Shown piece after piece: positions 1 to 64,000 of a stretch of DNA of 64,000 nt (positions are counted from its first letter, which is position 1; each line of letters begins with the position of its first letter). The stretch is from a virus. Taxonomy: Duplodnaviria; Heunggongvirae; Uroviricota; Caudoviricetes. The stretch lies in the IMG/VR virus record IMGVR_UViG_3300042471_001635; one strand, 5' to 3'. The translations under genes were made by a program, and so were the position numbers. The notes under the pieces were generated by a model. The model was given only the letters and a program-made list of their open reading frames with translations. It made no database searches and was not told the origin of the DNA.

Positions 1-641
1 CACTCAAAGTTTTTCAAGACCTTCGGATGGTTACACATCCAATACCATTCATCCAAAAAGTCGATAGTTTTCTGTCCCGCGACAAAAATATTTGTTGTTC
101 TGTACCTTTGTCTAACATATTGGTTAATACCAAATAGTTCACAGGCGGGATGCTCTAACGTTGTACTTAAATCATCTCTACTATCAGCACCACCTCTAGT
201 ACCCACAAAAAGATAATCGTAAACACCTTCAGTGGCGTAAGGATAAACTTTATCGGTATCGTACAAATCGAAAACTCTATCAATGTACGGTGTTACAATC
301 ACATCACTATCAATATAAGCTATGGTTTCCGAATAATTCAATAATGCGTGTCGAGTCACATTTGGTCTTTGTATCAAAAGTTTGAATATTCTCTCATTTG
401 ACCTATTGATATAAAAATTAGAATCTGAGTCATGATACATGTTCCCACCATCCTCACCTAAATCACAATCCCATTTTATAGTTATAACGTTTTCGAAATC
501 TAACTTCAAATCACAGTTTAAAAAATAAACTATAACGGGTAAATCACTAAATTCACGAATTGATTTTACACAAGTTTTAACGATATCAAAATAGTTTTCA
601 TTTGCATAAAGAACGAATGATTTTTCGAATTTAACTTTCAT
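1..641 (-). CDS. Hypothetical protein, 5' part only (continues beyond window start); possible nucleotide-sugar glycosyltransferase-like
   Basis: Minus-strand ATG at 641-639, open reading frame to position 1 (MKVKFEKSFVLYANENYFDIVKTCVKSIREF...); absent from ORF track only because it is truncated by the window edge; sits in a glycan-enzyme cluster. Confidence 0.35.
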   Translation of the reverse strand, partial: MKVKFEKSFVLYANENYFDIVKTCVKSIREFSDLPVIVYFLNCDLKLDFENVITIKWDCDLGEDGGNMYHDSDSNFYINRSNERIFKLLIQRPNVTRHALLNYSETIAYIDSDVIVTPYIDRVFDLYDTDKVYPYATEGVYDYLFVGTRGGADSRDDLSTTLEHPACELFGINQYVRQRYRTTNIFVAGQKTIDFLDEWYWMCNHPKVLKNFE

Positions 642-644
642 AAT

Positions 645-1262
645 TTAGTAACTTTTTTTTACTGACCAAGTTCCAAACCATTCATTTGTCAACGTTAATT
701 CATATCCATAATCTTCACAAAACTCATCAACTGCAGGATTTACACCAAAAACACCGTGATAAAAATTTCCATTCCAAATATGTTTGTCTTTTTTATTTGG
801 TAAATAATTTGGGTCATTGTACCAATCTAAATCAATATAATCGTGACCAAGGATATACCCACCAATTTTCACTTTTGGAAACCATAATTTGATGTCCTGA
901 ACAACATAATCGTAAGCGTGATTTGCATCGATATATACAAAATCTAAAGAATGGTCGTTGAATATTTTTGCGGAAATTTCAGATGAGGCCCTAATCATTA
1001 CGGCTCTGTCTTCATATCCCTCAATGTTTTTCATCGCCTCCTCGTAAACATTTTCACTTTGAAGTAGATGATTACTTGAATCTATATACCCATCTTTTAG
1101 TCCTCTCCAAACATCTACCATGTAGAGTGTACCATTCCAATTTTGAATTATTTGTTTGGAGAAAGAACCCTTGAAGGTTCCAACTTCAACACCAACCCCG
1201 TTCGGAAACTGAGAACATATTTTTGACATCAATTCTACTCTGTTCAATCCATTTTTTTTCAT
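645..1262 (-). CDS. Class I SAM-dependent methyltransferase (TylF/MycF-like sugar O-methyltransferase family)
   Basis: 205 aa; motif I-like GVEVGTFKGSFS, downstream VYIDANHAYDYV and ILGHDY motifs typical of macrocin-O-MTase-like enzymes. Confidence 0.5.
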   Translation of the reverse strand: MKKNGLNRVELMSKICSQFPNGVGVEVGTFKGSFSKQIIQNWNGTLYMVDVWRGLKDGYIDSSNHLLQSENVYEEAMKNIEGYEDRAVMIRASSEISAKIFNDHSLDFVYIDANHAYDYVVQDIKLWFPKVKIGGYILGHDYIDLDWYNDPNYLPNKKDKHIWNGNFYHGVFGVNPAVDEFCEDYGYELTLTNEWFGTWSVKKSY

Positions 1263-1269
1263 ATGAAAA

Positions 1270-2214
1270 TTATATTTTTACTATTTCAATTATTTTTTTA
1301 AAAACTTGATTTACGTTAGGATGACAAAGAAATTCTTTTTTATTTTCTAAGCATCCAACCAAAGAAGGTATGCCTTTAATTGTATTCCAATATTTTACAC
1401 CATATTTCATATCAGATGCACAGGCTAGTTCACATTCACCTGAAATATAATGGTATTTGTAATTTTGTGTACCTTTTCTATAAGGGGCTCTCAGTTTGTA
1501 ATTAACAGAACTACCAAGTTGAAAAATATTTGCATCGGTGGTTCCTGCCAAATGTAACATACCCGAATCCATAGTAACCACCCCTAATGATTTTTGCATC
1601 AACCACCATGTTTGAGAAATATCCGCCTTGTTCAATAAATTTAAACCTAGATTTATTGGAAAATCAAATACAGGTTTTTGGACGTTGGAATTTCCAATCT
1701 CACTTGAGTTTTTACCAACAGACACGACTGAAATTCCAACATCATTGAGGAGAGAGGTTAATAAAACCCACTTATCATATGACCAAGTTCTTGAAGCCCA
1801 AGTCTGTACGGGATGAATTATTATAAAATCTTTTGGTAAATTTTCAATTTCTATAAATTTGTCAGGAATAAATTCCATCTCCATCTCGTTTGGTAAAAGC
1901 TGAAACCCTAAGCCAGCGGCATGAAATTGTCTTATATCGAATTGATTATGACGTAAAGAAATTCCAAATTTGTTTTCTACATTTGGTAAAAAACTATTTA
2001 GCATTTCATATCTATCCTCAAGTACCTCTCTGTTACTATTTTGGGTTGACCACAACTCACTAACAAAAGTATTGTTTTTGAAAATAATGGGATGGTGTGT
2101 AAGGACTGCAATCTTTTTACCATATGAGTAGTATAGTTTTTTTAATGTAGGGGTTGCACATATTGTGTCTCCCAATCCTCTTGACTCAGTTAAATCCAAA
2201 CAGACTTCACTCAT
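1270..2214 (-). CDS. Glycosyltransferase, GT9 (heptosyltransferase)-like
   Basis: 314 aa; C-terminal TMDSGMLHLAGTTDANIFQLGS resembles the GT9 DSGPMHLAAALG motif. Confidence 0.5.
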   Translation of the reverse strand: MSEVCLDLTESRGLGDTICATPTLKKLYYSYGKKIAVLTHHPIIFKNNTFVSELWSTQNSNREVLEDRYEMLNSFLPNVENKFGISLRHNQFDIRQFHAAGLGFQLLPNEMEMEFIPDKFIEIENLPKDFIIIHPVQTWASRTWSYDKWVLLTSLLNDVGISVVSVGKNSSEIGNSNVQKPVFDFPINLGLNLLNKADISQTWWLMQKSLGVVTMDSGMLHLAGTTDANIFQLGSSVNYKLRAPYRKGTQNYKYHYISGECELACASDMKYGVKYWNTIKGIPSLVGCLENKKEFLCHPNVNQVFKKIIEIVKI

Positions 2215-2276
2215 ATGAGAAAATTTAAATTTTTAATCCTGATTTACAAAAATAAAATTTAATTTAGTTTTTTCAT

Positions 2277-3203
2277 ATGGAAAGCCTAGCCAATGTGACC
2301 TCACTTTTCAAGTTTGATATTGTGGGTGATAAATATAAAATAACTTATCTCGGAAAGCCACCGATATATATAAATTTTTCGGTGAAACTGAAAGGTCTCA
2401 GTGTCCCTGTACAAACAATTAGGCACGAATATCAAACAAAAGGGGAATGGTTTATACCAAGTATTGATTATACGGGTTGTGCTATTTTGGAGGTAAGAAA
2501 CTATGAAACTAAGCAATACCTGTTCGATAAAGTTATAAACCCTGTGGTTAGTAAAAAAAGAAAAGAACAAAATATTATTTGTATTGGACTTAATAAGACA
2601 GGCACTAGTTCTTTCTCTGAATCCCTTCAAAAATTAGGATTTAGACTATCACCGGAAGGACTTAATTTTATGACTTGCGTTCAAGATGTACTTTTTGATG
2701 ATTTAAATTCTACATTTTCAATCTTGGAAAACGAGAGATATAATCTCTATGAAGACATGCCATATTCATTTCCATTACTTTACGAAAAAATTTACGAAAG
2801 AAGGCCTGAAGATGTTTTTGTTCTCACAGTAAGAAATGATGTCGAAACATGGATAAAATCTGTGATTAATTTTTATCCCTTACTCCAAAATAAAACAGAA
2901 AAAGAATGGGAAGACAAATCTTATATGAGATATGTGTGGAGTAATGAAAAAGACGATATTTTACTCAATAATCAATTTCCTTTATTAGATGCTTGGGGAA
3001 TAAAAGATACCACAAATTTGGAGTCAAAACTTAGGGAAATTTATAATACTCATAATCAAAGTGCCATAGAATTTTTTTCACGGAAAAAATCAAATTTCAT
3101 TGTAATCGATGTGTCAAAAAAGAACGAACTTAAAAGATTGTCTAATTGGTTGGGAATTGAAACAAATCAAAATGATTTTGATTGGGTAAACAAAAACAGT
3201 TAA
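2277..3203 (+). CDS. Sulfotransferase-family protein
   Basis: 308 aa; 5'-PSB-like P-loop IICIGLNKTGTSSF and 3'-PB-like LTVRNDVETWIKS (R-N-x-x-E/D...S) motifs of PAPS-dependent sulfotransferases. Confidence 0.5.
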   Translation: MESLANVTSLFKFDIVGDKYKITYLGKPPIYINFSVKLKGLSVPVQTIRHEYQTKGEWFIPSIDYTGCAILEVRNYETKQYLFDKVINPVVSKKRKEQNIICIGLNKTGTSSFSESLQKLGFRLSPEGLNFMTCVQDVLFDDLNSTFSILENERYNLYEDMPYSFPLLYEKIYERRPEDVFVLTVRNDVETWIKSVINFYPLLQNKTEKEWEDKSYMRYVWSNEKDDILLNNQFPLLDAWGIKDTTNLESKLREIYNTHNQSAIEFFSRKKSNFIVIDVSKKNELKRLSNWLGIETNQNDFDWVNKNS

Positions 3204-3379
3204 TTCTTGGAAATTTTCTTTTTTTCTTTTCCATTATAAAGTCTAAGAAGCTTCAAGGAATCTTTATAATGCTTTTCCAACCTATCCAATTCTTCGATAG
3301 GAGTGTTTGTTTCACAAGCCGAATTATATTGTTCTTCAGCTTCTTGTATTATCTTCTTTATTGTTTTGAGAAGTTTCAT
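3200..3379 (-). CDS. Small hypothetical coiled-coil protein (59 aa, below ORF-track cutoff)
   Basis: Minus-strand ORF MKLLKTIKKIIQEAEEQYNSACETNTPIEELDRLEKHYKDSLKLLRLYNGKEKKKISKN in the 3204-3489 gap. Confidence 0.25.
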   Translation of the reverse strand: MKLLKTIKKIIQEAEEQYNSACETNTPIEELDRLEKHYKDSLKLLRLYNGKEKKKISKN

Positions 3380-3489
3380 ATCCTATAAATATTGTCAATT
3401 CCTTCCTTTATTTAACAAGTTAAGAAATTATATTTTGAAGTGTATAAAAACATCGGAACGGGTTATTTATAAGGTAAGAGTAATTTTAA

Positions 3490-6400
3490 ATGGCAGGTTA
3501 TTATAATTTTTCAGGAACAAGTTGTACCGATGGACTAGACTATGAATTGTGGACCTTTTATCCACCAGGAGTAACAATTAGTATAGGTTCTGTTTTAAGC
3601 GGGGTTACGACTTTGGATTATTATACAGTAATTTCTACACCTGTAATTACTCTATCACAACCAGGTTTTGAAGTAGATGGAAACGTAGATTATGGAAGTT
3701 GTCCAGCAACTCCTACACCTACCGAAACACCCACAAATACTCCAACTCCGAGCGTAACCGAAAGTGAAACTCCAACTCAAACACCTACTCAAACTCCAAC
3801 TCCCACAACATATTGTCTTTGTAATTATTTCGACATGACTATAAGTCAAGCCGATTTGGATGCTGCCATTGGTAACATCACTTTCTTGAATAACACGGTT
3901 TATGTTCAATATCTTGATTGTTATGGAAATTTTCAAATAACAACATACTCATCTGCAGGTAGTTTCCCAAATACTTTCTGTGCAAGATATGTTCAAGCAA
4001 CATATTATTATGTGAGTGATACACCTGTTGTAGCTGGTACTTCATTCCCTACTGACACATTTAATGATTGTTGTCCGACACCAACACCAACTGAAACATC
4101 TACTCAGACCCCTACTGAAACACCATCCAATACTCCCACAGAAACCCCAACTCAGACACCTTCACAAACAACTAGCCAAACTCCAACTCAGACTGAAACG
4201 GCAACTCAAACTCCAACTGAGACGCCCACTCAAACCGCAACGCCATCTGCAACAGAAACGCCAACCCAAACTCCAACGGAAACTCCTACACAAACAGAGA
4301 CAGCAACACAAACTCCGACGGAAACTCCTACACAAACAGAAACACCTACACAAACCCCGACACCTGATAGTTCACCAACTCCAACACAAACTGAAACTCC
4401 GACAGAGACTCCTACTGAAACCCCAACTCAGACTGCAAGTGAAACACCTACTGAAACTCCAACGCAAACCGAGACGCCTACACAAACTCCAACGCCTAAT
4501 AGTACCCTAACACCTACTGCCACGGAGACTCCTACAGAAACTCCAACAGCGACCGAAACTCCAACGCAGACACCAAGTGATACGCCAACTCAAACTCCCA
4601 CTGAAACACCAACAGAAACTCCTACACAAACAGCTTCAGAAACTCCTACACAAACAGCCTCAGAAACTCCTACACAAACAGCTTCAGAAACTCCTACACA
4701 AACAGCTTCAGAAACTCCAACTGAGACGCCGACTCAAACTGCTACACCATCTACAACTCCAACGTTTGGGTTAACACCTACCTCAACAGAGACACAAACC
4801 CCTACTCAAACAGAGACCCCAACTCAGACCCCATCAAACACTTCTACTGAAACGCCAACACAAACAGAAACCCCAACAGAGACACCTACTGAAACTCCAA
4901 CTCAAACTGCGAGTGAAACACCAACTGAGACCCCAACTCAAACAGAAACGGCCACACAAACTCCGACACCTGATAGTACCCAAACACCGACTGCGACGGA
5001 GACTCCTACAGAAACTCCAACGGCGACCGAAACTCCTACACAAACCTCAACTCCAACACAAACACCTGGATTGACACCTACACAAACTACAACTCCAACT
5101 TTAACACCTGAGTTAGTCATTCAATTTGAGGAATGTGATTCAAACTTTGTATTTCGTTTTGCAGGTAGTCCGATGGCTTATCTCCCCGTTGATTCGGTTT
5201 ATTTGATTGAGGGTAGTTTGGATTTTTCGGGCTGTGCTACGGTTGTGGCATATACTTCAGAAGGTCCACTTTATAATTCTGCTGGAGTTACATTTACTGA
5301 AATTGATTACTGTGGTAATACGACTTACTGTCCAAGAACTGATAGAAAGGCTGCACAACTTGCAAGATGTAGGGATGGTCTGTTGAGTTATTTCATGGTG
5401 GATGTAGACACTGCATTCCAATATGGTGTTTATTTCTATCAAGGAGATTGTTGGAAATTTGTAAGATTTGATGGACCTGGTGGTCCATACCTTGGTTCAC
5501 CAAGTTATTTCAGCTGCGAAGATACTGTATGTATACCAACACCAACACCAACTGTAACGCCAAGAGAAACACCAACACAAACTCCAACACCATCCCCAAC
5601 TCCAACTGCTTGTCCTTATTCAACTTTTTGTTTTAGAACAACTCAACCTGACCTTGAGGACTTCAGTGGAAATTATACTGAGTATGGCTACGTATATAAT
5701 GATGAACTAACTTATTCAGGAGATGGAATTAACATTGGAGTAATTTATTATTTCACATCTTCAACTGAGAGTTATTGGTGTTTAAGCACTTCTTTGGGTG
5801 GTTCATGTGTACTTAGAGGTTCATCACCTTGTAATTCGAACTGTCCTGACATCAGTGGAAACTTCTTCACTTCAGGTGTTTGTCCTACACCTACACCTTC
5901 ACCATCTGCCTGCACAATTGACTTTGTTGCATATTTTGATTGTGATTGGGAACCTGTCCCGACGCCGACCTTGACTGTCACAGATGTTGATTTTGATGTA
6001 ACAAGCATTGGACTAACTCCAACACCAACCTCTACAAATCCATGTTTAGGTAAGGCTGTGGAATTCCAATTATATGAGTCTACACCTACACCAACACCAT
6101 CAAACACCGCAACACCAACTAGCTCAAGAGTTTATGAACCAGTTGGAGGTAAAGTGTCGTTCGAAATCTTTGATTCACCAATCTCTTGTCCTGAAGTGGC
6201 TATTCTCAAAGAATGCACTCAAGGAACAGATTTCTACTTCTGCGCACAAAATCAATTGGTATTCAACGGTCTTGTTGTGGAACCTGGTACAATAATGAAT
6301 GCAATTATCAACGGACAGTATGTTTGCGTTGAATATATTGGTAATCGTTCTAACACTTCATCAAATTCTGTAATCACCTCTATTATCAACCTTTATTCAG

Positions 6401-7365
6401 ATTGTCAGAGCTGTGTTGTTTTTCCAACACCAACAGTTACTCTCACTCCTACTCAAACTCAAACGCCATCTAATACTGCAACACCAACTCAAACCGCGAC
6501 AGTAACACCAACTACTACAACAACAAGAACACCAGATTTGACCCCTGACCCAACAACATCAATAACACCGACAAATACGGCTTCAAACACTCCTACACCG
6601 TCTTATACTCAAACACCAACCCCAACCAATTTGCAAAAGTATTATGTGTTTACCCTCTGTCCTAATCAAGAAAGTACAATAAGATTTAATAGATTGTTCC
6701 AAACTTCACCACTCACGGTTCCAATCCTTCCAACCAAAGTATTCACCGATGACAATGGTTTGTGCTGGACATATGAAGGATTCACAACAGCAATTGTTCC
6801 AAATCCAAATTATGTTGACTTGATTTGGCAAGACAATTATTTCGGTACCGCGGGAGAATTGCAATCGGATACTTGTGACGAGTGCCTCACAACATCTACA
6901 AAAATAAATCTTCAACTTCAAGTTTTCCCAAGCTTTGAGGGATATATCCCAAGTGGGGCAACAACAACATTTGATAGTCCAAACTTTGGCGTCTCTTTCT
7001 ATGATGGAATTGACCCGAATAATGGAACATTATTTTATCCACCATCTGATGTGTTGAACGACGGTGTAATTGTATTTAATTTGATTACCTTAATTGGTTC
7101 AGACCCTTATTCAATTTCTAAGTTAGCGGTGGGAGTAATTCACGGAAGATTTTTCTCAAAGGCAAATGTTATTGTTAAAGCATATATTAATGGAGTTTTA
7201 GCAAGCCAAGTAACACAACTTATTGAAGGAAATAGTGAAAACTTCGGAATTCAAATTGGAGGTTTGTTTGAAGAAATAAACTGTGTATCGAACCCGTGTT
7301 TGAGAGAATTAAATAGAGGAGACATATTACTTATAACAGTAGAACAAAATTCAGAAATAGGATAA
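3490..7365 (+). CDS. Giant Thr/Pro-rich (PTQT/PTET repeat) mucin-like fibre/adhesin protein with Cys-rich globular modules
   Basis: 1291 aa ORF; long (T-P-T-Q/E-T)n linkers alternating with Cys-containing domains; other-frame and antisense ORFs inside it are repeat artefacts. Confidence 0.8.
4615..4712 (+). repeat. Tandem 24-nt repeat (~4 copies; encodes ETPTQTAS)
   Basis: gaaactcctacacaaacagcttca reiterated. Confidence 0.7.
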
Positions 7366-7581
7366 ATGGCACTTACAATAACCATATCATCAATAACTGG
7401 CACGTCACCTTACAATGTATATCTCTGTGAGGGAGATGGAACTGGATGTTTTTATATAAATCAGATTTCATCCACACCCTACACATTTGACATACCAGCA
7501 CCCTATGATACATCAACATCATATATGGTAAAAATAGTAGATGCTGTAGGTTGTATTATAACTTCCACTCAATCATTATGA
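7366..7581 (+). CDS. Small protein consisting of a single copy of the ~65-aa N-terminal domain of the downstream fibre protein
   Basis: 71 aa; ...YNVYLCEGDGTGCFYINQISSTPYTFDIPAPYD... paralogous to the N-terminus of the 7578 ORF (...NIYYCDSLSASCVFVSSVATFPFVFDVPAPYD...); start abuts the stop of the 3490 ORF. Confidence 0.5.
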   Translation: MALTITISSITGTSPYNVYLCEGDGTGCFYINQISSTPYTFDIPAPYDTSTSYMVKIVDAVGCIITSTQSL

Positions 7582-9131
7582 GCCAACAAGTAACCATAAC
7601 ATCAGTAACCGCAAACACACCAGTGAACATCTATTATTGTGATTCACTCAGTGCTTCCTGTGTTTTTGTTTCTAGTGTGGCTACATTCCCATTTGTATTT
7701 GACGTGCCAGCACCATACGACGAACAAAATTTTGTAATAAAAATTGAAGATACCTCAGGATTTGAAGATTATAAAACAATCGACATCACTCCTACCTCCA
7801 CAAGTCAACCCACCACAACTCCAACTAATACTCCGAGCCAAACTCCTACTCAGACACCAACGAATACACCCTCAAATACTACAACACCATCTCAAACGGG
7901 GACACCAACTCAAACACCTTCTACATCAATTGAGGTATATCCCCCAATTCAACCGAGTCCAAATGTTGTTCAACACCCTGTAGGACAGAGTGTTGTTTGT
8001 GAAGCGGCAAATGCGTGTGATGATACCTTGACAACTAGAGTTCTATACAATTATGAAGCAGATGCTTCGGTGCAACCTGTGATAGGTATTACAATTTATT
8101 CTGCTTATTTCAGTTCAGCTTTATACGACCCTTATAATGGCAACAACGAGTGGATTTTGATGAGTTGGATTAATGGAACCTATGCCGTACAGATTACACC
8201 ACAGGGAACAATCAAAAGTTTTGTTCTTTGTCAAGAAAATCCAACTCCTTCACCAACAAAAACGCCAACTACTACACCCACTAATACACCAACTCAAACT
8301 CAAACTCAGACACAAACACCAACGCAAACAGCAACACCTTCAACAACAGCAACGATAGGTCTAACCCCAACATCAACTGAAACACCAAGTCAAACCCCAA
8401 CCCAAACTCCATCTACAACAACAACACTAACTGCAACACCAACCCAAACACCATCTCAAACTCAAACGCAAACCCAAACTCCATCTACAACAACAACACT
8501 AACTGCAACACCAACCCAAACACCATCTCAAACTCAAACGCAAACCCAAACTCCTTCTAATACAGAAACACCGACACAAACTCCAACACCTTCAACTACT
8601 CCAATTTGTTGTAATTGCTTTGCATTGACAAACGAAGGAGACCCAACCAATACAAATACTACAAATTATACAGATTGTGATGGTAATCCACAATCTATTA
8701 TAAATAAAATACAATTTGCAACTGCAACTTACTTCTGTGCAGTTCCAGGGTCAATTACAACATCTGGAGGTTTGACCGTGCTCCAAGTTCCTGATGACCT
8801 ACTCACTTGTGGTGGTTCTTGTCAACCATGTCCAACTCCTACACAAACCCCATCACAAACGGAAACACAAACCCAAACACCAACACCTTCACCAACACCA
8901 AATACTGGTTGTTATTCTTTAACAAATGAAGGAGACCCCACAGAAACCAATCTGACCACTTACACAGATTGTGATGGAAATCCACAATCAATTGTAAATA
9001 AAGCGTTCGAGTCAGGAGCAACTTACTTCTGTGCTCTTCCTGGTACAATCACATTTTCATCAGGTTTGACAGTAATAATGGTTGATGATAATTTAGGAAC
9101 ATGTGGATATAGTTGTGGAGGTTGTACATAA
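7578..9131 (+). CDS. Thr/Pro-rich repeat fibre protein with two paralogous Cys-rich C-terminal modules
   Basis: ORF track starts at a TTG (7551); the ATG at 7578 overlaps the upstream stop (ATGA); PTQT linkers; duplicated CxxCxALTNEGDPT...YTDCDGNPQSI modules. Confidence 0.75.
   Translation: MSQQVTITSVTANTPVNIYYCDSLSASCVFVSSVATFPFVFDVPAPYDEQNFVIKIEDTSGFEDYKTIDITPTSTSQPTTTPTNTPSQTPTQTPTNTPSNTTTPSQTGTPTQTPSTSIEVYPPIQPSPNVVQHPVGQSVVCEAANACDDTLTTRVLYNYEADASVQPVIGITIYSAYFSSALYDPYNGNNEWILMSWINGTYAVQITPQGTIKSFVLCQENPTPSPTKTPTTTPTNTPTQTQTQTQTPTQTATPSTTATIGLTPTSTETPSQTPTQTPSTTTTLTATPTQTPSQTQTQTQTPSTTTTLTATPTQTPSQTQTQTQTPSNTETPTQTPTPSTTPICCNCFALTNEGDPTNTNTTNYTDCDGNPQSIINKIQFATATYFCAVPGSITTSGGLTVLQVPDDLLTCGGSCQPCPTPTQTPSQTETQTQTPTPSPTPNTGCYSLTNEGDPTETNLTTYTDCDGNPQSIVNKAFESGATYFCALPGTITFSSGLTVIMVDDNLGTCGYSCGGCT
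8400..8545 (+). repeat. Tandem 72-nt repeat (2 copies) inside a PT-linker
   Basis: Encodes [24 protein letters not shown] twice. Confidence 0.6.
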
Positions 9132-9163
9132 AAATCTGAAAAATATACTTATAGAATATATAA

Positions 9164-11362
9164 ATGTCTTGTAATTGTTACCATATCGAAATCCCACAAT
9201 CCGTACAAACCAACGGTGTTAATGAAATATATCTTTGGCAAAAACTTTGTAACTTATACTATATTGCTGGAGTTTGGAACGGCTCTCTTTTGACTTATAT
9301 GGATGGAACTACCGCGGTTTATGACCTGTGTTTGGACAACGAATATGGTATTGAATTTAGTTATGGGTTTAGTGGACCCAAATTCACAACATCTGAGGTT
9401 CCTGAAATTACAGTAAATATTTTGGGTACTTGTACGGTAATTGGAGATTGTTATACACCACCAACACCCACTCAAACACAAACCCAAACTCAAACGCCAT
9501 CGCCGACTCTTACATTAACAGCATCTCCAACCCAAACACCAAGCCAAACTCAGACACCATCACAAACCGGCACACCACCACCAACACCTACTCAAACACA
9601 AACCCAAACTCAAACACCTTCACCCACAAAAGTTGTCTGTGGCATAGGAGTAACATCTCAAAGTTTTTATTATTATGATTGTTGTGGAAATCTGATATCA
9701 TCTACTGGTGCAGGTCAAGAAGTGTCTTTTGATTACACTAAACCTTACCAAGGAGTTACAAAATTGAACCTCTCTACTTCCTCAGTTTGTCCAACTCCAA
9801 CGCAGACTCAGACACCGAGCCAAACTCCAAGTCAAACCCAAACTCCAACACAAACACCATCTCAAACTCAAACGCAAACCCAAACGCCAACATCCACCCC
9901 TGTACCTACGTGTTCTGCTCAACCAAATTTAGCCAACGAGTGTGAAGTTTTCACTCTATTCGATATGGGAGTTCAATGTAACTTGATTAAAGAGCCAACT
10001 GTCGGAAGATTTGATGGTATATTATCAGTTAATGTGACAGGTGGAACAGCACCTTATACTTTCTATTGGAATACTGGTGAAAGGACTCAAACCATTTCTA
10101 ACATACCTTATGGAAGGTACACAGTTCTTGTTGTGGATTATTATGGAGATTATTCCGCCACAACTGCGTGTAATATATTGGCTCCAACACCAACAGCTAC
10201 TACCACACCAACAATCACACCCACACCGTCAACAACACCACCTAACGCTCCACCGTTGTGTTTAAGATTTGTTTCACCTCCGAGTTTTGGAGGGTCTGGT
10301 GGCTCTGCTATGTATAAGGAATTACCTCTGACTTTCGTGACCTCTGGAAACCAAAACGGGAAACCAACGTGGTATAATTATTCAAAAAATCTTTCGATTA
10401 TTTGGAATGACTCAGTAACTCCTAACAGATGGGATATAACAAATTGGCCTTACGGAGGAACACCTATTTCAACAAACCAAGGAACAATACCAGATACAGG
10501 ATGGCAGTTCTTGGGTACACCGGGTGTTTATTCCCAAATTGTTTCATCAAGGGGTCAATGTCCTTCGGTTTCTCCATTAGTTTTTGAATATCAAATAACA
10601 CCAGCTTCTTGTCCAGGAGTTTGTAACGGAAGTTTGGTGGTTGTGCCAGGAGGAGGAATGACACCATTCAGCTACTCGGTTGATGGCGTTAATTTCCAAA
10701 GTTCAAATATTTTCAACAACTTGTGTCCTTCTACTTTCGGTCTTACAATAAAAGATGCTGTAAATCAAACTTATAGTCAATCCATAACAATTGGTTCAGG
10801 AACAGCAACTACTTTGCAATTGAAACCTGAAATCATTACAAGTAATGGACCTGTCGCAAGTGGACCAAGTGTACAGACAGTAACATGGAAAATAACTTCT
10901 AATCCACCAATACCTGCTGGTGTTTCTTTAACAGGTCAAATCTTGTTCGAAATTTCACAAACAGAACAAGGTCCGACTAGCAGTTCAGGTCCAGCGACAA
11001 CTTATTTAATCAATGCATCTAACGTTGCAATTCAAAATAATTCTACATTAACTTTGTTGACATCTCCTATCATAACTCAAAGTGTCCCGAGTACTTGTAA
11101 TTCAGCTCTTGTTTCAGCTTCGAATGAAAATTACTCACAATCAACTCTTGTTACTTTAGGAAATGGATTTATTTTGACAGGTACAACTGTTTCATCATTG
11201 AATATTACGGGTGGAATTACTCAATTTAACTGTTCAACTACAGCTAAACAAACAATTTCGTTGACCCTTTCAAATTTCAAAGTTTTAGGAAATCCGTGTT
11301 ACACGGTACAAACACAGAATTTGGTATTGGTCAATAATCATACTTACACAATTTCAAGTTAG
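9164..11362 (+). CDS. Thr/Pro-rich fibre/adhesin protein with SprB-like repeat domains
   Basis: 732 aa; GGTAPYTFYWNTGERTQTISNIPYGRYTVLVVDYYGDYSATTAC and CNGSLVVVPGGGMTPFSYSVDG match the SprB-repeat pattern of Flavobacterium gliding adhesins; PTQTQT linkers. Confidence 0.8.
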   Translation: MSCNCYHIEIPQSVQTNGVNEIYLWQKLCNLYYIAGVWNGSLLTYMDGTTAVYDLCLDNEYGIEFSYGFSGPKFTTSEVPEITVNILGTCTVIGDCYTPPTPTQTQTQTQTPSPTLTLTASPTQTPSQTQTPSQTGTPPPTPTQTQTQTQTPSPTKVVCGIGVTSQSFYYYDCCGNLISSTGAGQEVSFDYTKPYQGVTKLNLSTSSVCPTPTQTQTPSQTPSQTQTPTQTPSQTQTQTQTPTSTPVPTCSAQPNLANECEVFTLFDMGVQCNLIKEPTVGRFDGILSVNVTGGTAPYTFYWNTGERTQTISNIPYGRYTVLVVDYYGDYSATTACNILAPTPTATTTPTITPTPSTTPPNAPPLCLRFVSPPSFGGSGGSAMYKELPLTFVTSGNQNGKPTWYNYSKNLSIIWNDSVTPNRWDITNWPYGGTPISTNQGTIPDTGWQFLGTPGVYSQIVSSRGQCPSVSPLVFEYQITPASCPGVCNGSLVVVPGGGMTPFSYSVDGVNFQSSNIFNNLCPSTFGLTIKDAVNQTYSQSITIGSGTATTLQLKPEIITSNGPVASGPSVQTVTWKITSNPPIPAGVSLTGQILFEISQTEQGPTSSSGPATTYLINASNVAIQNNSTLTLLTSPIITQSVPSTCNSALVSASNENYSQSTLVTLGNGFILTGTTVSSLNITGGITQFNCSTTAKQTISLTLSNFKVLGNPCYTVQTQNLVLVNNHTYTISS

Positions 11363-11400
11363 ACTATAAAATGAAATCTAAAAAACTATATTTATAAGGG

Positions 11401-13650
11401 ATGGGTTACGTAATTAAAAATACATCTGGTTTAATTAACACAAGATTGACTGACGTTGGAAGAAGACAAATCTCCCAAGGAAGTTTCAATATTTCTTATT
11501 TTCAAATTGGAGATAGTGAAGTTTGTTACACCGCAGCTACGAATTACAATCAGGTTAACAACAACATCTTAATGCCTTCTTTTGATGCTCAAAATAACAC
11601 AGGTTATCCAGAAGCAAACAAAGAGAATATCAAATACCCATATTATGTTTCAGGTGGACAGGGTGGTACATTTGGAATACCATTCATGGCTAGTGATTAC
11701 CAATTGGTTTACAACAGTGCCGGTTTAAAAGGATTTTTCAACACGGGCTCAACCACACCTTGGGTTGCTCAGATAAGTACAGCTTACACAATAACCTCCA
11801 ATTATGTTGTAGATATGTCTACATGTTCAGGTCAGACTTCAATTTCAATTGAACTTGACCCTACTATTTGTGCGACCACAACAGGAACACCTTCAATAGG
11901 TGATTTTATAACAATTTTCTTTGACGGAGTGGGTAGTTGTCAAGATGTTAACAATGTGCCAATATTGACTTACAAGATTATCAATTTATCACCGTCAGTT
12001 GGAACTACAAGTCAGAGCCCTTGGGTTGTTACATTAGATAGAGAGGTCCCTAATTATACTGCACTTACATCAGGAAGTTATGCGAGAACACTAATTTACC
12101 CTTCGGGTATGACTGTTCTTTATGATTTTATTACACCAGCACCTTATTGGCAAACTGATACCTTGAATTTTGAATCTCCGTGTGATGTGACTAATAGAGA
12201 AAATACTTTGATTTGGAATATGAATATTCCTTGGTCAGAGAGTCCAGCGGGAGTGTTTTCAAACACGGTACAGGGGTATCAATATTACGATTCAATTTCT
12301 TATTTAGGTTCAAAAGAATATTTGGGATATTCAACACAATCAGGTCAAACATTTGAAATTTCCACCACAAGAGCAAACGAACTAACTGACACATATTATT
12401 ATAATTCCTATGGTGAAGAGGTTAAAGTATACCCAAATCAACAGAAAGCCATTGCAATAATCCATTACACAAATCAAGATATTGATTTTGTCTATGGTGA
12501 AAAGTTTGCTACAGTTCCTTTTGACCCACAAAACCCAACAGACGATACAGGACTTGCTCGTCATTTCAAACTTTATATTCCAACATTGATGTGGCATAAA
12601 TCGACAGGAGCTACAATCGGTCAGACTTTCATGATTGACCCACCGAATTATGATTTGTGTAAACCACATTATATGAAGTCTACCAAAAACCTGAGAATGA
12701 ATGAACCAGGTATGAGGTATTTCCAACTTTGGGATTTAAATCCAGATGCTAATAATAATTTGAACAGGGTAGGTAAAGTTTTCCCTGACCAACAAATTAT
12801 TGTAATCGATGATGAAGAGATTGTTGCTGCGTTATCTAACAAGTCTAATAGAAATTGGACCCTTACAGCCCCAAAAGTAAGTGCAGTTGTTCCAAATGTT
12901 TGTAGTACAAATAATAATCTTCCTTTGTTTACACAGGCCTCAGATACAATTTGGCTGTCATATAGATTAGACTCAAATTCAAGTGGTTTTACAAATTCAT
13001 TACATTGTAACTACTACTCCAAGGTAAATGCGCCAAGTAACACTACGGCAACAAATTGTTATAATTTGGCTGTTCAATTTGGAAACGAATTTCCCTATTT
13101 GAACTCAAATTGGAGTTCTACTAACGTCACAGGTTTTAGTGCAAACTCAATCAAATTATTGGTTCAGAAAGTAAGTGGAGATACAAAACCTTCACAAACT
13201 GAATGGAGAGAAATCGACGTTACTTCAGATATTTCAAGTACGTTGTTGAACGGATACTTAACCGTAAGTGGAATAACAGGAAACACTTTCCAAATAGACG
13301 GTACAACTTTTGACAATGCGGCTCCTAACACCTACAACCTTTCCAATTATATCGATATTCCCTTACTTGGTGCAACAGGACCAACTTTAAACTTTGGTGG
13401 TGAGTATTATTTTTACGGGAGTTTGGAAACTGATATTGCGGCAACTATCTACGAAATGAAATATCTTGTGAATTTGGGTAGAAACCAATTTACAAATACT
13501 TCGAACCCTACATGGATGTCAGGGACAACATCTTATGTCACCGAAATTGGTCTTTACGATTCAAATTATAATCTTATAGTTATATCTAAACTACAATCTC
13601 CTGAGAAAAGACAAGGTGTTCAGCAGTATGTAGTTAAATTAGATTTCTAA
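11401..13650 (+). CDS. Large hypothetical structural protein (possible tail-fibre/baseplate component)
   Basis: 749 aa, Ser/Thr/Asn-rich, beta-rich composition, sits between fibre genes. Confidence 0.65.
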   Translation: MGYVIKNTSGLINTRLTDVGRRQISQGSFNISYFQIGDSEVCYTAATNYNQVNNNILMPSFDAQNNTGYPEANKENIKYPYYVSGGQGGTFGIPFMASDYQLVYNSAGLKGFFNTGSTTPWVAQISTAYTITSNYVVDMSTCSGQTSISIELDPTICATTTGTPSIGDFITIFFDGVGSCQDVNNVPILTYKIINLSPSVGTTSQSPWVVTLDREVPNYTALTSGSYARTLIYPSGMTVLYDFITPAPYWQTDTLNFESPCDVTNRENTLIWNMNIPWSESPAGVFSNTVQGYQYYDSISYLGSKEYLGYSTQSGQTFEISTTRANELTDTYYYNSYGEEVKVYPNQQKAIAIIHYTNQDIDFVYGEKFATVPFDPQNPTDDTGLARHFKLYIPTLMWHKSTGATIGQTFMIDPPNYDLCKPHYMKSTKNLRMNEPGMRYFQLWDLNPDANNNLNRVGKVFPDQQIIVIDDEEIVAALSNKSNRNWTLTAPKVSAVVPNVCSTNNNLPLFTQASDTIWLSYRLDSNSSGFTNSLHCNYYSKVNAPSNTTATNCYNLAVQFGNEFPYLNSNWSSTNVTGFSANSIKLLVQKVSGDTKPSQTEWREIDVTSDISSTLLNGYLTVSGITGNTFQIDGTTFDNAAPNTYNLSNYIDIPLLGATGPTLNFGGEYYFYGSLETDIAATIYEMKYLVNLGRNQFTNTSNPTWMSGTTSYVTEIGLYDSNYNLIVISKLQSPEKRQGVQQYVVKLDF

Positions 13651-13652
13651 TT

Positions 13653-14255
13653 ATGGGACGTAAACAAATCAAAGAGGATTCACCGAAGGTCCTCGGTCTA
13701 GATATTTCCACAAAAACAATCGGATGGGCACTTTTCGATATCGGGACAAAAAATTTATTGGAACTCACCCATGTTTCTCCAAGACCGAAAGATGTTGAAA
13801 ATAAAATTGAGGAATTAATTCTCAAAGCAATTATTTTTAGAAACAAGTTGGAACAATACGTTGGACTTGGAATACAAAAGGTTGTAATCGAAGAACCGTT
13901 ACTTAACTCAAATAACATTTGGACCGTAAGCACACTTATGAGATATAATACTCTGATTTGCAAAGAAGTGTATGATGTTTTGGGTATAGTTCCTGAATTT
14001 ATTTCAACTTATAACTCAAGAAAATTTGCATTCCCGCACTTGGTTCAAAAAAATGAAAAAGGAAAGTTTGTATTATTTGGCGGTTTTTCAAAAGACATAG
14101 ACAAAAAAGTTGTAATTTGGGAACTTGTTGCAAAAAGGGAACCACAAATAACTTGGCAATACACCAAAAATAATACCCTGAAAAAAGAAAATTACGACCA
14201 AACAGATGCCTATTGTGCAGTCTTAGGATACATGAAATCACAAGACCTTTGGTAA
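13653..14255 (+). CDS. RuvC-like Holliday-junction resolvase
   Basis: 200 aa; N-terminal VLGLDISTKTIGWALFD (RuvC first-Asp motif) and C-terminal DAYCAVLGY. Confidence 0.5.
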   Translation: MGRKQIKEDSPKVLGLDISTKTIGWALFDIGTKNLLELTHVSPRPKDVENKIEELILKAIIFRNKLEQYVGLGIQKVVIEEPLLNSNNIWTVSTLMRYNTLICKEVYDVLGIVPEFISTYNSRKFAFPHLVQKNEKGKFVLFGGFSKDIDKKVVIWELVAKREPQITWQYTKNNTLKKENYDQTDAYCAVLGYMKSQDLW

Positions 14256-14262
14256 AATTTTT

Positions 14263-14293
14263 TTTGTGAATTACAAAACATATCTTATCTTTG
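14263..14293 (+). promoter_or_regulatory. Bacteroidetes-type promoter (-33 TTTG, 19-nt spacer, -7 TAtcTTTG) ending 4 nt before the ATG
   Basis: tttg(14263-66)...tatctttg(14286-93) then taat ATG(14298). Confidence 0.45.
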
Positions 14294-14297
14294 TAAT

Positions 14298-14687
14298 ATG
14301 TTAAGATGTGAAAAATCAAACGAAACTCAATTTCTCAAGTCAAAAATTCTGAAGTTTTCTCAAGAATTGAAAATCAAGGAACAAAACATTGAAGGAAAAA
14401 TTTTTATTGAAAACCTCAGATTTTACAAGACCTCTTTTTCTTACAACTCAAAATTTCCTTACACTTTAGAGGTAGACGTTTCTTTCCAAGGAAAAATCAG
14501 AGCAAGAGGAACTTCAAAAGGTTTGGAGTGGTTTTCTTCCAAAATTTTAACCCAAAATGGATTTTCTAAAATCAAAATCAATAGATTTATAAGAAAATCT
14601 ATTGTAGACAAAATACAAAACCGCCTATCATATTTTGGTTTAGGATTGAATGGTTACTATGAAATAAAAAGAATAAATTGGAAATAA
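14298..14687 (+). CDS. Hypothetical protein
   Basis: 129 aa ORF, own promoter-like element. Confidence 0.5.
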   Translation: MLRCEKSNETQFLKSKILKFSQELKIKEQNIEGKIFIENLRFYKTSFSYNSKFPYTLEVDVSFQGKIRARGTSKGLEWFSSKILTQNGFSKIKINRFIRKSIVDKIQNRLSYFGLGLNGYYEIKRINWK

Positions 14688-14688
14688 T

Positions 14689-14874
14689 ATGGAAATTTTG
14701 AAACTTGTTGGAATTGTTTGGCTATGTTTACTATTCTTGACCTGTTTAGGAATGGTCGTTGGTGTAATAATTGAGAGAAAGGTCGATGAGTCCCACCCAA
14801 TAAAAAAATGGTGGAGGAAACATATTTTGGCTCCTGACCCTGACGATAATAATTGGAAAAACTTTGCGGGTTAA
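14689..14874 (+). CDS. Small membrane protein
   Basis: 61 aa, hydrophobic N-terminus LVGIVWLCLLFLTCLGMVVGVII. Confidence 0.4.
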   Translation: MEILKLVGIVWLCLLFLTCLGMVVGVIIERKVDESHPIKKWWRKHILAPDPDDNNWKNFAG

Positions 14875-15788
14875 TGCAAGACGAAGTAGAAGTACTTATT
14901 GAACTTTTGAGTGATGTTTTAGGAGACCCCAAAAATCACTATGAATCGAAAGCACAAATCTCATTCGATTGTCCTGTCTGTGCGGCAGAAAAAGGATTGG
15001 AAAACGGTGATGGTAAAGGGAACTTCGAAGTCAATTATTCAAGGCACGTTTACAAGTGTTGGGCTTGTGGAGATACATTAGGAACACACGGACCACTAGG
15101 TAAATTGTTTGACAAGTGGGGAACCAAGAAACAGAAAAAACTTTACGATTTAGTTAAACCCGAAGAACTCAAAATCGAAGACAAAAAGAAAGTTTATCTA
15201 AGACTTCCCGAAGGTTACACCCAATTCAAAGATTCAAATTCAAGATTTATTCCTCACAGAGAGGCTCACAGTTATTTAAAGGACAGAGGAATTACCGATG
15301 AGATGATTGAGAAATATAAAATTGGATATACTGTCAAAGGGGATTTTGCATACAGAGTTATTGTTCCTTCCTATAACTCCCAAGGTAATTTGAATTATTT
15401 TGTTGCGAGGGCTTGGGTTCCCAAAAAAATGAAATACAAAAACCCAACCGCTCAAAAAGACGAGATTATTTTCAATGAAGGTTTAATTGATTGGAGTAAA
15501 GATATCTTTCTTTGTGAAGGTGTCTTTGATAGTTTTTTCTTAGACAATCCTTTGGTCATGCTCGGTAAGAAGTTATCAAAACTAGCATTTACTACAATTT
15601 ACGAGAAGGCTCAGGGAAATATAATTGTCTGCACGGATGGGGATGCTTGGGAAGATGGTTTGAAGATTTATCACGAACTGAACGGTGGAAGGCTCTATAA
15701 CAAAATTAAAATTGTTAAATTGCCAAAAGATAAGGATATTTGTGACTTGAAAGGAAACATTTCCGAATTTTATCACGAAATAAAATAA
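14853..15788 (+). CDS. DNA primase (T4 gp61-like; zinc ribbon + TOPRIM)
   Basis: CPVCAAEKG...CWACGD zinc ribbon; TOPRIM-like LCEGVFDSFF and CTDGDAWEDG; start probably the ATG at 14874 overlapping the upstream stop (TAATG). Confidence 0.65.
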   Translation: MEKLCGLMQDEVEVLIELLSDVLGDPKNHYESKAQISFDCPVCAAEKGLENGDGKGNFEVNYSRHVYKCWACGDTLGTHGPLGKLFDKWGTKKQKKLYDLVKPEELKIEDKKKVYLRLPEGYTQFKDSNSRFIPHREAHSYLKDRGITDEMIEKYKIGYTVKGDFAYRVIVPSYNSQGNLNYFVARAWVPKKMKYKNPTAQKDEIIFNEGLIDWSKDIFLCEGVFDSFFLDNPLVMLGKKLSKLAFTTIYEKAQGNIIVCTDGDAWEDGLKIYHELNGGRLYNKIKIVKLPKDKDICDLKGNISEFYHEIK

Positions 15789-15791
15789 TAC

Positions 15792-16634
15792 ATGGACTTA
15801 AAACTTGTTGCTTCTGAGATTAGAGAATTAATCAAAAAACGTCAAGACGAATTAGGATTAGTTTTCGAAGAGGAAAAACACATCTATACTATGAATGGTC
15901 GTAGGGACTATCCATCAGTTTCCAAAGTTTTGAAAAAATTCTATAAGGCATTTCCCACTGAAGAAGCCGCTTATAACAAAGCAGGTGGTGACCCTGAAAG
16001 ACAAAAACAATTGATGGAAGAATGGGCGGCTGCGGGTAGTTATTCAACTAACCTTGGAAGTAGAGTTCACTTTGTTTTAGAAGATGAGGTTGTCAAAAAA
16101 AATGGTTCCTACAAAGATTTAAGAAAACCAATTTTTGATTGTGACTTAACCCAATTAATGACAAGCGATAAAATGATTGTTGCCGGTAAAAGATATTTGG
16201 AGTTACTTGAGCAGAGAAAGGTTGTTTTATTAGATACTGAAATGGTTTTAGGTGACCCTGACCTTGGATATACAGGTCAACCCGATAAGGTATGGTTGAC
16301 GATGAATAAGGCGGGAACTGAATTCGGGTTTTTAATTACTGATTGGAAAACAAACAAACCCAAAAACTTCCAAGAGACCTCTTATACTGAAAGAATGTAT
16401 AAACCTTTTGATAGTTTACCGAACACAGCTTTAGGACACTATTACGTCCAATTACCTCTATATGGTAAACTATTGGTAAAGATGCTTCAAGGTACAAAGT
16501 ATGAGAATTTAAAACTCTATGGATGTATTATTGCACATTTGAGAGAAGATACACAGTTCGAAGAATTCAGAGTTCCAAAAAATGTTATTGATACTGTAAT
16601 GAATATGGACGTAAGTAAGTACATTAAGAAGTAA
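15792..16634 (+). CDS. Hypothetical protein (possible PD-(D/E)XK-like nuclease)
   Basis: 280 aa; D...GQPDKVWL...ITDWKTNK weakly suggests D-(E/D)xK. Confidence 0.5.
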   Translation: MDLKLVASEIRELIKKRQDELGLVFEEEKHIYTMNGRRDYPSVSKVLKKFYKAFPTEEAAYNKAGGDPERQKQLMEEWAAAGSYSTNLGSRVHFVLEDEVVKKNGSYKDLRKPIFDCDLTQLMTSDKMIVAGKRYLELLEQRKVVLLDTEMVLGDPDLGYTGQPDKVWLTMNKAGTEFGFLITDWKTNKPKNFQETSYTERMYKPFDSLPNTALGHYYVQLPLYGKLLVKMLQGTKYENLKLYGCIIAHLREDTQFEEFRVPKNVIDTVMNMDVSKYIKK

Positions 16635-16684
16635 CTCAGTTGAATTTGGTGTAAATTTTTACTATATTTAAACAAACTATTTTT

Positions 16685-16927
16685 ATGGACCAACAAGACT
16701 TATTGGCACCAAGGATTAACATCCGAGAGTGTCCCACAATTAAATGTGAGAAATGCGGAAGTGTATATTTCAAAGAAGCCCTTTACCTCAAATGGGTTTC
16801 AAAACTTCAAGGAGCGTCTCATGACCAGCCAGTTCCCTTTCCCGTTTATATGTGTATTGAGTGTAATCATGTAAACAAAGGGTTCAACCCATTAGAAGAA
16901 GAAAAAATTGTAGAAAGTGATAAATAA
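16685..16927 (+). CDS. Zinc-ribbon protein
   Basis: 80 aa with two CxxC pairs (CEKCGS...CIECNH). Confidence 0.5.
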   Translation: MDQQDLLAPRINIRECPTIKCEKCGSVYFKEALYLKWVSKLQGASHDQPVPFPVYMCIECNHVNKGFNPLEEEKIVESDK

Positions 16928-17696
16928 ATTAGTCCACTTTTCTGACTTACATATAAGGCTCTTCAAGGACCATGATTTGTATAAAAAAGTCCTCGAACAG
17001 GCACTACATGAGTGGAAGTCTATCAAACCAGATAGGATTGTCTTCACAGGTGATTTGGTTCATTCGAAAAATCAAATGACACCTGAACTCATTGAGTTTG
17101 TTGCATGGATTTTGACCGAGTGTTCCAAAATAACAAAAACGATAGTTATCATAGGAAACCACGATTTTTTGGAAAATAACACATCGAGGTTGGATGCTTT
17201 AACACCAATTATAGAATCCCTAAAAAATGAAAATATAGTTTACTACAAAGAAAGAGGTGTATATGAAGATGACAACATCAACTGGTGTGTTTTTTCCTTG
17301 ATGGACCATAATGTTCCCCCACAAATTATTAAGTCTGATAAGTTAAACATAGGTCTTTTTCATGGACCAGTACAAGGACTTTATACAGATATCGGATACA
17401 AATTTGAAGAAGGATTTGATGTTAATAAATTCAAGGGGTGCGATTTAGTCCTGTGTGGTGATATTCACAAAAGACAAATTTTTGATATACCTAGTGGTAA
17501 GAAGGCTTATATGGTCGGTTCTACTATTCAACAGAATTTTGGTGAGACCGTTAGAAAACACGGATATGGAGTTTATCAGATTGATAAGGACCAATATGAC
17601 TTTGTAGATTTACCAAACCCCAAACCATTCCTTTCATTTTATATAAACTCAATAGATTGTCTTGTTGAAGGAACTGAAAAGTTAATCAACTTCTAA
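16917..17696 (+). CDS. SbcD/Mre11-like phosphoesterase nuclease subunit (gp47-like)
   Basis: HFSDLH, FTGDLVHS, GNHDF, LCGDIH calcineurin-like phosphoesterase motifs. Confidence 0.7.
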   Translation: MINKLVHFSDLHIRLFKDHDLYKKVLEQALHEWKSIKPDRIVFTGDLVHSKNQMTPELIEFVAWILTECSKITKTIVIIGNHDFLENNTSRLDALTPIIESLKNENIVYYKERGVYEDDNINWCVFSLMDHNVPPQIIKSDKLNIGLFHGPVQGLYTDIGYKFEEGFDVNKFKGCDLVLCGDIHKRQIFDIPSGKKAYMVGSTIQQNFGETVRKHGYGVYQIDKDQYDFVDLPNPKPFLSFYINSIDCLVEGTEKLINF

Positions 17697-17697
17697 A

Positions 17698-18513
17698 ATG
17701 GAAGTAAAACTCAAACTTACGACTGAAGAACACAAGGATTTAGTTGCATATTGTAATCTAAATGACCTTCTTATAAGTTCAGTTGTCAAGGATTCCTTTA
17801 CAACTGGATTTAACATAGAAAGGTATGGTCTTTTGAATGCTAGTCCTCAAGTCAAAGAGAAGATTGTTGAGAAGGAAGTGGTGAAATATGTCGAGGTACC
17901 GAAAATAGAGGAAAGAGAGATTGTAAAAATCGAGTATGTTGAGGTTGAAAAACCTGTAGAAGTTGTTAAGGAAGTCTCAGTCGAAAAAGTTGTAGAGGTG
18001 ATAAAAGAGGTTCCCGTAGACAGAGTGGTAGAGAAAGTTGTAGAAATCATAAAAGAAGTACCCGTTGAAAAAGTTGTGGTTCAAGAGGTTGTGAAAGAAG
18101 TACCGGTTGAAAAAGTTGTAGAAAAAATAGTTAAAGTTTCCGATGACACACAAATTAACGAGTTGTTATCAAAAATACAACAGCTTGAAAACCAACCTCC
18201 GAAGGTGGTGGAGGTTATTAAAGAAATACCCGTGGAGAAAGTTGTGGTACACGAAAAAAGGGTGGAAGTACCAGTTGAAAAAATCGTCGAAGTCGTAAAA
18301 GAAGTGATTGTTGAAAAGGAGACTGTGGGTGTAGACAAAAATAAATTCGATGCACTTCAACAAACGGTTATGAAACTCAGACAGGAAACTTTGGAGAAAG
18401 ACCGTCTGATTAAAGAATATCAAAAAACAATTGAAGATATTCAAAAGTTTCAAGATAACAAACAAGCCGCCTTTATGAAAGGTTCCAATTTGGATGATAA
18501 ACTTTATAAATAA
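17698..18513 (+). CDS. Charged tandem-repeat protein (KEVPVEKVV-type repeats) with C-terminal coiled coil
   Basis: 271 aa; about ten reiterations of (V)EKVVEVIKEVPV. Confidence 0.6.
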   Translation: MEVKLKLTTEEHKDLVAYCNLNDLLISSVVKDSFTTGFNIERYGLLNASPQVKEKIVEKEVVKYVEVPKIEEREIVKIEYVEVEKPVEVVKEVSVEKVVEVIKEVPVDRVVEKVVEIIKEVPVEKVVVQEVVKEVPVEKVVEKIVKVSDDTQINELLSKIQQLENQPPKVVEVIKEIPVEKVVVHEKRVEVPVEKIVEVVKEVIVEKETVGVDKNKFDALQQTVMKLRQETLEKDRLIKEYQKTIEDIQKFQDNKQAAFMKGSNLDDKLYK

Positions 18514-18518
18514 AACAA

Positions 18519-18866
18519 ATGACACAATTATTTTTATGGATGGTAATGGCTTATGGATTGAGCAACATCCTCGTTTACGGAAGTATTTTTAACAGACCAA
18601 GAACTTACATCTTTAATGAAGCCGAACACGGCAAAGGTCTATTTAATGGATTATACGTATTTTTAGCGGACATGCTAAAATGTATGATGTGCACACCAAC
18701 TTGGGTTGGATTTTTCTTCGGAATTTTCTTATATTCTCCTACGAGTGAGATTCTTTTGGTTACACCTTGGGTTTCTTGGTTTTTCGACGGAATGCTTGCT
18801 TCAGGCTCAACATGGGCAATAAACTCAATTATAGAATGGTTTGAAACAAACAGACCAAAAAATTAA
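18519..18866 (+). CDS. Hypothetical membrane protein
   Basis: 115 aa, several hydrophobic segments. Confidence 0.45.
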   Translation: MTQLFLWMVMAYGLSNILVYGSIFNRPRTYIFNEAEHGKGLFNGLYVFLADMLKCMMCTPTWVGFFFGIFLYSPTSEILLVTPWVSWFFDGMLASGSTWAINSIIEWFETNRPKN

Positions 18867-18871
18867 AAATT

Positions 18872-19072
18872 ATGATAGTAGACGCAGAATTCAAATTGAC
18901 CATTAAAATTAATGATATGGTCGTATCAAACAACATTTCAGGTTTTGAACTCAAAAGCAAAATCATGGAAGAAGGCGAAAAGAGGGTAAGACTTCTCTGT
19001 TCAGGTTTCCTTCAGGACCCTCAAGGGAAAGTAATCCATAAAGACGTGACTTATGTAATTAAAGAAGATTAA
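18872..19072 (+). CDS. Hypothetical protein
   Basis: 66 aa ORF tightly packed in the operon. Confidence 0.4.
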   Translation: MIVDAEFKLTIKINDMVVSNNISGFELKSKIMEEGEKRVRLLCSGFLQDPQGKVIHKDVTYVIKED

Positions 19073-19073
19073 A

Positions 19074-19274
19074 ATGCCACAAAGTAAAAAAAGAGGTGGT
19101 GCCAAGGCCCACAGAAAAAAAGTCAGTTCAAGAAACGAGACTATCAAAAAACAACAAGGTGCAATCCAAAAATTGTTTGAAGAATCTATTAAACTACAAG
19201 TAGAGGAGTTAAAGAAAAAAAATGCAGAATCCTCAGGAAATACGGTCTCAGACGAAGGAGTGGAATCTGTTTAA
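19074..19274 (+). CDS. Small basic protein
   Basis: 66 aa, MPQSKKRGGAKAHRKKVSSRNE. Confidence 0.4.
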   Translation: MPQSKKRGGAKAHRKKVSSRNETIKKQQGAIQKLFEESIKLQVEELKKKNAESSGNTVSDEGVESV

Positions 19275-19302
19275 TCCGAAACCAGAATATAATTATAAAA
19301 AG

Positions 19303-21633
19303 ATGGCTACAAAGCTGGACATTTCTCAATTAGAAAATCCCAATATTCAAGTCATTTGGGAGGATACTGCGGAGAACTTTACACAAGAAAGAATCAAGTC
19401 AGTCAAACAATACTTCTACAAAAAGTATGGTTCAACTAATGTAAACGTTATCACCAAGGTTAAAGTAACTGACGATTCACAGCAAACCATCGACGTGTCC
19501 ATTAACCTTATGGACAAGAACTATCTTAGAGAACTTATTAAAAATCTATTGGAGTCCAAATCACTTGAGAAATATTACGAACAAGTGATGAATATAGATT
19601 TAGCAGTGGAGAACAAAATGACTGCTGAAGAAATTGAAGTATCACCATTCAAAAGGTGGTATATTAAAAAGATAGAGTTCAGTAACTTTTTATCTTATGG
19701 TGAAAATCAAATTTTGGACTTCGAAAAGTGTAATGGAATTTCTGTAGTTGAATCAGACCCACCAAACTTCGGAGGAAAAACAGTTCTAACGGTAGACCTT
19801 CTACTATTTTTATTTTTTAATACCACAACTAAAACTCAAAAAGCTGAGGAAATATTCAACAGATTTACGGACAAAAATAAGGTATCAGTCAGGGGAGAAA
19901 TTCAAATTGATGGTGAGGAATATATAATTGCTCGTCAGATAGAAAGGAAGAAAGCGAAGTCTGGTGAATGGAATGTCAAAACAGAGTTAGATTTCTTCAA
20001 AAAACTTCCAAACGGAGAATTACAAAATTTCACAGGAGAACAAAGAAGAGAAACTGAGAACTTCATCAAAAACTCAATTGGAACAATGGATGACTTTTTG
20101 ATGACTATCTTAACAACGGCATCCAATCTTGAAGACTTACTCGAAGCTAAACCAACAGCAAGAGGACAAGTTTTATCAAGATTTTTGGGTTTGGAATTTT
20201 TGAGAAAGAAAGAAGAGTCTGCAAAAGAAATCTATTCTGATTTTTCAAAATCCATGATGTCCAATGTCTATAATACGGAAACCCTCAAACAAAACAACGA
20301 AGAACATAGTTCGGAGATTGAAACTCTAAACACTCAAATAGAATCAGCTCAAAAAAATATAGTTGACGTTGACAATAGATTGCAGAAAGGACAGGAATAT
20401 AAAGAAAACCTTCTCAAATCCAAGTTCAGTGATTTGGACCAAGAACTTGTCATTTTAAATCCAGCAAAACTCCAAGATGATATTCATTCTTTGGAAACTC
20501 AACAAAATCAAACACAAAAAAGTATTGATGAGATTGAAATCGTTGAACCAAAAGAGTTTTATCATGAAGACAAACATGATGAGATTAAAGAGGAAATGAA
20601 GAGAGTAAACGGTGAATTAGTTCTTGCTCAGAATAAGGTTGAAGAGATTGAACAACTTGTTAAAAAGTTTGGGGACGGCATTCAATGTGAACACTGCGGT
20701 ATCAAACTTATGGAAGCTGCGCTAACCAAGAAGAAGATTGATGAGTTGGGTGATTGGGAAAAGAAAGTTGATAGTTTATCAAAAAAATGGAAGACCCTCG
20801 ACTCCAAAGAAAAATCTTACACAAAAATTAAAAAAGATTTTGATGAGTATGAAAGAAAAAAATTGATTAGAGAAAAGTATGAAATCTCTTTGGAATCAAT
20901 TAAGTTGAAGCTGGAGCAACAAAAATCAAAATTAAAAAAATACGAAGAGGTTCAGGATAAAATAAAGAAGAACAAAGAAATTGAGGCTCAATTAGTCAAA
21001 GCTAATCTTCGAATTGATGAATTAATAATTGAGAAGAGAGATTATGAAAGGGTCCAAACCTCAAACCAAACTCAAATAAAAAATTTACAAAGTCGGATTG
21101 AAAACAATAACGACATCATTTTGAAAATCGCTGAAGAGTTTGAAAAAGAAAAAATATTCAAAATCTACCTCGATGTGTTTGGGAAGAACGGAATATCCAA
21201 AATCATCATGAAAACAATGATGCCAATCATCAATCAAGAACTTCAGTTTCTATTGATGGATTCTTGTTACTTCAATTTGGAAATCAGAATTAATGATAAA
21301 AATGAAGTTGAATTCATTATGATTGACAATTCAACAGGGGTTGAAAAACTAATGACAAGTGGGAGTGGTTACGAAAAAACAATTGCCGCGCTGGCTCTTA
21401 GAGCTGTGTTGACAAAGGTATGTTCTTTACCGAAACCAAATATTATAGCGTTCGATGAGGTTTTCGGAAAAATATCAAATGACAACTTAGATTTGGTTGG
21501 TGAGTTTTTCACCAAATTGAAAAACTATTTCGAGAAAATTTTTGTAATTACACACAACCCAATGGTTAACAATTGGGCAAACAATATCATTAGGATTACA
21601 AAAGTTGACAATATTTCAAAAGTTTCACAATAA
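19303..21633 (+). CDS. SbcC/Rad50-like SMC ATPase (gp46-like recombination nuclease subunit)
   Basis: N-terminal P-loop-like PNFGGKTVLT, long coiled-coil middle, C-terminal Walker B/D-loop IIAFDEVFGK...FVITHN; alternative start 19222. Confidence 0.6.
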   Translation: MATKLDISQLENPNIQVIWEDTAENFTQERIKSVKQYFYKKYGSTNVNVITKVKVTDDSQQTIDVSINLMDKNYLRELIKNLLESKSLEKYYEQVMNIDLAVENKMTAEEIEVSPFKRWYIKKIEFSNFLSYGENQILDFEKCNGISVVESDPPNFGGKTVLTVDLLLFLFFNTTTKTQKAEEIFNRFTDKNKVSVRGEIQIDGEEYIIARQIERKKAKSGEWNVKTELDFFKKLPNGELQNFTGEQRRETENFIKNSIGTMDDFLMTILTTASNLEDLLEAKPTARGQVLSRFLGLEFLRKKEESAKEIYSDFSKSMMSNVYNTETLKQNNEEHSSEIETLNTQIESAQKNIVDVDNRLQKGQEYKENLLKSKFSDLDQELVILNPAKLQDDIHSLETQQNQTQKSIDEIEIVEPKEFYHEDKHDEIKEEMKRVNGELVLAQNKVEEIEQLVKKFGDGIQCEHCGIKLMEAALTKKKIDELGDWEKKVDSLSKKWKTLDSKEKSYTKIKKDFDEYERKKLIREKYEISLESIKLKLEQQKSKLKKYEEVQDKIKKNKEIEAQLVKANLRIDELIIEKRDYERVQTSNQTQIKNLQSRIENNNDIILKIAEEFEKEKIFKIYLDVFGKNGISKIIMKTMMPIINQELQFLLMDSCYFNLEIRINDKNEVEFIMIDNSTGVEKLMTSGSGYEKTIAALALRAVLTKVCSLPKPNIIAFDEVFGKISNDNLDLVGEFFTKLKNYFEKIFVITHNPMVNNWANNIIRITKVDNISKVSQ

Positions 21634-21657
21634 TTAATTTTTTCAATTTAATTACCC

Positions 21658-21680
21658 TACATTTGCATCATGCAAATCTT
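21658..21680 (+). promoter_or_regulatory. -7-like TAcaTTTG plus 8-bp inverted repeat (atttgcat c atgcaaat) overlapping the start codon
   Basis: tacatttg then catc ATG; palindrome centred at 21669. Confidence 0.35.
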
Positions 21681-22161
21681 TTTACCATATCCCAACTTCA
21701 GACAATCTCTGAAAGTGCTGGACAATAAGAGATTAGGAAAACAAAGGGTAGAAACCTATCAAATAATCTCTGCTATAACACGTAGGCCCAAATTGGACGG
21801 AACCCCCTATAAAGGTTGGTTAAATCATCCTTGTACTGTAATGTGGAAAGACTATGTGCCTGCGCTCAAACTTTATTTGAAAATTTCAATAACGGAGTGG
21901 GTTGAAAGAGGTTTCAAAAACACAATGTTTGTTGAGGACTTGTCAGAAAAAGATATCATAATTCCACATTTCATTGGAAATGAAAAATTTCATTCGTCAC
22001 ATAGAGCAAATTTATTGAAAAAAGACCCTGAGTTTTACTCCAAATATGGTTGGACAGAAAATCCTTCAGACCCCTATGTTTGGATGGATGCTGAAGGAAA
22101 ATGGTACGAACAACACTCAGGAAAAAATGGGAGAAAATATTATGAAGAAACTTACGTATAA
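21670..22161 (+). CDS. Possible pyrimidine-dimer DNA glycosylase-family protein (T4 endoV superfamily, TIGR02328-like)
   Basis: 163 aa; LPYPNF..LKVLDNKRL..QRVE, GWLNHPCTVMW and YLKISITEWVERGFKN resemble recalled family motifs (HP.YLD, NHPQ, YL..v..EA..RGY); recalled from memory, not searched. Confidence 0.35.
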   Translation: MQIFLPYPNFRQSLKVLDNKRLGKQRVETYQIISAITRRPKLDGTPYKGWLNHPCTVMWKDYVPALKLYLKISITEWVERGFKNTMFVEDLSEKDIIIPHFIGNEKFHSSHRANLLKKDPEFYSKYGWTENPSDPYVWMDAEGKWYEQHSGKNGRKYYEETYV

Positions 22162-22672
22162 GAGAAAAGGAATTGTCCATCAACCTATTAAACATTGGAA
22201 AATGAACGATGGGACAATAATTGCAATGTACCAAGGAGAAAGAGGGGTTAACCCAGATTTGGATTTCGTGGTAAAGTATCTTGCACCGAACAAACGATTG
22301 AGAGCTATCTCACACACCCATTGGATTGTTGATTTACTCGTAAAATCATTTTCCAACAATATAAATGTAGAAGGGTTTGTGAATGATTGGTTGAAGCTTT
22401 ACGATTCAATAGAACCTTTCAAATCCGTCGAAGAGAGAAACAATTACCAACTTTTATACACAGAACAATTTTCTGAAAGTTATGATATTGCTCTCAATCA
22501 CTATGGCACATATAAAGTTGATTTTCTTTCCACAATAATAGAGCTCTTTACAAAATGTGAAAAACAAACTCCCAATGCTTTCATGTTCAAAGGTCTTTTA
22601 CTTCTTATGAAAGATTTTTGTGAGGGAAAGAAAGATTTCTATCAAATTATTTCTCATTCAAAAAGAGTTTAA
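22133..22672 (+). CDS. Hypothetical protein
   Basis: ORF 22046-22672 overlaps the upstream gene; in-frame ATG at 22133 is the likely start. Confidence 0.45.
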   Translation, partial: ENIMKKLTYKRKGIVHQPIKHWKMNDGTIIAMYQGERGVNPDLDFVVKYLAPNKRLRAISHTHWIVDLLVKSFSNNINVEGFVNDWLKLYDSIEPFKSVEERNNYQLLYTEQFSESYDIALNHYGTYKVDFLSTIIELFTKCEKQTPNAFMFKGLLLLMKDFCEGKKDFYQIISHSKRV

Positions 22673-22694
22673 CCTATATTTGTAAAAATTAATT

Positions 22695-23207
22695 ATGAAA
22701 AAATATTTTTTGATTTTGTTTGGAGATTTTGAGTCTGAGGATATATGTAAGAAAGCGGCTTTAGCTTTAACCCCTCTTGTTGACTCCTCACATTTAAAAT
22801 TCAATCACACCAAAGGGGCAATTGTGTTCCACTTTGCTACCGAAGTGTGTCAAGAAGAGATGTATGATTATATTATGGTAAGTCTTTTTGACATGGTTTC
22901 ATCTTTTGTTCTCGCAGAAAATACTGACAAAGTGTCATTATATTTACCAAAAAAAGTAAGAGAACACTTGTTAGATTTAGACAACGACAGTGATGATGTT
23001 GAAATGAAGATTAATATTAATCAAACCCGTACCTTTGACGAGTTGGAGAAGGACGATGAGTTTGTGGCACTTCTTTTGGATGAAGTAAAAAAACAAATTA
23101 AAACTCCTACCTTAGACCAACTTTTAGATAAGGTATTAGAAAAAGGAGTTGAATCTTTGACCCCATATGAAAAAGACACATTAGATTCTTACTCAAAGAA
23201 CAAGTAA
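22695..23207 (+). CDS. Hypothetical acidic protein
   Basis: 170 aa; preceded by TAtaTTTG. Confidence 0.5.
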   Translation: MKKYFLILFGDFESEDICKKAALALTPLVDSSHLKFNHTKGAIVFHFATEVCQEEMYDYIMVSLFDMVSSFVLAENTDKVSLYLPKKVREHLLDLDNDSDDVEMKININQTRTFDELEKDDEFVALLLDEVKKQIKTPTLDQLLDKVLEKGVESLTPYEKDTLDSYSKNK

Positions 23208-23232
23208 ATATATAAATCCGTAAACCCACTTT

Positions 23233-24030
23233 ATGAAAGAAAAATCAGTAATCCCTATCAATCAAGAAGAAATTTCGAGTTACCTCAAAGACATTCGTAA
23301 AATTACTGTCATGACTCCTGAGAGAGAAAGAGAATTGGCAGAGAAAATGCTCAATCCCAATACATCTAATAAGGAAAAAGATGAAATTAAGAAAGAACTA
23401 TTGGAAGGAAATCTCCGATTTGTAATTACTGTTTCTAAACAGTATCAAAATCAAGGATTAGATTTCCCTGACTTGGTTGCAGAAGGCAATTACGGATTAA
23501 TGAAGGCAATCGAAAATTTCGATTGGTCAAAAAAACTAAGATTTATTTCATACGCCGTTTGGTGGGTACGTCAGTCCATTCTTCAATCATTGAACGAGAA
23601 CGCTAGAACCATACGTCTTCCAGTAAACGTCGTACAAGAACTCCAAAAAGCAAAAAAAGAATTAGACAATGCTGGAGTTGAACTCCCTGATAAGTTTGTA
23701 AATCTTCCCTATACAGTAGATTTGGATAGTCCTCTCAACGAGGATGGTGACACACTTATGGATGTTTTGATAAACCCAAATGCAGATGCTGCTGATACTT
23801 GTGAATCAACCGAGCAAACTCTTAAAGATAAATTGTTGTCTATGTTAGATGTCTTGGACGAACGAGAGAGGGTGATTATTGAGGATTATTTCGGTCTCAC
23901 AGGTAACACTAGAACCCTTGAAGATATTGGTAATGATTTTGATTTAACTAAGGAGAGGGTCCGACAAATTAAGGAGAAAGCCCTTCGAAAACTCCGAAAT
24001 GAAACAGGAATTCTATTTGACTTCCTATAA
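23233..24030 (+). CDS. Sigma-70 family RNA polymerase sigma factor
   Basis: Region 2 (FVITVSKQYQNQGLDFPDLVAEGNYGLMKAIENFD...YAVWWVRQSI), region 3 and region 4 HTH (LEDIGNDFDLTKERVRQIKEKALRKLR). Confidence 0.75.
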   Translation: MKEKSVIPINQEEISSYLKDIRKITVMTPERERELAEKMLNPNTSNKEKDEIKKELLEGNLRFVITVSKQYQNQGLDFPDLVAEGNYGLMKAIENFDWSKKLRFISYAVWWVRQSILQSLNENARTIRLPVNVVQELQKAKKELDNAGVELPDKFVNLPYTVDLDSPLNEDGDTLMDVLINPNADAADTCESTEQTLKDKLLSMLDVLDERERVIIEDYFGLTGNTRTLEDIGNDFDLTKERVRQIKEKALRKLRNETGILFDFL

Positions 24031-24037
24031 ATTGGAT

Positions 24038-24070
24038 AAAAGGTGTATTTATATGATACACCTTTTATAT
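24038..24070 (+). terminator. Intrinsic terminator-like hairpin after the sigma-factor gene
   Basis: aaaaggtgta / tacacctttt 10-bp stem, 9-nt loop, followed by a T-rich tract. Confidence 0.45.
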
Positions 24071-24098
24071 TTAAAGGATGTATTAAAATTATAATATT

Positions 24099-24383
24099 AT
24101 GAAAAAATTTATCGAAACAAATTTTACCGTAATTGTACTTGTCATTGCCCTTCTCAGTTTCTTTAAAGGTTGTGGAGATTCTAGAGAGATTACAAAAATC
24201 AAAAAAGAAATTCAATCAATCAAAGATTCAACGTACACCAAACGTGAATTGAGTATTGAACTCAAAATTTCTGGATTGGAGGCTGAAAAAAGAATGATTC
24301 AGGCTACCGACAGAAAACTTTTGGATGTTAGAAGACAGACTGAAATTGAAGAAGAGATAAAAAAATTAAACAGTCTTAAATAA
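24099..24383 (+). CDS. Putative lipoprotein/spanin-like protein with coiled coil
   Basis: 94 aa; hydrophobic N-terminus ending ...LLSFFKGC (lipobox-like), then charged coiled coil. Confidence 0.4.
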   Translation: MKKFIETNFTVIVLVIALLSFFKGCGDSREITKIKKEIQSIKDSTYTKRELSIELKISGLEAEKRMIQATDRKLLDVRRQTEIEEEIKKLNSLK

Positions 24384-25063
24384 TGAATTGGTTTCAGAAA
24401 AACTTCAAAACCCTTATATATTTTGCATTTTTGGTGCCAATTATAACGGTTGCGATAGTTTCTATTTCACACGTAACAAAATGGTACGGAATATCAAATC
24501 CATTTAGTTGGGCAATCTATCTATCTGTAGGTATAGAAATTGCTGCACTTTCTGCTCTTGCTGCGATTGCTGCACAGATGGGTAAGAAAGTTTATTTTCC
24601 TTTTATAATTGTAACTCTTATACAGTTTATCGGTAACATATTTTTTGCTTACCAATACATTGACATCAATAGTCAGTCTTTTAAAGATTGGGTTGATATG
24701 GTTGACCCGATAGTAAGTTTTATGGGAGTTGAGTCAGGAGATTTTGTAGGTCACAAAAGATTTTTGGCATTATTTGCTGGTGGGATGCTTCCTATAATTT
24801 CCCTTTCATTCTTGCACATGTTAGTTAAATTTGAAGAAGAGGGAAAAAAAGATAAAACCCTTGAGATTAATATTGAGGAACTAAGTAGAAAAGCAGGGAA
24901 AATGGAAGCTGAGATTGAAGAGGAAAGATATGTTCCATCAGAAGAAGACTTACAAAAACTAAACGAAGAACTTAATAAAATTCAACAGTTTCAAGAAATC
25001 GAACCTGAGGAAATTAGAAATAAAAGAAGATTGAGTTATTTAAAAAGGGATGCTCAAACTTGA
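24383..25063 (+). CDS. 4-TM membrane protein with C-terminal coiled coil (holin-like candidate)
   Basis: 226 aa; four hydrophobic helices then an E/K-rich tail. Confidence 0.45.
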   Translation: MNWFQKNFKTLIYFAFLVPIITVAIVSISHVTKWYGISNPFSWAIYLSVGIEIAALSALAAIAAQMGKKVYFPFIIVTLIQFIGNIFFAYQYIDINSQSFKDWVDMVDPIVSFMGVESGDFVGHKRFLALFAGGMLPIISLSFLHMLVKFEEEGKKDKTLEINIEELSRKAGKMEAEIEEERYVPSEEDLQKLNEELNKIQQFQEIEPEEIRNKRRLSYLKRDAQT

Positions 25064-25667
25064 GAAATACGGAAATTTTAAGTCTTTAGGCAAACACAAA
25101 GATAAGACACAAATAATTCTTTGTCATACATCAAGGGAGGTGGGGGATTATCTCACCTCCCTTAAATTTAGATACAATGGTAGGTATGATAAGATACCCA
25201 ATTTTGTGCTCACAAACAAAGGGGAAATAATACAACTTTTGGACGTCCATGGATATTCTAATTACATCGGGGACGATGTAATGAACAAGAAATCTGTGAC
25301 CGTAGTTTTGGAGAATTTAGGTTGGTTGGAGAAGAAACCCCTTACCGACTATTATATTAACTGGAATGCGAGTATTTATAAGGGTAAGGTTTTCGAGAAA
25401 AAGTGGAGAGATTATTTTTTTTGGGAACCATATAGGGAAGAACAAATTTTGAGTTTAGGTCAACTTTGTTCGGACTTATGTGAGGACCTACGAATACCTA
25501 AAACTTGTGTCGGACACAATACGAGAGTTGAGGGAATGACAAAGTTTGAAGGTATATGTTCAAGAAGTAATTACGACACAAGGTTTACAGACTTAAGTCC
25601 CTCATTTGATTTCGAAACTTTAATTAAAAAAATTGAAAATGAACAATATACACAACGAGAGATATGA
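25050..25667 (+). CDS. Putative N-acetylmuramoyl-L-alanine amidase (Amidase_2/PGRP-like endolysin)
   Basis: 205 aa; IILCHTS, NFVLTNKGEIIQL, VTVVLENLG and later His/Cys residues in the T7-lysozyme-like order. Confidence 0.4.
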   Translation: MLKLEKYGNFKSLGKHKDKTQIILCHTSREVGDYLTSLKFRYNGRYDKIPNFVLTNKGEIIQLLDVHGYSNYIGDDVMNKKSVTVVLENLGWLEKKPLTDYYINWNASIYKGKVFEKKWRDYFFWEPYREEQILSLGQLCSDLCEDLRIPKTCVGHNTRVEGMTKFEGICSRSNYDTRFTDLSPSFDFETLIKKIENEQYTQREI

Positions 25668-26211
25668 TGAAATCAAATCATTATTGAAAAAGTCGAGAAT
25701 GATTTTTGAACAAACTGATTTGAATGGTCAAACTGACACTCAAATTGATGTTGCAAAAGACATCGAAACTAAAATAACTCAGGATGATGAGGAATTCAAA
25801 GATGAGGAAAAAACACCTGAGGACAAAGTTCAGAAATATAGAGTTTCTGGAGGTATTTTAGCTTTACACGGAAAGTACAAAACTGATTTGGATATTACTT
25901 CTGATGACAAGATTGCCTTTCAACAAACAATGGATGAGTTCATTGATGAAGTTTCAGATTTAGTAGATTTCAACACTTTAGATGTATACCCTAACAATGT
26001 ACAATGGTCAGGTAAATTAATTGATGAGAATATAGATTTTATTTTCTCAATAGGTGAGGATAGTGGAATTTATGTTCAAGGTAATATGATTAAAGTCGAC
26101 GAAGATTTTATTGATACACTTAATAAACTTCAATCCTTCTTTGAAAAATTCAAATCCAAGTGGGCAAAAATTTTGGCTGGAAGGAAAAAAACCAGAGAAC
26201 AAAATGTCTAA
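25633..26211 (+). CDS. Hypothetical acidic protein
   Basis: 192 aa ORF. Confidence 0.5.
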   Translation: MKMNNIHNERYDEIKSLLKKSRMIFEQTDLNGQTDTQIDVAKDIETKITQDDEEFKDEEKTPEDKVQKYRVSGGILALHGKYKTDLDITSDDKIAFQQTMDEFIDEVSDLVDFNTLDVYPNNVQWSGKLIDENIDFIFSIGEDSGIYVQGNMIKVDEDFIDTLNKLQSFFEKFKSKWAKILAGRKKTREQNV

Positions 26212-26566
26212 AATTTTAAATTTTCTTAATTCAAACTACAAATTAATCCTCCAAGTTTCTTTTGGGATATTTGTATTATACTATTTAATATTCTTTTTGA
26301 CACCGAATGTTAGAATGTCTGCGAGTCAAAAACAACAACTCGACTCTTTGAATGTTGTGATAAATAAATTACACGAGGACAATTTGAAATTGGAGGGTAA
26401 AATCTCAGAGTTCAATGAGGAAATCAAGGAAGTTGATAACCATATTGGAAAAATAAAAGGTCAAAAAACCATAGTAAAAGAAATTTACCATGAAAAGATT
26501 AATAGCGTTGACAAGCTTACTGTTCGTGAGCTTGACAGTTTTTTCACAGACAGATACAACAAGTAA
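26111..26566 (+). CDS. Membrane-anchored coiled-coil protein
   Basis: 151 aa; one TM (LILQVSFGIFVLYYLIFFL), then coiled coil. Confidence 0.4.
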   Translation: MIHLINFNPSLKNSNPSGQKFWLEGKKPENKMSKILNFLNSNYKLILQVSFGIFVLYYLIFFLTPNVRMSASQKQQLDSLNVVINKLHEDNLKLEGKISEFNEEIKEVDNHIGKIKGQKTIVKEIYHEKINSVDKLTVRELDSFFTDRYNK

Positions 26567-26900
26567 TGTAAAATGTTTCCCAATTCCAGTTGTGAAACAA
26601 ATTATGAAAGATGTTCTCAGTGGAGACTCCGCAAAAGCACAATTGAAACTAGCCGAGGAACAACTCATCCAAACTGAAAAGAAAGTTGTTTTGAAAGATA
26701 GCATCATTAATACTCTTAGATTGAAAGAGGAGAATTATAATACAATCATAGGCGCTGAAAGACAAAAGTTTGACATAATGGAAAAATACTCCAAGAAATT
26801 GGAATTCGACTTGAAGAAAGAGAGAGTAAAAAATAAATTTAAATCAATTTTGGGAACCGGTGTAATCGCAGTGCTAGGTTTCTTTTTAATAACTAAGTAA
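26490..26900 (+). CDS. Secreted/membrane protein with signal peptide and C-terminal TM
   Basis: 136 aa; MKRLIALTSLLFVSLTVFSQ signal peptide. Confidence 0.45.
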   Translation: MKRLIALTSLLFVSLTVFSQTDTTSNVKCFPIPVVKQIMKDVLSGDSAKAQLKLAEEQLIQTEKKVVLKDSIINTLRLKEENYNTIIGAERQKFDIMEKYSKKLEFDLKKERVKNKFKSILGTGVIAVLGFFLITK

Positions 26901-27145
26901 TGGCACTCACAAATTCAGAAATCAAAGAGATTGAAAGATTAATCCGTAAAGAGATAAGAGACTTTATGGAAACGTCTACAATCAAACAGTACGAAGATAA
27001 AATTTTGGACAAAGTTCAAAAAGAAATCAAAAGGGGGAAGCTTGAAGGTGAGATTAAAGAAATTACTATAAAAATGTTCAGAGAATTTTATCAATTCATG
27101 TGGCAGAACAGAAGTTATTGGGAACCAAGATTAAAAAATGCTTGA
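26900..27145 (+). CDS. Hypothetical protein
   Basis: 81 aa, ATG overlaps the upstream stop. Confidence 0.45.
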   Translation: MALTNSEIKEIERLIRKEIRDFMETSTIKQYEDKILDKVQKEIKRGKLEGEIKEITIKMFREFYQFMWQNRSYWEPRLKNA

Positions 27146-28280
27146 TATGAAAAGTAGTAGGAATGAATTTACAAATGCATTGAAATCCAATTTTTCCGCA
27201 GCGATGGGAGGGGCACAAACCCAAACTTTAATGCAAGACCTCAACAAGTTTTCAAAAGAAATGAAAGAAGATTTGGAAGGTGGAAAATCGGACAAAAAAA
27301 CTCTTTTGGACCTTGCAATCAAACATGCAATGAAAGACAAAGTTTTGACCACTGGTCATAAAATAAATTCAATACTTGGAATTTTGAAATCTGAATTAAA
27401 AAAGGGTTTAGAAGTAGAAAAGGAACATACTGACAATGAGGAAACCGCTCGAGAAATTGCTATGGACCATTTGGCTGAAGACCCTCACTATTACACAAAG
27501 CTCAAAAAAATGGAAAACAATGAACAGATTATAAGAAAATCCGTTAAGAAAGGAATTGCGGACAAATTAATAGGAACAAATAAAATGGAAAAACCAATCG
27601 GTAAACTTTATTCTATAGGTAAATCTGAGACCAAAGAAAATGTTGGAAACTCAGCTAAAAGAGAATTTGCAAAAGATTTACAAATGGATAAAGATTATTT
27701 GGAATTTAAAAAGAACGCAAAAAAAAAGGAGGGGTATAAAGAATTCAATTATGGTGTTCCGAATGTAACGGTAGACGACCCATACATAAAGAAAACTAAA
27801 TACAGTAGACCCGGGAAGGAAGAAGCCACAGAAGCAACAAGTTCTGGTTCGAGTGGAGCTTATTCGGCACCTTTATTTGGTGGAGATAATGAATTTATTA
27901 AAAAAAGTGATAAAGAAACTCCGAAACTTGAAGAGGGTATCGCCGTTGGTGCTATGGGGTTAGACAAAGTTGAAGCGACTGAGGCAACAAGTTCGAGTTC
28001 AGTAGGTGGATATTCTACACCAGCAATGTGGGCAAAATCTACGAAGAAAAAGGACTGGGGACCTTCAAGAAAGACTCAGTATAAAGGAGGACAGTTTGTT
28101 CAAGTAAAGAAAAAATGTACCAAGTTTCCTTATTGCAATCAGGGAGACATCAACGCACTCAAACTTTCCAAAAACGAATCAGTTCAAAAAGCAATTAAAG
28201 AAGTTTCTAAAAAACATAATATTAGTGAAGACGTAATCAAAACAATTTTAGAGTATGAATATTCTAAAATTAAACCATAA
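27138..28280 (+). CDS. Highly charged K/E-rich protein
   Basis: 380 aa. Confidence 0.55.
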   Translation: MLDMKSSRNEFTNALKSNFSAAMGGAQTQTLMQDLNKFSKEMKEDLEGGKSDKKTLLDLAIKHAMKDKVLTTGHKINSILGILKSELKKGLEVEKEHTDNEETAREIAMDHLAEDPHYYTKLKKMENNEQIIRKSVKKGIADKLIGTNKMEKPIGKLYSIGKSETKENVGNSAKREFAKDLQMDKDYLEFKKNAKKKEGYKEFNYGVPNVTVDDPYIKKTKYSRPGKEEATEATSSGSSGAYSAPLFGGDNEFIKKSDKETPKLEEGIAVGAMGLDKVEATEATSSSSVGGYSTPAMWAKSTKKKDWGPSRKTQYKGGQFVQVKKKCTKFPYCNQGDINALKLSKNESVQKAIKEVSKKHNISEDVIKTILEYEYSKIKP

Positions 28281-28307
28281 AACTAGATATTTATAAAGAA
28301 AAATAGA

Positions 28308-29801
28308 ATGGAAAATTTCGAAAAAAATTTAGACAATATGATTTCGAAGATACTCAAAGAGGAAATCGAAACAAAAAGTAAAACTATATTGGAAAGACTC
28401 GAAGAGGGTGGTGAGTGGACTGAGATTGAAGTTGATGAAGCACTTCATGGTGGTCAAAAAAAATTAGACAAAAACAAAAACGGTAAAATTGATGCCGAGG
28501 ATTTCAAACTTTTGAGAAAAAAGAAATCTCATAAAAAAGAGATGGACGAATTTTTCTTCGAAGACGAAGCTATAGAAGATGCTGAAGAAGCTTCGCAACA
28601 AGAACCAACTTATGTTGGTAAAGGTTTGGAGGAAGCTGAAACTGAAGAAGGAAATGCATTTACAGGTGCTTTAGCCGATGCTAAGAAAGAAGGAAAAAAA
28701 ACATTCAAAGTTGGAGAAAAAACCTTTGACGTTAAAGAAGAAAGACATGATTTTGACGGAAGAAAAAGTGAAGTTATCGGGGTATATTCGAACATCGACA
28801 AACAAAGAAAAGAAATGGGTGAAAAGTGGGAAGGTGATGTTGAAGTAAAACAAACAGGTGAATATTCTGGCATGTCAATTGAGGAATTGAATGCGGCAAT
28901 AAAAAAATTGAAAACTAAAAACGACAAAGCTAAAGATGCGGGTAAAAAAGTCCCTCATGCGGACAGAACCAAAATGAGTCAACTTTATTTTGCTAAAAGA
29001 GCAAAACAAGGATGGAAAGGTAAAGGTAAAGCTGCGGTTAAGGAAAGTTTACAATTAAGTGAGGAAGAACTTATTGACTTGATTGAGACTATTGTTATGG
29101 AACAGAAAGTAAAAGACATTGCAGAAAAAAATAATATTACCAATAAAAAAGCTGAAGGTTTGAAAAAAACAGAGAAAGTTTTGAAAGCCGATAAGAAAGA
29201 AAATGATGATTATGCTAAAGAGGTAGTAAAGAAAATGAAAGAGTATGTAAAAGCTGGTTCTGTCGGTGAATATAACGAATCTCCTGAGAGTTTTCCTCAA
29301 AGTAATTACACTATGGGTAAAATGAAAGAGAAAACTATGAAGTATCATCCATCTCAAGCGGTGGACGAGTATATAGAGGCTTTTGCTTTCCCTGGTATGA
29401 CAAATTTGGTTTATGATGAAATTAAACCTGATGAGAAAAAAATTGAAAAACATTTGAAGGGCGACAGTACTACAGGAAATGCTGTTAAAGATAAAGACGG
29501 AAAAGCTTTAGGTAATGTTGTTCCTAGTGAAGTCGGAGAAAGATTCATGAAGAATTTCGAGGATAACTTATATGGTGCAGAACAAATGAATGTTTCTTAT
29601 AAAAGACAACCACAACCAGTTGATGTTGGTGGAACAGATAAAATGGATGGTTCTTTGAAGAGTATAAGAAAAGGTTCTACCAAGAAGGCTGAAAAAATCA
29701 TGAACCAACTTGAGTCTTCTGAAGATAGAAAAGATGAAATTATAAAAGAAGAGATGAATAAGATGATGAATCTCATTACTTACAACAAAAAGACGCAGTA
29801 A
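28308..29801 (+). CDS. Highly charged K/E-rich protein
   Basis: 497 aa. Confidence 0.6.
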   Translation: MENFEKNLDNMISKILKEEIETKSKTILERLEEGGEWTEIEVDEALHGGQKKLDKNKNGKIDAEDFKLLRKKKSHKKEMDEFFFEDEAIEDAEEASQQEPTYVGKGLEEAETEEGNAFTGALADAKKEGKKTFKVGEKTFDVKEERHDFDGRKSEVIGVYSNIDKQRKEMGEKWEGDVEVKQTGEYSGMSIEELNAAIKKLKTKNDKAKDAGKKVPHADRTKMSQLYFAKRAKQGWKGKGKAAVKESLQLSEEELIDLIETIVMEQKVKDIAEKNNITNKKAEGLKKTEKVLKADKKENDDYAKEVVKKMKEYVKAGSVGEYNESPESFPQSNYTMGKMKEKTMKYHPSQAVDEYIEAFAFPGMTNLVYDEIKPDEKKIEKHLKGDSTTGNAVKDKDGKALGNVVPSEVGERFMKNFEDNLYGAEQMNVSYKRQPQPVDVGGTDKMDGSLKSIRKGSTKKAEKIMNQLESSEDRKDEIIKEEMNKMMNLITYNKKTQ

Positions 29802-29840
29802 AAATTCACAAATAGTGTTAAATTATTATATTCTCCATAG

Positions 29841-30308
29841 ATGAACTCTATGGAGAATTTTTTTAATTGGGTTTCCAAACCTGTTCCAAAGGAAGAGGTT
29901 ATTGTTTGGTTCAACATTAATAATATTAATTATGAAAAAGTTGAACTTTATGGTGATTTTTTTAAGTCCTTGAATATGAAAGTCACCGACACATTTTTCG
30001 AGGAAGACCATCATGAAACAAAAATAAATCTATCAGAACAAAATAAAAAGGAACATTTTGAGTGGTGTTGGATAAAAACAATCGAAGACTTCTCTAAAGA
30101 AAATATTTTATTCAACACTGTTGGGGAACATAAAAATTATTTTGAAAAATTTTTTTTCGATACATTTTATAATCAGAATCAAAAGAATATAAAAGAAGCA
30201 ATCCCAAGTTTTTTAGAAGAAGTTTTCAATTTGGATAAACCCTGTAGCAAATCTGATTTGGAGATTATTACCGAAATTTATAAATTAATGGAAAAAAATA
30301 TAAAGTGA
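29841..30308 (+). CDS. Hypothetical protein
   Basis: 155 aa. Confidence 0.5.
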   Translation: MNSMENFFNWVSKPVPKEEVIVWFNINNINYEKVELYGDFFKSLNMKVTDTFFEEDHHETKINLSEQNKKEHFEWCWIKTIEDFSKENILFNTVGEHKNYFEKFFFDTFYNQNQKNIKEAIPSFLEEVFNLDKPCSKSDLEIITEIYKLMEKNIK

Positions 30309-30387
30309 AAAAAAACCCTCTTTATATTGACAATATTCAGGAATTTTTTACTTTTACCCTCAAATAAACTACACAATTTTTTTAAAA

Positions 30388-30570
30388 ATGGAAACATTAG
30401 AGAAAATCAAAGAATTGACTGAACTCCTCTCTGTAGATGCAACAAAATTCTACAAAGGAAATAAAAGTGCTGGTACAAGAGCAAGAAAGTCTGCTCAAGA
30501 ACTCAAAGCATTACTTCAGAAATTCAGAGCAGAAATTTTGGAACACAAAAAAACTGAACCTAATGCATAA
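30388..30570 (+). CDS. Histone H1-like nucleoid protein (Hc1-family domain)
   Basis: 60 aa; KGNKSAGTRARKSAQELKALLQKFRAE parallels the chlamydial Hc1 motif KGNKAAAQRVRTESIKLEK. Confidence 0.5.
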   Translation: METLEKIKELTELLSVDATKFYKGNKSAGTRARKSAQELKALLQKFRAEILEHKKTEPNA

Positions 30571-30747
30571 TATAGAATCTGTATATTTTTTTATATTCAT
30601 ATTCTCAATATTAGTATTATCAAATTTCTTAAGCAAATTTTTAAGAGCCCTGTTACTCCCAAATCCAAAACCATTTGTATTGAGTGACAGGGAGCTTATA
30701 ATTTTATCTTGTTCAATTAGTTACTTTATCACATATTTAAATTTCAA

Positions 30748-31179
30748 ATGAACTTTTATCAAAATATTACACCTTTCATAGATTATCTTTTTTCAATAAG
30801 AAAATTGAAAGATTATATCAGTATCGACCTTTTGATACCAAACAAATGGTCAATTCCTAAAAGTCTTTCAGATTCTTCTGAAATAGTTCCGTTCAATTCT
30901 GAAACACCTGAGACAAAAGGAATATCTTTCGTTTGTTTATCTGAAGAAGCAAATCTAAATACCACTATTTCTAAGATAATAAAATTGATAACCCTTAATA
31001 AAGAAAAAGAATTGAAAGAACTTTTATTTAAGGAAACAATTGATACTCTTAAGAAAACATTTGAAAAAAATGACCTTGAAACCCTAAAGAGACTTTATTT
31101 CGATTTTGAAACTGACATAGAAAATTTAGATGAAAATGGAGACGACGCCTCAGAACCAACGACTCTTGAATTGGCTTGA
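30748..31179 (+). CDS. Hypothetical protein
   Basis: 143 aa. Confidence 0.4.
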   Translation: MNFYQNITPFIDYLFSIRKLKDYISIDLLIPNKWSIPKSLSDSSEIVPFNSETPETKGISFVCLSEEANLNTTISKIIKLITLNKEKELKELLFKETIDTLKKTFEKNDLETLKRLYFDFETDIENLDENGDDASEPTTLELA

Positions 31180-31293
31180 CAAAGAAAAAAAGAAAGACAC
31201 CTTCAATGTTGAAGTCGAGAAAAAGAAGTTCATTGAGCAAATTAAAAAATTCAAAAAAGAGGACTTAATTAAAGTCCCCAAAAAACCTTCAAT

Positions 31294-31545
31294 ATGGCAG
31301 AGAATAAAAATAATGATTTGGGGACATTAGAAAAACTAGCACTTATTGCTGAGTCTGTTCAAACTTTATTCAGAGGAAAAGGAACAATAATTTTCGAGTT
31401 GGAAAAAGATGAGTATGTTCCTGTGATATCACACTTTAGAGAAATAGACAGACACCACAAACAATTTTCAATAGAAATTTCTGGAACGGAATTTCATTTT
31501 GTTTTAGATGAAAAAAACGAACCTAAAACTACCGAGGGTGAGTAG
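31294..31545 (+). CDS. Hypothetical protein
   Basis: 83 aa; 3' end overlaps the convergent minus-strand gene. Confidence 0.35.
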   Translation: MAENKNNDLGTLEKLALIAESVQTLFRGKGTIIFELEKDEYVPVISHFREIDRHHKQFSIEISGTEFHFVLDEKNEPKTTEGE

Positions 31546-32167
31546 TCGACTTACGGTAAAGAACTTTCTTATCAAATCCCTTTTCTGATAGTAAATTCAA
31601 CAAATATTTTTTTTGAGCAGTTGAATTGTCTTTTACAACCAAACAATCCTTTTTGTTATTTTTTTGGAAGTGAATAGTGAGACAGTCCAAAAATCTATGG
31701 ACTTCGCTCTCGTTTTTCAAACTGAAAAGTTTACTGTCATCATCATTTTGTACAACAACTTTATTATTCAAAGACGAAATCATTTTGAGTCCTGAACCTC
31801 TTAAATTTTTCTGAATGAATTCTTGAGTGGTTATTTTTTTGTTTTGACCAATGTCGAAAATTTTTTCTTCTTTTCTATATAAAGAAATTTCTGAAATGGT
31901 TTTTCCCGAGTTTTCTAATTTAACCTTTTTACTTCTACCCATTTCATCCGTTAAATAAACAGGAATAAGTTTACTATGGGAGTTCTCAACAATTGCAATC
32001 TCATATTTGCAACTTTTACCATTTTCTATAATAACTTCGAATATAACATCATTGGTTTCTTTTAGAACACTATCATAAAAGTTCTTTGCATTTTTAAAAG
32101 TAACAAATTCCTTTAGAATTTTTTTTGATGTTTTATCCTTGAATAAGACTACGGAATAATTTACCAT
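31529..32167 (-). CDS. Hypothetical protein
   Basis: 212 aa; start codon 1 nt from the divergent dnaJ-like start. Confidence 0.5.
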   Translation of the reverse strand: MVNYSVVLFKDKTSKKILKEFVTFKNAKNFYDSVLKETNDVIFEVIIENGKSCKYEIAIVENSHSKLIPVYLTDEMGRSKKVKLENSGKTISEISLYRKEEKIFDIGQNKKITTQEFIQKNLRGSGLKMISSLNNKVVVQNDDDSKLFSLKNESEVHRFLDCLTIHFQKNNKKDCLVVKDNSTAQKKYLLNLLSEKGFDKKVLYRKSTTHPR

Positions 32168-32168
32168 A

Positions 32169-33086
32169 ATGAAAGATTACTATAAAATATTAGAAGTTGA
32201 AGAGAATGCGACTGATGACGAAATCAAAAAAAGTTTTAGAAATCTGTCCAAAAGATATCATCCCGATTTAAATCCCGAAGGGGCTGAAAAATTTAAAGAA
32301 ATTAATGAGGCTTATGAGGTTCTTGGGGACCAACAAAAAAGGTCAAACTACAACAACCAAAAAAACAATCCCTATGGTGGTACACCTTTCGAAGCAATTT
32401 TTTCTCAAATGTTTGGAAACAGAGGTCCCAACCAACCAAGAAGAAAGCAAGCACCCGATAAGATTGTAAAAGTCAGTGTTTCACCAATTGAGTCATATCG
32501 AGGCTCTCAAAAAAATATAATGTATTTCAGAGACACTCATTGTGCTACTTGTAACGGTACAGGGGGTGACCAAAGAATTTGTAATACTTGTGAGGGAAGT
32601 GGTTTTATAATAAAAACTTTTGGAACAGGTTTTATGGTTCAACAAATAAGAACCGCATGTCCTTCTTGTCAGGGAAAGGGATATAATTTAATTTCAAGGT
32701 GTTATGACTGTCAAGGAAGAGGAACAAAATCATCCAAAAATGAAATTTCAATAAATCTACCTGTTGGGGTTGATAATGGTCAGTTTGTTAAAATTCCTAA
32801 CGTGGGAGATTTCAAAAGTGGAGACTATGGAGATTTGATTTTACAAATTGAACTTGAACCAAAAGATGGTTTCGAAAAGATTAATAGTGATTTGGTTTAC
32901 ACTTTATATTTGGATTTGAATGGGATAAATTCCGACAAATATAAAATCCCTCATCCCGACGGGGAACTTCAAATTCCGGCACCCAAATCCTTTGATACCT
33001 CCAAACCACTCAGACTGAGAGGTAAGGGATATAGTGGAGGGGATATGTATGTTAAATTACAAGTAAAGTTTGAAAGAACTAATTAA
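32169..33086 (+). CDS. DnaJ-like co-chaperone (J domain + CR-type zinc finger)
   Basis: J domain DYYKILEV...RYHPDLNP (HPD motif); four CxxCxGxG repeats (CATCNGTG, CNTCEGSG, CPSCQGKG, CYDCQGRG). Confidence 0.75.
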   Translation: MKDYYKILEVEENATDDEIKKSFRNLSKRYHPDLNPEGAEKFKEINEAYEVLGDQQKRSNYNNQKNNPYGGTPFEAIFSQMFGNRGPNQPRRKQAPDKIVKVSVSPIESYRGSQKNIMYFRDTHCATCNGTGGDQRICNTCEGSGFIIKTFGTGFMVQQIRTACPSCQGKGYNLISRCYDCQGRGTKSSKNEISINLPVGVDNGQFVKIPNVGDFKSGDYGDLILQIELEPKDGFEKINSDLVYTLYLDLNGINSDKYKIPHPDGELQIPAPKSFDTSKPLRLRGKGYSGGDMYVKLQVKFERTN

Positions 33087-33238
33087 AAAAATCTATCAAA
33101 AGTTTTACAATATAGTATATTCCGAAAACAGAGAGGGAAAATAAAAGCATTCCTGAAAATAAAATTCTGTTTTTAATGGTCGACATTTTTAATTTCTTAC
33201 AACTATTGCATCCTTTTTTTTCCATGATATTTATAAAT

Positions 33239-33412
33239 ATGATTTCTGAACAATTAATAAGAAGAGTAATTCATCAATTCGTGGAAGAAAAGGAAAAAAA
33301 ATTTAAGAAACCAAGAAAGTATAGTAAATCCTATTGTAAATCCACAGCATGTTCTGAAATGGGTTTTACACAAAAAGCTTCTTGTAGACCCTACAAAAAT
33401 TGTTACAAATAG
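33239..33412 (+). CDS. Small Cys-rich basic protein
   Basis: ATG immediately after a GATATTTATAAAT motif; alternative longer start at 33176. Confidence 0.3.
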   Translation: MISEQLIRRVIHQFVEEKEKKFKKPRKYSKSYCKSTACSEMGFTQKASCRPYKNCYK

Positions 33413-33449
33413 ATTTGCTTTTTGAGTTTTTTTGTGTTATATTTTATTC

Positions 33450-34289
33450 ATGTTAAGTTATATTGGTGGTAAATCCAAAATAGGTAAGTGGATTGTACCT
33501 TATTATCTTGAAGACATGGAAACATATGTCGAAACATTTGGAGGTATGTTTTGGTGTTACTTCAACATGGACCTATCAAAATTCGAAAATCTAAAAAGAG
33601 TTGTTTACAATGATTTCAACCCTTTGAATTACAATTTATTTAGATGTGTTCAAAACCCTTCTAAATTACAAAGACACTTAGATAATATACCTGTGCAAGA
33701 ATTCGGTGTTTCACCTACCGACCAAATTTATAAGATTAGATTTCAGGAGTTTCAAACAGAACTATTTTCGTCTGGTCTCACGATAAATTATCCTGATTAT
33801 ACGATTGCTGCAAAGTATGTTTATGTTGTGACACAAGTCTTCAGTGGTAGTAAACCTGAAAGTTCAAGTTTTATTGATTTGAAGGGGAAATACCGTTCTA
33901 AATATTTGGCTTTCAGAGACAAACTTTCCAATCCAAAATGGGTTGACCATTTCAGTAAAATTACTCACGTTGAAAATCTTGATTTCCAGCAGGTAATTGA
34001 AAAATACGACTCCCCTTCAACTTACATTTATTTAGACCCTCCCTATTGGAAAACCGAAAATTATTATTCTAATCACGATTTCGATAGAAATGACCATGAA
34101 AGACTCGCTCAAAATTTGAGGTGTATACAAGGAAAATTTTCTCTATCATATTATGATTTCCCTTTATTACACGACTGGTTTCCTGAAGATAGATTTAGAT
34201 GGGAAAAAAAACAATTTGCAAAAGCGGCTTCGGCAAAAAAAGGTGTAAAACAAAATTTAGGGGAAGAGCTTTTGATATTAAATTATTAG
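33450..34289 (+). CDS. dam: DNA N6-adenine methyltransferase (Dam-like, D12 class)
   Basis: MLSYIGGKSK (Y.GGK) and YIYLDPPYW (DPPY) motifs; ORF track starts at an upstream TTG. Confidence 0.7.
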   Translation: MLSYIGGKSKIGKWIVPYYLEDMETYVETFGGMFWCYFNMDLSKFENLKRVVYNDFNPLNYNLFRCVQNPSKLQRHLDNIPVQEFGVSPTDQIYKIRFQEFQTELFSSGLTINYPDYTIAAKYVYVVTQVFSGSKPESSSFIDLKGKYRSKYLAFRDKLSNPKWVDHFSKITHVENLDFQQVIEKYDSPSTYIYLDPPYWKTENYYSNHDFDRNDHERLAQNLRCIQGKFSLSYYDFPLLHDWFPEDRFRWEKKQFAKAASAKKGVKQNLGEELLILNY

Positions 34290-34323
34290 TTATTTTTGTT
34301 GTTCCATTATATTTATTATTAAA

Positions 34324-35655
34324 TTGTTTTCAATGAAATTCACATCGTTGTTGAAAAAACTTATTGTTGAGGCATCCGCTTATGAAATAAAGCTGGCCCA
34401 AAACACAAAATCTGGTCCTGCGAAAGATGGTAAAAAGAAAAAACCAAAGATGAGTAAAGAGGTTTTTGACCTCCTTGTTCAAGCTGACCCAACAACTCGT
34501 CTTAACGATGTTGATTTACAAACAAAGGATGAAAAAGAACTTGGTAAAGTAAAAGCGGGTAAATATGTAGATTGGATTATTCAATCTTATTTGAAAGTTC
34601 CAACAGAGGTACAACCCGACCATCCCAATTATGAGAAAGAGTTGAAAGTAATGAGAGAAAGGTTTTTGGAAGACCTTTATAAGGTTACTGATGACTTGAA
34701 GAAATTTGATAGATTTAAAGGAAGATTACCATTAGAACAAAGACAAATACAAAAACTTACTCCTGAACAATTATATCATGCGGTCAAGGATTTTGACCTT
34801 ACAATGGTCACAACATCTAAAGCAGAAAGAAAATCTGCACCTGTTCATCCTGGTGGTAAACTTATCTTTGATTCTCCTAACTTACGAGTAATCGAGATAA
34901 CAGACAAAGGACCCACGGGTAAGGAAGCGGCTTGTTTTTATGGTGGAAACAATAAGGAAACTAGATGGTGTACATCTGCACCTGGTTTGAGCCACTTTGA
35001 TTACTATATTGGTAAGGGGCCTTTATACGTTATATTCGACCCTAGTGACCCTAATGTGGCACCAACCACAGGGTTACCTGTTGAGAGATATCAGCTTAAC
35101 TTTGAGACTGATTCTTACATGGACAGACATGACTCAAGAATAGATATTATTGAGAAACTCAACGGACCTTGGAAAGAATTGAAACCATTATTCAAATCTA
35201 AGTTTGCGAAAGGACTTACTGAAGCTGGTGGAACAACACTCAGAATTAATGGATTTAGCAGTGGTAACGTTGGAAAATTTGTTGCCCTTTATGGTCTTGA
35301 AGAACTTATCAATTCACAACCTGATACTTTAGAGGAGTTACAAATCAGAAATAACGAAAAAAATGGAATGACAATTGAAATTCCAAGTTCAATTAAAAGG
35401 TTTAAAAATCTTCAATTGATTTTATTTGATAATTGTGTTGAAACTATACCTGACGCCATTTGTGAATTGGATAATTTAAATTTCCTTTCATTGATGAACA
35501 ACCCTAAATTGAAAACAGTTCCTGAGTGTATTGCGGATATGCCGAATTTGATGTTCCTTAATACAAAAGGGAGTGAAAACCTTGTAGTTCCTGAAAAAAT
35601 TAGGGACAGGGCTAAATCAAAATTGGGTAATTACATGTATGATTTTCAACCTTAA
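34324..35655 (+). CDS. Hypothetical protein with C-x-Y-G...W-C-T-S domain and C-terminal leucine-rich repeats
   Basis: 443 aa; AACFYGGNNKETRWCTSAPG; LRR-like ...NLQLILFDNCVETIPDAICELDNLNFLSLMNNPKLKTVPE. Confidence 0.55.
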   Translation: MFSMKFTSLLKKLIVEASAYEIKLAQNTKSGPAKDGKKKKPKMSKEVFDLLVQADPTTRLNDVDLQTKDEKELGKVKAGKYVDWIIQSYLKVPTEVQPDHPNYEKELKVMRERFLEDLYKVTDDLKKFDRFKGRLPLEQRQIQKLTPEQLYHAVKDFDLTMVTTSKAERKSAPVHPGGKLIFDSPNLRVIEITDKGPTGKEAACFYGGNNKETRWCTSAPGLSHFDYYIGKGPLYVIFDPSDPNVAPTTGLPVERYQLNFETDSYMDRHDSRIDIIEKLNGPWKELKPLFKSKFAKGLTEAGGTTLRINGFSSGNVGKFVALYGLEELINSQPDTLEELQIRNNEKNGMTIEIPSSIKRFKNLQLILFDNCVETIPDAICELDNLNFLSLMNNPKLKTVPECIADMPNLMFLNTKGSENLVVPEKIRDRAKSKLGNYMYDFQP

Positions 35656-35665
35656 AATTTAATTT

Positions 35666-35947
35666 ATGAATGTTGATTTAGAAATTTATATCAACAATCT
35701 CACAAAATTTTTTAAGAAAAACCCTAAGGAGTTAATGTCTTTGGTTCCCAAAGAAAAAGAAAAAGAATTATTAAGTCGTATTAGACAACGTGCCGCTCGA
35801 AATATCGAAGAGGGCCTCAATCTTGTTTTAACACAAAAACAAATAATAGAAATTTGTGTTGATATAAATCAAGATAGGCCTAAAGAACTTGATATTGAAT
35901 CCAAAATTTTTCAAAACACACCTTTTGGTACTATCTGTTTGAATTGA
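35666..35947 (+). CDS. Hypothetical protein
   Basis: 93 aa. Confidence 0.4.
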   Translation: MNVDLEIYINNLTKFFKKNPKELMSLVPKEKEKELLSRIRQRAARNIEEGLNLVLTQKQIIEICVDINQDRPKELDIESKIFQNTPFGTICLN

Positions 35948-35980
35948 GGTTATTTTTCATTTTTTTCTTATATTTGTGGT

Positions 35981-37606
35981 ATGAAAGAGACTATTCTTAA
36001 AAAAGAAGTCAAAGTTTATCGTACAGAAAAAATGTTTGACAAAACTGAACTTAATTCAGGGATGAGTGGCAATTCATTTTCAAAAAAACACCCTTATTTT
36101 CAGATTGAAACTATTTTTACAGACGAACAGAGCTTTGTCGAAAATTTCGCCAATTCATTGTGTAATGTATTTTTAGATTACCGAATGGTCGTGATAGAAA
36201 AGGATGCAGATAAAATTTCAATTAAACTTTTCCAAGGTTACAAAGCAAGAAGGGCGGGGGTTGTTTGGTTCAAAAAATCAAAAAATTGTGATTTTATATC
36301 TGTTAATTTGAAAACAGGAAATGTCTACAATGGGTGCATTCAAAATTATCACTTGAAAAAAAAGGTGATTAAAAAAATAAGTTGTAATACTTTTATAAGT
36401 CAAGTCGTAGAAAATTTCCAAATAAAATTGAAAAATTCTTTAACTCCGAACCCAGATTTTTATTTACAACCTTTGGAAGATTTCATCAATTTAATTGATG
36501 TGAGAAATGATTTTAAGTTATCTCTCGGTCAAAGATTACTCAAATTTCATTTGGATAAAAAAGGTGTAAAGTACCCGAATAATTTTTATTTATTCAACGA
36601 GTATACTTTTGGTAAGGAATACAGAAAAATTCTTAAAAAGAATGACAATAAATTAATAGATTCTGTTATGGAATTATTGAAAATAAAGGGAAATAAATTA
36701 AAAAAAACTTTACATCAAACAACACAAAAAATTAATCTCAACAATTACTTGACCGTAAAATCTTTGTTTGGAGAGGATTGGTTGAACCAAGATGAAAATA
36801 TAATATATCTACTAATCAATTCACAGAACAGTATAATGTCTGCGGATTTGTATAATACATATTTTTATTTGAATGCTACCAAAAAAGAAAAAAGAAACGC
36901 ATTCGACCTATTAAAAGATTCTTTGATAAATTTTTCAACTGATGTATATTCACTTTCCGACCACTTCAGATTTTGGGTTGAGCTGAAAAGATACGGTGAT
37001 ACAGAGATAGTTTGGAAGTCCGATGGAAAAAATGAAAAATTCTTCAGGGAAGAACACTTAGATTGGGCTGACAAATTGGAACACTACAAAAGAGGACACT
37101 ACGAGAGGATTTATCCCGATATATTCAATGAAACTATTAAGACCATTGAATATGAAGGTGTAAAATATTTTCCTGTAGTTCTAATGAATTCAACGGATTA
37201 TAATAATGAAAGTGCGATGCAATCGAATTGTGTAAAGGGGTACATAGGTAGATGTTCTTCCTTGATAATCTCTCTCAGGAAAGGAAATGAAGATTCAGAG
37301 GACAGACTGACAGTCGAATATTCTGTAAGTAAATTACCCGATGTAAAATGGGTTGTTATAAAAAGAATTCAAACTCGTGCTAGATATAATTCCGAACCAT
37401 CTTCGGAATGGAACCAACCCTTACATTCTTTGGATTGTATGATGAATGAGATTGCACTTAGTCCAAAATTTGAACCTCACAAATTGATAAAGATTTGCTC
37501 AAACGGTGTTCAAATGGAATCAGATTCTCATTTTGACGAAAAAGGTTATTTAAAATGGTCTTATACTCCTATTGACCAATACGGATTTGACCCTTATTTT
37601 ATCTGA
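35981..37606 (+). CDS. Hypothetical protein (possible PcfJ-like C-terminal domain)
   Basis: 541 aa; ...ESAMQSNCVKGYIGRCSSLIISLRKG...; TAtaTTTG 4 nt upstream of the ATG. Confidence 0.5.
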   Translation: MKETILKKEVKVYRTEKMFDKTELNSGMSGNSFSKKHPYFQIETIFTDEQSFVENFANSLCNVFLDYRMVVIEKDADKISIKLFQGYKARRAGVVWFKKSKNCDFISVNLKTGNVYNGCIQNYHLKKKVIKKISCNTFISQVVENFQIKLKNSLTPNPDFYLQPLEDFINLIDVRNDFKLSLGQRLLKFHLDKKGVKYPNNFYLFNEYTFGKEYRKILKKNDNKLIDSVMELLKIKGNKLKKTLHQTTQKINLNNYLTVKSLFGEDWLNQDENIIYLLINSQNSIMSADLYNTYFYLNATKKEKRNAFDLLKDSLINFSTDVYSLSDHFRFWVELKRYGDTEIVWKSDGKNEKFFREEHLDWADKLEHYKRGHYERIYPDIFNETIKTIEYEGVKYFPVVLMNSTDYNNESAMQSNCVKGYIGRCSSLIISLRKGNEDSEDRLTVEYSVSKLPDVKWVVIKRIQTRARYNSEPSSEWNQPLHSLDCMMNEIALSPKFEPHKLIKICSNGVQMESDSHFDEKGYLKWSYTPIDQYGFDPYFI

Positions 37607-37942
37607 GTGAAAAAACCTGAATTCATACAAAAAATCGAAGGTGAAAGAAAAACTTTTTCATCGTATGTTCTAAAAGATATGAAAATAACTTTTCCTAAGA
37701 ACTTACAAGAAAAAAAATATTTTCCTGTCTATTCTGAAAGGATACATGAACAAGACGGTAAAACAGTACTTTTACGTTATATACTCAAATCTGCTCAGGG
37801 ATTTTATCTATGTTTTGATAAATCCGTAGAAAACAATTCATATCAAATTACTATTTATTTTGAGGAGTCACAGGACACGGAATTACAATTTTTCATTAAA
37901 AATTTTCTTAAAACATTTAAAAATGATACAACTGACAACTGA
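37607..37942 (+). CDS. Hypothetical protein (GTG start)
   Basis: 111 aa. Confidence 0.4.
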   Translation: MKKPEFIQKIEGERKTFSSYVLKDMKITFPKNLQEKKYFPVYSERIHEQDGKTVLLRYILKSAQGFYLCFDKSVENNSYQITIYFEESQDTELQFFIKNFLKTFKNDTTDN

Positions 37943-38246
37943 AGAACTAAAACAAAAAATTAACAATGGTGAAAACTTCGTCTTGGATTTATATGCAACA
38001 TGGTGTGGTCCTTGCAAAGTGATGTTAAGAAACTTGGAACAAGTGAATGAATCCTTGATAAAAGAATCAACAAATCAACCAAAATATAAAATTTATAAGT
38101 ACGATATCGACACTGACAAAGAGTTTGTCGTATCTGAACTTGGAATTAGAAGTGTCCCAACGATAAAAATCTTCAAGGAGGGAAAAGAAGTTTTTTCAAG
38201 ACCTGGCGTAATGATGCCAACTGAACTACTCACTTTATTAAATTAA
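37923..38246 (+). CDS. Thioredoxin
   Basis: 107 aa from the internal ATG; WCGPCK active site. Confidence 0.75.
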   Translation: MIQLTTEELKQKINNGENFVLDLYATWCGPCKVMLRNLEQVNESLIKESTNQPKYKIYKYDIDTDKEFVVSELGIRSVPTIKIFKEGKEVFSRPGVMMPTELLTLLN

Positions 38247-38251
38247 TTTGT

Positions 38252-38536
38252 ATGAAAAAAGTTAATGTCATTGTCTATACCATGAAAGGGTGTCCTTTTT
38301 GTCAGGACTTCAAAAAATTATTGGAAGATGAAAATATTGATTTCGTGGACAGGGACATTCACGAACACGAACAAGAATACGATACATACTCCAAAATTAC
38401 TGGTAATGATATGATTCCCGCACTTCTTATAATTGAAGGGGATGAGAAAAATCATAAGTCCTATCTTTACGCGCCAGAAAAAAACTATAATGAGTTGACC
38501 GAGGCTTTGGAATTAGTGAAAAAACACTTAGTTTAA
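38252..38536 (+). CDS. Glutaredoxin/NrdH-like redoxin
   Basis: 94 aa; N-terminal VIVYTMKGCPFCQ. Confidence 0.6.
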   Translation: MKKVNVIVYTMKGCPFCQDFKKLLEDENIDFVDRDIHEHEQEYDTYSKITGNDMIPALLIIEGDEKNHKSYLYAPEKNYNELTEALELVKKHLV

Positions 38537-39228
38537 AAAAGGATTAAATCTTTGTTAAGTTCTTTTACAAAATCAAATTCTTTTTCTTTGTCAATTATTG
38601 GTTCCCACCAATCGGAGTTAATAATTTTTTTCTCGAAAATTCCATAGTTGAAAGTAAAACAATCCAATATTGAAGATTTCAGTTCTTCATTTGGTTCATC
38701 ACAATTGTCCAAATACAACTTCAAATTTTCTTCATTATTTTTATAACTAATTTCAATTACTAATCTGTCCCAAGTATATTTCGATTGGAGATTATATGCA
38801 ATGTGTTTTGCATAATAAAAAAGATTTTTTCCCATTTTGAATGAGTGACCAAACGGAAACTCCGATTTGAAGGTCAAAGATGTGTTTGGGATATTGCACT
38901 TGTTGGATGACAAATCAATCGTATTGAAAAATTCGAAAGTCATTTTTTCTTTTGACTCCAATTCGGAGCCATACTCAATTAAATCAATTGTGTTTCCAAT
39001 TTTAAATTTTTCGGAAACATTGGAAAACTTTTCATGAAATTCCTCTTTTATTTTGTTCAAATCCAAAACCTCCTTACTAGAAGTTTCACCTTTGACAACA
39101 AAAAAATTTTCACAATCTACCACTTCAATCACCGTTTCAGAAGTAATATTAATTTTGTTTAAAATAAATTCAGAGAATAAGTTTACCACAGATAATTTTA
39201 TCTGTTGATTCTGTCTTTCATTATTCAT
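38533..39228 (-). CDS. Hypothetical protein
   Basis: 231 aa minus-strand ORF convergent with the redoxin genes. Confidence 0.5.
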   Translation of the reverse strand: MNNERQNQQIKLSVVNLFSEFILNKINITSETVIEVVDCENFFVVKGETSSKEVLDLNKIKEEFHEKFSNVSEKFKIGNTIDLIEYGSELESKEKMTFEFFNTIDLSSNKCNIPNTSLTFKSEFPFGHSFKMGKNLFYYAKHIAYNLQSKYTWDRLVIEISYKNNEENLKLYLDNCDEPNEELKSSILDCFTFNYGIFEKKIINSDWWEPIIDKEKEFDFVKELNKDLILF

Positions 39229-39333
39229 TTAGTTATATTTATTAATTGAGATTTTTTATGTCTCGGAATTATATTCAAAAATAATGACAAGATAAATCTA
39301 ATTTAAAATATTTATTCAAGTATACACAAATAG

Positions 39334-42021
39334 ATGGGTGAAAACATTTTTATAAGACCGAGTAATAGTATTTCAAGAACAGTTGATAGAATCCCTTTTA
39401 TTGATTTTATTAACGAGGCTTCTGATGCACCACTTAGAATGAGGATTTATGACCAACTCCCAAATGGTGCTTTTAAACAAATTATCAATTTTTCCAGTAG
39501 TACAACTCCAAATGTACTGACCATAAACTCATCTGCCCAAAAATTAGAAATCTATTCCGTAAATGTTATAAATAACTTAACTATTGGTTCAACTCAAGTT
39601 ATTAATGCAACAGCGGATTGGATAGGACCAACAACAGGAATAGTCGGTACACAAGGAGCAACGGGAAACAAAGGAGCTCAAGGTACTCAAGGAGCTCAAG
39701 GTAATACAGGTGCTCAAGGTTCAGTTGGTGCAAACGGCGCACAAGGTGGACAGGGAGCACAAGGTAGCATTGGACCACAAGGTTCACAAGGAACTCAAGG
39801 AGCTCAGGGTAATACTGGTGCTCAGGGCAACGTAGGACCTCAAGGAGCTCAAGGTACCAAAGGACCTTTCGGAGATACAGGTGCACAGGGAGCCGTTGGA
39901 CCACAAGGTGCACAAGGACCAACTGGAGCTCAAGGAAATACAGGAGCTCAAGGACACACTGGAGCACAGGGTGCGGTTGGACCTGTTGGTGCACAAGGAA
40001 GTACTGGTGCTCAGGGAAATGTTGGTCCACAAGGTGCCACAGGTCCTACAGGAGCTCAAGGAAACACAGGTGCTCAAGGAAACACAGGAGCCCAGGGTGC
40101 CACGGGTCTTACAGGAGCTCAAGGAAACACAGGTGCTCAAGGAAACACAGGAGCCCAGGGTGCCACGGGTCCTACAGGAGCTCAAGGAAATACAGGTGCT
40201 CAAGGACTTACTGGAGCACAGGGAGCAACAGGTCCAACTGGTGCTCAAGGTCCAACCGGAGCTCAGGGTAATACTGGTGCACAAGGAGCCATAGGTACAA
40301 CAGGACCACAAGGGGATACAGGTGCACAAGGGGCCGTGGGTCCACAAGGAGCAACAGGAGATATCGGTGCGCAAGGAGCCACAGGAGCACAGGGTAATTT
40401 GGGACCACAAGGGGCTCAGGGAATTCAAGGTACTCAGGGAAAAGTTGGTGCTCAAGGAGCGGTTGGACCACAAGGTGCAACAGGACCAACAGGACCACAA
40501 GGTGCACAAGGTGGAACCGGACATCCGGGTGCGCAAGGAGCCATAGGTCCAACAGGTCCACAAGGTGCGCAAGGAGGTACAGGACATCCTGGTGCTCAAG
40601 GTGCGTTGGGTCCAACAGGTCCACAAGGTGCACAAGGAGGGACAGGACATCCTGGTGCTCAAGGTGCTATCGGACCCGCCGGACCTACAGGATTTCAAGG
40701 AGCTACAGGACATCCTGGTGCTCAAGGTGCCACCGGACCAACAGGACCAACAGGTGCACAAGGTGCTACAGGACATCCGGGAGCTCAAGGTGCAAAAGGT
40801 TCTATTGGACCACAGGGTGCTGGAGGTGCGACTGGAGCTCTTGGTCCAGCAGGTAACACAGGTCCAATTGGACCAACTGGTCCTCAAGGTGCAACTGGAC
40901 CCATCGGGGCTACTGGTAACACAGGACCAGGGGGACCTACAGGACCTCAAGGTGCACCGGGAGCCACAGGAGCTGGTGGTAACACTGGTCCTCAAGGACC
41001 AACCGGTCCACAAGGAGCACCAGGTACCAAAGGTGCGAACGGAGCTACGGGTCCCCAAGGCCCTACAGGTCCACAAGGAGCTACAGGAGCAACGGGTGCT
41101 ACTGGTGCAACTGGTCCTACTGGGCCAACTGGACCGACAGGACCGCAAGGTGCTCAAGGGGCAGCAGGAGCTAAAGGACCACAAGGTCCAACAGGAGCAC
41201 AAGGTGCAACTGGTACAGCCGGTCCCCTTGGACCACAGGGTGGACAAGGTGCACAAGGTCCTACAGGACCTCAGGGTCCTGCTGGCGGAACTGGACCTAC
41301 TGGTCCTACAGGTGCTCAAGGTGCTCAGGGAGCTACGGGTGTGACTGGTCCTACGGGACCAACAGGTCCAACAGGTGCAACGGGCTCTCAGGGAGCTCAA
41401 GGTGCAACGGGACCTGGAAGTGTAACATGTTATTCAGCTTACATCATAGCAAGAGGTGGAAGAGGTGGTAGCTGTGCGAATGTTTGTTCTACAACTTTTA
41501 CTGTAGGTCCAGTCTACACGCAAAACGCAATTTATACACCATCATCGAATAAATACTTTAGTAACACAAACTGTCAAAATTCTACTTGTGATTGGGGTGG
41601 CTTATACTCTCACGAAAATTTTAATTCTGATTGCTACACATTGAATGCGACCTGTGGTAATGGTACCTTCGATTCTGTTTGCGCCTATTCAGATGTCAAT
41701 CTCAAACAAAGTATAGAGACTTTAGAAGGGGTCATGGAAAAAATCTTGGAAATAGAAACAGTTGAGTATGATTGGAATGAAAACATTGGTAAAGAAAAAT
41801 ATGACATATTTGAAAAAAATAAAAAACTTCACCAAATAGGTCTAATTGCCCAAAACGTAAGGTTACATTTCCCACAGGTAGTGAAAATGGGCTCTGACGG
41901 ATATTATTTTATTGATTATACAAAATTAAATGCTGTAATAGTAGAGGGAATTAAAGAACAACAATTATTTATAGAAGATATTGATAATAAACTTGAAGAA
42001 TTAGAAAAAAGATTTAGCTGA
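39334..42021 (+). CDS. Collagen-like (G-X-Y) tail-fibre protein with C-terminal peptidase-S74 intramolecular chaperone domain
   Basis: 895 aa; ~600 aa of GAQGxTGxQ triplets; C-terminus [29 protein letters not shown]...GLIAQNV... Confidence 0.8.
40489..40800 (+). repeat. Tandem ~63-nt repeat (4-5 copies) inside collagen gene 1
   Basis: Encodes [21 protein letters not shown] reiterated. Confidence 0.6.
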
Positions 42022-52365: not shown

Positions 52366-53145
52366 ATGCCAAGAAAAAAGAAAATATCATTTCAGTTGGA
52401 CCCCGAGTGGATGTTAAAATCTCCCGTGGATTTTGAGTTTAACAAGTATACTCTTTTGGACTACATTCAAAAGTGTGAAAAAAGGTTTGAAAAACTTGAG
52501 ATTTACCCTGATTTTGTTGAACTCTCTCTTCATTTAGCAAATCTACAATCACTTACGAAAGAGAAGACATTACTTCTGACTGATAAAAAATTCAATTCTT
52601 GTGATGATGAGATTTTACTCAAAGAACTTTATCCAAAAAAACCGAGAGACCTTTCTAAAGAAGAGGAGGAACAACTTGACAAAACAATAATGTATTCAGG
52701 AAACAAACTTTTTGATACTTTCAATATTGGAAAATCTATTTGGAATCTTGCGTTTGATAACATTTTTATCAATTTGAAAAAAAATAGAGATAGTTTACAT
52801 TTGGGTAAGGGGTTTTGTTACTTTGTTGAACAAGATACAAGGAAATTGTACATTTGGCAATATGAGATTAAGAGAGATAGGAAAAAAGGTGGTGACCACA
52901 AAACAAATCTTACACTCATATTCGAAAACAATTTGTCCGATAACTCAATAACAGAATTAATCACCAATTTTTCAACTTGGAAAAATGATGTAACAATTTA
53001 TCCAATTTTTGAAATCAAATCCAAAATAGCCTTCCCGATGGAACAAACCTTCGTTCCGATGATGAAAAGAAAAATTTTGACTTTTATATTTCAAGTTGCC
53101 AATGCGGAACTTATGAAATCCTTTGATTCTTCTCCGAAAGTTTAA
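52366..53145 (+). CDS. Hypothetical protein
   Basis: 259 aa. Confidence 0.5.
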   Translation: MPRKKKISFQLDPEWMLKSPVDFEFNKYTLLDYIQKCEKRFEKLEIYPDFVELSLHLANLQSLTKEKTLLLTDKKFNSCDDEILLKELYPKKPRDLSKEEEEQLDKTIMYSGNKLFDTFNIGKSIWNLAFDNIFINLKKNRDSLHLGKGFCYFVEQDTRKLYIWQYEIKRDRKKGGDHKTNLTLIFENNLSDNSITELITNFSTWKNDVTIYPIFEIKSKIAFPMEQTFVPMMKRKILTFIFQVANAELMKSFDSSPKV

Positions 53146-53153
53146 TATATTTG
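53122..53153 (+). promoter_or_regulatory. Bacteroidetes-type promoter (-33 TTTG, 20-nt spacer, -7 TAtaTTTG) ending 4 nt before the ATG
   Basis: tttg(53122-25)...tatatttg(53146-53) then tttt ATG(53158). Confidence 0.4.
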
Positions 53154-53157
53154 TTTT

Positions 53158-53373
53158 ATGGGATTTAATAGAAGATATGTCGACAAAGACACTTCAATCC
53201 ACGCTTTGAAAAATGGTGGACTGAAAAATTATTACGGAAAGTCCGACGCACTTATTTTCGAAGATGATATCAGTTCAAAAATTTACGAACTCTATAAATC
53301 TGGTCACAATTCCGAAGAAATTCTTATCATTATAAATCAAAACATGGAGGAAAAAACCAATGAAATGTATTAA
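53158..53373 (+). CDS. Hypothetical protein
   Basis: 71 aa. Confidence 0.4.
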   Translation: MGFNRRYVDKDTSIHALKNGGLKNYYGKSDALIFEDDISSKIYELYKSGHNSEEILIIINQNMEEKTNEMY

Positions 53374-53617
53374 ATCAATCAAAGAAACAAAAGACGTAGC
53401 TCTCGGGACCATTAAGAGAGTTGATGACAAAACTGCAATTAATATGGTTGGAAATATGTGGGCTTACATATCTAAAGCAGAATGGAAAGCGGCTACGAGA
53501 AAATCCAAACCAACCGAGGTAAAAGGAGAAGAAAATTCTCAACAACCTCAAGAACAAACTGACAAAAAACCTTATAAAAAGGGCCAAAAGTCCGACAAAC
53601 ATAAAAACAAACAATAA
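53360..53617 (+). CDS. Hypothetical basic protein
   Basis: 85 aa. Confidence 0.35.
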   Translation: MKCIKSIKETKDVALGTIKRVDDKTAINMVGNMWAYISKAEWKAATRKSKPTEVKGEENSQQPQEQTDKKPYKKGQKSDKHKNKQ

Positions 53618-53847
53618 TGGGAAACGTATCTGAACAGTTGATTAGAATGCTTCGTTGTGAAGCTTTTGCACAAAGAGCCAAAGCTCTTCTTACATTTAAA
53701 TTATTATCTGAGAATGCTGTAGGGATTGGAGACCACTCAACAGGTGATTTTTATAAAAACGCAGAAGAAGCATTACAAATGCTCGTCGATGCTGATGATA
53801 AATTGGAGGCTTTGCAAAAATACTTTCCAAATGAAAAAGATAATTAA
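53617..53847 (+). CDS. Hypothetical protein
   Basis: 76 aa. Confidence 0.35.
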   Translation: MGNVSEQLIRMLRCEAFAQRAKALLTFKLLSENAVGIGDHSTGDFYKNAEEALQMLVDADDKLEALQKYFPNEKDN

Positions 53848-53951
53848 GAAATTGGAGTGGATATTCGATTATTATTTCGTTTGGATGTTATATAACGGAA
53901 ATAAAACACACAAGTACATAGAGTACATGGAGAAAAAGTGGGGAAATAAAA

Positions 53952-54182
53952 ATGATTGACAATACAGAATGGGTCAATGGACCCTCTCACTACGGAGGAA
54001 AAGAAAACCCATACGAAGTAATTAAAGTTTGTGAAGCTTGGGAGCTCGATAAAGACGCTTATTTATTCAACGTGGTCAAATATGTTGCTCGAGCAGGAAA
54101 GAAAGACGTCTCTAAAGAAATTGAAGACCTTAAGAAAGCGGCTTTTTATTTAGATAGAAAAATTAAAAATTTAGAAAAATGA
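53952..54182 (+). CDS. DUF3310-like phage protein
   Basis: 76 aa; PSHYGGKENPYEVIKVCEAWELDKDAYLFNVVKYVARAGKKD fits the recalled DUF3310 pattern (P.HY...P..vi.....NaiKY..Rag.K). Confidence 0.45.
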   Translation: MIDNTEWVNGPSHYGGKENPYEVIKVCEAWELDKDAYLFNVVKYVARAGKKDVSKEIEDLKKAAFYLDRKIKNLEK

Positions 54183-54631
54183 TTATTTGGTTAACAGGTC
54201 AACCCGGTGCGGGTAAAACAACAATTTGTAAAAAAATTTTACTTAGAGACGCTAGTATTTTCCACATCGATGGAGATGACCTCAGAGATTTATTTGAGAA
54301 CAAAGACTACTCCGAACAAGGTAGAAGAAAAAACATTGAGTTAGCCCAACAAATTGCTCAGTATCTCACTAACAAGGGTGAAGATGTATTAGTATCTTTG
54401 GTTTCCCCCTACAAAGACCAAAGAAATAAATTCAAAGAAAAGATGGGGGATAAATTGGTAGAGGTTTATGTTCATACTTCTGAAAAAAGAGGGAGAGAAG
54501 ATTTCTTCGTAAAAGAATATGGACAACCCACCGAAAATTACCTTGACATTGATACAACAAATGAAAGTGTTGAGGAGTCAGCTCAAAAAGTATTAGAATA
54601 TGCGAAGAATAAACCAAACACAACCAAATAA
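54179..54631 (+). CDS. Adenylylsulfate (APS) kinase-like P-loop kinase
   Basis: 150 aa; IIWLTGQPGAGKTT plus IDGDDLRD...EQGRRKNIE...VLVSLVSPYKDQRNK...VEVYVHT parallels CysC FTGLSGSGKST / LDGDNVRHGL...DRKENIRR...VLTAFISPHRAER...IEVFVDT. Confidence 0.6.
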   Translation: MIIWLTGQPGAGKTTICKKILLRDASIFHIDGDDLRDLFENKDYSEQGRRKNIELAQQIAQYLTNKGEDVLVSLVSPYKDQRNKFKEKMGDKLVEVYVHTSEKRGREDFFVKEYGQPTENYLDIDTTNESVEESAQKVLEYAKNKPNTTK

Positions 54632-54667
54632 AAATGTTCTTTTTGGTTAATCCTCATATTTATTAAT

Positions 54668-55210
54668 ATGAAAGCAATTGATTTAAAAGGACAAAAATTT
54701 GGTAAACTGTTGGTTAAAGAGTTTGCGGGACATAAAAACAACTTAAGACAATGGTTATGTGTCTGTGAGTGTGGAAATGAAAAAATTGTTAGAGGGGGAC
54801 ATTTAACTAAAGGGTTTACAAAAACCTGCGGTTGTGAAGCTCACCCAACACAATTTAACCATAAATCTTGGAAAGGTTATGGAGAGATTCCCTTAGATTT
54901 TTTTACTACCATTAAGAAAAACGCAGAACGTAGAAACATTGAATTTTATATTACAATTGAATATCTTTGGGAAATCTTCGTAAAACAAAATAAAAAATGT
55001 GCATTATCTGGTAGAGACTTAAAATTTGGGAGAATTGTAAAAGATAGAAAGGGTAAAAATGTTTCTGTTGATAGAATTGATTCTTCTAAAGGTTATGTAA
55101 ACGGAAATATCCAATGGATAGATAAACAAATAAACATTATGAAGAATAATTTGGATGAAAATGAATTCTTACAGCTTTGTAATGATATTGTAAACTATAA
55201 AAAAATATGA
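54668..55210 (+). CDS. HNH endonuclease-family protein
   Basis: 180 aa; Cys cluster CVCECGN...CGC; HNH-like VSVDRIDSSKGYVNGNIQWIDKQINIMK. Confidence 0.5.
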   Translation: MKAIDLKGQKFGKLLVKEFAGHKNNLRQWLCVCECGNEKIVRGGHLTKGFTKTCGCEAHPTQFNHKSWKGYGEIPLDFFTTIKKNAERRNIEFYITIEYLWEIFVKQNKKCALSGRDLKFGRIVKDRKGKNVSVDRIDSSKGYVNGNIQWIDKQINIMKNNLDENEFLQLCNDIVNYKKI

Positions 55211-55608
55211 AAAAAATTCACGTTGAGGGAGACCCAAAATTAAAAAACACAGGAGGAAAACAGTATTCAATGGTAGTCGGACGATTTCAACCTTTTCACG
55301 ATGGACACAAATGGTTGGTTAATCAATGTTTAGAGGATGGTAAAAATGTTCTGATTTGTATTAGAGACATCCAACCAGATGAAAAAAATCCATTTTCACC
55401 TGAAGACGTTCAAAGAAATATCATGAACGAACTTTGGAAACTTATAGGAGAAGAAAAAGTTAAGGTCATGATTATACCCGATATTGAGTCAGTGAATTTC
55501 GGAAGAGGTGTTGGATATGATATCATTGAGCATGTACCACCTCAAGAAGTTCATGATATTTCTGCAACAAAAATCCGTGAACAAATGAGACAGGAGGGAA
55601 AGTTATGA
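55207..55608 (+). CDS. Minimal nucleotidyltransferase of the NMNAT/PPAT (HxGH) family
   Basis: 133 aa; VVGRFQPFHDGH (H-x-G-H) and C-terminal ISATKIRE (ISSTxIR motif). Confidence 0.6.
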   Translation: MKKIHVEGDPKLKNTGGKQYSMVVGRFQPFHDGHKWLVNQCLEDGKNVLICIRDIQPDEKNPFSPEDVQRNIMNELWKLIGEEKVKVMIIPDIESVNFGRGVGYDIIEHVPPQEVHDISATKIREQMRQEGKL

Positions 55609-55838
55609 TAGATGTCAAAGTTAGATGGAATACACAATGTAAAGACGGTCACAACTTTTGGAGAATTCTAATTGATAGTGAAGAGAGAATTTGTTCTAAT
55701 ATAATTTTTGAAGTTCCCGTTCATACGACCCGAGACATTGTTTGGGATTCTTTAAGGAATATGGAAGTCGAAAAACACCATGTTAGTTGTCAGGCCAATG
55801 ATGTTATTTGGAAAGGGGATGTTGTGATTGTAAAATAG
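55605..55838 (+). CDS. Hypothetical protein
   Basis: 77 aa. Confidence 0.4.
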   Translation: MIDVKVRWNTQCKDGHNFWRILIDSEERICSNIIFEVPVHTTRDIVWDSLRNMEVEKHHVSCQANDVIWKGDVVIVK

Positions 55839-55905
55839 AAAATATTTTCAATTTACTGGACTTAGTGGAAAAAAATCATTAAAATTGAATTATTAAACTG
55901 TTATA

Positions 55906-56769
55906 ATGGAAAATTTTTTAGGTAATATAATAAATGGTGACTGTATAGTAGAGATGGCTAAAATGCCTGAAAACTCAATCGATTTAATTGTCACTTCCCC
56001 ACCATACGGAGTCGGGATTGAATATGACTCATTCGATGATGATATGAACATAGAAGACTACAAAGAGTTTTCGAAGAAATGGCTCACTGAGGCTTATAGA
56101 CTTCTGAAGGCGGATGGTAGAATTGCTCTCAATGTTCCTTATGAAATCAACCGACAGGATAAAGGAGGAAGAGTTTTTATTGCCTCTGAACTTTGGCAGA
56201 TTATGCAAAGAATTGGTTACAAATTTTATGGTATTGTGGATTTGGATGAAGATTCTCCACACAGAAGTAAGACCACGGCTTGGGGTTCATGGATGTCTCC
56301 TTCTGCACCTTACATCTACAATCCGAAAGAGTGTGTTATCTTGGCTTACAAATCTAAACATATTAAGATTGTTAAAGGTGAACCCGAGTGGGTTGGCGTG
56401 ATTGATGAGATTGAACAAGAGGATGGAACAAAAAAGAAAAAAACTCTTTATACTGAAGAACAGAAGAAAGAATTTATGGATTTGGTTTATGGACAGTGGA
56501 CGTATTTTGCAGACACAAAACAAATGACCAAAGCAACCTTTTCTTTGGATATCCCAATGAAAGCTATGAAGATACTCACATATAAAAATGACGTCGTCTT
56601 GGACCCTTTCTGTGGGTCTGGTACAACTCCAGTTGCTGCAGTGATATCAGGAAGAAATTGGGTGGGTATTGAACTCAGTCCGAACTATTGTGAAATAGCC
56701 CGTCAAAGAGTTAAACAATTCGTGGATAAAAAGAAACAAACTAAATTAGATTTCGAAGAAGGGGTTTAA
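55906..56769 (+). CDS. DNA methyltransferase (beta-class N4-cytosine/N6-adenine, SPPY motif)
   Basis: Motif IV DLIVTSPPYG near the N-terminus, motif I VLDPFCGSGTT near the C-terminus. Confidence 0.75.
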   Translation: MENFLGNIINGDCIVEMAKMPENSIDLIVTSPPYGVGIEYDSFDDDMNIEDYKEFSKKWLTEAYRLLKADGRIALNVPYEINRQDKGGRVFIASELWQIMQRIGYKFYGIVDLDEDSPHRSKTTAWGSWMSPSAPYIYNPKECVILAYKSKHIKIVKGEPEWVGVIDEIEQEDGTKKKKTLYTEEQKKEFMDLVYGQWTYFADTKQMTKATFSLDIPMKAMKILTYKNDVVLDPFCGSGTTPVAAVISGRNWVGIELSPNYCEIARQRVKQFVDKKKQTKLDFEEGV

Positions 56770-56790
56770 AAACCCCTTTTTTTATTTTTT
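56758..56790 (+). terminator. Intrinsic terminator
   Basis: ggggtttaaaaacccc followed by ttttttt a tttttt. Confidence 0.6.
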
Positions 56791-56814
56791 GGATATTTAT
56801 AGGAAATTATTCCT

Positions 56815-57186
56815 ATGAAAGAAGAACTCATAAAAAAACTCGTTCAAATTCAACTTCAATTTAAATTTTTACATTGGCAAACTTTTGGAGATGCTAAACA
56901 TAGACTTTATGGAGAAATCTATGATAAGTTGGGAGACTTTATTGATGAGTTCACTGAAACAATGATGGGAAAATACGGAAGACCAGAGTTTGACTCTGAA
57001 TTTGGAATTATGTTTCAAGATATTTCGGCATTGAGTATGCAGAATTTTATAGATGGAATTACTGAATTTTTTGTTGGGATGTCAGACCAACTCGACTCAA
57101 GATATGATACAGACTTACTCAACATTAGAGATGAGATGTTGGGTCTCATAAATAAATCTAAGTACTTATTAACACTCAAATACTAA
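56815..57186 (+). CDS. Hypothetical protein
   Basis: 123 aa. Confidence 0.45.
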   Translation: MKEELIKKLVQIQLQFKFLHWQTFGDAKHRLYGEIYDKLGDFIDEFTETMMGKYGRPEFDSEFGIMFQDISALSMQNFIDGITEFFVGMSDQLDSRYDTDLLNIRDEMLGLINKSKYLLTLKY

Positions 57187-57482
57187 TGGCACAGAAAATT
57201 GTAAGACTAAGCGAAGGTGACTTAATTAATCTTGTAAAAAGGGTTATCACCGAACAAAAAAAATTCGAACTATTCATGAATCCTGGTCAAACAGCTGAAG
57301 CAGAATTGATTGGAGACATATTGACTATTTTTTCTCAGATGGGGAAAGACCAAATCTTTAAAGTAAAAACATCTTTACCGAAAGGAAAATTTATGTTTGA
57401 ATATTCGAAAGATGGAAAATATTACGGATACGATAAGAGAGGAAAAAAACATGAAATCCTTTTGATAGAAAAAAGAAAATGA
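57186..57482 (+). CDS. Hypothetical protein
   Basis: 98 aa. Confidence 0.4.
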   Translation: MAQKIVRLSEGDLINLVKRVITEQKKFELFMNPGQTAEAELIGDILTIFSQMGKDQIFKVKTSLPKGKFMFEYSKDGKYYGYDKRGKKHEILLIEKRK

Positions 57483-58903
57483 AAAAACTATTAAAAGAGT
57501 CTGGTTTAAGAGATATTTCGGCTTTGAGGAAAAGATACCCTAAAGCCGAAATTTATTTTCACCTTGACCTTGATGGTGTGACCACCGCAATTGCAATGAA
57601 AAAATACCTTGAGGACAATGGAATCAAGGTGGTTGGAGCACACACCATTCAATATGGGGACAAAGAATTTGCTGTTAAAAAGTTGGATGCTGAAGGTGAT
57701 ACAATGCCGGTACTTGTAGATTTCGCTCATGGTAAACCCATGTTCGTTATTCATACTGACCACCACGACAGACAGGTAGGAGCTGAACCCGAGGCCTCTA
57801 AATCATTCAGACAAGCCCGTTCCAACGTAGAGACAATATCTCAAATAGTTTCTCCTAAAGAAATATTTCCAACCGCAGATATCCTCCTAATAAGCACCGT
57901 TGACTCGGCTAACTTTTTGAAACATGAAATTACACCCGAGGACGTTGTGAATTATATTTTCAGATTGGATAAAGATAAGACCCTTCAGAAAAATAAAATG
58001 TTACTTGGGTTGGTTATCAACAAACTGATTTTAGCTTTCAAAAACCGAAAAGGTTTTATGGAGAGTTTGGTTATGGATTCAGAACCTTCCCTTATGTCCA
58101 TTTTCAATAACATTAAGAAATGGATGAAAATGACAAGTGCTGAGGACTTTGCTACCCTTCAACAAAGGTCCGATGATTACTTGGAACAAATGAAAAAATA
58201 TCCGAAGGTAAGAGTTGAAGACGGAATAATTTTTCAATACGGTGCAGGAAATATGAAGTCTGGTTCATATGATAGATACACTCCTTTTAGAGTGAATCCA
58301 AATGCAGACTTTCTTATTCTAATGTGGCCGATGGGACTTTTACAAGTCTCTTGTAACCCTTTTAAAAAAGACAGAAAGTTGAAAGGAGTTAATTTGGGAG
58401 AGATGGCTCAGGACGTTCTTAAACCTTTTGAAAGCCAACTCAAATCAAGAACAATCCCTCTTTCGACAATCAAATGGTTGAGTGAAATAAGTACAAAACC
58501 CGGTGATGTTGGATTTACATTCAAAGATTTCAATGCCCTTTTCGGTGGTAAAATTGCTTTCATTGATGGAGGTAACGAAATTTTAGATAGAATCAAACCG
58601 ATGATGGACAAACCTTTTTCCGAACTCAAGGAAGAAGAAAAACAACTTTTGGATAAAATTGGAATTAACATGTGGGATTTTATTCAATCAAATTCAGGGG
58701 GACACAAATGTATTACGAATATTTCAGGTCTAAATTTTCTTGGAAGAAAGACAAGACCATCAGAGGACCCATACAGATATGACCCAGATAAGCCAGATGT
58801 TCCATATATCAAATTCATGAGACAACTTGGAACAAAATTTTTCAATATATTGAAAGATAAAATTCAAGAGGAACAACAAAAAGAAAAAGAAGTATCGAAT
58901 TAA
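57479..58903 (+). CDS. DHH-DHHA1 family phosphoesterase (NrnA/RecJ-like)
   Basis: FHLDLDGVTTA (motif I), VIHTDHHD (DHH), C-terminal NSGGHKCI (DHHA1 GGGH-like). Confidence 0.6.
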   Translation: MKKLLKESGLRDISALRKRYPKAEIYFHLDLDGVTTAIAMKKYLEDNGIKVVGAHTIQYGDKEFAVKKLDAEGDTMPVLVDFAHGKPMFVIHTDHHDRQVGAEPEASKSFRQARSNVETISQIVSPKEIFPTADILLISTVDSANFLKHEITPEDVVNYIFRLDKDKTLQKNKMLLGLVINKLILAFKNRKGFMESLVMDSEPSLMSIFNNIKKWMKMTSAEDFATLQQRSDDYLEQMKKYPKVRVEDGIIFQYGAGNMKSGSYDRYTPFRVNPNADFLILMWPMGLLQVSCNPFKKDRKLKGVNLGEMAQDVLKPFESQLKSRTIPLSTIKWLSEISTKPGDVGFTFKDFNALFGGKIAFIDGGNEILDRIKPMMDKPFSELKEEEKQLLDKIGINMWDFIQSNSGGHKCITNISGLNFLGRKTRPSEDPYRYDPDKPDVPYIKFMRQLGTKFFNILKDKIQEEQQKEKEVSN

Positions 58904-59271
58904 AAATGATACTCAACCCAATCTCCGGGTTCTATTCCAACAGTTTCACAATAACCACCGGGTAACTCCAAAACAATATTTCCATTTCCACAATATGTTG
59001 GACATGGTGCTTCATCGCAAGGGGGACAATCGGAGTGAATATTAACAATTACATTATTTTTTATTATGATGATGTCCAAGGGTATAATACAATTTTTCAT
59101 CCAAAAACATTGTTTGTTACCACCCATCAAAAATAATAGGGCTTCGAAGTCTTTGTTGAAAGTTTTACCCATCATCCCAATTGCTTGAGATTTTTTATCA
59201 GTTAAAACTTTTGTTTTGAAAATATTTTTGTTAATTTTGACAAACACAATAATAAATACAAATGGAATCAA
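58900..59271 (-). CDS. DUF192-family protein
   Basis: 123 aa; FWMKNCIIPLDIIII fits the recalled DUF192 motif WMKNT..PLDi. Confidence 0.5.
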   Translation of the reverse strand: MIPFVFIIVFVKINKNIFKTKVLTDKKSQAIGMMGKTFNKDFEALLFLMGGNKQCFWMKNCIIPLDIIIIKNNVIVNIHSDCPPCDEAPCPTYCGNGNIVLELPGGYCETVGIEPGDWVEYHF

Positions 59272-59681
59272 AAAGGTACGCTGGCGTTTTAGTTAAATGT
59301 GGAGACGAAGTTCTCCTCTGCAAAAGAAATAATTTGGGTTCTTTTCCAGGTATGTGGTCAATACCAGGAGGAAAAATGGAAGAAGGAGAAAACTCTCAAG
59401 ATAGTGCAAAGCGAGAGTTTGTAGAAGAAACTGCCGTGGACATTTCAGATAGAAACATAAAGTTCATCGGACTTCTCCCAAGACACACAAGAGACGGAAA
59501 AAAAGTAAAAGGGATGATGTATGTTTACCAACTTGACACTGACCAACCAATTGAACCTGATTTTGCGGCTGCAAAGGACGGTGAAGAACACACCGAATGG
59601 AAATATTTCAAATTAGATGAAATTGATTTCAGACAGTGTGGCGAATTCATGTATAAACTTATTGAAATCGTATTACAATGA
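59262..59681 (+). CDS. NUDIX hydrolase
   Basis: Nudix box GGKMEEGENSQDSAKREFVEETAV. Confidence 0.7.
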   Translation: MESKRYAGVLVKCGDEVLLCKRNNLGSFPGMWSIPGGKMEEGENSQDSAKREFVEETAVDISDRNIKFIGLLPRHTRDGKKVKGMMYVYQLDTDQPIEPDFAAAKDGEEHTEWKYFKLDEIDFRQCGEFMYKLIEIVLQ

Positions 59682-59782
59682 AACTTTTATTGATATCCTT
59701 AACAATTATAATTGTCATTGGAGTTTTCGGTTGGTTCAAAATAAATCAACAAATCAAAAAAAATATTGATAGGTTAGGATGA
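59678..59782 (+). CDS. Possible 34-aa single-TM peptide
   Basis: ATG overlaps the NUDIX stop (ATGA); MKLLLISLTIIIVIGVFGWFKINQQIKKNIDRLG. Confidence 0.25.
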   Translation: MKLLLISLTIIIVIGVFGWFKINQQIKKNIDRLG

Positions 59783-61030
59783 TTTTCCGAAACTTGGAGA
59801 TATTTATATGTTCTTATCCGAAAGGATGAACATCCCCAACACGAGAACTGAAGAAACTGAGAAGTTTCGATAAAATCGGTCCTCACGAGATGAATGAAGC
59901 AGTAATCTCGAAAAAAAGTCCCACAAAATTTGGAAGTATAATTTTCTCACCTTATTTTTGTGGGACTTTATTATCAAAGTAGTTCTTTAACATACTTCTA
60001 CTCAAGGTTCAACCAGAGCATGACTTGGATGGTGACACGGGGACTTGGGTAGTTTTATAATACGGCGGGCGGAGGGCAAGGTGTCCTGTTGGTCTCATAA
60101 GCCAATTTAGCTCAGTTCGATTCTGAGGCGTCGCAACAAAAAAAGTTTTATAAAAATTTGACGAATTGAAAAGTTCTTCTTAATTTTGTAAGACAATTGA
60201 GGGAAAGGGGTTGTAAAGTTCCTTACCGAAGTCGGGGGTTGTAAAAATTTCCACTCTCCTTCAATACTTGATAGTTCTTTGTTTTAAGATATTGGCCGCC
60301 TATGGTCATTAAATAAACTACGAAAGTAGTATAAAGTGGGACACCAGGTTTTAGTGTTCTGCGGTATCAAAGGGGTACTCGAGTAGGCAATCAGGATATG
60401 TTCTGACCTTTAGTACTGAGGGTAACACTGTAGGGAAAGTGGTTGGAATACGGGGCGATACGGGTCGTCTCGTTGAGGTCGGAAGACTAATAAGAATAAT
60501 CTGAGGAATCTATGTGAGAAATTATGGCTTCCACCATAGTCATCACGTAATTCAATATGAAAGTTGACTTAAAACCGAAAGGTAAGTTGATGTACAGGTG
60601 GTGCTGTTATTAACCTTGAAACGTCTCTACCAAGAGCGTATCACTGAAGTTGACTTGAAGTATGGAGGTCGGGAGACTTCAGAGAGTAGTTTAGTATCGT
60701 GTCGTTCAAAAGGCGACACGGCTGGTGACAGACCGCTACTTTCCACATCCGTAAACCAACCCTTAATTGTTAATTCTGGTTTAACAACTTATAATTAAAA
60801 TCAAGGAAAAGTGTCTGTCAGTCGTTGGAAACAGGTGACTACTTAGTCTTGAGATGTTCATGACCGCGTTGGGTCCCAAGCCCTTCACGATTTTCACGAA
60901 AGTTCTCTATTCCCGCAAGGAAGAATTGGGGTGGCAACCTCGAAGAGTGATGAGTAAGGAGAGAGTATTCAACGATTTAAGGATTGGTTAATCTAATTGA
61001 CCGTCACTGAGAGTTACTGTTCAAAAGACA
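59783..61030. other. ORF-free GC-rich (~45-55% GC vs ~33% elsewhere) island; candidate structured non-coding RNA(s)
   Basis: 1.25 kb with no ORF over 66 aa; local hairpins (e.g. cgtgtcg-ttcaaaagg-cgacacg at 60698-60720); direct repeat ggggttgtaaa at 60207 and 60234. Confidence 0.35.
60089..60135 (+). ncRNA. tRNA-like 3' half: anticodon arm (loop CUCAUAA, anticodon CAU), 5-nt variable loop, canonical T-arm (ctcag-TTCGATT-ctgag), acceptor 3' strand gcgtcgc-a
   Basis: Read directly from the sequence; D-arm-like aggg/caaggtg/tcct lies upstream, but no 5' acceptor strand complementary to gcgtcgc was found, so it is not called as a full tRNA. Confidence 0.3.
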
Positions 61031-62215
61031 GTGGAAACGGAGGGAATAAATAATCCTTCTAAAGATTCTCAACAAAGCTTGTATTCTCAGAGTTTTTTGC
61101 CAAACCCTGACCGTTTCTACGGTTGGGGTTTTTTGTTTTCTGAAGTATTTATAAGAAAAAATACGATGTACATAAAAAAACTTTCGCCTCAGGAGGCTTT
61201 GGAAACAATCAAATTGAGAATGAATTATGATTCATCAAAAACTTTGAACGAAAATAAGTTGATAGTCCTCGAACAAAAAGCCAATCTCACAACAAACCAA
61301 CAAGCAGCATTAACTCAAGGTTTTGGTCCTGTGACAGCCAAAGCAGCTGACGATTTAGCTAAACAGGGAAAGTTGAAAACAAACACATTAAAATCTGTTT
61401 TTGGGGGCACTCAAACTCCTACCTCCGCGGTTGATACAAGTACCGCTAACAAACAAACCTCTGACACAGGAGTTGGAAAAGCTATACAACAAGGTGTTCA
61501 AGCGGCAAACCTCAAAATAGATGTATCTTGTATTGGATTCAACGGTGAAGAATATAAAGAAATCACAACAGCTTTAGTAAGCTCTGACGGCATTGGAAAA
61601 CCGGTTCACGTTTGGAGATTTTGGCCTGACGGAAAAGCAATATATGTCGAAAGTGGGGATAAGTATAAGTATACATACAAATGTAGTAAAACTAAACCTG
61701 GTGTTGTTGAAATAACAGATGTTGATTCTTCAGAAGTGGATGAATACAAATTATTTGATAAGAAAAATTCACAAACAGTTGCCCCTAAAAAAGCTGTTCC
61801 AATTCCATCAGAATTGAAAGACATCGAGGGTGTAAAAAAATTCCAAGATTGGTTAGATAAAAACCATGAGGGTTGGCATGACAAATACAAAGTTTTGAAT
61901 AGTAGTGTTCCTAAAGGTTATGGTAAATTTGGTCCGAGAACCAATAAATGGTGGAAACTTGAGGGTCCTGAATTTATAGGTTCAGTTAAACCAACGACAC
62001 AAGCTCCTGATACCACTAAGGCACAAACACAGACCTCCCCAAAAATTGATACAACACCACCAAAAGCTGAAATACCTAAACCCGTAAAAGGCTTTCAAAA
62101 ATTTGCTCAAACTCAATTCGGTGCAAATGGACCTCAAACCACTGCTCAATCGGCAACTGGTGGACCTGCTACCCAAGAAACAAAAAGAGTTGCAAATCAA
62201 GATACTGAATTCTAA
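61031..62215 (+). CDS. Hypothetical protein with T/P/Q-rich C-terminus
   Basis: 394 aa; alternative start MYIKKLSPQE at ~61156. Confidence 0.45.
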   Translation: METEGINNPSKDSQQSLYSQSFLPNPDRFYGWGFLFSEVFIRKNTMYIKKLSPQEALETIKLRMNYDSSKTLNENKLIVLEQKANLTTNQQAALTQGFGPVTAKAADDLAKQGKLKTNTLKSVFGGTQTPTSAVDTSTANKQTSDTGVGKAIQQGVQAANLKIDVSCIGFNGEEYKEITTALVSSDGIGKPVHVWRFWPDGKAIYVESGDKYKYTYKCSKTKPGVVEITDVDSSEVDEYKLFDKKNSQTVAPKKAVPIPSELKDIEGVKKFQDWLDKNHEGWHDKYKVLNSSVPKGYGKFGPRTNKWWKLEGPEFIGSVKPTTQAPDTTKAQTQTSPKIDTTPPKAEIPKPVKGFQKFAQTQFGANGPQTTAQSATGGPATQETKRVANQDTEF

Positions 62216-62244
62216 ATTATTGATAGTCAATTTCTAATAATAAT

Positions 62245-62275
62245 TTTGTAGTCTCACAAAATTAACCTATCTTTG
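62245..62275 (+). promoter_or_regulatory. Bacteroidetes-type promoter (-33 TTTG, 19-nt spacer, -7 TAtcTTTG)
   Basis: tttg(62245-48)...tatctttg(62268-75), 19 nt upstream of the ATG at 62295. Confidence 0.45.
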
Positions 62276-62294
62276 TGTTTCAAAAACACGGGAT

Positions 62295-62837
62295 ATGTTT
62301 GATAAACTTATTGACGTAATAGTAACTTTCATTAATGACATTCTACCTTGGAAAATCGTTGACCAGTGGGAACAAGGAGTTCATCTTAGAACTGGAAAGT
62401 TTCTTAGAGTAGTTATTCCCGGTTTGAATTGGAAAATTCCCTTTTTCGACCAAATTTTAACTACACCTGTCATTACTCAGACAGTAAACCTAAAACCTCA
62501 AACTGTAACATCTTTGGACGAGAGAAGTGTCGTTCTCTCAAGCATTGTTCGTTATCACATCGATGACGTTGAAAAATTTTTGTTGGGTGTAATGCACGCA
62601 AACGATGTTCTAATCGATACAACACAGGGAATTATCAGAGACGTAGTAGAGAGCTCAAACTGGAGCGACCTCTACGAACTTGGTAACACTGTTACACCTG
62701 CTGTTAATAATGAAGTGGAGAAGTGGGGTATTGTGGTGGAACAAATAAGTTTTCCTGACTTAGGGGAAATTGTGACTTATAGGATTATGGGAGACTCCTA
62801 TAAAAATCCATCGGGAATTTTGCCATTAGTAGAGTAA
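62295..62837 (+). CDS. SPFH/Band-7 (stomatin/prohibitin-like) domain protein
   Basis: 180 aa; VDQWEQGVHLRTGKFLRVVIPGLNWKIPFFDQILTTPV...YHIDD pattern typical of SPFH. Confidence 0.55.
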   Translation: MFDKLIDVIVTFINDILPWKIVDQWEQGVHLRTGKFLRVVIPGLNWKIPFFDQILTTPVITQTVNLKPQTVTSLDERSVVLSSIVRYHIDDVEKFLLGVMHANDVLIDTTQGIIRDVVESSNWSDLYELGNTVTPAVNNEVEKWGIVVEQISFPDLGEIVTYRIMGDSYKNPSGILPLVE

Positions 62838-62849
62838 TCTGTATATTTG
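62819..62849 (+). promoter_or_regulatory. Bacteroidetes-type promoter (-33 TTTG, 19-nt spacer, -7 TAtaTTTG) ending 4 nt before the ATG
   Basis: tttg(62819-22)...tatatttg(62842-49) then aacc ATG(62854). Confidence 0.45.
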
Positions 62850-62853
62850 AACC

Positions 62854-63114
62854 ATGAACCAAACAATAAAAATACAACACAAGACACTTGGTGTAATCAC
62901 AGAAGAAACTTTTGTTGACCCAATTCAGTTTAAAATTTTCTTACAAACTGTACATGGATGTCTTACGTCATCAAGTGATTTGGATTTTTTCAACGGTACA
63001 ACCTTTCTCTTACACATTCCATATGAAGTATTGAAAGAAAGTGTTGTTACTACAAAGTTCGCACCTCAAACACTAACTGAAAAATTCATCACTAAATCTT
63101 TAATTGAATCATGA
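62854..63114 (+). CDS. Hypothetical protein
   Basis: 86 aa. Confidence 0.4.
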   Translation: MNQTIKIQHKTLGVITEETFVDPIQFKIFLQTVHGCLTSSSDLDFFNGTTFLLHIPYEVLKESVVTTKFAPQTLTEKFITKSLIES

Positions 63115-63404
63115 TTACAATAGAAAATATCAAGGATTGGTCCCGACCTCACAGCCGCTCTACAGAAGGCAGAAGAACAGTTATCGGGAATGATTTATTT
63201 GATTTCTCAATAGTTGGAGGTGCTAGCGGGCTTTATGGTGATTTCGAAAAAGACTTCGAGGTTGCCGTAATCAATCGTAAAACCAAAGAGTTTATGACAA
63301 ACTTCTTTTTTTCTGTGTCCGATGACGTAATTCCTTACATGGAAGGTCATGAGCTTGTAAAATCATTAAATGAAATTCTCGGAGAAAATTTCCAAGTTAG
63401 ATAA
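63111..63404 (+). CDS. Hypothetical protein
   Basis: 97 aa; ATG overlaps the upstream stop. Confidence 0.4.
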   Translation: MITIENIKDWSRPHSRSTEGRRTVIGNDLFDFSIVGGASGLYGDFEKDFEVAVINRKTKEFMTNFFFSVSDDVIPYMEGHELVKSLNEILGENFQVR

Positions 63405-63436
63405 ACTTGGTGGTGGAGGCGTAAACCAACGCCCTA

Positions 63437-63460
63437 AAGGGACTTCGGTCCCTTTTTTTA
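63437..63460 (+). terminator. Intrinsic terminator with UUCG tetraloop
   Basis: aaagggac ttcg gtcccttt followed by ttttt. Confidence 0.6.
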
Positions 63461-63937
63461 TTCCCACCAAATATAAAAACCACAATTATCGTAAACGTAA
63501 CTACCAGCCTTATCTTTTATACCGTCAATCAATTCGTCCAAATCCCCCCATTCTCCTATACCGACATCATCAATTATCTCTTGAATTGTTGCATAATACT
63601 GAACACCATCCTCGCTTACTGTTAATATTTTTGAATCACCCCATTTACCCTCTGAAATTATACCATTTTCACTTTCGTTTTCATCATAGTATTTTGGGTT
63701 TATATGGATATTACAAAATTCACCCAAACTCAAATCAACATTTATACCGTCTTTTCCTGATATCTTTTCAATTGCTTTTTTACAAAAATCTTTTACACCA
63801 TTTCTTCCTATTTCTTTACTCAAGTCCAATAAAAAATTATCTAAATTATATCCTACCATGTCAGCCAAAGTCCTCATCTTTGGATTTGGATAACCATAAT
63901 TTTTAACAACATTGAGAAATGATTTTACTTCACTCAT
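63458..63937 (-). CDS. Hypothetical protein
   Basis: 159 aa minus-strand ORF; the overlapping +-strand low-complexity ORF 63370-63906 is rejected. Confidence 0.5.
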   Translation of the reverse strand: MSEVKSFLNVVKNYGYPNPKMRTLADMVGYNLDNFLLDLSKEIGRNGVKDFCKKAIEKISGKDGINVDLSLGEFCNIHINPKYYDENESENGIISEGKWGDSKILTVSEDGVQYYATIQEIIDDVGIGEWGDLDELIDGIKDKAGSYVYDNCGFYIWWE

Positions 63938-64000
63938 TTAGGATATTTATATATAAATATTTTGACGTGAGTAATTACCTGATTAATGAAATGCAACTTA

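Follow-up and report, generated by a model that had tools for sequence, protein, structure and literature searches.

A PAPS-type sulfotransferase and a putative two-gene PAPS synthase predict sulfation by a large freshwater phage

The stretch of DNA analysed here (64,000 nt, hereafter the window) is part of the genome of a large freshwater phage with relatives of up to about 320 kb. An earlier reading of this DNA (the original prediction) proposed a phage sulfation module of three genes, namely a sulfotransferase, an APS-kinase-like enzyme and a DHH enzyme, and every ORF that it named is present where it had been placed. The sulfation idea is supported for the sulfotransferase and the APS-kinase-family enzyme, but not for the DHH enzyme as a member of the pathway. 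The three genes also do not form one module here: the kinase block, including a nucleotidyltransferase that pairs with the kinase, is core in the phage clade, whereas the rare sulfotransferase belongs to an accessory cassette ~51 kb away in the window.

The gene at positions 2277-3203 on the plus strand is assigned by profile search to the Sulfotransfer_4 family (Pfam PF17784; E 7.6e-15, 55.8 bits against a cut-off of 22.8). Both of the PAPS-binding motifs claimed for it are there, GLNKTGTSSF at residues 104-113 (5'-PSB) and RNDVETWIKS at residues 186-195 (3'-PB), and residues G104, N106, K107, G109, T110, L183, T184 and R186 are invariant in 26 homologues with identities down to 20%. Its high-confidence AF2 model (pLDDT 92.7) agrees with PAP-bound sulfotransferases: Foldseek matched it to a Schistosoma sulfotransferase (E 4e-7), to Cpz8 with PAP and to SgdX2 (TM 0.73), and further to HS 3-OST-3 and TPST2. 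Judged by family, motifs and modelled fold, the product is a genuine PAPS-type sulfotransferase. It has the fold, PAPS-binding loops and catalytic-domain size of the known Sulfotransfer_4 structures (Schistosoma SULT-OR, Cpz8 and SgdX2), but it is only 15-20% identical to them, carries an extra N-terminal beta-sandwich domain of about 99 residues ahead of the catalytic domain, and is encoded in a glycan- or protein-modifying genomic setting.

Divergent to the sulfotransferase, on the minus strand, lies a heptosyltransferase-like glycosyltransferase of the GT9 type (1270-2214; Pfam Glyco_transf_9, E 7.3e-10, 39 bits against a cut-off of 22), which also gives weak NCBIfam matches to heptosyltransferases I/II. 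It is followed on the same strand by a class I SAM-dependent methyltransferase (645-1262; Methyltransf_24, PF13578, E 6.2e-17) with a weak match to the rhamnosyl O-methyltransferase/CmcI family (E 0.016), possibly a sugar O-methyltransferase. Pfam thus bears out the methyltransferase and one of the two glycosyltransferases originally proposed for this block. The other, a partial minus-strand ORF with a DSD motif (1-641), had no match in Pfam or NCBIfam searches; homologous domains occur within proteins of about 1000 aa that adjoin sulfotransferase-kinase cassettes in other phages (loci L105 and L122), and it is possibly a glycosyltransferase domain.

On the other side of the sulfotransferase, three plus-strand genes encode proteins of unusual composition: a Thr/Pro-rich repeat protein of 1291 aa (3490-7365; Thr 23%, Pro 12%) with linkers of a ten-residue type, no signal peptide and no Pfam match; a second of 526 aa (7551-9131; Thr 24%, Pro 11%), for which Pfam gave just a below-threshold DUF7060 match; and a Thr/Ser/Pro-rich protein of 732 aa (9164-11362; Thr 17%) with SprB repeats (Pfam E 2.4e-8). 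Four Thr/Pro-rich fibres had been claimed here, but the fourth (11401-13650) is not strongly Thr/Pro-rich by composition, and the hallmarks of fibres, collagen repeats and a Peptidase_S74 chaperone domain, are found instead in the proteins of 39334-47043. The three neighbours are plausible candidate substrates for glycosylation and sulfation. Phage-encoded virion glycosylation is exemplified by the capsid and tail glycosyltransferases of mycobacteriophages, where, as in the window (here at the level of genes only), cytoplasmic glycosyltransferases are encoded next to structural or repeat proteins without signal peptides. We know of no reported case of phage virion glycosylation that involves sulfate.

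The kinase gene (54179-54631, plus strand) encodes a P-loop protein of 150 aa that is, by sequence, a member of the APS-kinase family. It scores 70.4 bits against Pfam APS_kinase (cut-off 21.1), APS kinases make up 19 of its 20 PDB sequence matches, and the P-loop, DGDxxR, (F/Y)S..R..N and SxxSP elements are all present. The catalytic and APS-binding residues D33, R36, F/Y44, S45 and R49 are conserved throughout the family, including canonical APS kinases that are fused to the same nucleotidyltransferase family. The motif-by-motif agreement with APS kinase that had been claimed is correct as to family and DGDxxR region, but incomplete: the Pfam alignment covers residues 2-103 only, ~18 lid residues are absent when the protein is aligned with those canonical fused kinases, and the score stays below the NCBIfam equivalog cut-offs (74.6 versus 138.7).

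The original prediction overlooked the constant partner of this kinase, a NadM-like HxGH nucleotidyltransferase of 133 aa (55207-55608, plus strand; Pfam CTP_transf_like) with the motifs GRFQPFHDGH, NFGRGVGYD and ISATKIR. Even at permissive thresholds, Pfam, NCBIfam and PDB searches gave no ATP-sulfurylase match and returned only NMNAT families and structures, and the NCBIfam and PDB matches were confined to the N-terminal part. The protein has in common with NadM-type NMNATs (the archaeal enzymes and the NadM-Nudix proteins of Francisella, Synechocystis and T4-like phages) the N-terminal Rossmann half, GRFQPFHxGH, NPF(T/S) and the C-terminal ISxTxxR. It differs from them in being ~40-60 residues shorter, as would suit an acceptor as small as sulfate, and in its consistent partnership with an APS kinase in sulfur contexts; a Nudix fusion was never found in its family. 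From these features we infer a candidate minimal ATP sulfurylase that would convert sulfate to APS.

The nucleotidyltransferase gene lies directly 3' of the kinase gene in about 84 of 85 related phage loci. Among the 38 nucleotidyltransferase representatives with a length of at least 200 aa, 30 are fusions with the kinase, and both domain orders occur. The fusion recurs in bacteria and is present in cultured phages (Xylella phage Salvo gp32 and Stenotrophomonas phage DLP_6 AAY80_227); its kinase moiety is in some cases a full-length canonical APS kinase (143-192 bits). In another phage clade, represented by 67 IMG/VR loci seeded with a Sulfotransfer_3 gene (a different family from the Sulfotransfer_4 of the window), the kinase is directly 3' of the sulfotransferase in 65, and the nucleotidyltransferase and DUF2061 come next in most. 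Reverse seeding from the kinase recovered the sulfotransferase link in at least 21 of 29 loci, and in one locus (L016) two sulfotransferases, the kinase, the nucleotidyltransferase and DUF2061 are overlapping genes. Comparative genomics shows, at the level of predicted function, that the kinase family is tied to sulfotransferases in phages.

Bacterial contexts are likewise sulfur-related. A SAR11 MAG carries an operon of siroheme genes, sulfite reductase, PAPS reductase, DUF2061, kinase and nucleotidyltransferase, in this order. Two sulfotransferases adjoin the fusion in Omnitrophota, sulfatases flank it and TauE adjoins it in Planctomycetota, and a Sulfotransfer_5 gene is 2 kb from the pair in Marinimicrobia. 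At one bacterial locus (L127) the fusion adjoins CysD- and CysN-like genes, which already supply an ATP sulfurylase and speak against our proposal for the nucleotidyltransferase.

These associations suggest that the pair probably makes the sulfate donor PAPS, acting as a putative compact two-gene PAPS synthase. As in the bifunctional PAPS synthases (metazoan PAPSS1/2, fungal and bacterial Sat-CysC, and CysN-CysC), an APS-kinase domain is coupled to an HxxH-type nucleotidyltransferase, the genes being adjacent or fused with either domain first, and enzymes that consume PAPS, for example sulfotransferases and PAPS reductase, are encoded nearby. In contrast to those enzymes, the predicted pair has a NadM/NMNAT-like nucleotidyltransferase of 113-133 aa with neither a PUA domain nor a match to the ATP-sulfurylase family, the kinase of phages, SAR11 and SAR86 lacks ~18 lid residues, and a small DUF2061 membrane protein is a frequent companion.

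We predict, with a probability of roughly 0.6, that the phage itself encodes most of what PAPS-dependent sulfation requires. The 55207-55608 nucleotidyltransferase would adenylylate sulfate (ATP + sulfate -> APS + PPi), and the lid-deleted kinase, on grounds of homology and context, would phosphorylate the 3'-OH of APS to give PAPS. The overlap of the two genes in relatives and their frequent fusion are consistent with APS passing straight from one enzyme to the other, a transfer that would draw the unfavourable first reaction towards its product. The Sulfotransfer_4 enzyme, as its homology and fold suggest, would then move the sulfate of PAPS to a hydroxyl group, most likely of a sugar placed by the adjacent GT9 enzyme and trimmed by the adjacent methyltransferase. 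More speculatively, the most plausible carriers would be the three cytoplasmic, signal-peptide-less Thr/Pro-rich repeat proteins directly downstream, with host envelope glycans as an alternative target. The by-product pAp would probably be removed by CysQ-type enzymes of the host.

It is conceivable, though we consider it rather unlikely, that the genes are unrelated: the pair would be a general auxiliary metabolic module and raise the sulfate assimilation of the host (PAPS passing through CysH to cysteine and methionine for virion production), the sulfotransferase would independently use host PAPS, and their co-presence would be incidental. Within the clade the kinase block belongs to the core genes and sits among DNA-metabolism genes, and about 84 related kinase loci have no sulfotransferase within 10 kb, so that in most relatives the pair works without a phage sulfotransferase. 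The sulfotransferase family is also rare (48 homologues versus more than 5400 for the kinase family), no sulfotransferase was seen near the Salvo fusion gene, and in the SAR11 operon it is PAPS reductase, not a sulfotransferase, that accompanies the pair. Moreover, the same kind of gene has been described as viral cysC, short APS-kinase homologues of large freshwater and marine phages that are reported to be expressed in lakes, and interpreted as serving assimilatory sulfate reduction (Kieft et al. preprint, 10.1101/2021.01.05.425418; COBRA paper, PMC10914622); in the portions of these two texts available to us we found no mention of the adjacent nucleotidyltransferase or of sulfotransferase cassettes. 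Yet the strongest phage context of the kinase here is sulfation, since the co-location at 65 of 67 loci implies that phages do feed their own sulfotransferases from the pair, and cysH was not found within the window. The two readings are in any case compatible, as any sulfotransferase in the cell could draw on the PAPS that the pair would make. A very improbable alternative is that the nucleotidyltransferase is a true NMN adenylyltransferase and that the pair acts on NAD-type nucleotides, the kinase phosphorylating a ribose hydroxyl on some adenylylated product that is not APS, for example in NAD+ salvage or reconstitution against NAD-depleting defence systems. Its GRFQPFHxGH and ISxTxxR motifs, its exclusively NadM-type sequence matches, the N-terminal region held in common with T4-like phage NadM-Nudix proteins, a NUDIX gene conserved in the block 3.6 kb downstream, and one homologue that is fused to DHH/DHHA1 with no kinase nearby point this way. 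Against it, all informative contexts are sulfur-related, canonical APS kinases are among the fusion partners, the missing 40-60 residues belong to the C-terminal half of NMNATs, and neither NAMPT nor another NAD-salvage gene was seen in the window.

The third gene of the original prediction, at 57479-58903 on the plus strand, encodes a DHH-superfamily phosphoesterase-like protein of 474 aa, proposed as a DHH-DHHA1 enzyme of the NrnA type that hydrolyses pAp and completes a three-enzyme phage module. Its place in the superfamily is supported by the DHH motifs (DLD, VDF, DHH, VDS) and SGGH seen by eye, and by Foldseek matches to the DHH family only, including the NrnA-like PggH and archaeal RecJ/Cdc45 (E about 5e-4 to 2e-3, TM 0.3-0.4), obtained with an AF2 model (pLDDT 63) of low confidence in the catalytic domain. 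The Pfam DHH score of 20.1 bits is under the cut-off of 28.1, however, and DHHA1 has no Pfam match. Motifs I-IV and GGH are common to NrnA, PggH, RecJ and archaeal RecJ/Cdc45-GAN, and with its 474 aa and long middle insert the phage protein is nearer to archaeal RecJ/Cdc45 than to NrnA (310-340 aa), so the fold does not single out the NrnA type. A role as pAp phosphatase could draw on the position of the gene, which follows the nucleotidyltransferase at a distance of 1.9 kb within a block conserved in about 70 relatives, and on a nucleotidyltransferase homologue (P0426) fused to a DHH/DHHA1 domain with weak similarity to NrnA and to this protein. But the synteny of the clade covers many unrelated core genes and is the only link between the DHH gene and the PAPS genes; the protein is absent from all 67 + 29 sulfotransferase-kinase cassette loci and from all 80 bacterial loci, and its fusions to GNAT or SET domains in relatives do not suggest nucleotide clean-up. 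We consider the pAp-phosphatase role improbable and find this protein unsupported as a component of the module; a nuclease or phosphodiesterase that resembles RecJ/Cdc45 or PggH and serves another function is more likely.

The kinase and nucleotidyltransferase genes are separated in the window solely by an HNH-like ORF of the homing-endonuclease type (54668-55210, plus strand). It occurs in only 2 of the 85 related loci, the two genes abutting or overlapping elsewhere, and is a mobile insert outside the pathway. Cys-rich N-terminal domains that resemble it are fused to three nucleotidyltransferase homologues (P0348, P0368 and P0407).

The ORFs named in the original prediction are all real, and the one at 2277-3203 on the plus strand is predicted, from its profile match, its motifs and its modelled fold, to encode a PAPS-dependent sulfotransferase. 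Its product matches the Pfam family Sulfotransfer_4 (PF17784) with an E-value of 7.6e-15 (55.8 bits against a cut-off of 22.8) over residues 100-307, which correspond to profile positions 2-212 of 215, and the same family is found in all 48 of its homologues. The two PAPS-binding motifs that had been claimed for this protein proved to be invariant columns. In an alignment of 26 sequences, reaching down to 20% identity, G104, N106, K107, G109 and T110 of the 5'-phosphosulfate-binding loop GLNKTGT(S/T)S never vary, nor do L183, T184 and R186 of the 3'-phosphate-binding LTVR, which is followed eight residues on by a Ser or Thr in most sequences. An AF2 model built on this alignment reached a pLDDT of 92.7, and its top ten Foldseek matches in the PDB were all sulfotransferases (E-values of 4e-7 to 9e-6, target TM-scores up to 0.73), including Schistosoma SULT-OR, Cpz8 with PAP, and SgdX2, and then heparan sulfate 3-OST-3 and TPST2. 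Residues 1-99 form, in the model, an extra beta-sandwich resembling the Ig-like domains of glycoside hydrolases. For the members of this sulfotransferase family with solved structures, the acceptors are small molecules and the hydroxyls of sugars. Searches with the sequence itself returned no match among phages (tblastn) and no meaningful match among PDB sequences (phmmer).

Upstream of the sulfotransferase lie two minus-strand genes that Pfam assigns to a Methyltransf_24 methyltransferase (645-1262) and a family 9 glycosyltransferase (GT9; 1270-2214, 39 bits against a cut-off of 22). The original prediction described a block with an O-methyltransferase and two glycosyltransferase-like genes; the methyltransferase and one glycosyltransferase stand, whereas the partial ORF at 1-641 matched no Pfam or NCBIfam family. 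Homologues of this partial ORF lie right beside the sulfotransferase cassette of two other phages (see below). Neither the sulfotransferase nor the GT9 protein nor the DHH protein discussed below has a family in PHROGs. The Sulfotransfer_4 gene is rare (48 homologues). Related phages, either T4-like or large, have it in their variable regions, next to genes for T9SS-type surface proteins, GT2 glycosyltransferases, UDP-galactopyranose mutase and the like, a neighbourhood suggestive of Bacteroidota hosts and glycan chemistry. Homologues with 28-51% identity in the catalytic domain were also seen on giant-virus (NCLDV) metagenome-assembled contigs of IMG/VR (the GVMAG contigs L012, L014 and L017).

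Downstream, four Thr/Pro-rich fibre proteins had been expected. Three of the four (plus strand, 3490-7365, 7551-9131 and 9164-11362) are indeed Thr/Pro-rich, with 17-24% Thr, 9-12% Pro and TPTQTPTE-type repeats, and all three lack a signal peptide. The fourth (11401-13650) has no such enrichment in Thr and Pro, and none of the four could be identified as a fibre. We regard the three signal-peptide-less proteins as reasonable candidate acceptors for the sulfotransferase. Their ACN and CCN codons account for the raised local GC (38-44%) and the strongly negative GC skew (-0.2 to -0.3) across 3490-11362. They also hold many Cys-rich globular modules, with SprB repeats in one, which together with the T9SS C-terminal domains encoded near the relatives' genes hints at Bacteroidota hosts.

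The second enzyme, a 150-aa protein encoded at 54179-54631 (plus strand), had been taken for an APS kinase. APS kinase (CysC, adenylyl-sulfate kinase, EC 2.7.1.25) is by far the best family for it: it scores 70.4 bits against Pfam APS_kinase (cut-off 21.1), with Zeta_toxin as runner-up at 37 bits, and 19 of its 20 PDB sequence matches are APS kinases. The P-loop GQPGAGKT, DGDDLR (DGDxxR), YSEQGRRKN ((F/Y)S...R..N) and SLVSP (SxxSP) are all present. Aligned with canonical APS-kinase domains, the protein shares the invariant residues G7, G12, K13, D33, R36, R49 and P77 and retains the C-terminal Y-x-x-P...D-T segment. Its lid (RDxKGLYKKAR.GE...FTG in the canonical enzymes of L127, L178 and L203) carries a deletion of about 18 residues that leaves a short (K/R)RGRE..F stretch. 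In NCBIfam its match is confined to residues 1-100, and it falls under every APS-kinase cut-off of TIGR00455 and the PRK equivalog models (74.6 versus 138.7 bits). With its motifs kept, its lid shortened and the equivalog cut-offs missed, its sequence therefore marks it as a member of the APS-kinase family at the Pfam level and a structurally reduced variant. The profile searches proposed at the outset as a check thus came out in favour of both enzymes, placing the 2277 ORF in a sulfotransferase family and the 54179 ORF best in APS_kinase with its DGDxxR region aligned. Homologues of the kinase number over 5400, many of them more than 80% identical.

The original prediction overlooked what appears to be the key partner of this kinase, a small NadM-like nucleotidyltransferase of 133 aa encoded at 55207-55608 (plus strand). 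Using tblastn and HMM searches over 85 related loci, we found a fixed gene order consisting of DUF3310, kinase, 133-aa nucleotidyltransferase, N6/N4 DNA methyltransferase, DUF5856, a small ORF, DHH-like protein and NUDIX. The start of the nucleotidyltransferase gene falls inside or just past the stop codon of the kinase in nearly every one of them. The window is an exception, in that a single HNH-like ORF (54668-55210; 180 aa, Cys-rich) separates the two genes; it is shared by just two other loci of the 85 and therefore looks like a mobile insert. HNH-like domains are also fused to the N-terminus of three nucleotidyltransferase homologues (P0348, P0368 and P0407), and inserts of about 2.4 kb occupy the same junction in several cassette loci of other phages (e.g. 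L241 and L245), so the junction looks like a homing-endonuclease hot spot. The nucleotidyltransferase itself is extremely conserved, with the signatures GR(F/W)QP(F/W)HxGH, NFGRGVGYD and ISATKIR.

In other phages the kinase and nucleotidyltransferase (hereafter the pair) are coupled to sulfotransferases. The alignment of the window's sulfotransferase led to an IMG/VR locus (L016) in which seven overlapping genes encode, in order, a 290-aa protein, a Sulfotransfer_4 protein, a second hypothetical protein, a Sulfotransfer_3/1 protein, the short kinase, the nucleotidyltransferase and a DUF2061 membrane protein. When the kinase of this locus was used as seed, 29 loci were recovered, at least 21 of them with a Sulfotransfer_3 gene just upstream. 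Taking the Sulfotransfer_3 gene as an independent seed yielded 67 loci from phages (the longest contig being 304 kb), and the kinase follows it directly in 65 of these, with the nucleotidyltransferase and DUF2061 next in most. The 290-aa protein encoded ahead of the sulfotransferase in the cassette had no match in Pfam or in PDB profile searches; by eye it seemed GT9-like, and this assignment was dropped at an hhalign probability of just 19% against the window's GT9 protein.

DUF2061, a small two-helix membrane protein (L016 4072-4281; L185 7220-7486), stands before or after the pair in almost all cassette phages and in an operon of a SAR11 metagenome-assembled genome (MAG), and P0359 is a fusion of it with the nucleotidyltransferase. 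The window's clade lacks DUF2061. The protein may serve as a membrane anchor of the pair, or as a link to sulfate uptake.

Cultured phages carry the pair as well. In Xylella phage Salvo (gp32, annotated 'kinase'; NC_042345.1 15167-15913, equal to L210 5581-6327) and Stenotrophomonas phage DLP_6 (AAY80_227, annotated 'hypothetical'; KU682439.2 129043-129774) the two domains form one fusion protein, as confirmed by both kinase and nucleotidyltransferase HMMs. In Sano, Bacata, Seregon, AhaSv, Suzuki and others, tblastn gave neighbouring matches to the two. Salvo and DLP_6 thereby offer tractable cultured systems for tests of PAPS synthesis. In Salvo, gp32 lies near a gene annotated as cysteine dioxygenase and near MazG.

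The pair is also found in bacteria, in contexts of sulfate activation and use. SAR11, SAR86, Marinimicrobia, Acidobacteriota, Omnitrophota and Planctomycetota have homologues of the nucleotidyltransferase that are 35-61% identical to it and directly preceded by the short kinase. Among the best 150 cluster representatives of nucleotidyltransferase homologues, 38 are at least 200 aa long, and 30 of these 38 are fusions to an APS kinase, in both domain orders; some of the fused kinase domains are full-length canonical APS kinases (143-192 bits). A Pelagibacteraceae MAG (L185) has an operon of sirohydrochlorin ferrochelatase, uroporphyrin-III methyltransferase, sulfite reductase, PAPS reductase, DUF2061, a kinase of the short type and, as its last gene, the nucleotidyltransferase. 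The Omnitrophota fusion comes after two sulfotransferases, the Planctomycetota fusion is flanked by two sulfatases and adjoins TauE, the Marinimicrobia pair has a Sulfotransfer_5 gene at a distance of 2 kb, and an Acidobacteriota fusion (L127) is divergent from CysD- and CysN-like genes. The short kinase and nucleotidyltransferase are widespread as a pair in SAR11 single-cell genomes and isolates (L128-L174), for example at L144 7570-8351, where the neighbours are non-sulfur genes.

ATP sulfurylase is an HxxH nucleotidyltransferase that supplies APS to APS kinase, and fusion of the two enzymes is the rule in PAPS synthases. Since the small nucleotidyltransferase takes the ATP-sulfurylase position in fusions and operons and has lost the part that holds NMN, we propose from this context that it adenylylates sulfate, and with the kinase it would then constitute a minimal PAPS synthase. 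In its full form, to which we give slightly less than even odds (about 0.45), the proposal is that NadM-like nucleotidyltransferases of 113-133 aa represent a third class of ATP sulfurylase that had gone unrecognised, and that, combined with an APS kinase devoid of the lid and in many cases with DUF2061, they make up a minimal PAPS synthase. This enzyme would be used by jumbo freshwater and T4-like phages, by cultured siphophages of Xylella, Xanthomonas and Stenotrophomonas such as Salvo, and by bacteria of very high abundance, namely SAR11, SAR86 and Marinimicrobia. The phages would feed their own sulfotransferases with it, sulfating virion or host-surface glycans, and in SAR11 it would be the PAPS source for the sulfotransferases of the hypervariable region. 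The HxGH motif, the coupling to APS kinase and the sulfate-activation contexts are ATP-sulfurylase-like traits. Against the proposal, the nucleotidyltransferase belongs to no ATP-sulfurylase family by sequence, as neither Sat (PF01747) nor CysD was matched in Pfam, NCBIfam or PDB profile searches at E-values up to 10, and CysDN genes stand beside the fusion in L127. Its sole profile matches are to CTP_transf_like and NMNAT models, and the NadM-type motifs GRFQPFHxGH and ISxTxxR are present and invariant, with E-values against NMNATs in the PDB down to 1.4e-7, as would be expected of an NMN adenylyltransferase. However, residues 20-95 (about 75) alone align to NadM-type NMNATs, the protein lies far under all cut-offs of the NCBIfam NMNAT models, and at 133 aa against 168-181 aa (overall 40-60 residues shorter) it lacks the full-length NMNAT domain with its NMN-binding half.

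Two other roles were considered and rejected. A kinase next to an adenylyltransferase could recall HldE and the synthesis of ADP-heptose for the GT9 enzyme, but the kinase is of the APS-kinase and not the PfkB family, and the fusions with canonical APS kinases and the PAPS reductase neighbour also speak against this role. A function as 5-hmdU DNA kinase or polynucleotide kinase was discarded because APS kinase is far the best family and every informative context is sulfur-related. Returning to PAPS synthesis, the pair is core to the clade and the window's sulfotransferase lies 51 kb away from it, so the two do not form an operon in this genome. It is most economical to suppose that PAPS is made by the phage in every case, and that a cassette for decorating glycans or proteins, which would draw on this PAPS, is an acquisition of this particular phage. 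The original prediction was largely correct in what it observed and right on the sulfotransferase and the kinase. The sulfation capacity that it put forward was right in spirit, and its DHH enzyme is wrong or lacks support.

Viral cysC genes have already been annotated as auxiliary metabolic genes (AMGs) of large freshwater phages, according to the preprint by Kieft et al. (10.1101/2021.01.05.425418) and the COBRA paper (PMC10914622), and the role of phage sulfotransferases has been called unclear (PMC10580990). Viral cysC and viral sulfotransferases are known as separate AMGs. What appears to be new is the hard-wired kinase-nucleotidyltransferase(-DUF2061) module, which phages systematically couple to sulfotransferases, and the idea that SAR11 and further abundant bacteria have a minimal ATP sulfurylase in common with these phages; our literature search found no description of such a small ATP sulfurylase, which is not proof of novelty. 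Viral cysC genes are now counted as helpers of sulfur assimilation. In phages the kinase is hard-wired to the nucleotidyltransferase, and throughout one clade to sulfotransferases as well. This shifts what the genes are likely to be for, away from cysteine and towards PAPS for sulfation, with glycans of the virion or of the infected-cell surface as the probable targets. According to a recent preprint, SAR11 has sulfotransferases in its hypervariable region and the genus lacks assimilatory sulfate reduction; the pair may be the source of PAPS for these sulfotransferases. If the nucleotidyltransferase is an ATP sulfurylase, it would be a new and very compact entry into sulfate activation, surveys of pathway completeness (e.g. 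in SAR11) would need revisiting, and a two-domain PAPS synthase of 280 aa would be on offer for biotechnology.

The third enzyme of the original prediction, the 474-aa protein encoded at 57479-58903 (plus strand), had been read as a DHH-DHHA1 protein of the NrnA type that hydrolyses pAp, and this assignment was not supported. DHH motifs are visible by eye, but the Pfam DHH score (20.1 bits) is under the cut-off of 28.1, and Pfam gave no DHHA1 match. Its many homologues lack Pfam annotation, with no precomputed domain in any of those listed, and profile and phmmer searches of the PDB gave nothing meaningful. Its AF2 model is weak (pLDDT 63, below 50 in the N-terminal catalytic domain). The Foldseek matches of this low-confidence model are modest in score and belong throughout to the DHH superfamily: PggH (TM 0.28/0.41), a pGpG phosphodiesterase, and archaeal RecJ/Cdc45 proteins (TM 0.36-0.41), which equal the DHH protein in length. 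In the loci examined, no homologue was found near the sulfotransferase-kinase cassettes or the bacterial pairs. Homologues of the window's sulfotransferase and of the DHH protein seemed possibly to share one 31.7-kb contig, which a check did not confirm. Several homologues (P0175, P0176, P0189, P0197, P0282 and P0286) carry C-terminal GNAT acetyltransferase, SET-domain or PF25218 extensions, which are unusual partners for a DHH phosphoesterase.

One nucleotidyltransferase homologue (P0426; L212 4051-5349) forms a fusion with a DHH/DHHA1 domain (about 310 aa) that has the motifs DHHH and GGGGH, on a phage-like contig (ThyX, SNase, NUMOD3) that has no kinase near it. Its DHH domain is weakly similar to NrnA and to the window's DHH protein and is a different, shorter protein. 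Neither an ATP sulfurylase nor an NMNAT accounts neatly for this fusion; it is a lead for the pAp-phosphatase idea and lends that idea no support for the window's DHH gene.

The window is low in GC (about 33%) and nearly all coding, mostly on the plus strand. It encodes a primase, Mre11/Rad50-like proteins, a sigma factor, an amidase, DnaJ, two DNA methyltransferases, three collagen-repeat and Peptidase_S74 proteins, a NUDIX protein, a Band_7 protein and one tRNA-Met. Contigs from freshwater metagenomes and from IMG/VR, as long as 321 kb, encode proteins with 70-99% identity to those of the window, and neither end of the window matched INPHARED phages by megablast, so by sequence it is assigned to a large uncultured freshwater phage. 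A scan of 1-14000 for sigma-70 promoters and terminators was indistinguishable from shuffled sequence. The sole tRNA, tRNA-Met(CAT) at 60061-60137, lies in a stretch of about 1.3 kb without a long ORF (59682-61030). The proteins of the window that bear real fibre hallmarks are encoded by three successive genes at 39334-47043 (819-895 aa), with long collagen triple-helix repeats and a C-terminal Peptidase_S74 domain, an intramolecular chaperone. These genes have a GC of 43-55%, compared with about 33% elsewhere in the window, and after them come three conserved hypothetical genes on the minus strand (47062-49692).

Follow-up and report, generated by a model that had tools for sequence, protein, structure and literature searches.

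Organization of the cassette

The DNA analyzed here (the window; 64,000 nucleotides) derives from an uncultured freshwater jumbo phage, most likely with a Bacteroidota host. The three closest MAG contigs were binned as Bacteroidota, and SprB and T9SS-tail domains were present in relatives. At positions 3490 to 11362 lie four co-oriented, tightly packed genes on the plus strand, and a conserved fifth gene closes the cassette.

3490-7365, plus strand, ORF1, 1291 aa
7366-7581, plus strand, ORF2, 71 aa, a stand-alone single domain without a linker
7578-9131, plus strand, ORF3, 517 aa, counted from the ATG that shares ATGA with the ORF2 stop
9164-11362, plus strand, ORF4, 732 aa
11401-13650, plus strand, ORF5, 749 aa

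Linker residues numbered 567, 225, and 136 in ORF1, ORF3, and ORF4 (44, 44, and 19% of the protein), with Thr contents of 23, 24, and 17% and Pro contents of 12, 11, and 9%, respectively, and each globular segment of these proteins had 2 to 8 Cys residues. An earlier note on this DNA had described four Thr/Pro-rich modular proteins with mucin-like spacers between Cys-rich modules. That design was borne out and the coordinates and ORFs were exact, but ORF2 has no linker, and there are therefore three Thr/Pro-linker proteins rather than four. With four qualifications, the observation as a whole was confirmed. The C terminus of ORF1 differed from that of a 98.5%-identical contig by 27 synonymous and 3 nonsynonymous changes, indicating that the cassette genes are genuine and subject to purifying selection.

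ORF5 comprises an N-terminal domain, a remnant linker (residues 154 to 164), and a large C-terminal part. It had 405 relatives in IMG/VR and over 3135 homologues in databases, none of which was named, and it matched nothing in Pfam, PHROG, or the PDB. Its homologues in some loci have 31 to 75 linker residues and 17 to 20 Cys, and ORF5 is probably a fifth cassette member. A search of ORF5 for the N-terminal domain of P2 gpH (PF12571) was negative. No trimerization or chaperone domain (e.g., Peptidase_S74) was found in the cassette proteins. Collagen-like fibres encoded elsewhere in the window do have such a domain.

Modules of ORF1 to ORF4

The linker proteins were divided into the following modules, which belong to more than 12 unrelated families.

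3490-3711, plus strand, ORF1 module 1a
3808-4077, plus strand, ORF1 module 1b
5107-5535, plus strand, ORF1 module 1c
5611-5889, plus strand, ORF1 module 1d
5899-6099, plus strand, ORF1 module 1e
6112-6432, plus strand, ORF1 module 1f
6619-7362, plus strand, ORF1 module 1g
7578-7799, plus strand, ORF3 module 3a, conserved N terminus
7917-8249, plus strand, ORF3 module 3b
8601-8834, plus strand, ORF3 module 3c, swappable C-terminal tip
8901-9128, plus strand, ORF3 module 3d, swappable C-terminal tip
9164-9460, plus strand, ORF4 module 4a
9617-9799, plus strand, ORF4 module 4b
9905-10189, plus strand, ORF4 module 4c, SprB repeat
10247-10603, plus strand, ORF4 module 4d
10604-10843, plus strand, ORF4 module 4e, SprB repeat
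10844-11359, plus strand, ORF4 module 4f, C-terminal domain

None of the 465 homologues of the ORF1 core carried a Pfam domain. AlphaFold predicted modules 1c, 1d, and 1f as confident all-beta structures (pLDDT of ~90) separated by low-confidence or disordered linkers, and the Cys positions of the core were invariant among 51 homologues. Since the confident ORF1 modules matched no known fold, a binding function is proposed for them by analogy only. The many conserved Cys residues need explaining in proteins made in a reducing cytoplasm; they may form disulfides once the cell has lysed, or they may bind metal.

Pfam recognized SprB in two stretches of ORF4, with 33.9 bits where the gathering score is 28, and the corresponding modules 4c and 4e were related to each other (hhalign probability of 97%). 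Neither Pfam nor hhalign found SprB in the modules of ORF1, ORF2, or ORF3, and the SprB-type repeats of the earlier note are thus confined to ORF4. The sole structural label was a weak PHROG match over the SprB repeat. The C-terminal half of ORF4 had only 13 homologues, the weaker of which included bacterial SprB proteins, one also with PF13585; module 4f was poorly conserved and present in 3 loci.

In ORF3, modules 3c and 3d were 68% identical to each other. Module 3a was the best-conserved module (58 to 74% identity across loci) and occupied almost always residues 1 to 73 in 116 cluster representatives. ORF2 was 35% identical to the first 62 aa of ORF3 (BLASTP E value of 1e-17; hhalign probability of 100%), in agreement with the suggestion that it duplicates the N-terminal domain of the next protein. 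It is, however, an ancient stand-alone paralogue of 3a, kept as a separate gene in most relatives, and not a recent duplicate: 43 of the 55 distinct genes of this type in relatives were 67 to 113 codons long. ORF2 was identical (100%) in the related locus L081. Its weak Ig-like matches, to Pfam Kre9_KNH (E value of 0.009) and to repeat proteins with LapA, Y_Y_Y, or fn3 domains, suggest that it is probably an Ig/FN3-like beta-sandwich.

Thr spacers and tandem repeats

The spacers and repeats that bear on linker length are as follows.

4063-5118, plus strand, hypervariable (X-Thr/Ser)n spacer of ORF1, 352 aa (residues 192 to 543)
4615-4710, plus strand, four 24-nt tandem units encoding ETPTQTAS four times, 1 mismatch in 96 nt
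8403-8546, plus strand, two 72-nt tandem units of 24 aa each, in the second, hypervariable ORF3 linker
9800-9904, plus strand, 4b-4c spacer of ORF4, 35 aa, a length-locked linker

Thr or Ser filled 167 of the 176 odd positions of the 352-aa spacer and 10 of the 176 even ones. The linkers consist of (X-Thr/Ser)n dipeptides in strict, in-phase arrays, a feature that goes beyond the earlier note. The near-perfect repeats reported there are real. The 24-nt array (TRF period of 24/48) had one unit fewer in the aligned L081 and is a recent expansion. The 72-nt units were identical at 72/72 positions (TRF, 96% over 2.4 copies); L081 has a different, lineage-specific array in this linker (42 nt, 3.4 copies), and the related locus L082 has the same two copies.

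The idea of length-variable fibres held for some of the linkers. The 352-aa spacer was rearranged relative to L081, and the corresponding 1b-to-1c spacing ranged from 37 to 343 aa across loci. The core linkers, in contrast, are exactly length-conserved among relatives, which is also new. The 4b-to-4c spacing was 35 aa in 44 of 45 loci, with exactly 50 aa from Cys to Cys in 24/24 distinct sequences despite varying sequence, and the 3a-to-3b spacing was 35 or 39 aa in 43 loci with diverged sequences.

Bacterial cellulases and scaffoldins have extended (P/X-T)n linkers between independently folding modules, linked to domain shuffling. The cassette spacers share this composition, extended conformation, intermodule position, and shuffling, but the former belong to secreted enzymes, whereas the cassette spacers are phage encoded, reach 352 aa, and in several cases are exactly length-conserved.

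Module exchange among relatives

The cassette was compared with 80 IMG/VR loci from uncultured phages, probably of Bacteroidota hosts, on contigs of up to 321 kb. In most of these loci, the same module order preceded the ORF5 homologue, and the cassettes contained about 100 module families. Among the modules of relatives are domains known from adhesion or binding, namely, SprB, Laminin_G_3, RCC1, other beta-propellers, DUF285, PKD, SdrD_B, and Ig_J.

Relative to L081, ORF4 and the downstream genes were 93.6% identical at the DNA level with 2 gaps, and ORF1 to ORF3 were 81% identical with 115 gaps. The N-terminal module of ORF1 and the C-terminal modules of ORF3 (3c and 3d) were replaced in L081, while the ORF3 N terminus was identical. 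Two other loci, L096 and L097, differed from each other by the same kind of ORF3 tip swap. A 2.35-kb block (7078-9427) was 100% identical to L082 and lay between diverged flanks that had 30 and 16 differences, a pattern suggestive of recent cassette exchange. The divergence pattern and tip swapping in these alignments are typical of a receptor-binding locus.

The hypervariability might alternatively reflect an arms race unrelated to adsorption, the proteins being nonvirion factors such as lysis-released or intracellular decoys, matrix or aggregation factors, or scaffolds. The cassette is flanked by glycan-related genes on one side and DNA replication/repair genes on the other, with no recognizable structural module around it in the window; its proteins match no known virion protein fold and have neither a signal peptide nor a fibre-assembly chaperone domain, all in favor of such a reading. 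We nonetheless consider this unlikely. Phage receptor-binding proteins classically combine a conserved N-terminal domain with exchangeable C-terminal tips, as seen here, and the lectin-like, Ig_J, PKD, and propeller modules of relatives are typical of phage fibres and adhesins. Furthermore, the fixed-length spacers suggest a defined assembly geometry, and spacers potentially longer than 100 nm would be odd for an intracellular factor.

Glycan genes beside the cassette

The following genes precede ORF1.

3-641, minus strand, glycosyltransferase-like protein, N-terminal 213 aa with a YIDSDV (DxD-type) motif; the gene extends beyond the left window end
645-1262, minus strand, methyltransferase (Methyltransf_24, Pfam E value of 6e-17)
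1270-2214, minus strand, family-9 glycosyltransferase (GT9; heptosyltransferase family; PF01075, 39 bits against a cutoff of 22), divergent from the cassette
2277-3203, plus strand, sulfotransferase (Sulfotransfer_4, Pfam E value of 8e-15), between the GT9 gene and ORF1

The first product had no Pfam match; its homologues adjoin the cassette in L081, L014, L018, L036, L053, and L054, and in L081 lie inside a 1717-aa multi-glycosyltransferase protein. L041, L030, and L002 have a methyltransferase homologue upstream of the cassette. In at least 13 loci, and in L081, a GT9 homologue immediately precedes the ORF1 homologue; the window GT9 scored far below the NCBIfam cutoffs for LPS heptosyltransferases and may belong to either a protein-modifying or a lipopolysaccharide-modifying subgroup. 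The sulfotransferase had no homologue in the 80 loci, and relatives carry other sulfotransferase families upstream of the cassette. The main classes of upstream genes in relatives were GT9, PF11397 GlcNAc-transferases, hexapeptide acyltransferases, FkbM methyltransferases, DegT aminotransferases, GT2, GT29, and sulfotransferases. PF11397 genes were absent from the window and its closest relatives. They lay directly upstream of the cassette or one gene off in L056, L057, L067, L069, L074, and L076, and genes of this family adjoined it directly in seven related phage loci.

The PTVT spacer in Dictyostelium PsA is a mucin-type O-glycoprotein spacer, and we take PF11397 to correspond to CAZy GT60. 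GT60 enzymes, which are polypeptide alpha-GlcNAc-transferases, begin mucin-type O-glycosylation of Thr-rich tracts in protists (PMC8724618). As in that system, the cassette has long every-second-Thr tracts between globular domains, and PF11397-family genes adjoin it in related phage loci. Unlike that system, the window has GT9 and an unclassified DxD-type transferase instead of PF11397, and the putative modification would occur in the bacterial cytoplasm rather than the Golgi.

The earlier note had attributed linker glycosylation to the general O-glycosylation system of Bacteroidota, which is restricted to noncytoplasmic proteins and uses a D-(S/T)-hydrophobic motif (PMC12871550). ORF1 to ORF4 had neither signal-peptide nor transmembrane features, and the motif occurred twice in 928 linker residues, making this host route unlikely. 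It is highly improbable that the proteins are homologues of SprB-family gliding adhesins modified by this route. The likely Bacteroidota host and the bona fide SprB repeats of modules 4c and 4e would fit such an origin, but only two repeats are present, in one of four proteins, rather than the long array of Flavobacterium johnsoniae SprB (PF13573); moreover, the cassette is phage encoded and no T9SS C-terminal domain was seen. Bacteria are known to O-glycosylate adhesins and flagellins step by step in the cytoplasm (PMC12871550). With a glycosyltransferase island next to the cassette, modification in the cytoplasm by enzymes of the phage itself is better supported than the host system, and, judged from gene adjacency, the Thr tracts are probably O-glycosylated in this way.

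The glycan genes could instead have a different role, for instance in hypermodifying DNA or in altering polysaccharide on the host surface, with the proteins acting as virion fibres or adhesins whose X-Thr/Pro spacers are unglycosylated and intrinsically stiff, in the manner of the Pro-Thr boxes of bacterial cellulases. Exact length conservation suits a purely geometric spacer for which a glycan is unnecessary, GT9 is best known for lipopolysaccharide heptosylation, and the island content, highly variable among relatives, is as expected of genes aimed at variable host surfaces. Phage glycan islands can also serve DNA or host-surface modification, and glycosyltransferases of phages have often been assigned a role in modifying DNA or serotype (PMC12619734). 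This explanation is possible but rather doubtful, as a Thr or Ser at almost every other position along hundreds of residues exceeds stiffness needs and the X-Thr pattern matches mucin-type transferase acceptors. In addition, the gene immediately before that of the first linker protein encodes a PF11397-type polypeptide GlcNAc-transferase in several relatives, and the island stays beside the cassette across deep divergence (down to ~48% ORF5 identity).

Proposed function

We therefore favor, at a probability of roughly 0.5, the reading that ORF1 to ORF4, probably with ORF5, are virion adhesins or receptor-binding fibres whose spacers are probably O-glycosylated by phage enzymes. The proteins would be displayed on the virion surface as beads on a string, in which small all-beta modules rich in Cys, including the two of SprB type, may act as binding or docking units and alternating (X-Thr)n tracts as extended spacers keeping them apart. 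Some spacers would be fixed-length rulers, and others would lengthen or shorten via tandem duplication. The conserved N-terminal domains (3a and its paralogue ORF2) may dock the proteins onto the particle. Transferases from the adjacent island would O-glycosylate the Thr tracts in the host cytoplasm, yielding stiff, protease-resistant, mucin-like stalks.

T-even distal fibre adhesins and P2/Mu-type fibres have conserved N-terminal anchors and recombining C-terminal tips. The cassette likewise has a conserved 3a, distal modules swapped between near-identical genomes, and far greater divergence than its flanks, with blocks of recent exchange. Unlike those loci, it lacks a detected fibre fold, trimerization motif, or chaperone, and it has monomer-like small Cys-rich beta domains with low-complexity spacers rather than a continuous shaft. 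Phages have been proposed to adhere to mucus through Ig-like capsid decoration proteins. The Ig-like decoration proteins T4 Hoc and T5 pb10 display small beta-sandwich-like modules on the particle, as the cassette proteins would. An ORF4 SprB module matched T5 pb10 weakly (E value of 0.034, not significant), and ORF2/3a weakly resembled Ig/FN3-type repeats, likewise without significance. The cassette architecture is far larger and more modular, and any capsid binding is putative.

Giant viruses carry glycosylated fibrils, and there, as proposed here, virus-encoded glycosyltransferases would decorate exposed virion proteins. The same holds for mycobacteriophages, in which phage-encoded virion glycosylation is known, the glycans being attached where capsid and tail-tube subunits carry short extensions at the C terminus (Freeman et al. 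2023, via PMC12619734). The putative acceptors of the cassette differ in being dedicated proteins with hundreds of X-Thr repeats. No cultured-phage matches to the cassette proteins were found. As probable sugar-coated attachment fibres, they would be a type of phage protein without an earlier description. Recombination between strains exchanges their terminal modules and would thereby alter binding specificity.

Organization of the cassette

An earlier note on this DNA had placed four consecutive mucin-like fibre genes at 3490-11362, and the coordinates of all four ORFs proved exact. They lie on the plus strand and are tightly packed, with gaps of 32 nt between ORF3 and ORF4 and of 38 nt between ORF4 and the next gene, ORF5, which probably belongs to the same cassette.

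Genes of the cassette and of the adjoining glycan island (window coordinates, strand, product)
3-641, minus strand, DxD-type glycosyltransferase-like gene that runs off the window
645-1262, methyltransferase
1270-2214, GT9 glycosyltransferase
2277-3203, plus strand, Sulfotransfer_4 sulfotransferase, between GT9 and ORF1
3490-7365, plus strand, ORF1, 1291 aa
7366-7581, plus strand, ORF2, 71 aa, without linker
7578-9131, plus strand, ORF3, 517 aa
9164-11362, plus strand, ORF4, 732 aa
11401-13650, plus strand, ORF5, next gene after ORF4, with an 11-residue linker remnant

Three of the four proteins were Thr/Pro-rich as predicted, ORF1, ORF3 and ORF4 containing 17-24% Thr and 9-12% Pro with linkers making up 44%, 44% and 19% of their respective lengths, but the prediction did not hold for ORF2, in which the linker is absent. 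Globular segments (modules, named by ORF number and a letter in N-to-C order) of 60-250 aa, each containing 2-8 Cys, lie between the linkers. Over the whole 64-kb window, this type of linker is confined to the cassette genes and the 11-residue remnant in ORF5. The reported duplication was also borne out, ORF2 being homologous to the N-terminal domain of ORF3 (35% identity, E value of 1e-17). Of 55 distinct cases of this type (2a), 43 were stand-alone open frames of 67-113 codons; elsewhere the module formed the N terminus of a longer protein.

The stop codon of ORF1 (TAA) directly abuts the ATG of ORF2, in frame, at window positions 7363-7368 and likewise in L081, a close relative of the window, while the stop of ORF2 and the start of ORF3 overlap as ATGA (7578-7581). 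Readthrough or frameshifting that would join the ORFs was considered and rejected, since the ORF1-ORF2 phase was lost in one relative (L002) and, apparently, in a second (L004), and no slippery heptamer was found before the ORF2/ORF3 overlap. With the in-frame arrangement not kept in relatives and no slippery site present, the junctions look like translational coupling rather than recoding. Scans for sigma-70 promoters and terminators gave no enrichment above shuffles and no internal terminator, and the Bacteroidota -7 motif TANNTTTG was absent upstream of ORF1.

Modules and their relatives

In most of the 80 related loci that were fetched, two to four linker-bearing, Cys-rich genes lay directly upstream of an ORF5 homologue on the same strand, with the shared module order 1b-1c-1d-1e-1f / 2a / 3a-3b / 4b-4c-4d-4e / ORF5. 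Across the loci, genes encoded 111-1870 aa and contained 25-757 linker residues each, and the terminal modules 1a, 1g, 3c/3d, 4a and 4f were present in just 0-9 loci. Because many of the loci are near-duplicates, locus counts overstate independence; distinct sequences were counted for the Cys-to-Cys spacing, the core-linker check and the 2a-type genes.

The 576 distinct globular segments fell into 102 BLAST clusters. A Pfam scan of 148 segment representatives left most of them without any match, the families found being SprB (10), RCC1, DUF285, DUF5122 propellers, Laminin_G_3, SdrD_B, NHL, PKD and Ig_J. A module of one relative matched Por_Secre_tail, the Bacteroidota-specific C-terminal sorting domain of the T9SS (E value of 1.4e-5), a match suggestive of gene flow from surface proteins of the host. 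A distant homologue of ORF5 (31% identity) was also observed in L098 (PLXT01000115.1), a contig of 170 kb assigned to a Methanobacterium MAG but probably a mis-binned large phage; the three large proteins encoded before it are rich in Cys (18-26 Cys) and poor in Pro/Thr linker residues, an arrangement that may be a version of the cassette with few linkers.

When profiles of the module families, assembled from the relatives, were compared with one another, only three related pairs emerged, 2a/3a, 3c/3d and 4c/4e, so that the window holds at least 12 unrelated module types. A "CxC...DCxGN" superfamily of 1b, 3c, 3d, 4a and 4b, spotted by eye, was not supported (hhalign probabilities of ≤22%). 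The pair 4c/4e represents two SprB repeats (hhalign probability of 97%), and SprB-type repeats, noted earlier for the cassette, were confirmed in two stretches of ORF4 (Pfam PF13573, 33.9 bits against a gathering score of 28) but had no match in ORF1, ORF2 or ORF3. The long array typical of SprB adhesins was absent, the two ORF4 repeats being split by the unrelated module 4d. A simple heuristic, as distinct from a dedicated signal-peptide predictor, found no basic/hydrophobic N terminus and no transmembrane-like segment in ORF1-4, and Pfam gave no match to the T9SS sorting domains Por_Secre_tail or CHU_C in these proteins. The cassette contains SprB-type domains but, in both repeat array and export signals, fails to qualify as an SprB adhesin.

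An AlphaFold model of the ORF1 core (residues 540-981, 51-sequence alignment) predicted modules 1c, 1d and 1f to be confident all-beta domains with a pLDDT of about 90, and linkers with a pLDDT below 50, consistent with beads on a string. Cys positions were invariant or nearly so across the alignment. The three domains had no match to solved or predicted folds of known function. For module 3a/ORF2, 116 cluster representatives were found among 1.84 billion proteins, nearly all at residues 1-73. The few multi-repeat matches were adhesin-type proteins with LapA, Y_Y_Y or fn3 domains (E values of 2e-6 to 1e-3), so an Ig/FN3-like beta-sandwich is a likely fold of 3a/ORF2. Weak Pfam matches toward the Ig-like type, both below their cut-offs, were to Kre9_KNH (E value of 0.009) and DUF7060 (E value of 0.0015), and the SprB module of ORF4 had a weak match to the decoration protein pb10 (E value of 0.034).

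Phase and length of the spacers

The linkers contain 36-44% Thr and 19-24% Pro, and every long one is an (X-Thr/Ser)n dipeptide array in constant phase; in the 352-aa tract of ORF1, Thr or Ser occupies 167 of 176 odd positions versus 10 of 176 even positions. Like mucins, these proteins have long Ser/Thr/Pro-rich repeat domains. The tandem repeats reported within the linkers were real and very young, the four 24-nt copies at 4615-4710 showing one base difference in total and the two 72-nt units at 8403-8546 being identical. Where the window has 72 nt × 2, L081 has its own array of 42 nt × 3.4.

Two classes of linker were distinguished across the related genomes. In core linkers, the sequence drifts and the length is exact: across 43 loci, 3a and 3b are separated by 35 aa, or by 39 aa in the subclade of the window; 4b to 4c is 35 aa in 44 of 45 loci, and 1c to 1d is 21-25 aa in 31 of 34 loci. 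In an independent regular-expression count, the distance between the final Cys of 4b and the SprB module's first Cys was exactly 50 residues in 24 of 24 distinct sequences. Hypervariable linkers, in which the young tandem arrays are located, include the 1b-to-1c spacing of 37-343 aa. The suggestion of length-variable fibres thus applies to the hypervariable class but not to the core linkers, and we infer that the spacers include rulers as well as stalks of adjustable length. If an extended rise of about 0.3 nm per residue is assumed, 35 aa would reach about 11 nm and 352 aa about 100 nm.

Mosaicism and a proposed role as virion fibres

Comparison of the window with L081 showed 93.6% DNA identity with 2 gaps over 12.2 kb for ORF4 and everything downstream, and 81% identity with 115 gaps for ORF1-ORF3. 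ORF2 was 100% identical and the C-terminal ~750 aa of ORF1 about 97% identical, while module 1b of ORF1 was replaced and its long linker rearranged. The L081 ORF3 is identical for 59 aa and then divergent, ending in one different Cys module instead of two. Likewise, two contigs of one metagenome bin (L096 and L097) share an identical 3a-3b followed by different linkers and tips. ORF3 therefore has the layout of a receptor-binding protein, in which 3a is nearly always N-terminal and 58-74% conserved and the C-terminal modules are swapped. Against L082 (Ga0164293_10060735), another close relative, a 2.35-kb block at window 7078-9427 covering ORF2, ORF3 and the start of ORF4 was 100% identical, all 46 differences lying outside it (30 and 16 in the two flanks), with 27 synonymous versus 3 nonsynonymous changes in the ORF1 flank. 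This points to a very recent horizontal exchange of the ORF2-ORF3 cassette, and the mosaic pattern is what a recombining specificity locus kept under purifying selection should show.

As the best-supported reading, we propose, with a probability of roughly one-half, that ORF1-4 are virion-surface adhesin or receptor-binding fibres. The conserved N-terminal module 3a would dock on the particle, with ORF2 as its stalk-less paralogue; the small Cys-stabilised modules would bind ligands, the X-Thr spacers would set the distances, and the terminal modules would be exchanged by recombination. Their place on the virion, their role in binding, their glycosylation and the chemistry of their conserved Cys residues are all inferred.

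The cassette behaves like phage receptor-binding loci, yet it fails the tests for recognised tail-fibre families. No Pfam match to the fibre/attachment domains PF12571 (Phage_tail_fib) or Peptidase_S74 was found in ORF1-5. ORF5 has 405 relatives in IMG/VR, on contigs of up to 321 kb, and its homologues in the protein collection number more than 3135, none of them named; its AlphaFold model (38-sequence alignment, all ≥67% identical) had a pLDDT of 45 and was unusable. Two colinear motifs of ORF5, at residues 17-38 (GRRQIS..FQIGD) and 712-736 (YVTEIGLYDSNYNLIVISKL), resemble the N-terminal attachment domain of the P2 tail fibre gpH, as though that domain had been split by an insertion of roughly 650 aa. 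A P2 gpH-type N-terminal domain (motifs GRR..GD and EIGLYD..LIVISKL) was not supported: the pairwise BLAST E value was 0.045, an N+C chimera of ORF5 gave no Pfam match to PF12571 (197 bits for the gpH control), and the hhalign probability against PF12571 was 3-5%. Sequence searches of the PDB with ORF5, the ORF5 profile, GT9 and the ORF4 C terminus returned nothing significant, and DNA and protein searches of cultured phage records with the ORF1 core, ORF4 and ORF5 gave no match.

Directly downstream of the cassette (13653-21633, plus strand) are genes for a RuvC-like resolvase, a DnaG-type primase, an SbcD-like metallophosphatase and an SbcC-like ATPase, and with this replication/repair block as its neighbor the cassette is not in a classical structural module. 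That position has to be set beside the receptor-binding layout of ORF3 and its swapped tips in weighing whether the cassette products are instead non-virion proteins, which we consider improbable. At 39334-47043 (plus strand), the window also encodes three consecutive proteins (895, 819 and 853 aa) with long collagen triple-helix repeats and a C-terminal Peptidase_S74 chaperone domain, by these features classic phage fibre/spike proteins; they account for the dense 9/18/63-nt tandem repeats there, and the phage thus carries a second, unrelated set of repetitive fibres.

Clues to the host point to Bacteroidota. They include the SprB repeats and the T9SS tail domain in cassette modules, weak ORF4 matches to bacterial SprB-repeat proteins, one of them also with PF13585, and the binning of the three closest MAG contigs as Ferruginibacter and "Bacteroides." In habitat and predicted host, the clade plausibly corresponds to the "moraphages," large freshwater phages with predicted Bacteroidota hosts and four core glycosyltransferase groups (PMC12619734), or to the bS21-encoding freshwater phages of up to 331 kb, also with predicted Bacteroidota (Bacteroidetes) hosts (PMC9723584). 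No bS21-like ORF was found within the window.

The glycan island and possible glycosylation of the spacers

In at least 13 loci, as well as in L081, the GT9 gene has the divergent position that it has in the window. In L081 it adjoins a 1717-aa multidomain protein (1-2515, minus strand) with Methyltransf_21, pyruvyl transferase and Glycos_transf_1 domains and a faint match to GT25; one part of this protein is homologous to the truncated gene at 3-641 of the window. The Sulfotransfer_4 gene at 2277-3203 had no homologue in any of the 80 loci searched, and some relatives have members of other sulfotransferase families (Sulfotransfer_1, Sulfotransfer_3) upstream of the cassette. A phage bearing sulfated glycans would be unusual. 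In a scan of 84 distinct ORFs, taken clade-wide from the 3.5 kb that precede cassettes, glycan-related enzymes dominated: GT9 (7), PF11397 "GlcNAc" transferases (6), hexapeptide acyltransferases (5), FkbM methyltransferases (5) and DegT aminotransferases (3), with GT2, GT29, sulfotransferases and sugar kinases also present.

In L056, L057, L067, L069, L074 and L076 (e.g., L076 3783-5009), the PF11397 genes (~230 bits) directly precede the gene for the first linker protein or are separated from it by a single gene, and a further copy lies about 4.9 kb upstream in L058. PF11397, which we take to be CAZy GT60, is the GlcNAc-transferase family of protist mucin-type and Skp1 glycosylation. Polypeptide alpha-GlcNAc-transferases of GT60 start mucin-type O-glycosylation in protists (PMC8724618). 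A PF11397 gene is absent from the window and its nearest relatives; the candidate transferases of the window itself are GT9 and an unclassified DxD-type enzyme.

To our knowledge, phage-encoded protein O-glycosylation has so far been documented only in mycobacteriophages. The earlier note had attributed glycosylation of the linkers to the general O-glycosylation system of the host, which acts on non-cytoplasmic proteins only, at a D-(S/T)-hydrophobic motif (PMC12871550). The sequon D-(S/T)-(A/I/L/V/M/T) occurs seven times in ORF1-4 and just twice within the 928 linker residues, and since the motif is nearly absent from the linkers and the heuristic found no signal-peptide or transmembrane features, the host route is unlikely. 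The fuller proposal of host-glycosylated homologues of SprB-type adhesins, in which the two SprB repeats of ORF4 are a correct element, has very little left to recommend it.

Given the adjoining glycan island and the known precedents, stepwise O-glycosylation in the cytoplasm by phage enzymes is a more plausible route than the host system, on grounds of adjacency only. The precedents are the cytoplasmic stepwise O-glycosylation of bacterial adhesins and flagellins (PMC12871550) and, as cited in PMC12619734, the glycosylation of mycobacteriophage virions (Freeman et al. 2023). We tentatively suggest, at well below even odds, that the clade runs its own mucin-type O-glycosylation, in which dedicated virion proteins with (X-Thr)n tracts of up to ~350 residues would become bottle-brush stalks, made in the host cytoplasm by phage transferases (GT9-type and, in some lineages, GT60-type polypeptide GlcNAc-transferases, known otherwise from protists), with some stalks serving as exact molecular rulers for exchangeable binding modules. 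It is also conceivable, though we regard it as unlikely, that these tracts stay bare and act as rigid spacers, and that the enzymes of the glycan island act on some other target.

Implications

Pro-Thr spacers, Ig-like adhesion domains of phages and glycosylation of phage virions are each known separately, and full-text literature searches found no description of mucin-like phage fibres. Several features are new here. Pro-Thr spacers, phage adhesion-type domains and a glycosylation context occur in combination; the (X-Thr)n phase is strict; a low-complexity tract keeps its length exactly; the repertoire of modules is large; and the cassette stays linked to a glycosyltransferase island, one with a family that initiates mucin-type glycosylation among its members. 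The spacers raise the biophysical question of why a low-complexity (X-Thr)n tract keeps its exact length while its sequence drifts.

If the cassette encodes virion fibres, it probably determines host range and adhesion in an abundant phage clade without a cultured member, one with more than 3000 ORF5 homologues in public metagenomes and likely to infect freshwater Bacteroidota, and it would offer a large natural collection of ~100 small Cys-rich binding modules, most of them unclassified. The tie to the glycosyltransferase island, including the protist mucin-initiating family, makes phage-encoded protein O-glycosylation directly testable, and if the clade does run its own mucin-type system, a mucin-like glycoprotein system would for the first time have been described for a prokaryotic virus.

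What the first reader, a model, noticed from the sequence alone, without database searches (positions are those of the whole stretch)
59783..61030. 1.25-kb GC-rich ORF-free island carrying a tRNA-Met-like 3' half
Local GC rises to ~45-55% against ~33% elsewhere, and no ORF exceeds 66 aa. There are multiple local hairpins (e.g. 7-bp cgtgtcg/cgacacg at 60698-60720) and a short direct repeat (ggggttgtaaa x2 at 60207-60244). At 60089-60135 there is a tRNA-like anticodon arm (anticodon CAU), a variable loop, a canonical T-arm (TTCGATT loop) and a 3' acceptor strand. A D-arm-like segment is also present, but I could not find a 5' acceptor strand that pairs. The possibilities are: (a) a large structured phage ncRNA of the GOLLD/ROOL/HEARO type, which often lie near tRNA-like elements; (b) an attP core or tRNA-fragment remnant; (c) a degenerate tRNA; or (d) a replication origin.
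Basis: seen in the sequence. Interest (0 to 1): 0.7.

Follow-up and report, generated by a model that had tools for sequence, protein, structure and literature searches.

The report
Phage GOLLD RNA with initiator-like tRNA
The ORF-free island is a phage gene for GOLLD, a known ~800-nt non-coding RNA that builds hollow RNA cages and has no known function, and it is preceded by a complete but unusual initiator-like tRNA(CAU) that turns out to be specifically linked to this kind of GOLLD.

Summary
Rfam matches GOLLD (RF02032) full length at 60682-61093 (318 bits, gathering score 150). The 5' domain, which Rfam does not model, lies at 60293-60681. It is 77% identical to env-38 GOLLD, the RNA solved by cryo-EM as a 14-mer cage, and it keeps 18 covariation-supported helices. 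Most residues that bridge chains in the env-38 cage are conserved or compensated. A strong intrinsic terminator follows at 61102-61140.

The "tRNA 3' half" is a complete cloverleaf at 60064-60136, anticodon CAU. It has a 1:72 mismatch and one bulged G (60130) in the 3' acceptor strand, which is why no pairing 5' strand was seen. ARAGORN calls it in the wrong register, and Rfam's tRNA model scores it below threshold. Covariation in 20 homologues supports the bulged fold.

Two copies of one promoter-like cassette, the only two in 64 kb, precede the tRNA and GOLLD.

The GC claim is overstated (40.5% against 36.2%). The attP, degenerate-tRNA, origin and coding readings are rejected.

GOLLD itself is a known family. 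The possibly new point is the specific linkage between env-38-type GOLLD and initiator-type tRNA(CAU), including the bulged subfamily.

The parts
59800..59838 (+). Small conserved hairpin module (GUUCUUAUCC-GAAA-GGAUGAAC, then AUCCCC). Function unknown. It lies ~265 nt upstream of the tRNA.
   Evidence: Conserved at 76-92% identity in at least 11 GOLLD/tRNA loci. AUCC/GGAU becomes ACCC/GGGU in L088, L111 and L237. Fold.
59911..59958 (+). Promoter-like cassette P1: A-tract, TTGGAA, 18-nt spacer, TATTTT, followed by TGTGGGAC. It sits inside a long inverted repeat (arms 59915-59928 / 59956-59969, -20.3 kcal/mol) that could also terminate the upstream NUDIX/small-ORF operon.
   Evidence: One of only two matches in 64 kb to the composite motif (shuffles average 0.16). 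Conserved in L244, L238, L088 and L237. Fold. Promoter function is inferred.
59966..60063 (+). Leader upstream of the tRNA, with the conserved block CAACCAGAGCAUGACUUGGAUGG. Relatives L088, L238, L248 and L237 carry an extra ~225-nt insert here that looks like a ~64-aa ORF; the window and L244 lack it.
   Evidence: Alignments.
60064..60136 (+). Complete initiator-like tRNA(CAU) with a bulged acceptor stem. Acceptor 60064-60070 / 60128-60135, with G60130 bulged and G60064 x A60135 mismatched. D stem 60073-76/60084-87. Anticodon stem 60089-93/60101-05. CAU at 60096-98. T stem 60111-15/60123-27. Discriminator A60136. No encoded CCA.
   Evidence: ARAGORN call at 60061-60137 in a different register. 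Rfam tRNA 22.7 bits, below the gathering score of 29. On 20 homologues the bulged register gives 94% of cells paired, 11 pairs with double changes and 85.7% pairing in the acceptor helix, against 54.3% for ARAGORN's register.
60138..60186 (+). Promoter-like cassette P2 for GOLLD: A-tract, TTGACG (60159-64), 16-nt spacer, TAATTT (60181-86), followed by TGTAAGAC. The predicted start is near 60193.
   Evidence: Second of the only two motif matches in the window. The core ends at -140..-60 (peak -120..-110) from the GOLLD core start in 40 of 89 distinct loci, and at -107 in the window. The block recurs in many loci (71 BLAST hits). Function is inferred.
60197..60267 (+). Leader hairpin between P2 and the GOLLD core.
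   Evidence: The closing stem 60199-60204/60257-60262 covaries within the clade (AU 12/GC 2; AU 9/GC 5). No family-wide consensus helix was found.
60293..60681 (+). GOLLD 5' domain, corresponding to env-38 residues ~1-420, which form the cap of the cage.
   Evidence: 77% identity to env-38 over 378 aligned positions. RNAalifold on 57 sequences below 95% identity gives 18 helices that are 86-100% paired, most with several covarying pairs, and the window keeps nearly all of them.
60682..61093 (+). GOLLD 3' domain, the conserved part modelled by Rfam, which forms the ring of the cage. It includes the A/U-rich variable linker at about 60745-60820.
   Evidence: RF02032, 317.9 bits (gathering score 150), E 3.3e-90, model 1-416/416, not truncated. 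74% identity to env-38.
61102..61140 (+). Intrinsic terminator: a 13-bp stem with a 4-nt loop, followed by UUUUUUGUUUU.
   Evidence: The only terminator-like site found in 59200-61500. Folding energy -19.2 kcal/mol. 93-96% conserved in L100, L018, L010, L021 and L052.

Best explanation
The island is a phage non-coding RNA cassette on the + strand. Its main product is a GOLLD RNA of the env-38 type, with its core at 60293-61093. This is probably transcribed from the promoter-like element P2 (60138-60186) with a ~100-nt leader, and it ends at the intrinsic terminator 61102-61140.

By homology to env-38, the RNA is expected to fold into a 5' cap domain and a 3' ring domain, and to self-assemble into a closed homo-oligomeric RNA cage through kissing loops and A-minor contacts. 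The biological role of such cages is unknown.

Just upstream is a complete, structurally maintained, initiator-like tRNA(CAU) with a one-nucleotide bulge in its acceptor stem (60064-60136). It is probably expressed from the sister promoter-like element P1 (59911-59958), processed by RNase P and given its CCA end after transcription. In this clade of phages, initiator-type tRNA(CAU) is the habitual same-strand neighbour of GOLLD.

Shown here: family membership, domain structure, the tRNA fold and the genomic linkage. Inferred: promoters, transcript ends, cage assembly, tRNA charging, and any functional coupling between the tRNA and GOLLD.
For: Family and domain structure:
- Rfam GOLLD full-length hit, 317.9 bits.
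- End-to-end alignment to env-38, 75% identity overall, both domains present (sequence from PMC12286853 Suppl. Table 4).
- 18 covarying helices in the 5' domain.

Cage contacts (env-38 inter-chain bridges mapped to the window):
- The B4 5-bp kissing loop is fully retained with one compensatory change (U414-A253 becomes G60675-C60528).
- The B2, B8 and B9 G-C contacts are conserved. B7 keeps pairing (C-G, U.G).
- The donor adenosines of the A-minor bridges B1, B3, B6 and B10 are conserved.

Transcription signals:
- Terminator.
- The promoter-like motif occurs only twice in 64 kb, once before each RNA gene, and at a fixed distance from GOLLD in 40 of 89 loci.

tRNA:
- The cloverleaf with a bulged G is supported by covariation.

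Linkage:
- Among 92 distinct env-38-type loci, 29 of 32 same-strand tRNAs within 700 nt upstream and 12 of 18 just downstream are Met(CAT). Elsewhere in the same loci, Met(CAT) is 11 of ~270 tRNAs.
- 15 of 31 bulged-type tRNA(CAU) genes found independently of GOLLD have a same-strand GOLLD in the fetched locus, against 1 of 86 other CAU tRNAs.
- The paper notes that env-38 itself lies 'downstream of Met-tRNA'.

Context:
- Phage genes: tail fibres, primase, SbcC-like nuclease, methylases.
Against: - There are no expression data, so promoters, the start site and processing are inferred from consensus and conservation only.
- The P2 -10 element (TAATTT) matches TATAAT at only 3 of 6 positions, and the generic scan did not list it.
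- Cage assembly is extrapolated from a 75%-identical homologue. Stoichiometry differs between GOLLD members (12-mer against 14-mer, PMC12990946). The window has shorter hairpins than env-38 at some places. Several acceptor-side residues of the A-minor bridges differ from env-38. The B5 bridge could not be mapped reliably.
- The tRNA fails Rfam's curated threshold and lacks the third G:C pair of the initiator anticodon stem, so its ability to be charged or used is unproven.
- Part of the invariance in the tRNA alignment comes from the search pattern used to collect members.
- Same-strand tRNA(CAU) adjacency is not seen in two cultured GOLLD phages from another clade.
Confidence: 0.93

Rival explanations
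1. The tRNA-like element is a decaying pseudogene or an attP/tRNA-fragment remnant with no function, and only GOLLD matters.
For: Rfam tRNA scores only 22.7 bits, below the gathering score of 29. The acceptor stem is irregular, CCA is not encoded, and the anticodon stem has only 2 G:C pairs plus U.G. A mycobacterial GOLLD has an unexpressed 'pseudo tRNA' (PMC6582537).
Against: The cloverleaf is complete. 11 of 21 pairs show double (compensatory) changes across 20 homologues and 94% of cells are paired, against at most 50% in slid controls. The 8-nt versus 7-nt acceptor asymmetry (a one-nucleotide bulge) is itself conserved across divergent members. The element coexists with a canonical initiator tRNA in L113. 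No integrase was seen among the ORFs scanned.
Confidence: 0.1
2. The tRNA(CAU) serves mainly as a processing handle. RNase P or RNase Z cleavage at the tRNA would define the GOLLD transcript ends, as mascRNA does for MALAT1, rather than the tRNA acting in translation.
For: In L067 and L014 the bulged tRNA begins 6-8 nt after the GOLLD 3' end with no terminator between them. In the window no terminator separates the tRNA from GOLLD, so read-through from P1 is possible.
Against: The anticodon is CAU in 41 of 50 flanking tRNAs identified independently of any anticodon pattern, and the anticodon loop is CUCAUAA in the flanking tRNAs aligned. A pure processing signal would not need this. Initiator identity elements are kept (G2:C71, C3:G70, A73, weak or mismatched 1:72). 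In the window a separate promoter-like element lies between the tRNA and GOLLD.
Confidence: 0.2
3. The island is a disrupted or frameshifted protein-coding gene, or a replication origin.
For: It is 1.3 kb long without ORFs, with local hairpins and a short direct repeat.
Against: There is a full-length hit to a curated RNA family. Substitutions among homologues follow base-pairing, not codon structure. The repeat lies inside a covarying RNA stem. Cumulative GC skew rises smoothly across the island.
Confidence: 0.01

Closest known systems
GOLLD RNA, env-38 representative (Rfam RF02032; cryo-EM 14-mer, PDB 9MEE; Kretsch et al. 2025, PMC12286853)
   Same: The 3' domain matches Rfam full length (318 bits). 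The 5' domain is 77% identical. The order is the same: 5' cap domain, variable linker, 3' ring domain. Most inter-chain bridge residues are conserved or compensated. The context is a phage or metagenome, and a tRNA-Met lies upstream.
   Different: About 25% sequence divergence. Some hairpins are shorter, for example the GAAA-capped stem at 60574-60583. A ~100-nt leader with a covarying stem lies upstream of the construct boundaries used for cryo-EM. The upstream tRNA is the bulged variant. Assembly state is untested.
Other GOLLD subtypes: Streptococcus agalactiae GOLLD (12-mer, 9L0R), Lactobacillus brevis prophage GOLLD, and Mycobacterium tRNA-array GOLLD with an embedded tRNA-Phe or pseudo-tRNA
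   Same: The same conserved 3' domain and the same association with phages and tRNA genes (PMC12990946, PMC6582537).
   Different: Those have divergent or reduced 5' domains, or carry a tRNA inside the J13/15 linker. Here the linker (60745-60820) holds no tRNA, and the tRNA is a separate upstream gene.
Bacterial initiator tRNA-fMet (features from established knowledge, using E. coli metZ/metY as reference)
   Same: CAU anticodon in a CUCAUAA loop. Mismatched 1:72 with A72. G2:C71, C3:G70 and A73. A 3' end reading ...GCAAC. Purine11:pyrimidine24. G29:C41 and G30:C40. Canonical D-loop GG and T-loop TTCGATT.
   Different: One bulged G in the 3' acceptor strand. G1 x A72 instead of C1 x A72. U31.G39 instead of the third G:C pair. 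G11:C24 instead of A11:U24. No encoded CCA. Below Rfam's tRNA threshold.
ROOL RNA (another phage RNA that forms nanocages)
   Same: A large ornate phage ncRNA found near tRNA genes that forms a homo-oligomeric cage (PMC12286853).
   Different: Unrelated sequence and fold. No ROOL match in the window, even in the permissive scan of 59600-61300.

Membership tests
GOLLD RNA (RF02032) | Score at or above the curated gathering threshold of the Rfam covariance model over the conserved 3' domain | tested here: met
   317.9 bits against 150, E 3.3e-90, model 1-416/416, not truncated.
GOLLD RNA (RF02032) | A large, less conserved 5' domain upstream of the 3' domain, giving a total length of about 800 nt | tested here: met
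   60293-60681 aligns to env-38 residues ~1-420 at 77% identity. 18 helices are supported by covariation in 57 homologues.
GOLLD RNA (RF02032) | A variable, unstructured linker between the first 3'-domain hairpin and the rest (J13/15; disordered residues 497-538 in env-38) | tested here: met
   The A/U-rich stretch at ~60745-60820 aligns to unpaired model positions 63-140 with lower posterior probability.
GOLLD RNA (RF02032) | Phage or prophage context, usually close to tRNA genes | tested here: met
   Tail fibre, primase, SbcC-like and methylase genes. A tRNA(CAU) lies 156 nt upstream.
GOLLD RNA (RF02032) | Self-assembly into a closed homo-oligomeric cage | not testable with these tools
   Indirect only: most env-38 bridge residues are conserved or compensated in the window, while some A-minor acceptor residues differ and B5 is unmapped.
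GOLLD RNA (RF02032) | Expressed as a discrete RNA that rises during phage lytic growth | not testable with these tools
   Only a promoter-like element and a terminator are available.
tRNA (RF00005), bacterial initiator type | Cloverleaf with four helices maintained by compensatory change | tested here: met
   94% of cells paired, 11 pairs with double changes, 0 of 500 shuffles reach the covariation score. A one-nucleotide bulge is needed in the acceptor 3' strand.
tRNA (RF00005), bacterial initiator type | Score at or above the Rfam tRNA gathering threshold | tested here: not met
   22.7 bits against 29. Other bulged members score 30.5-31.3 or fall below threshold, while canonical neighbours score 52-64.
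tRNA (RF00005), bacterial initiator type | Initiator acceptor features: 1:72 mismatch, G2:C71, C3:G70, A73 | tested here: met
   G60064 x A60135, G60065-C60134, C60066-G60133, A60136. 2:71 and 3:70 are invariant in 20 members and 1:72 is unpaired in 10 of 20.
tRNA (RF00005), bacterial initiator type | Three consecutive G:C pairs at 29:41, 30:40 and 31:39 of the anticodon stem | tested here: not met
   G:C, G:C, then U.G at 31:39 in 19 of 20 members.
tRNA (RF00005), bacterial initiator type | Aminoacylation, formylation and use in translation | not testable with these tools
   No data.

The most novel reading that the evidence does not exclude
Env-38-type GOLLD cages have a dedicated partner: an initiator-type tRNA(CAU), in either a canonical or a previously undescribed bulged-acceptor form. 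The two forms behave as interchangeable cassettes at one genomic slot. The tRNA is either fused to the GOLLD 3' end or placed just upstream.

If the link is functional, with the tRNA as cargo, tethered substrate or co-factor, then GOLLD would act in phage control of translation initiation. That would fit the reported pull-down of ribosomes with GOLLD and the neighbouring tmRNA genes and tRNA arrays.
Probability: 0.25. Interest if true: 0.75.

Novelty: new member of a known kind. Interest (0 to 1): 0.35.

Why it matters
GOLLD is one of the largest bacterial and phage non-coding RNAs. It is now known to build RNA-only cages, but its function has been open since 2009. This locus adds little on its own, being one more member.

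The comparative work around it does give a concrete, testable lead. In this clade the immediate same-strand neighbour of GOLLD is almost always an initiator-type tRNA(CAU). A distinct bulged-acceptor version of that tRNA is strongly enriched next to GOLLD (15 of 31 against 1 of 86). Near-identical phages also swap the two tRNA versions precisely. Together these point experiments toward translation initiation and tRNA handling as the place to look for GOLLD's function.

There is also a practical lesson: standard tRNA finders mis-fold or miss this tRNA variant.

Tried and rejected
- ARAGORN's register for the tRNA (60061-60137) was rejected. Its acceptor helix is only 54.3% paired across homologues, against 85.7% for the bulged register.
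- The TATAAT at 60056-60061 (11/12 promoter match) was rejected as the tRNA promoter. It ends 3 nt before tRNA position 1, and it is created by the junction where the window and L244 lack the small ORF seen in relatives.
- The permissive Rfam scan of 59600-61300 gave only sub-threshold chance-level hits besides GOLLD. The L10 leader, sar and PyrR hits simply overlap the terminator.
- The GC island as a signal was rejected as not exceptional.
- The source of the window could not be identified. There was no megablast match for 40000-64000 in the phage collection and only two weak 3'-domain hits in uncultured 630-640-kb phages. The exact linker 45-mer is absent from IMG/VR.
- The genome-collection scan gave one 2-kb contig from a Bacteroidetes MAG, so there is no firm host.
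- The env-38 B5 bridge could not be mapped, because the PDF-derived env-38 sequence is ~18 nt short and the local numbering is ambiguous there.
- No family-wide consensus structure was found for the leader 60188-60292; only a clade-level stem was found.
- Weinberg 2009 (PMC4140389) and Morgado 2020 (PMC7549688) are not held. I therefore cannot exclude that the tRNA(CAU) linkage is noted there.
- Two cultured GOLLD phages (CcrBL9, Bajun) do not show same-strand tRNA(CAU) adjacency.
Full report
**1. What is in the sequence**

The stretch 59783-61030 has no ORF above 66 aa.

The GC claim does not hold. The island is 40.5% GC against a window mean of 36.2%. That ranks 102nd of 628 equal-sized windows, and the collagen-like tail-fibre genes reach 58%.

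**2. The main element is a GOLLD RNA**

A scan of all 64 kb against Rfam at curated thresholds gives exactly one hit: GOLLD (RF02032) at 60682-61093 on the + strand, 317.9 bits against a gathering score of 150, E 3e-90, covering model positions 1-416 of 416.

Rfam models only the conserved 3' half. [quoted passage not shown] I took the sequence of env-38, the member solved by cryo-EM, from Supplementary Table 4 of that paper. It aligns end to end with window 60293-61088 at 75% identity: 77% in the 5' domain and 74% in the 3' domain.

A 21-nt signature of the 5' domain found at least 119 viral contigs. An RNAalifold consensus on 57 of them (below 95% identity to each other) gives 18 helices between 60293 and 60655. 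These are 86-100% paired, most have several covarying pairs, and the window keeps nearly every pair.

Eight relatives tested with Rfam all carry GOLLD at 303-325 bits.

The gene ends with the only terminator-like site in the region: a 13-bp stem at 61102-61131 plus a U-run, -19.2 kcal/mol. The listed downstream ORF starting at GTG 61031 therefore overlaps the RNA spuriously; its likely start is the ATG at 61166.

**3. How it probably works**

Env-38 GOLLD assembles without protein into a closed 14-mer cage with D7 symmetry. The 5' domains form the caps, the 3' domains form the rings, and ten inter-chain bridges hold the chains together. The linker is disordered and lies inside the cage.

I calibrated the numbering of my slightly truncated env-38 copy against about 150 residue identities in Supplementary Tables 1-2. 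I then mapped the bridges onto the window:
- The 5-bp B4 kissing loop is fully retained, with one compensatory double change (env-38 U414-A253 becomes window G60675-C60528) and one G-C to G.U change.
- The B2, B8 and B9 G-C contacts are conserved.
- B7 keeps pairing.
- The donor adenosines of the A-minor bridges B1, B3, B6 and B10 are all conserved, although several of their acceptor residues differ.
- B5 could not be mapped.

This fits the view that the window's RNA forms a similar cage, but it is an inference. Another GOLLD forms a 12-mer. The biological function of GOLLD is unknown. Published ideas include encapsulating tRNAs or ribosomes.

**4. The "tRNA 3' half" is a complete but unusual tRNA**

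ARAGORN calls tRNA-Met(CAT) at 60061-60137. Its fold needs an A x C mismatch, a 5-nt acceptor-to-D spacer and an unpaired G. Rfam's tRNA model reaches only 22.7 bits, below the gathering score of 29, and leaves the 5' acceptor strand unaligned.

Homologues of this odd element exist in other GOLLD loci, and a pattern scan found more. On an ungapped alignment of 20 distinct members (A1) I compared two registers.

The register I propose has:
- an acceptor 5' strand at 60064-70;
- a 2-nt linker;
- D, anticodon and T arms as usual;
- an acceptor 3' strand at 60128-35 with G60130 bulged.

This register gives 94% of cells paired, 11 pairs with double changes, and a covariation score of 0.47 against 0.17 in shuffles (0 of 500 reach it). 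Slid controls are at most 50% paired. The acceptor helix is 85.7% paired, with covariation at 4:69 (AU 9, GC 9, UA 2) and 7:66 (GC 9, CG 7, UA 2). ARAGORN's register gives only 54.3% pairing in the acceptor.

The tRNA therefore spans 60064-60136.

The element looks derived from an initiator tRNA. This judgement uses established knowledge of E. coli tRNA-fMet identity elements:
- Features it shares: mismatched 1:72 with A72, invariant G2:C71 and C3:G70, A73, and a ...GCAAC end.
- Features that differ: a U.G pair at 31:39 instead of the third G:C pair, G11:C24 instead of A11:U24 in the window, and no encoded CCA.

One caveat applies. Members L120 and above were collected with a pattern covering the anticodon arm and T-loop, so invariance there is partly built in.

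**5. The tRNA and GOLLD are linked**

Among 92 distinct env-38-type loci, 29 of 32 same-strand tRNAs within 700 nt upstream are Met(CAT), as are 12 of 18 just past the 3' end. Elsewhere in the same loci, Met(CAT) is 11 of about 270 tRNAs. The upstream tRNAs are mostly canonical initiator-type (CGCGGGG..., C1 x A72...GCAAC).

Profile searches that also catch the bulged type show that 35 of 64 loci with full flanks have such a tRNA.

The converse also holds. Among tRNA(CAU) genes fetched without reference to GOLLD, 15 of 31 bulged-type genes have a same-strand GOLLD in the fetched locus, against 1 of 86 others.

In L067 and L014 the bulged tRNA starts 6-8 nt after the GOLLD 3' end. L113 has a bulged and a canonical copy in tandem.

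The most telling case is L244, from a 98.8-kb metagenome contig. Its GOLLD is 99.6% identical to the window's and its flanks are the same, but it carries a canonical initiator tRNA exactly where the window has the bulged one. Relatives show all four combinations of tRNA type with presence or absence of a ~64-aa ORF. The two tRNA types thus behave as interchangeable cassettes in one slot.

The paper notes only that env-38 lies "downstream of Met-tRNA". I found nothing on a GOLLD-initiator tRNA link in the searchable literature, but the 2009 and 2020 GOLLD papers are not held.

In two cultured phages from a different clade, GOLLD lies near tRNA arrays, a tmRNA and tRNA-Met genes, but not in this same-strand arrangement.

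**6. Transcription signals and the rest of the island**

A composite motif (A-tract, TTGRN, 16-19 nt, TANNTT) followed by TGTRRGAC occurs only twice in the 64 kb on either strand. One copy is at 59911-59958, before the tRNA. The other is at 60138-60186, before GOLLD. Shuffled sequence averages 0.16 matches.

The stricter core lies at a fixed distance (peak -120 to -110) from the GOLLD core in 40 of 89 loci, and at -107 in the window. I read these as promoters P1 and P2; that is an inference. P1 sits inside a long inverted repeat (-20.3 kcal/mol) that could also terminate the upstream NUDIX operon.

Between P2 and the GOLLD core is a leader whose closing stem covaries within the clade.

The first part of the island (59800-59838) holds a small hairpin module conserved in at least 11 related loci. 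Its function is unknown.

**7. Context**

The window is phage-like: three tandem collagen-repeat tail-fibre genes, a primase, an SbcC-like nuclease, DNA methylases, and NUDIX, DUF192 and SPFH genes. Many ORFs have no family match. It has no close relative in the phage collection or IMG/VR.

The env-38-type signature is almost absent from 185,000 bacterial and archaeal genomes. The single hit is a 2-kb contig of a Bacteroidetes MAG. This fits lytic, uncultivated phages. The tRNA(CAU) is the only tRNA in the 64 kb.

**8. Verdict**

It is a new member of a well-known family, so the core finding is ordinary.

The corrections are that the tRNA is complete, the GC contrast is modest, and the feature runs to 61140.

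The added value is the specific linkage of this GOLLD clade with initiator-type tRNA(CAU), and a bulged-acceptor tRNA subfamily that standard tools mis-call. This gives a testable lead on GOLLD function.

Noticed in passing
L014:861-1249 (+) and L067:2804-3190 (+); also ON529858.1 192406-192838 (L251:2907-3339): Phage-encoded tmRNA genes (Rfam 65-75 bits) lie within 1-2 kb of GOLLD in two viral contigs and in Brevundimonas phage Bajun, on the opposite strand. GOLLD neighbourhoods seem enriched in translation-related RNAs beyond tRNAs.
   Followed up: partly
L088, L238, L248 and L237, between the conserved leader and the tRNA (the junction in the window is at 60057/60058): A ~225-nt insert that looks like a ~64-aa ORF (MKKDKNENQVPLFKDL... 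in L088) is present in some close relatives and absent from the window and L244. This presence/absence varies independently of the tRNA type.
   Followed up: partly
window 59800-59838: A small conserved hairpin (GUUCUUAUCC-GAAA-GGAUGAAC, then AUCCCC) with a compensatory AUCC/GGAU to ACCC/GGGU change, found ~265 nt upstream of the tRNA in at least 11 related loci. An alternative GGAU-GAAC-AUCC hairpin is possible. Function unknown.
   Followed up: partly
window 39334-47043: Three tandem paralogous tail-fibre genes (895, 819 and 853 aa) with collagen-like repeats. This is the most GC-rich part of the window (up to ~58%) and produces many spurious overlapping ORFs on both strands.
   Followed up: no
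L113:8957-9112: A bulged-type and a canonical initiator-type tRNA(CAU) sit in tandem, 4-5 nt apart, about 490-640 nt upstream of GOLLD. This shows the two are distinct coexisting genes.
   Followed up: partly
window 59678-59782 and 58900-59271: A conserved 34-aa hydrophobic ORF (MKLLLISLTIIIVIGVFGWF...) follows the NUDIX gene and is also present in L111 and L244. A DUF192 gene lies on the minus strand among plus-strand genes.
   Followed up: no
window 60186-60245; also 59979-59986, 60173-60179 and 60275-60283: Short motifs recur around the RNA genes. UUGUAA occurs three times between P2 and the leader loop, and AGUUCUU occurs in the P1 leader, in the P2 spacer and just before the GOLLD core. 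These could be protein-binding or regulatory sites. Not tested against chance.
   Followed up: no
L250 (MH588546.1 83839-85292): In Caulobacter phage CcrBL9 the published GOLLD position (83990-84405, minus strand) falls in a 1.45-kb stretch with no annotated feature, next to a tRNA array. GOLLD is thus unannotated in that GenBank record.
   Followed up: no
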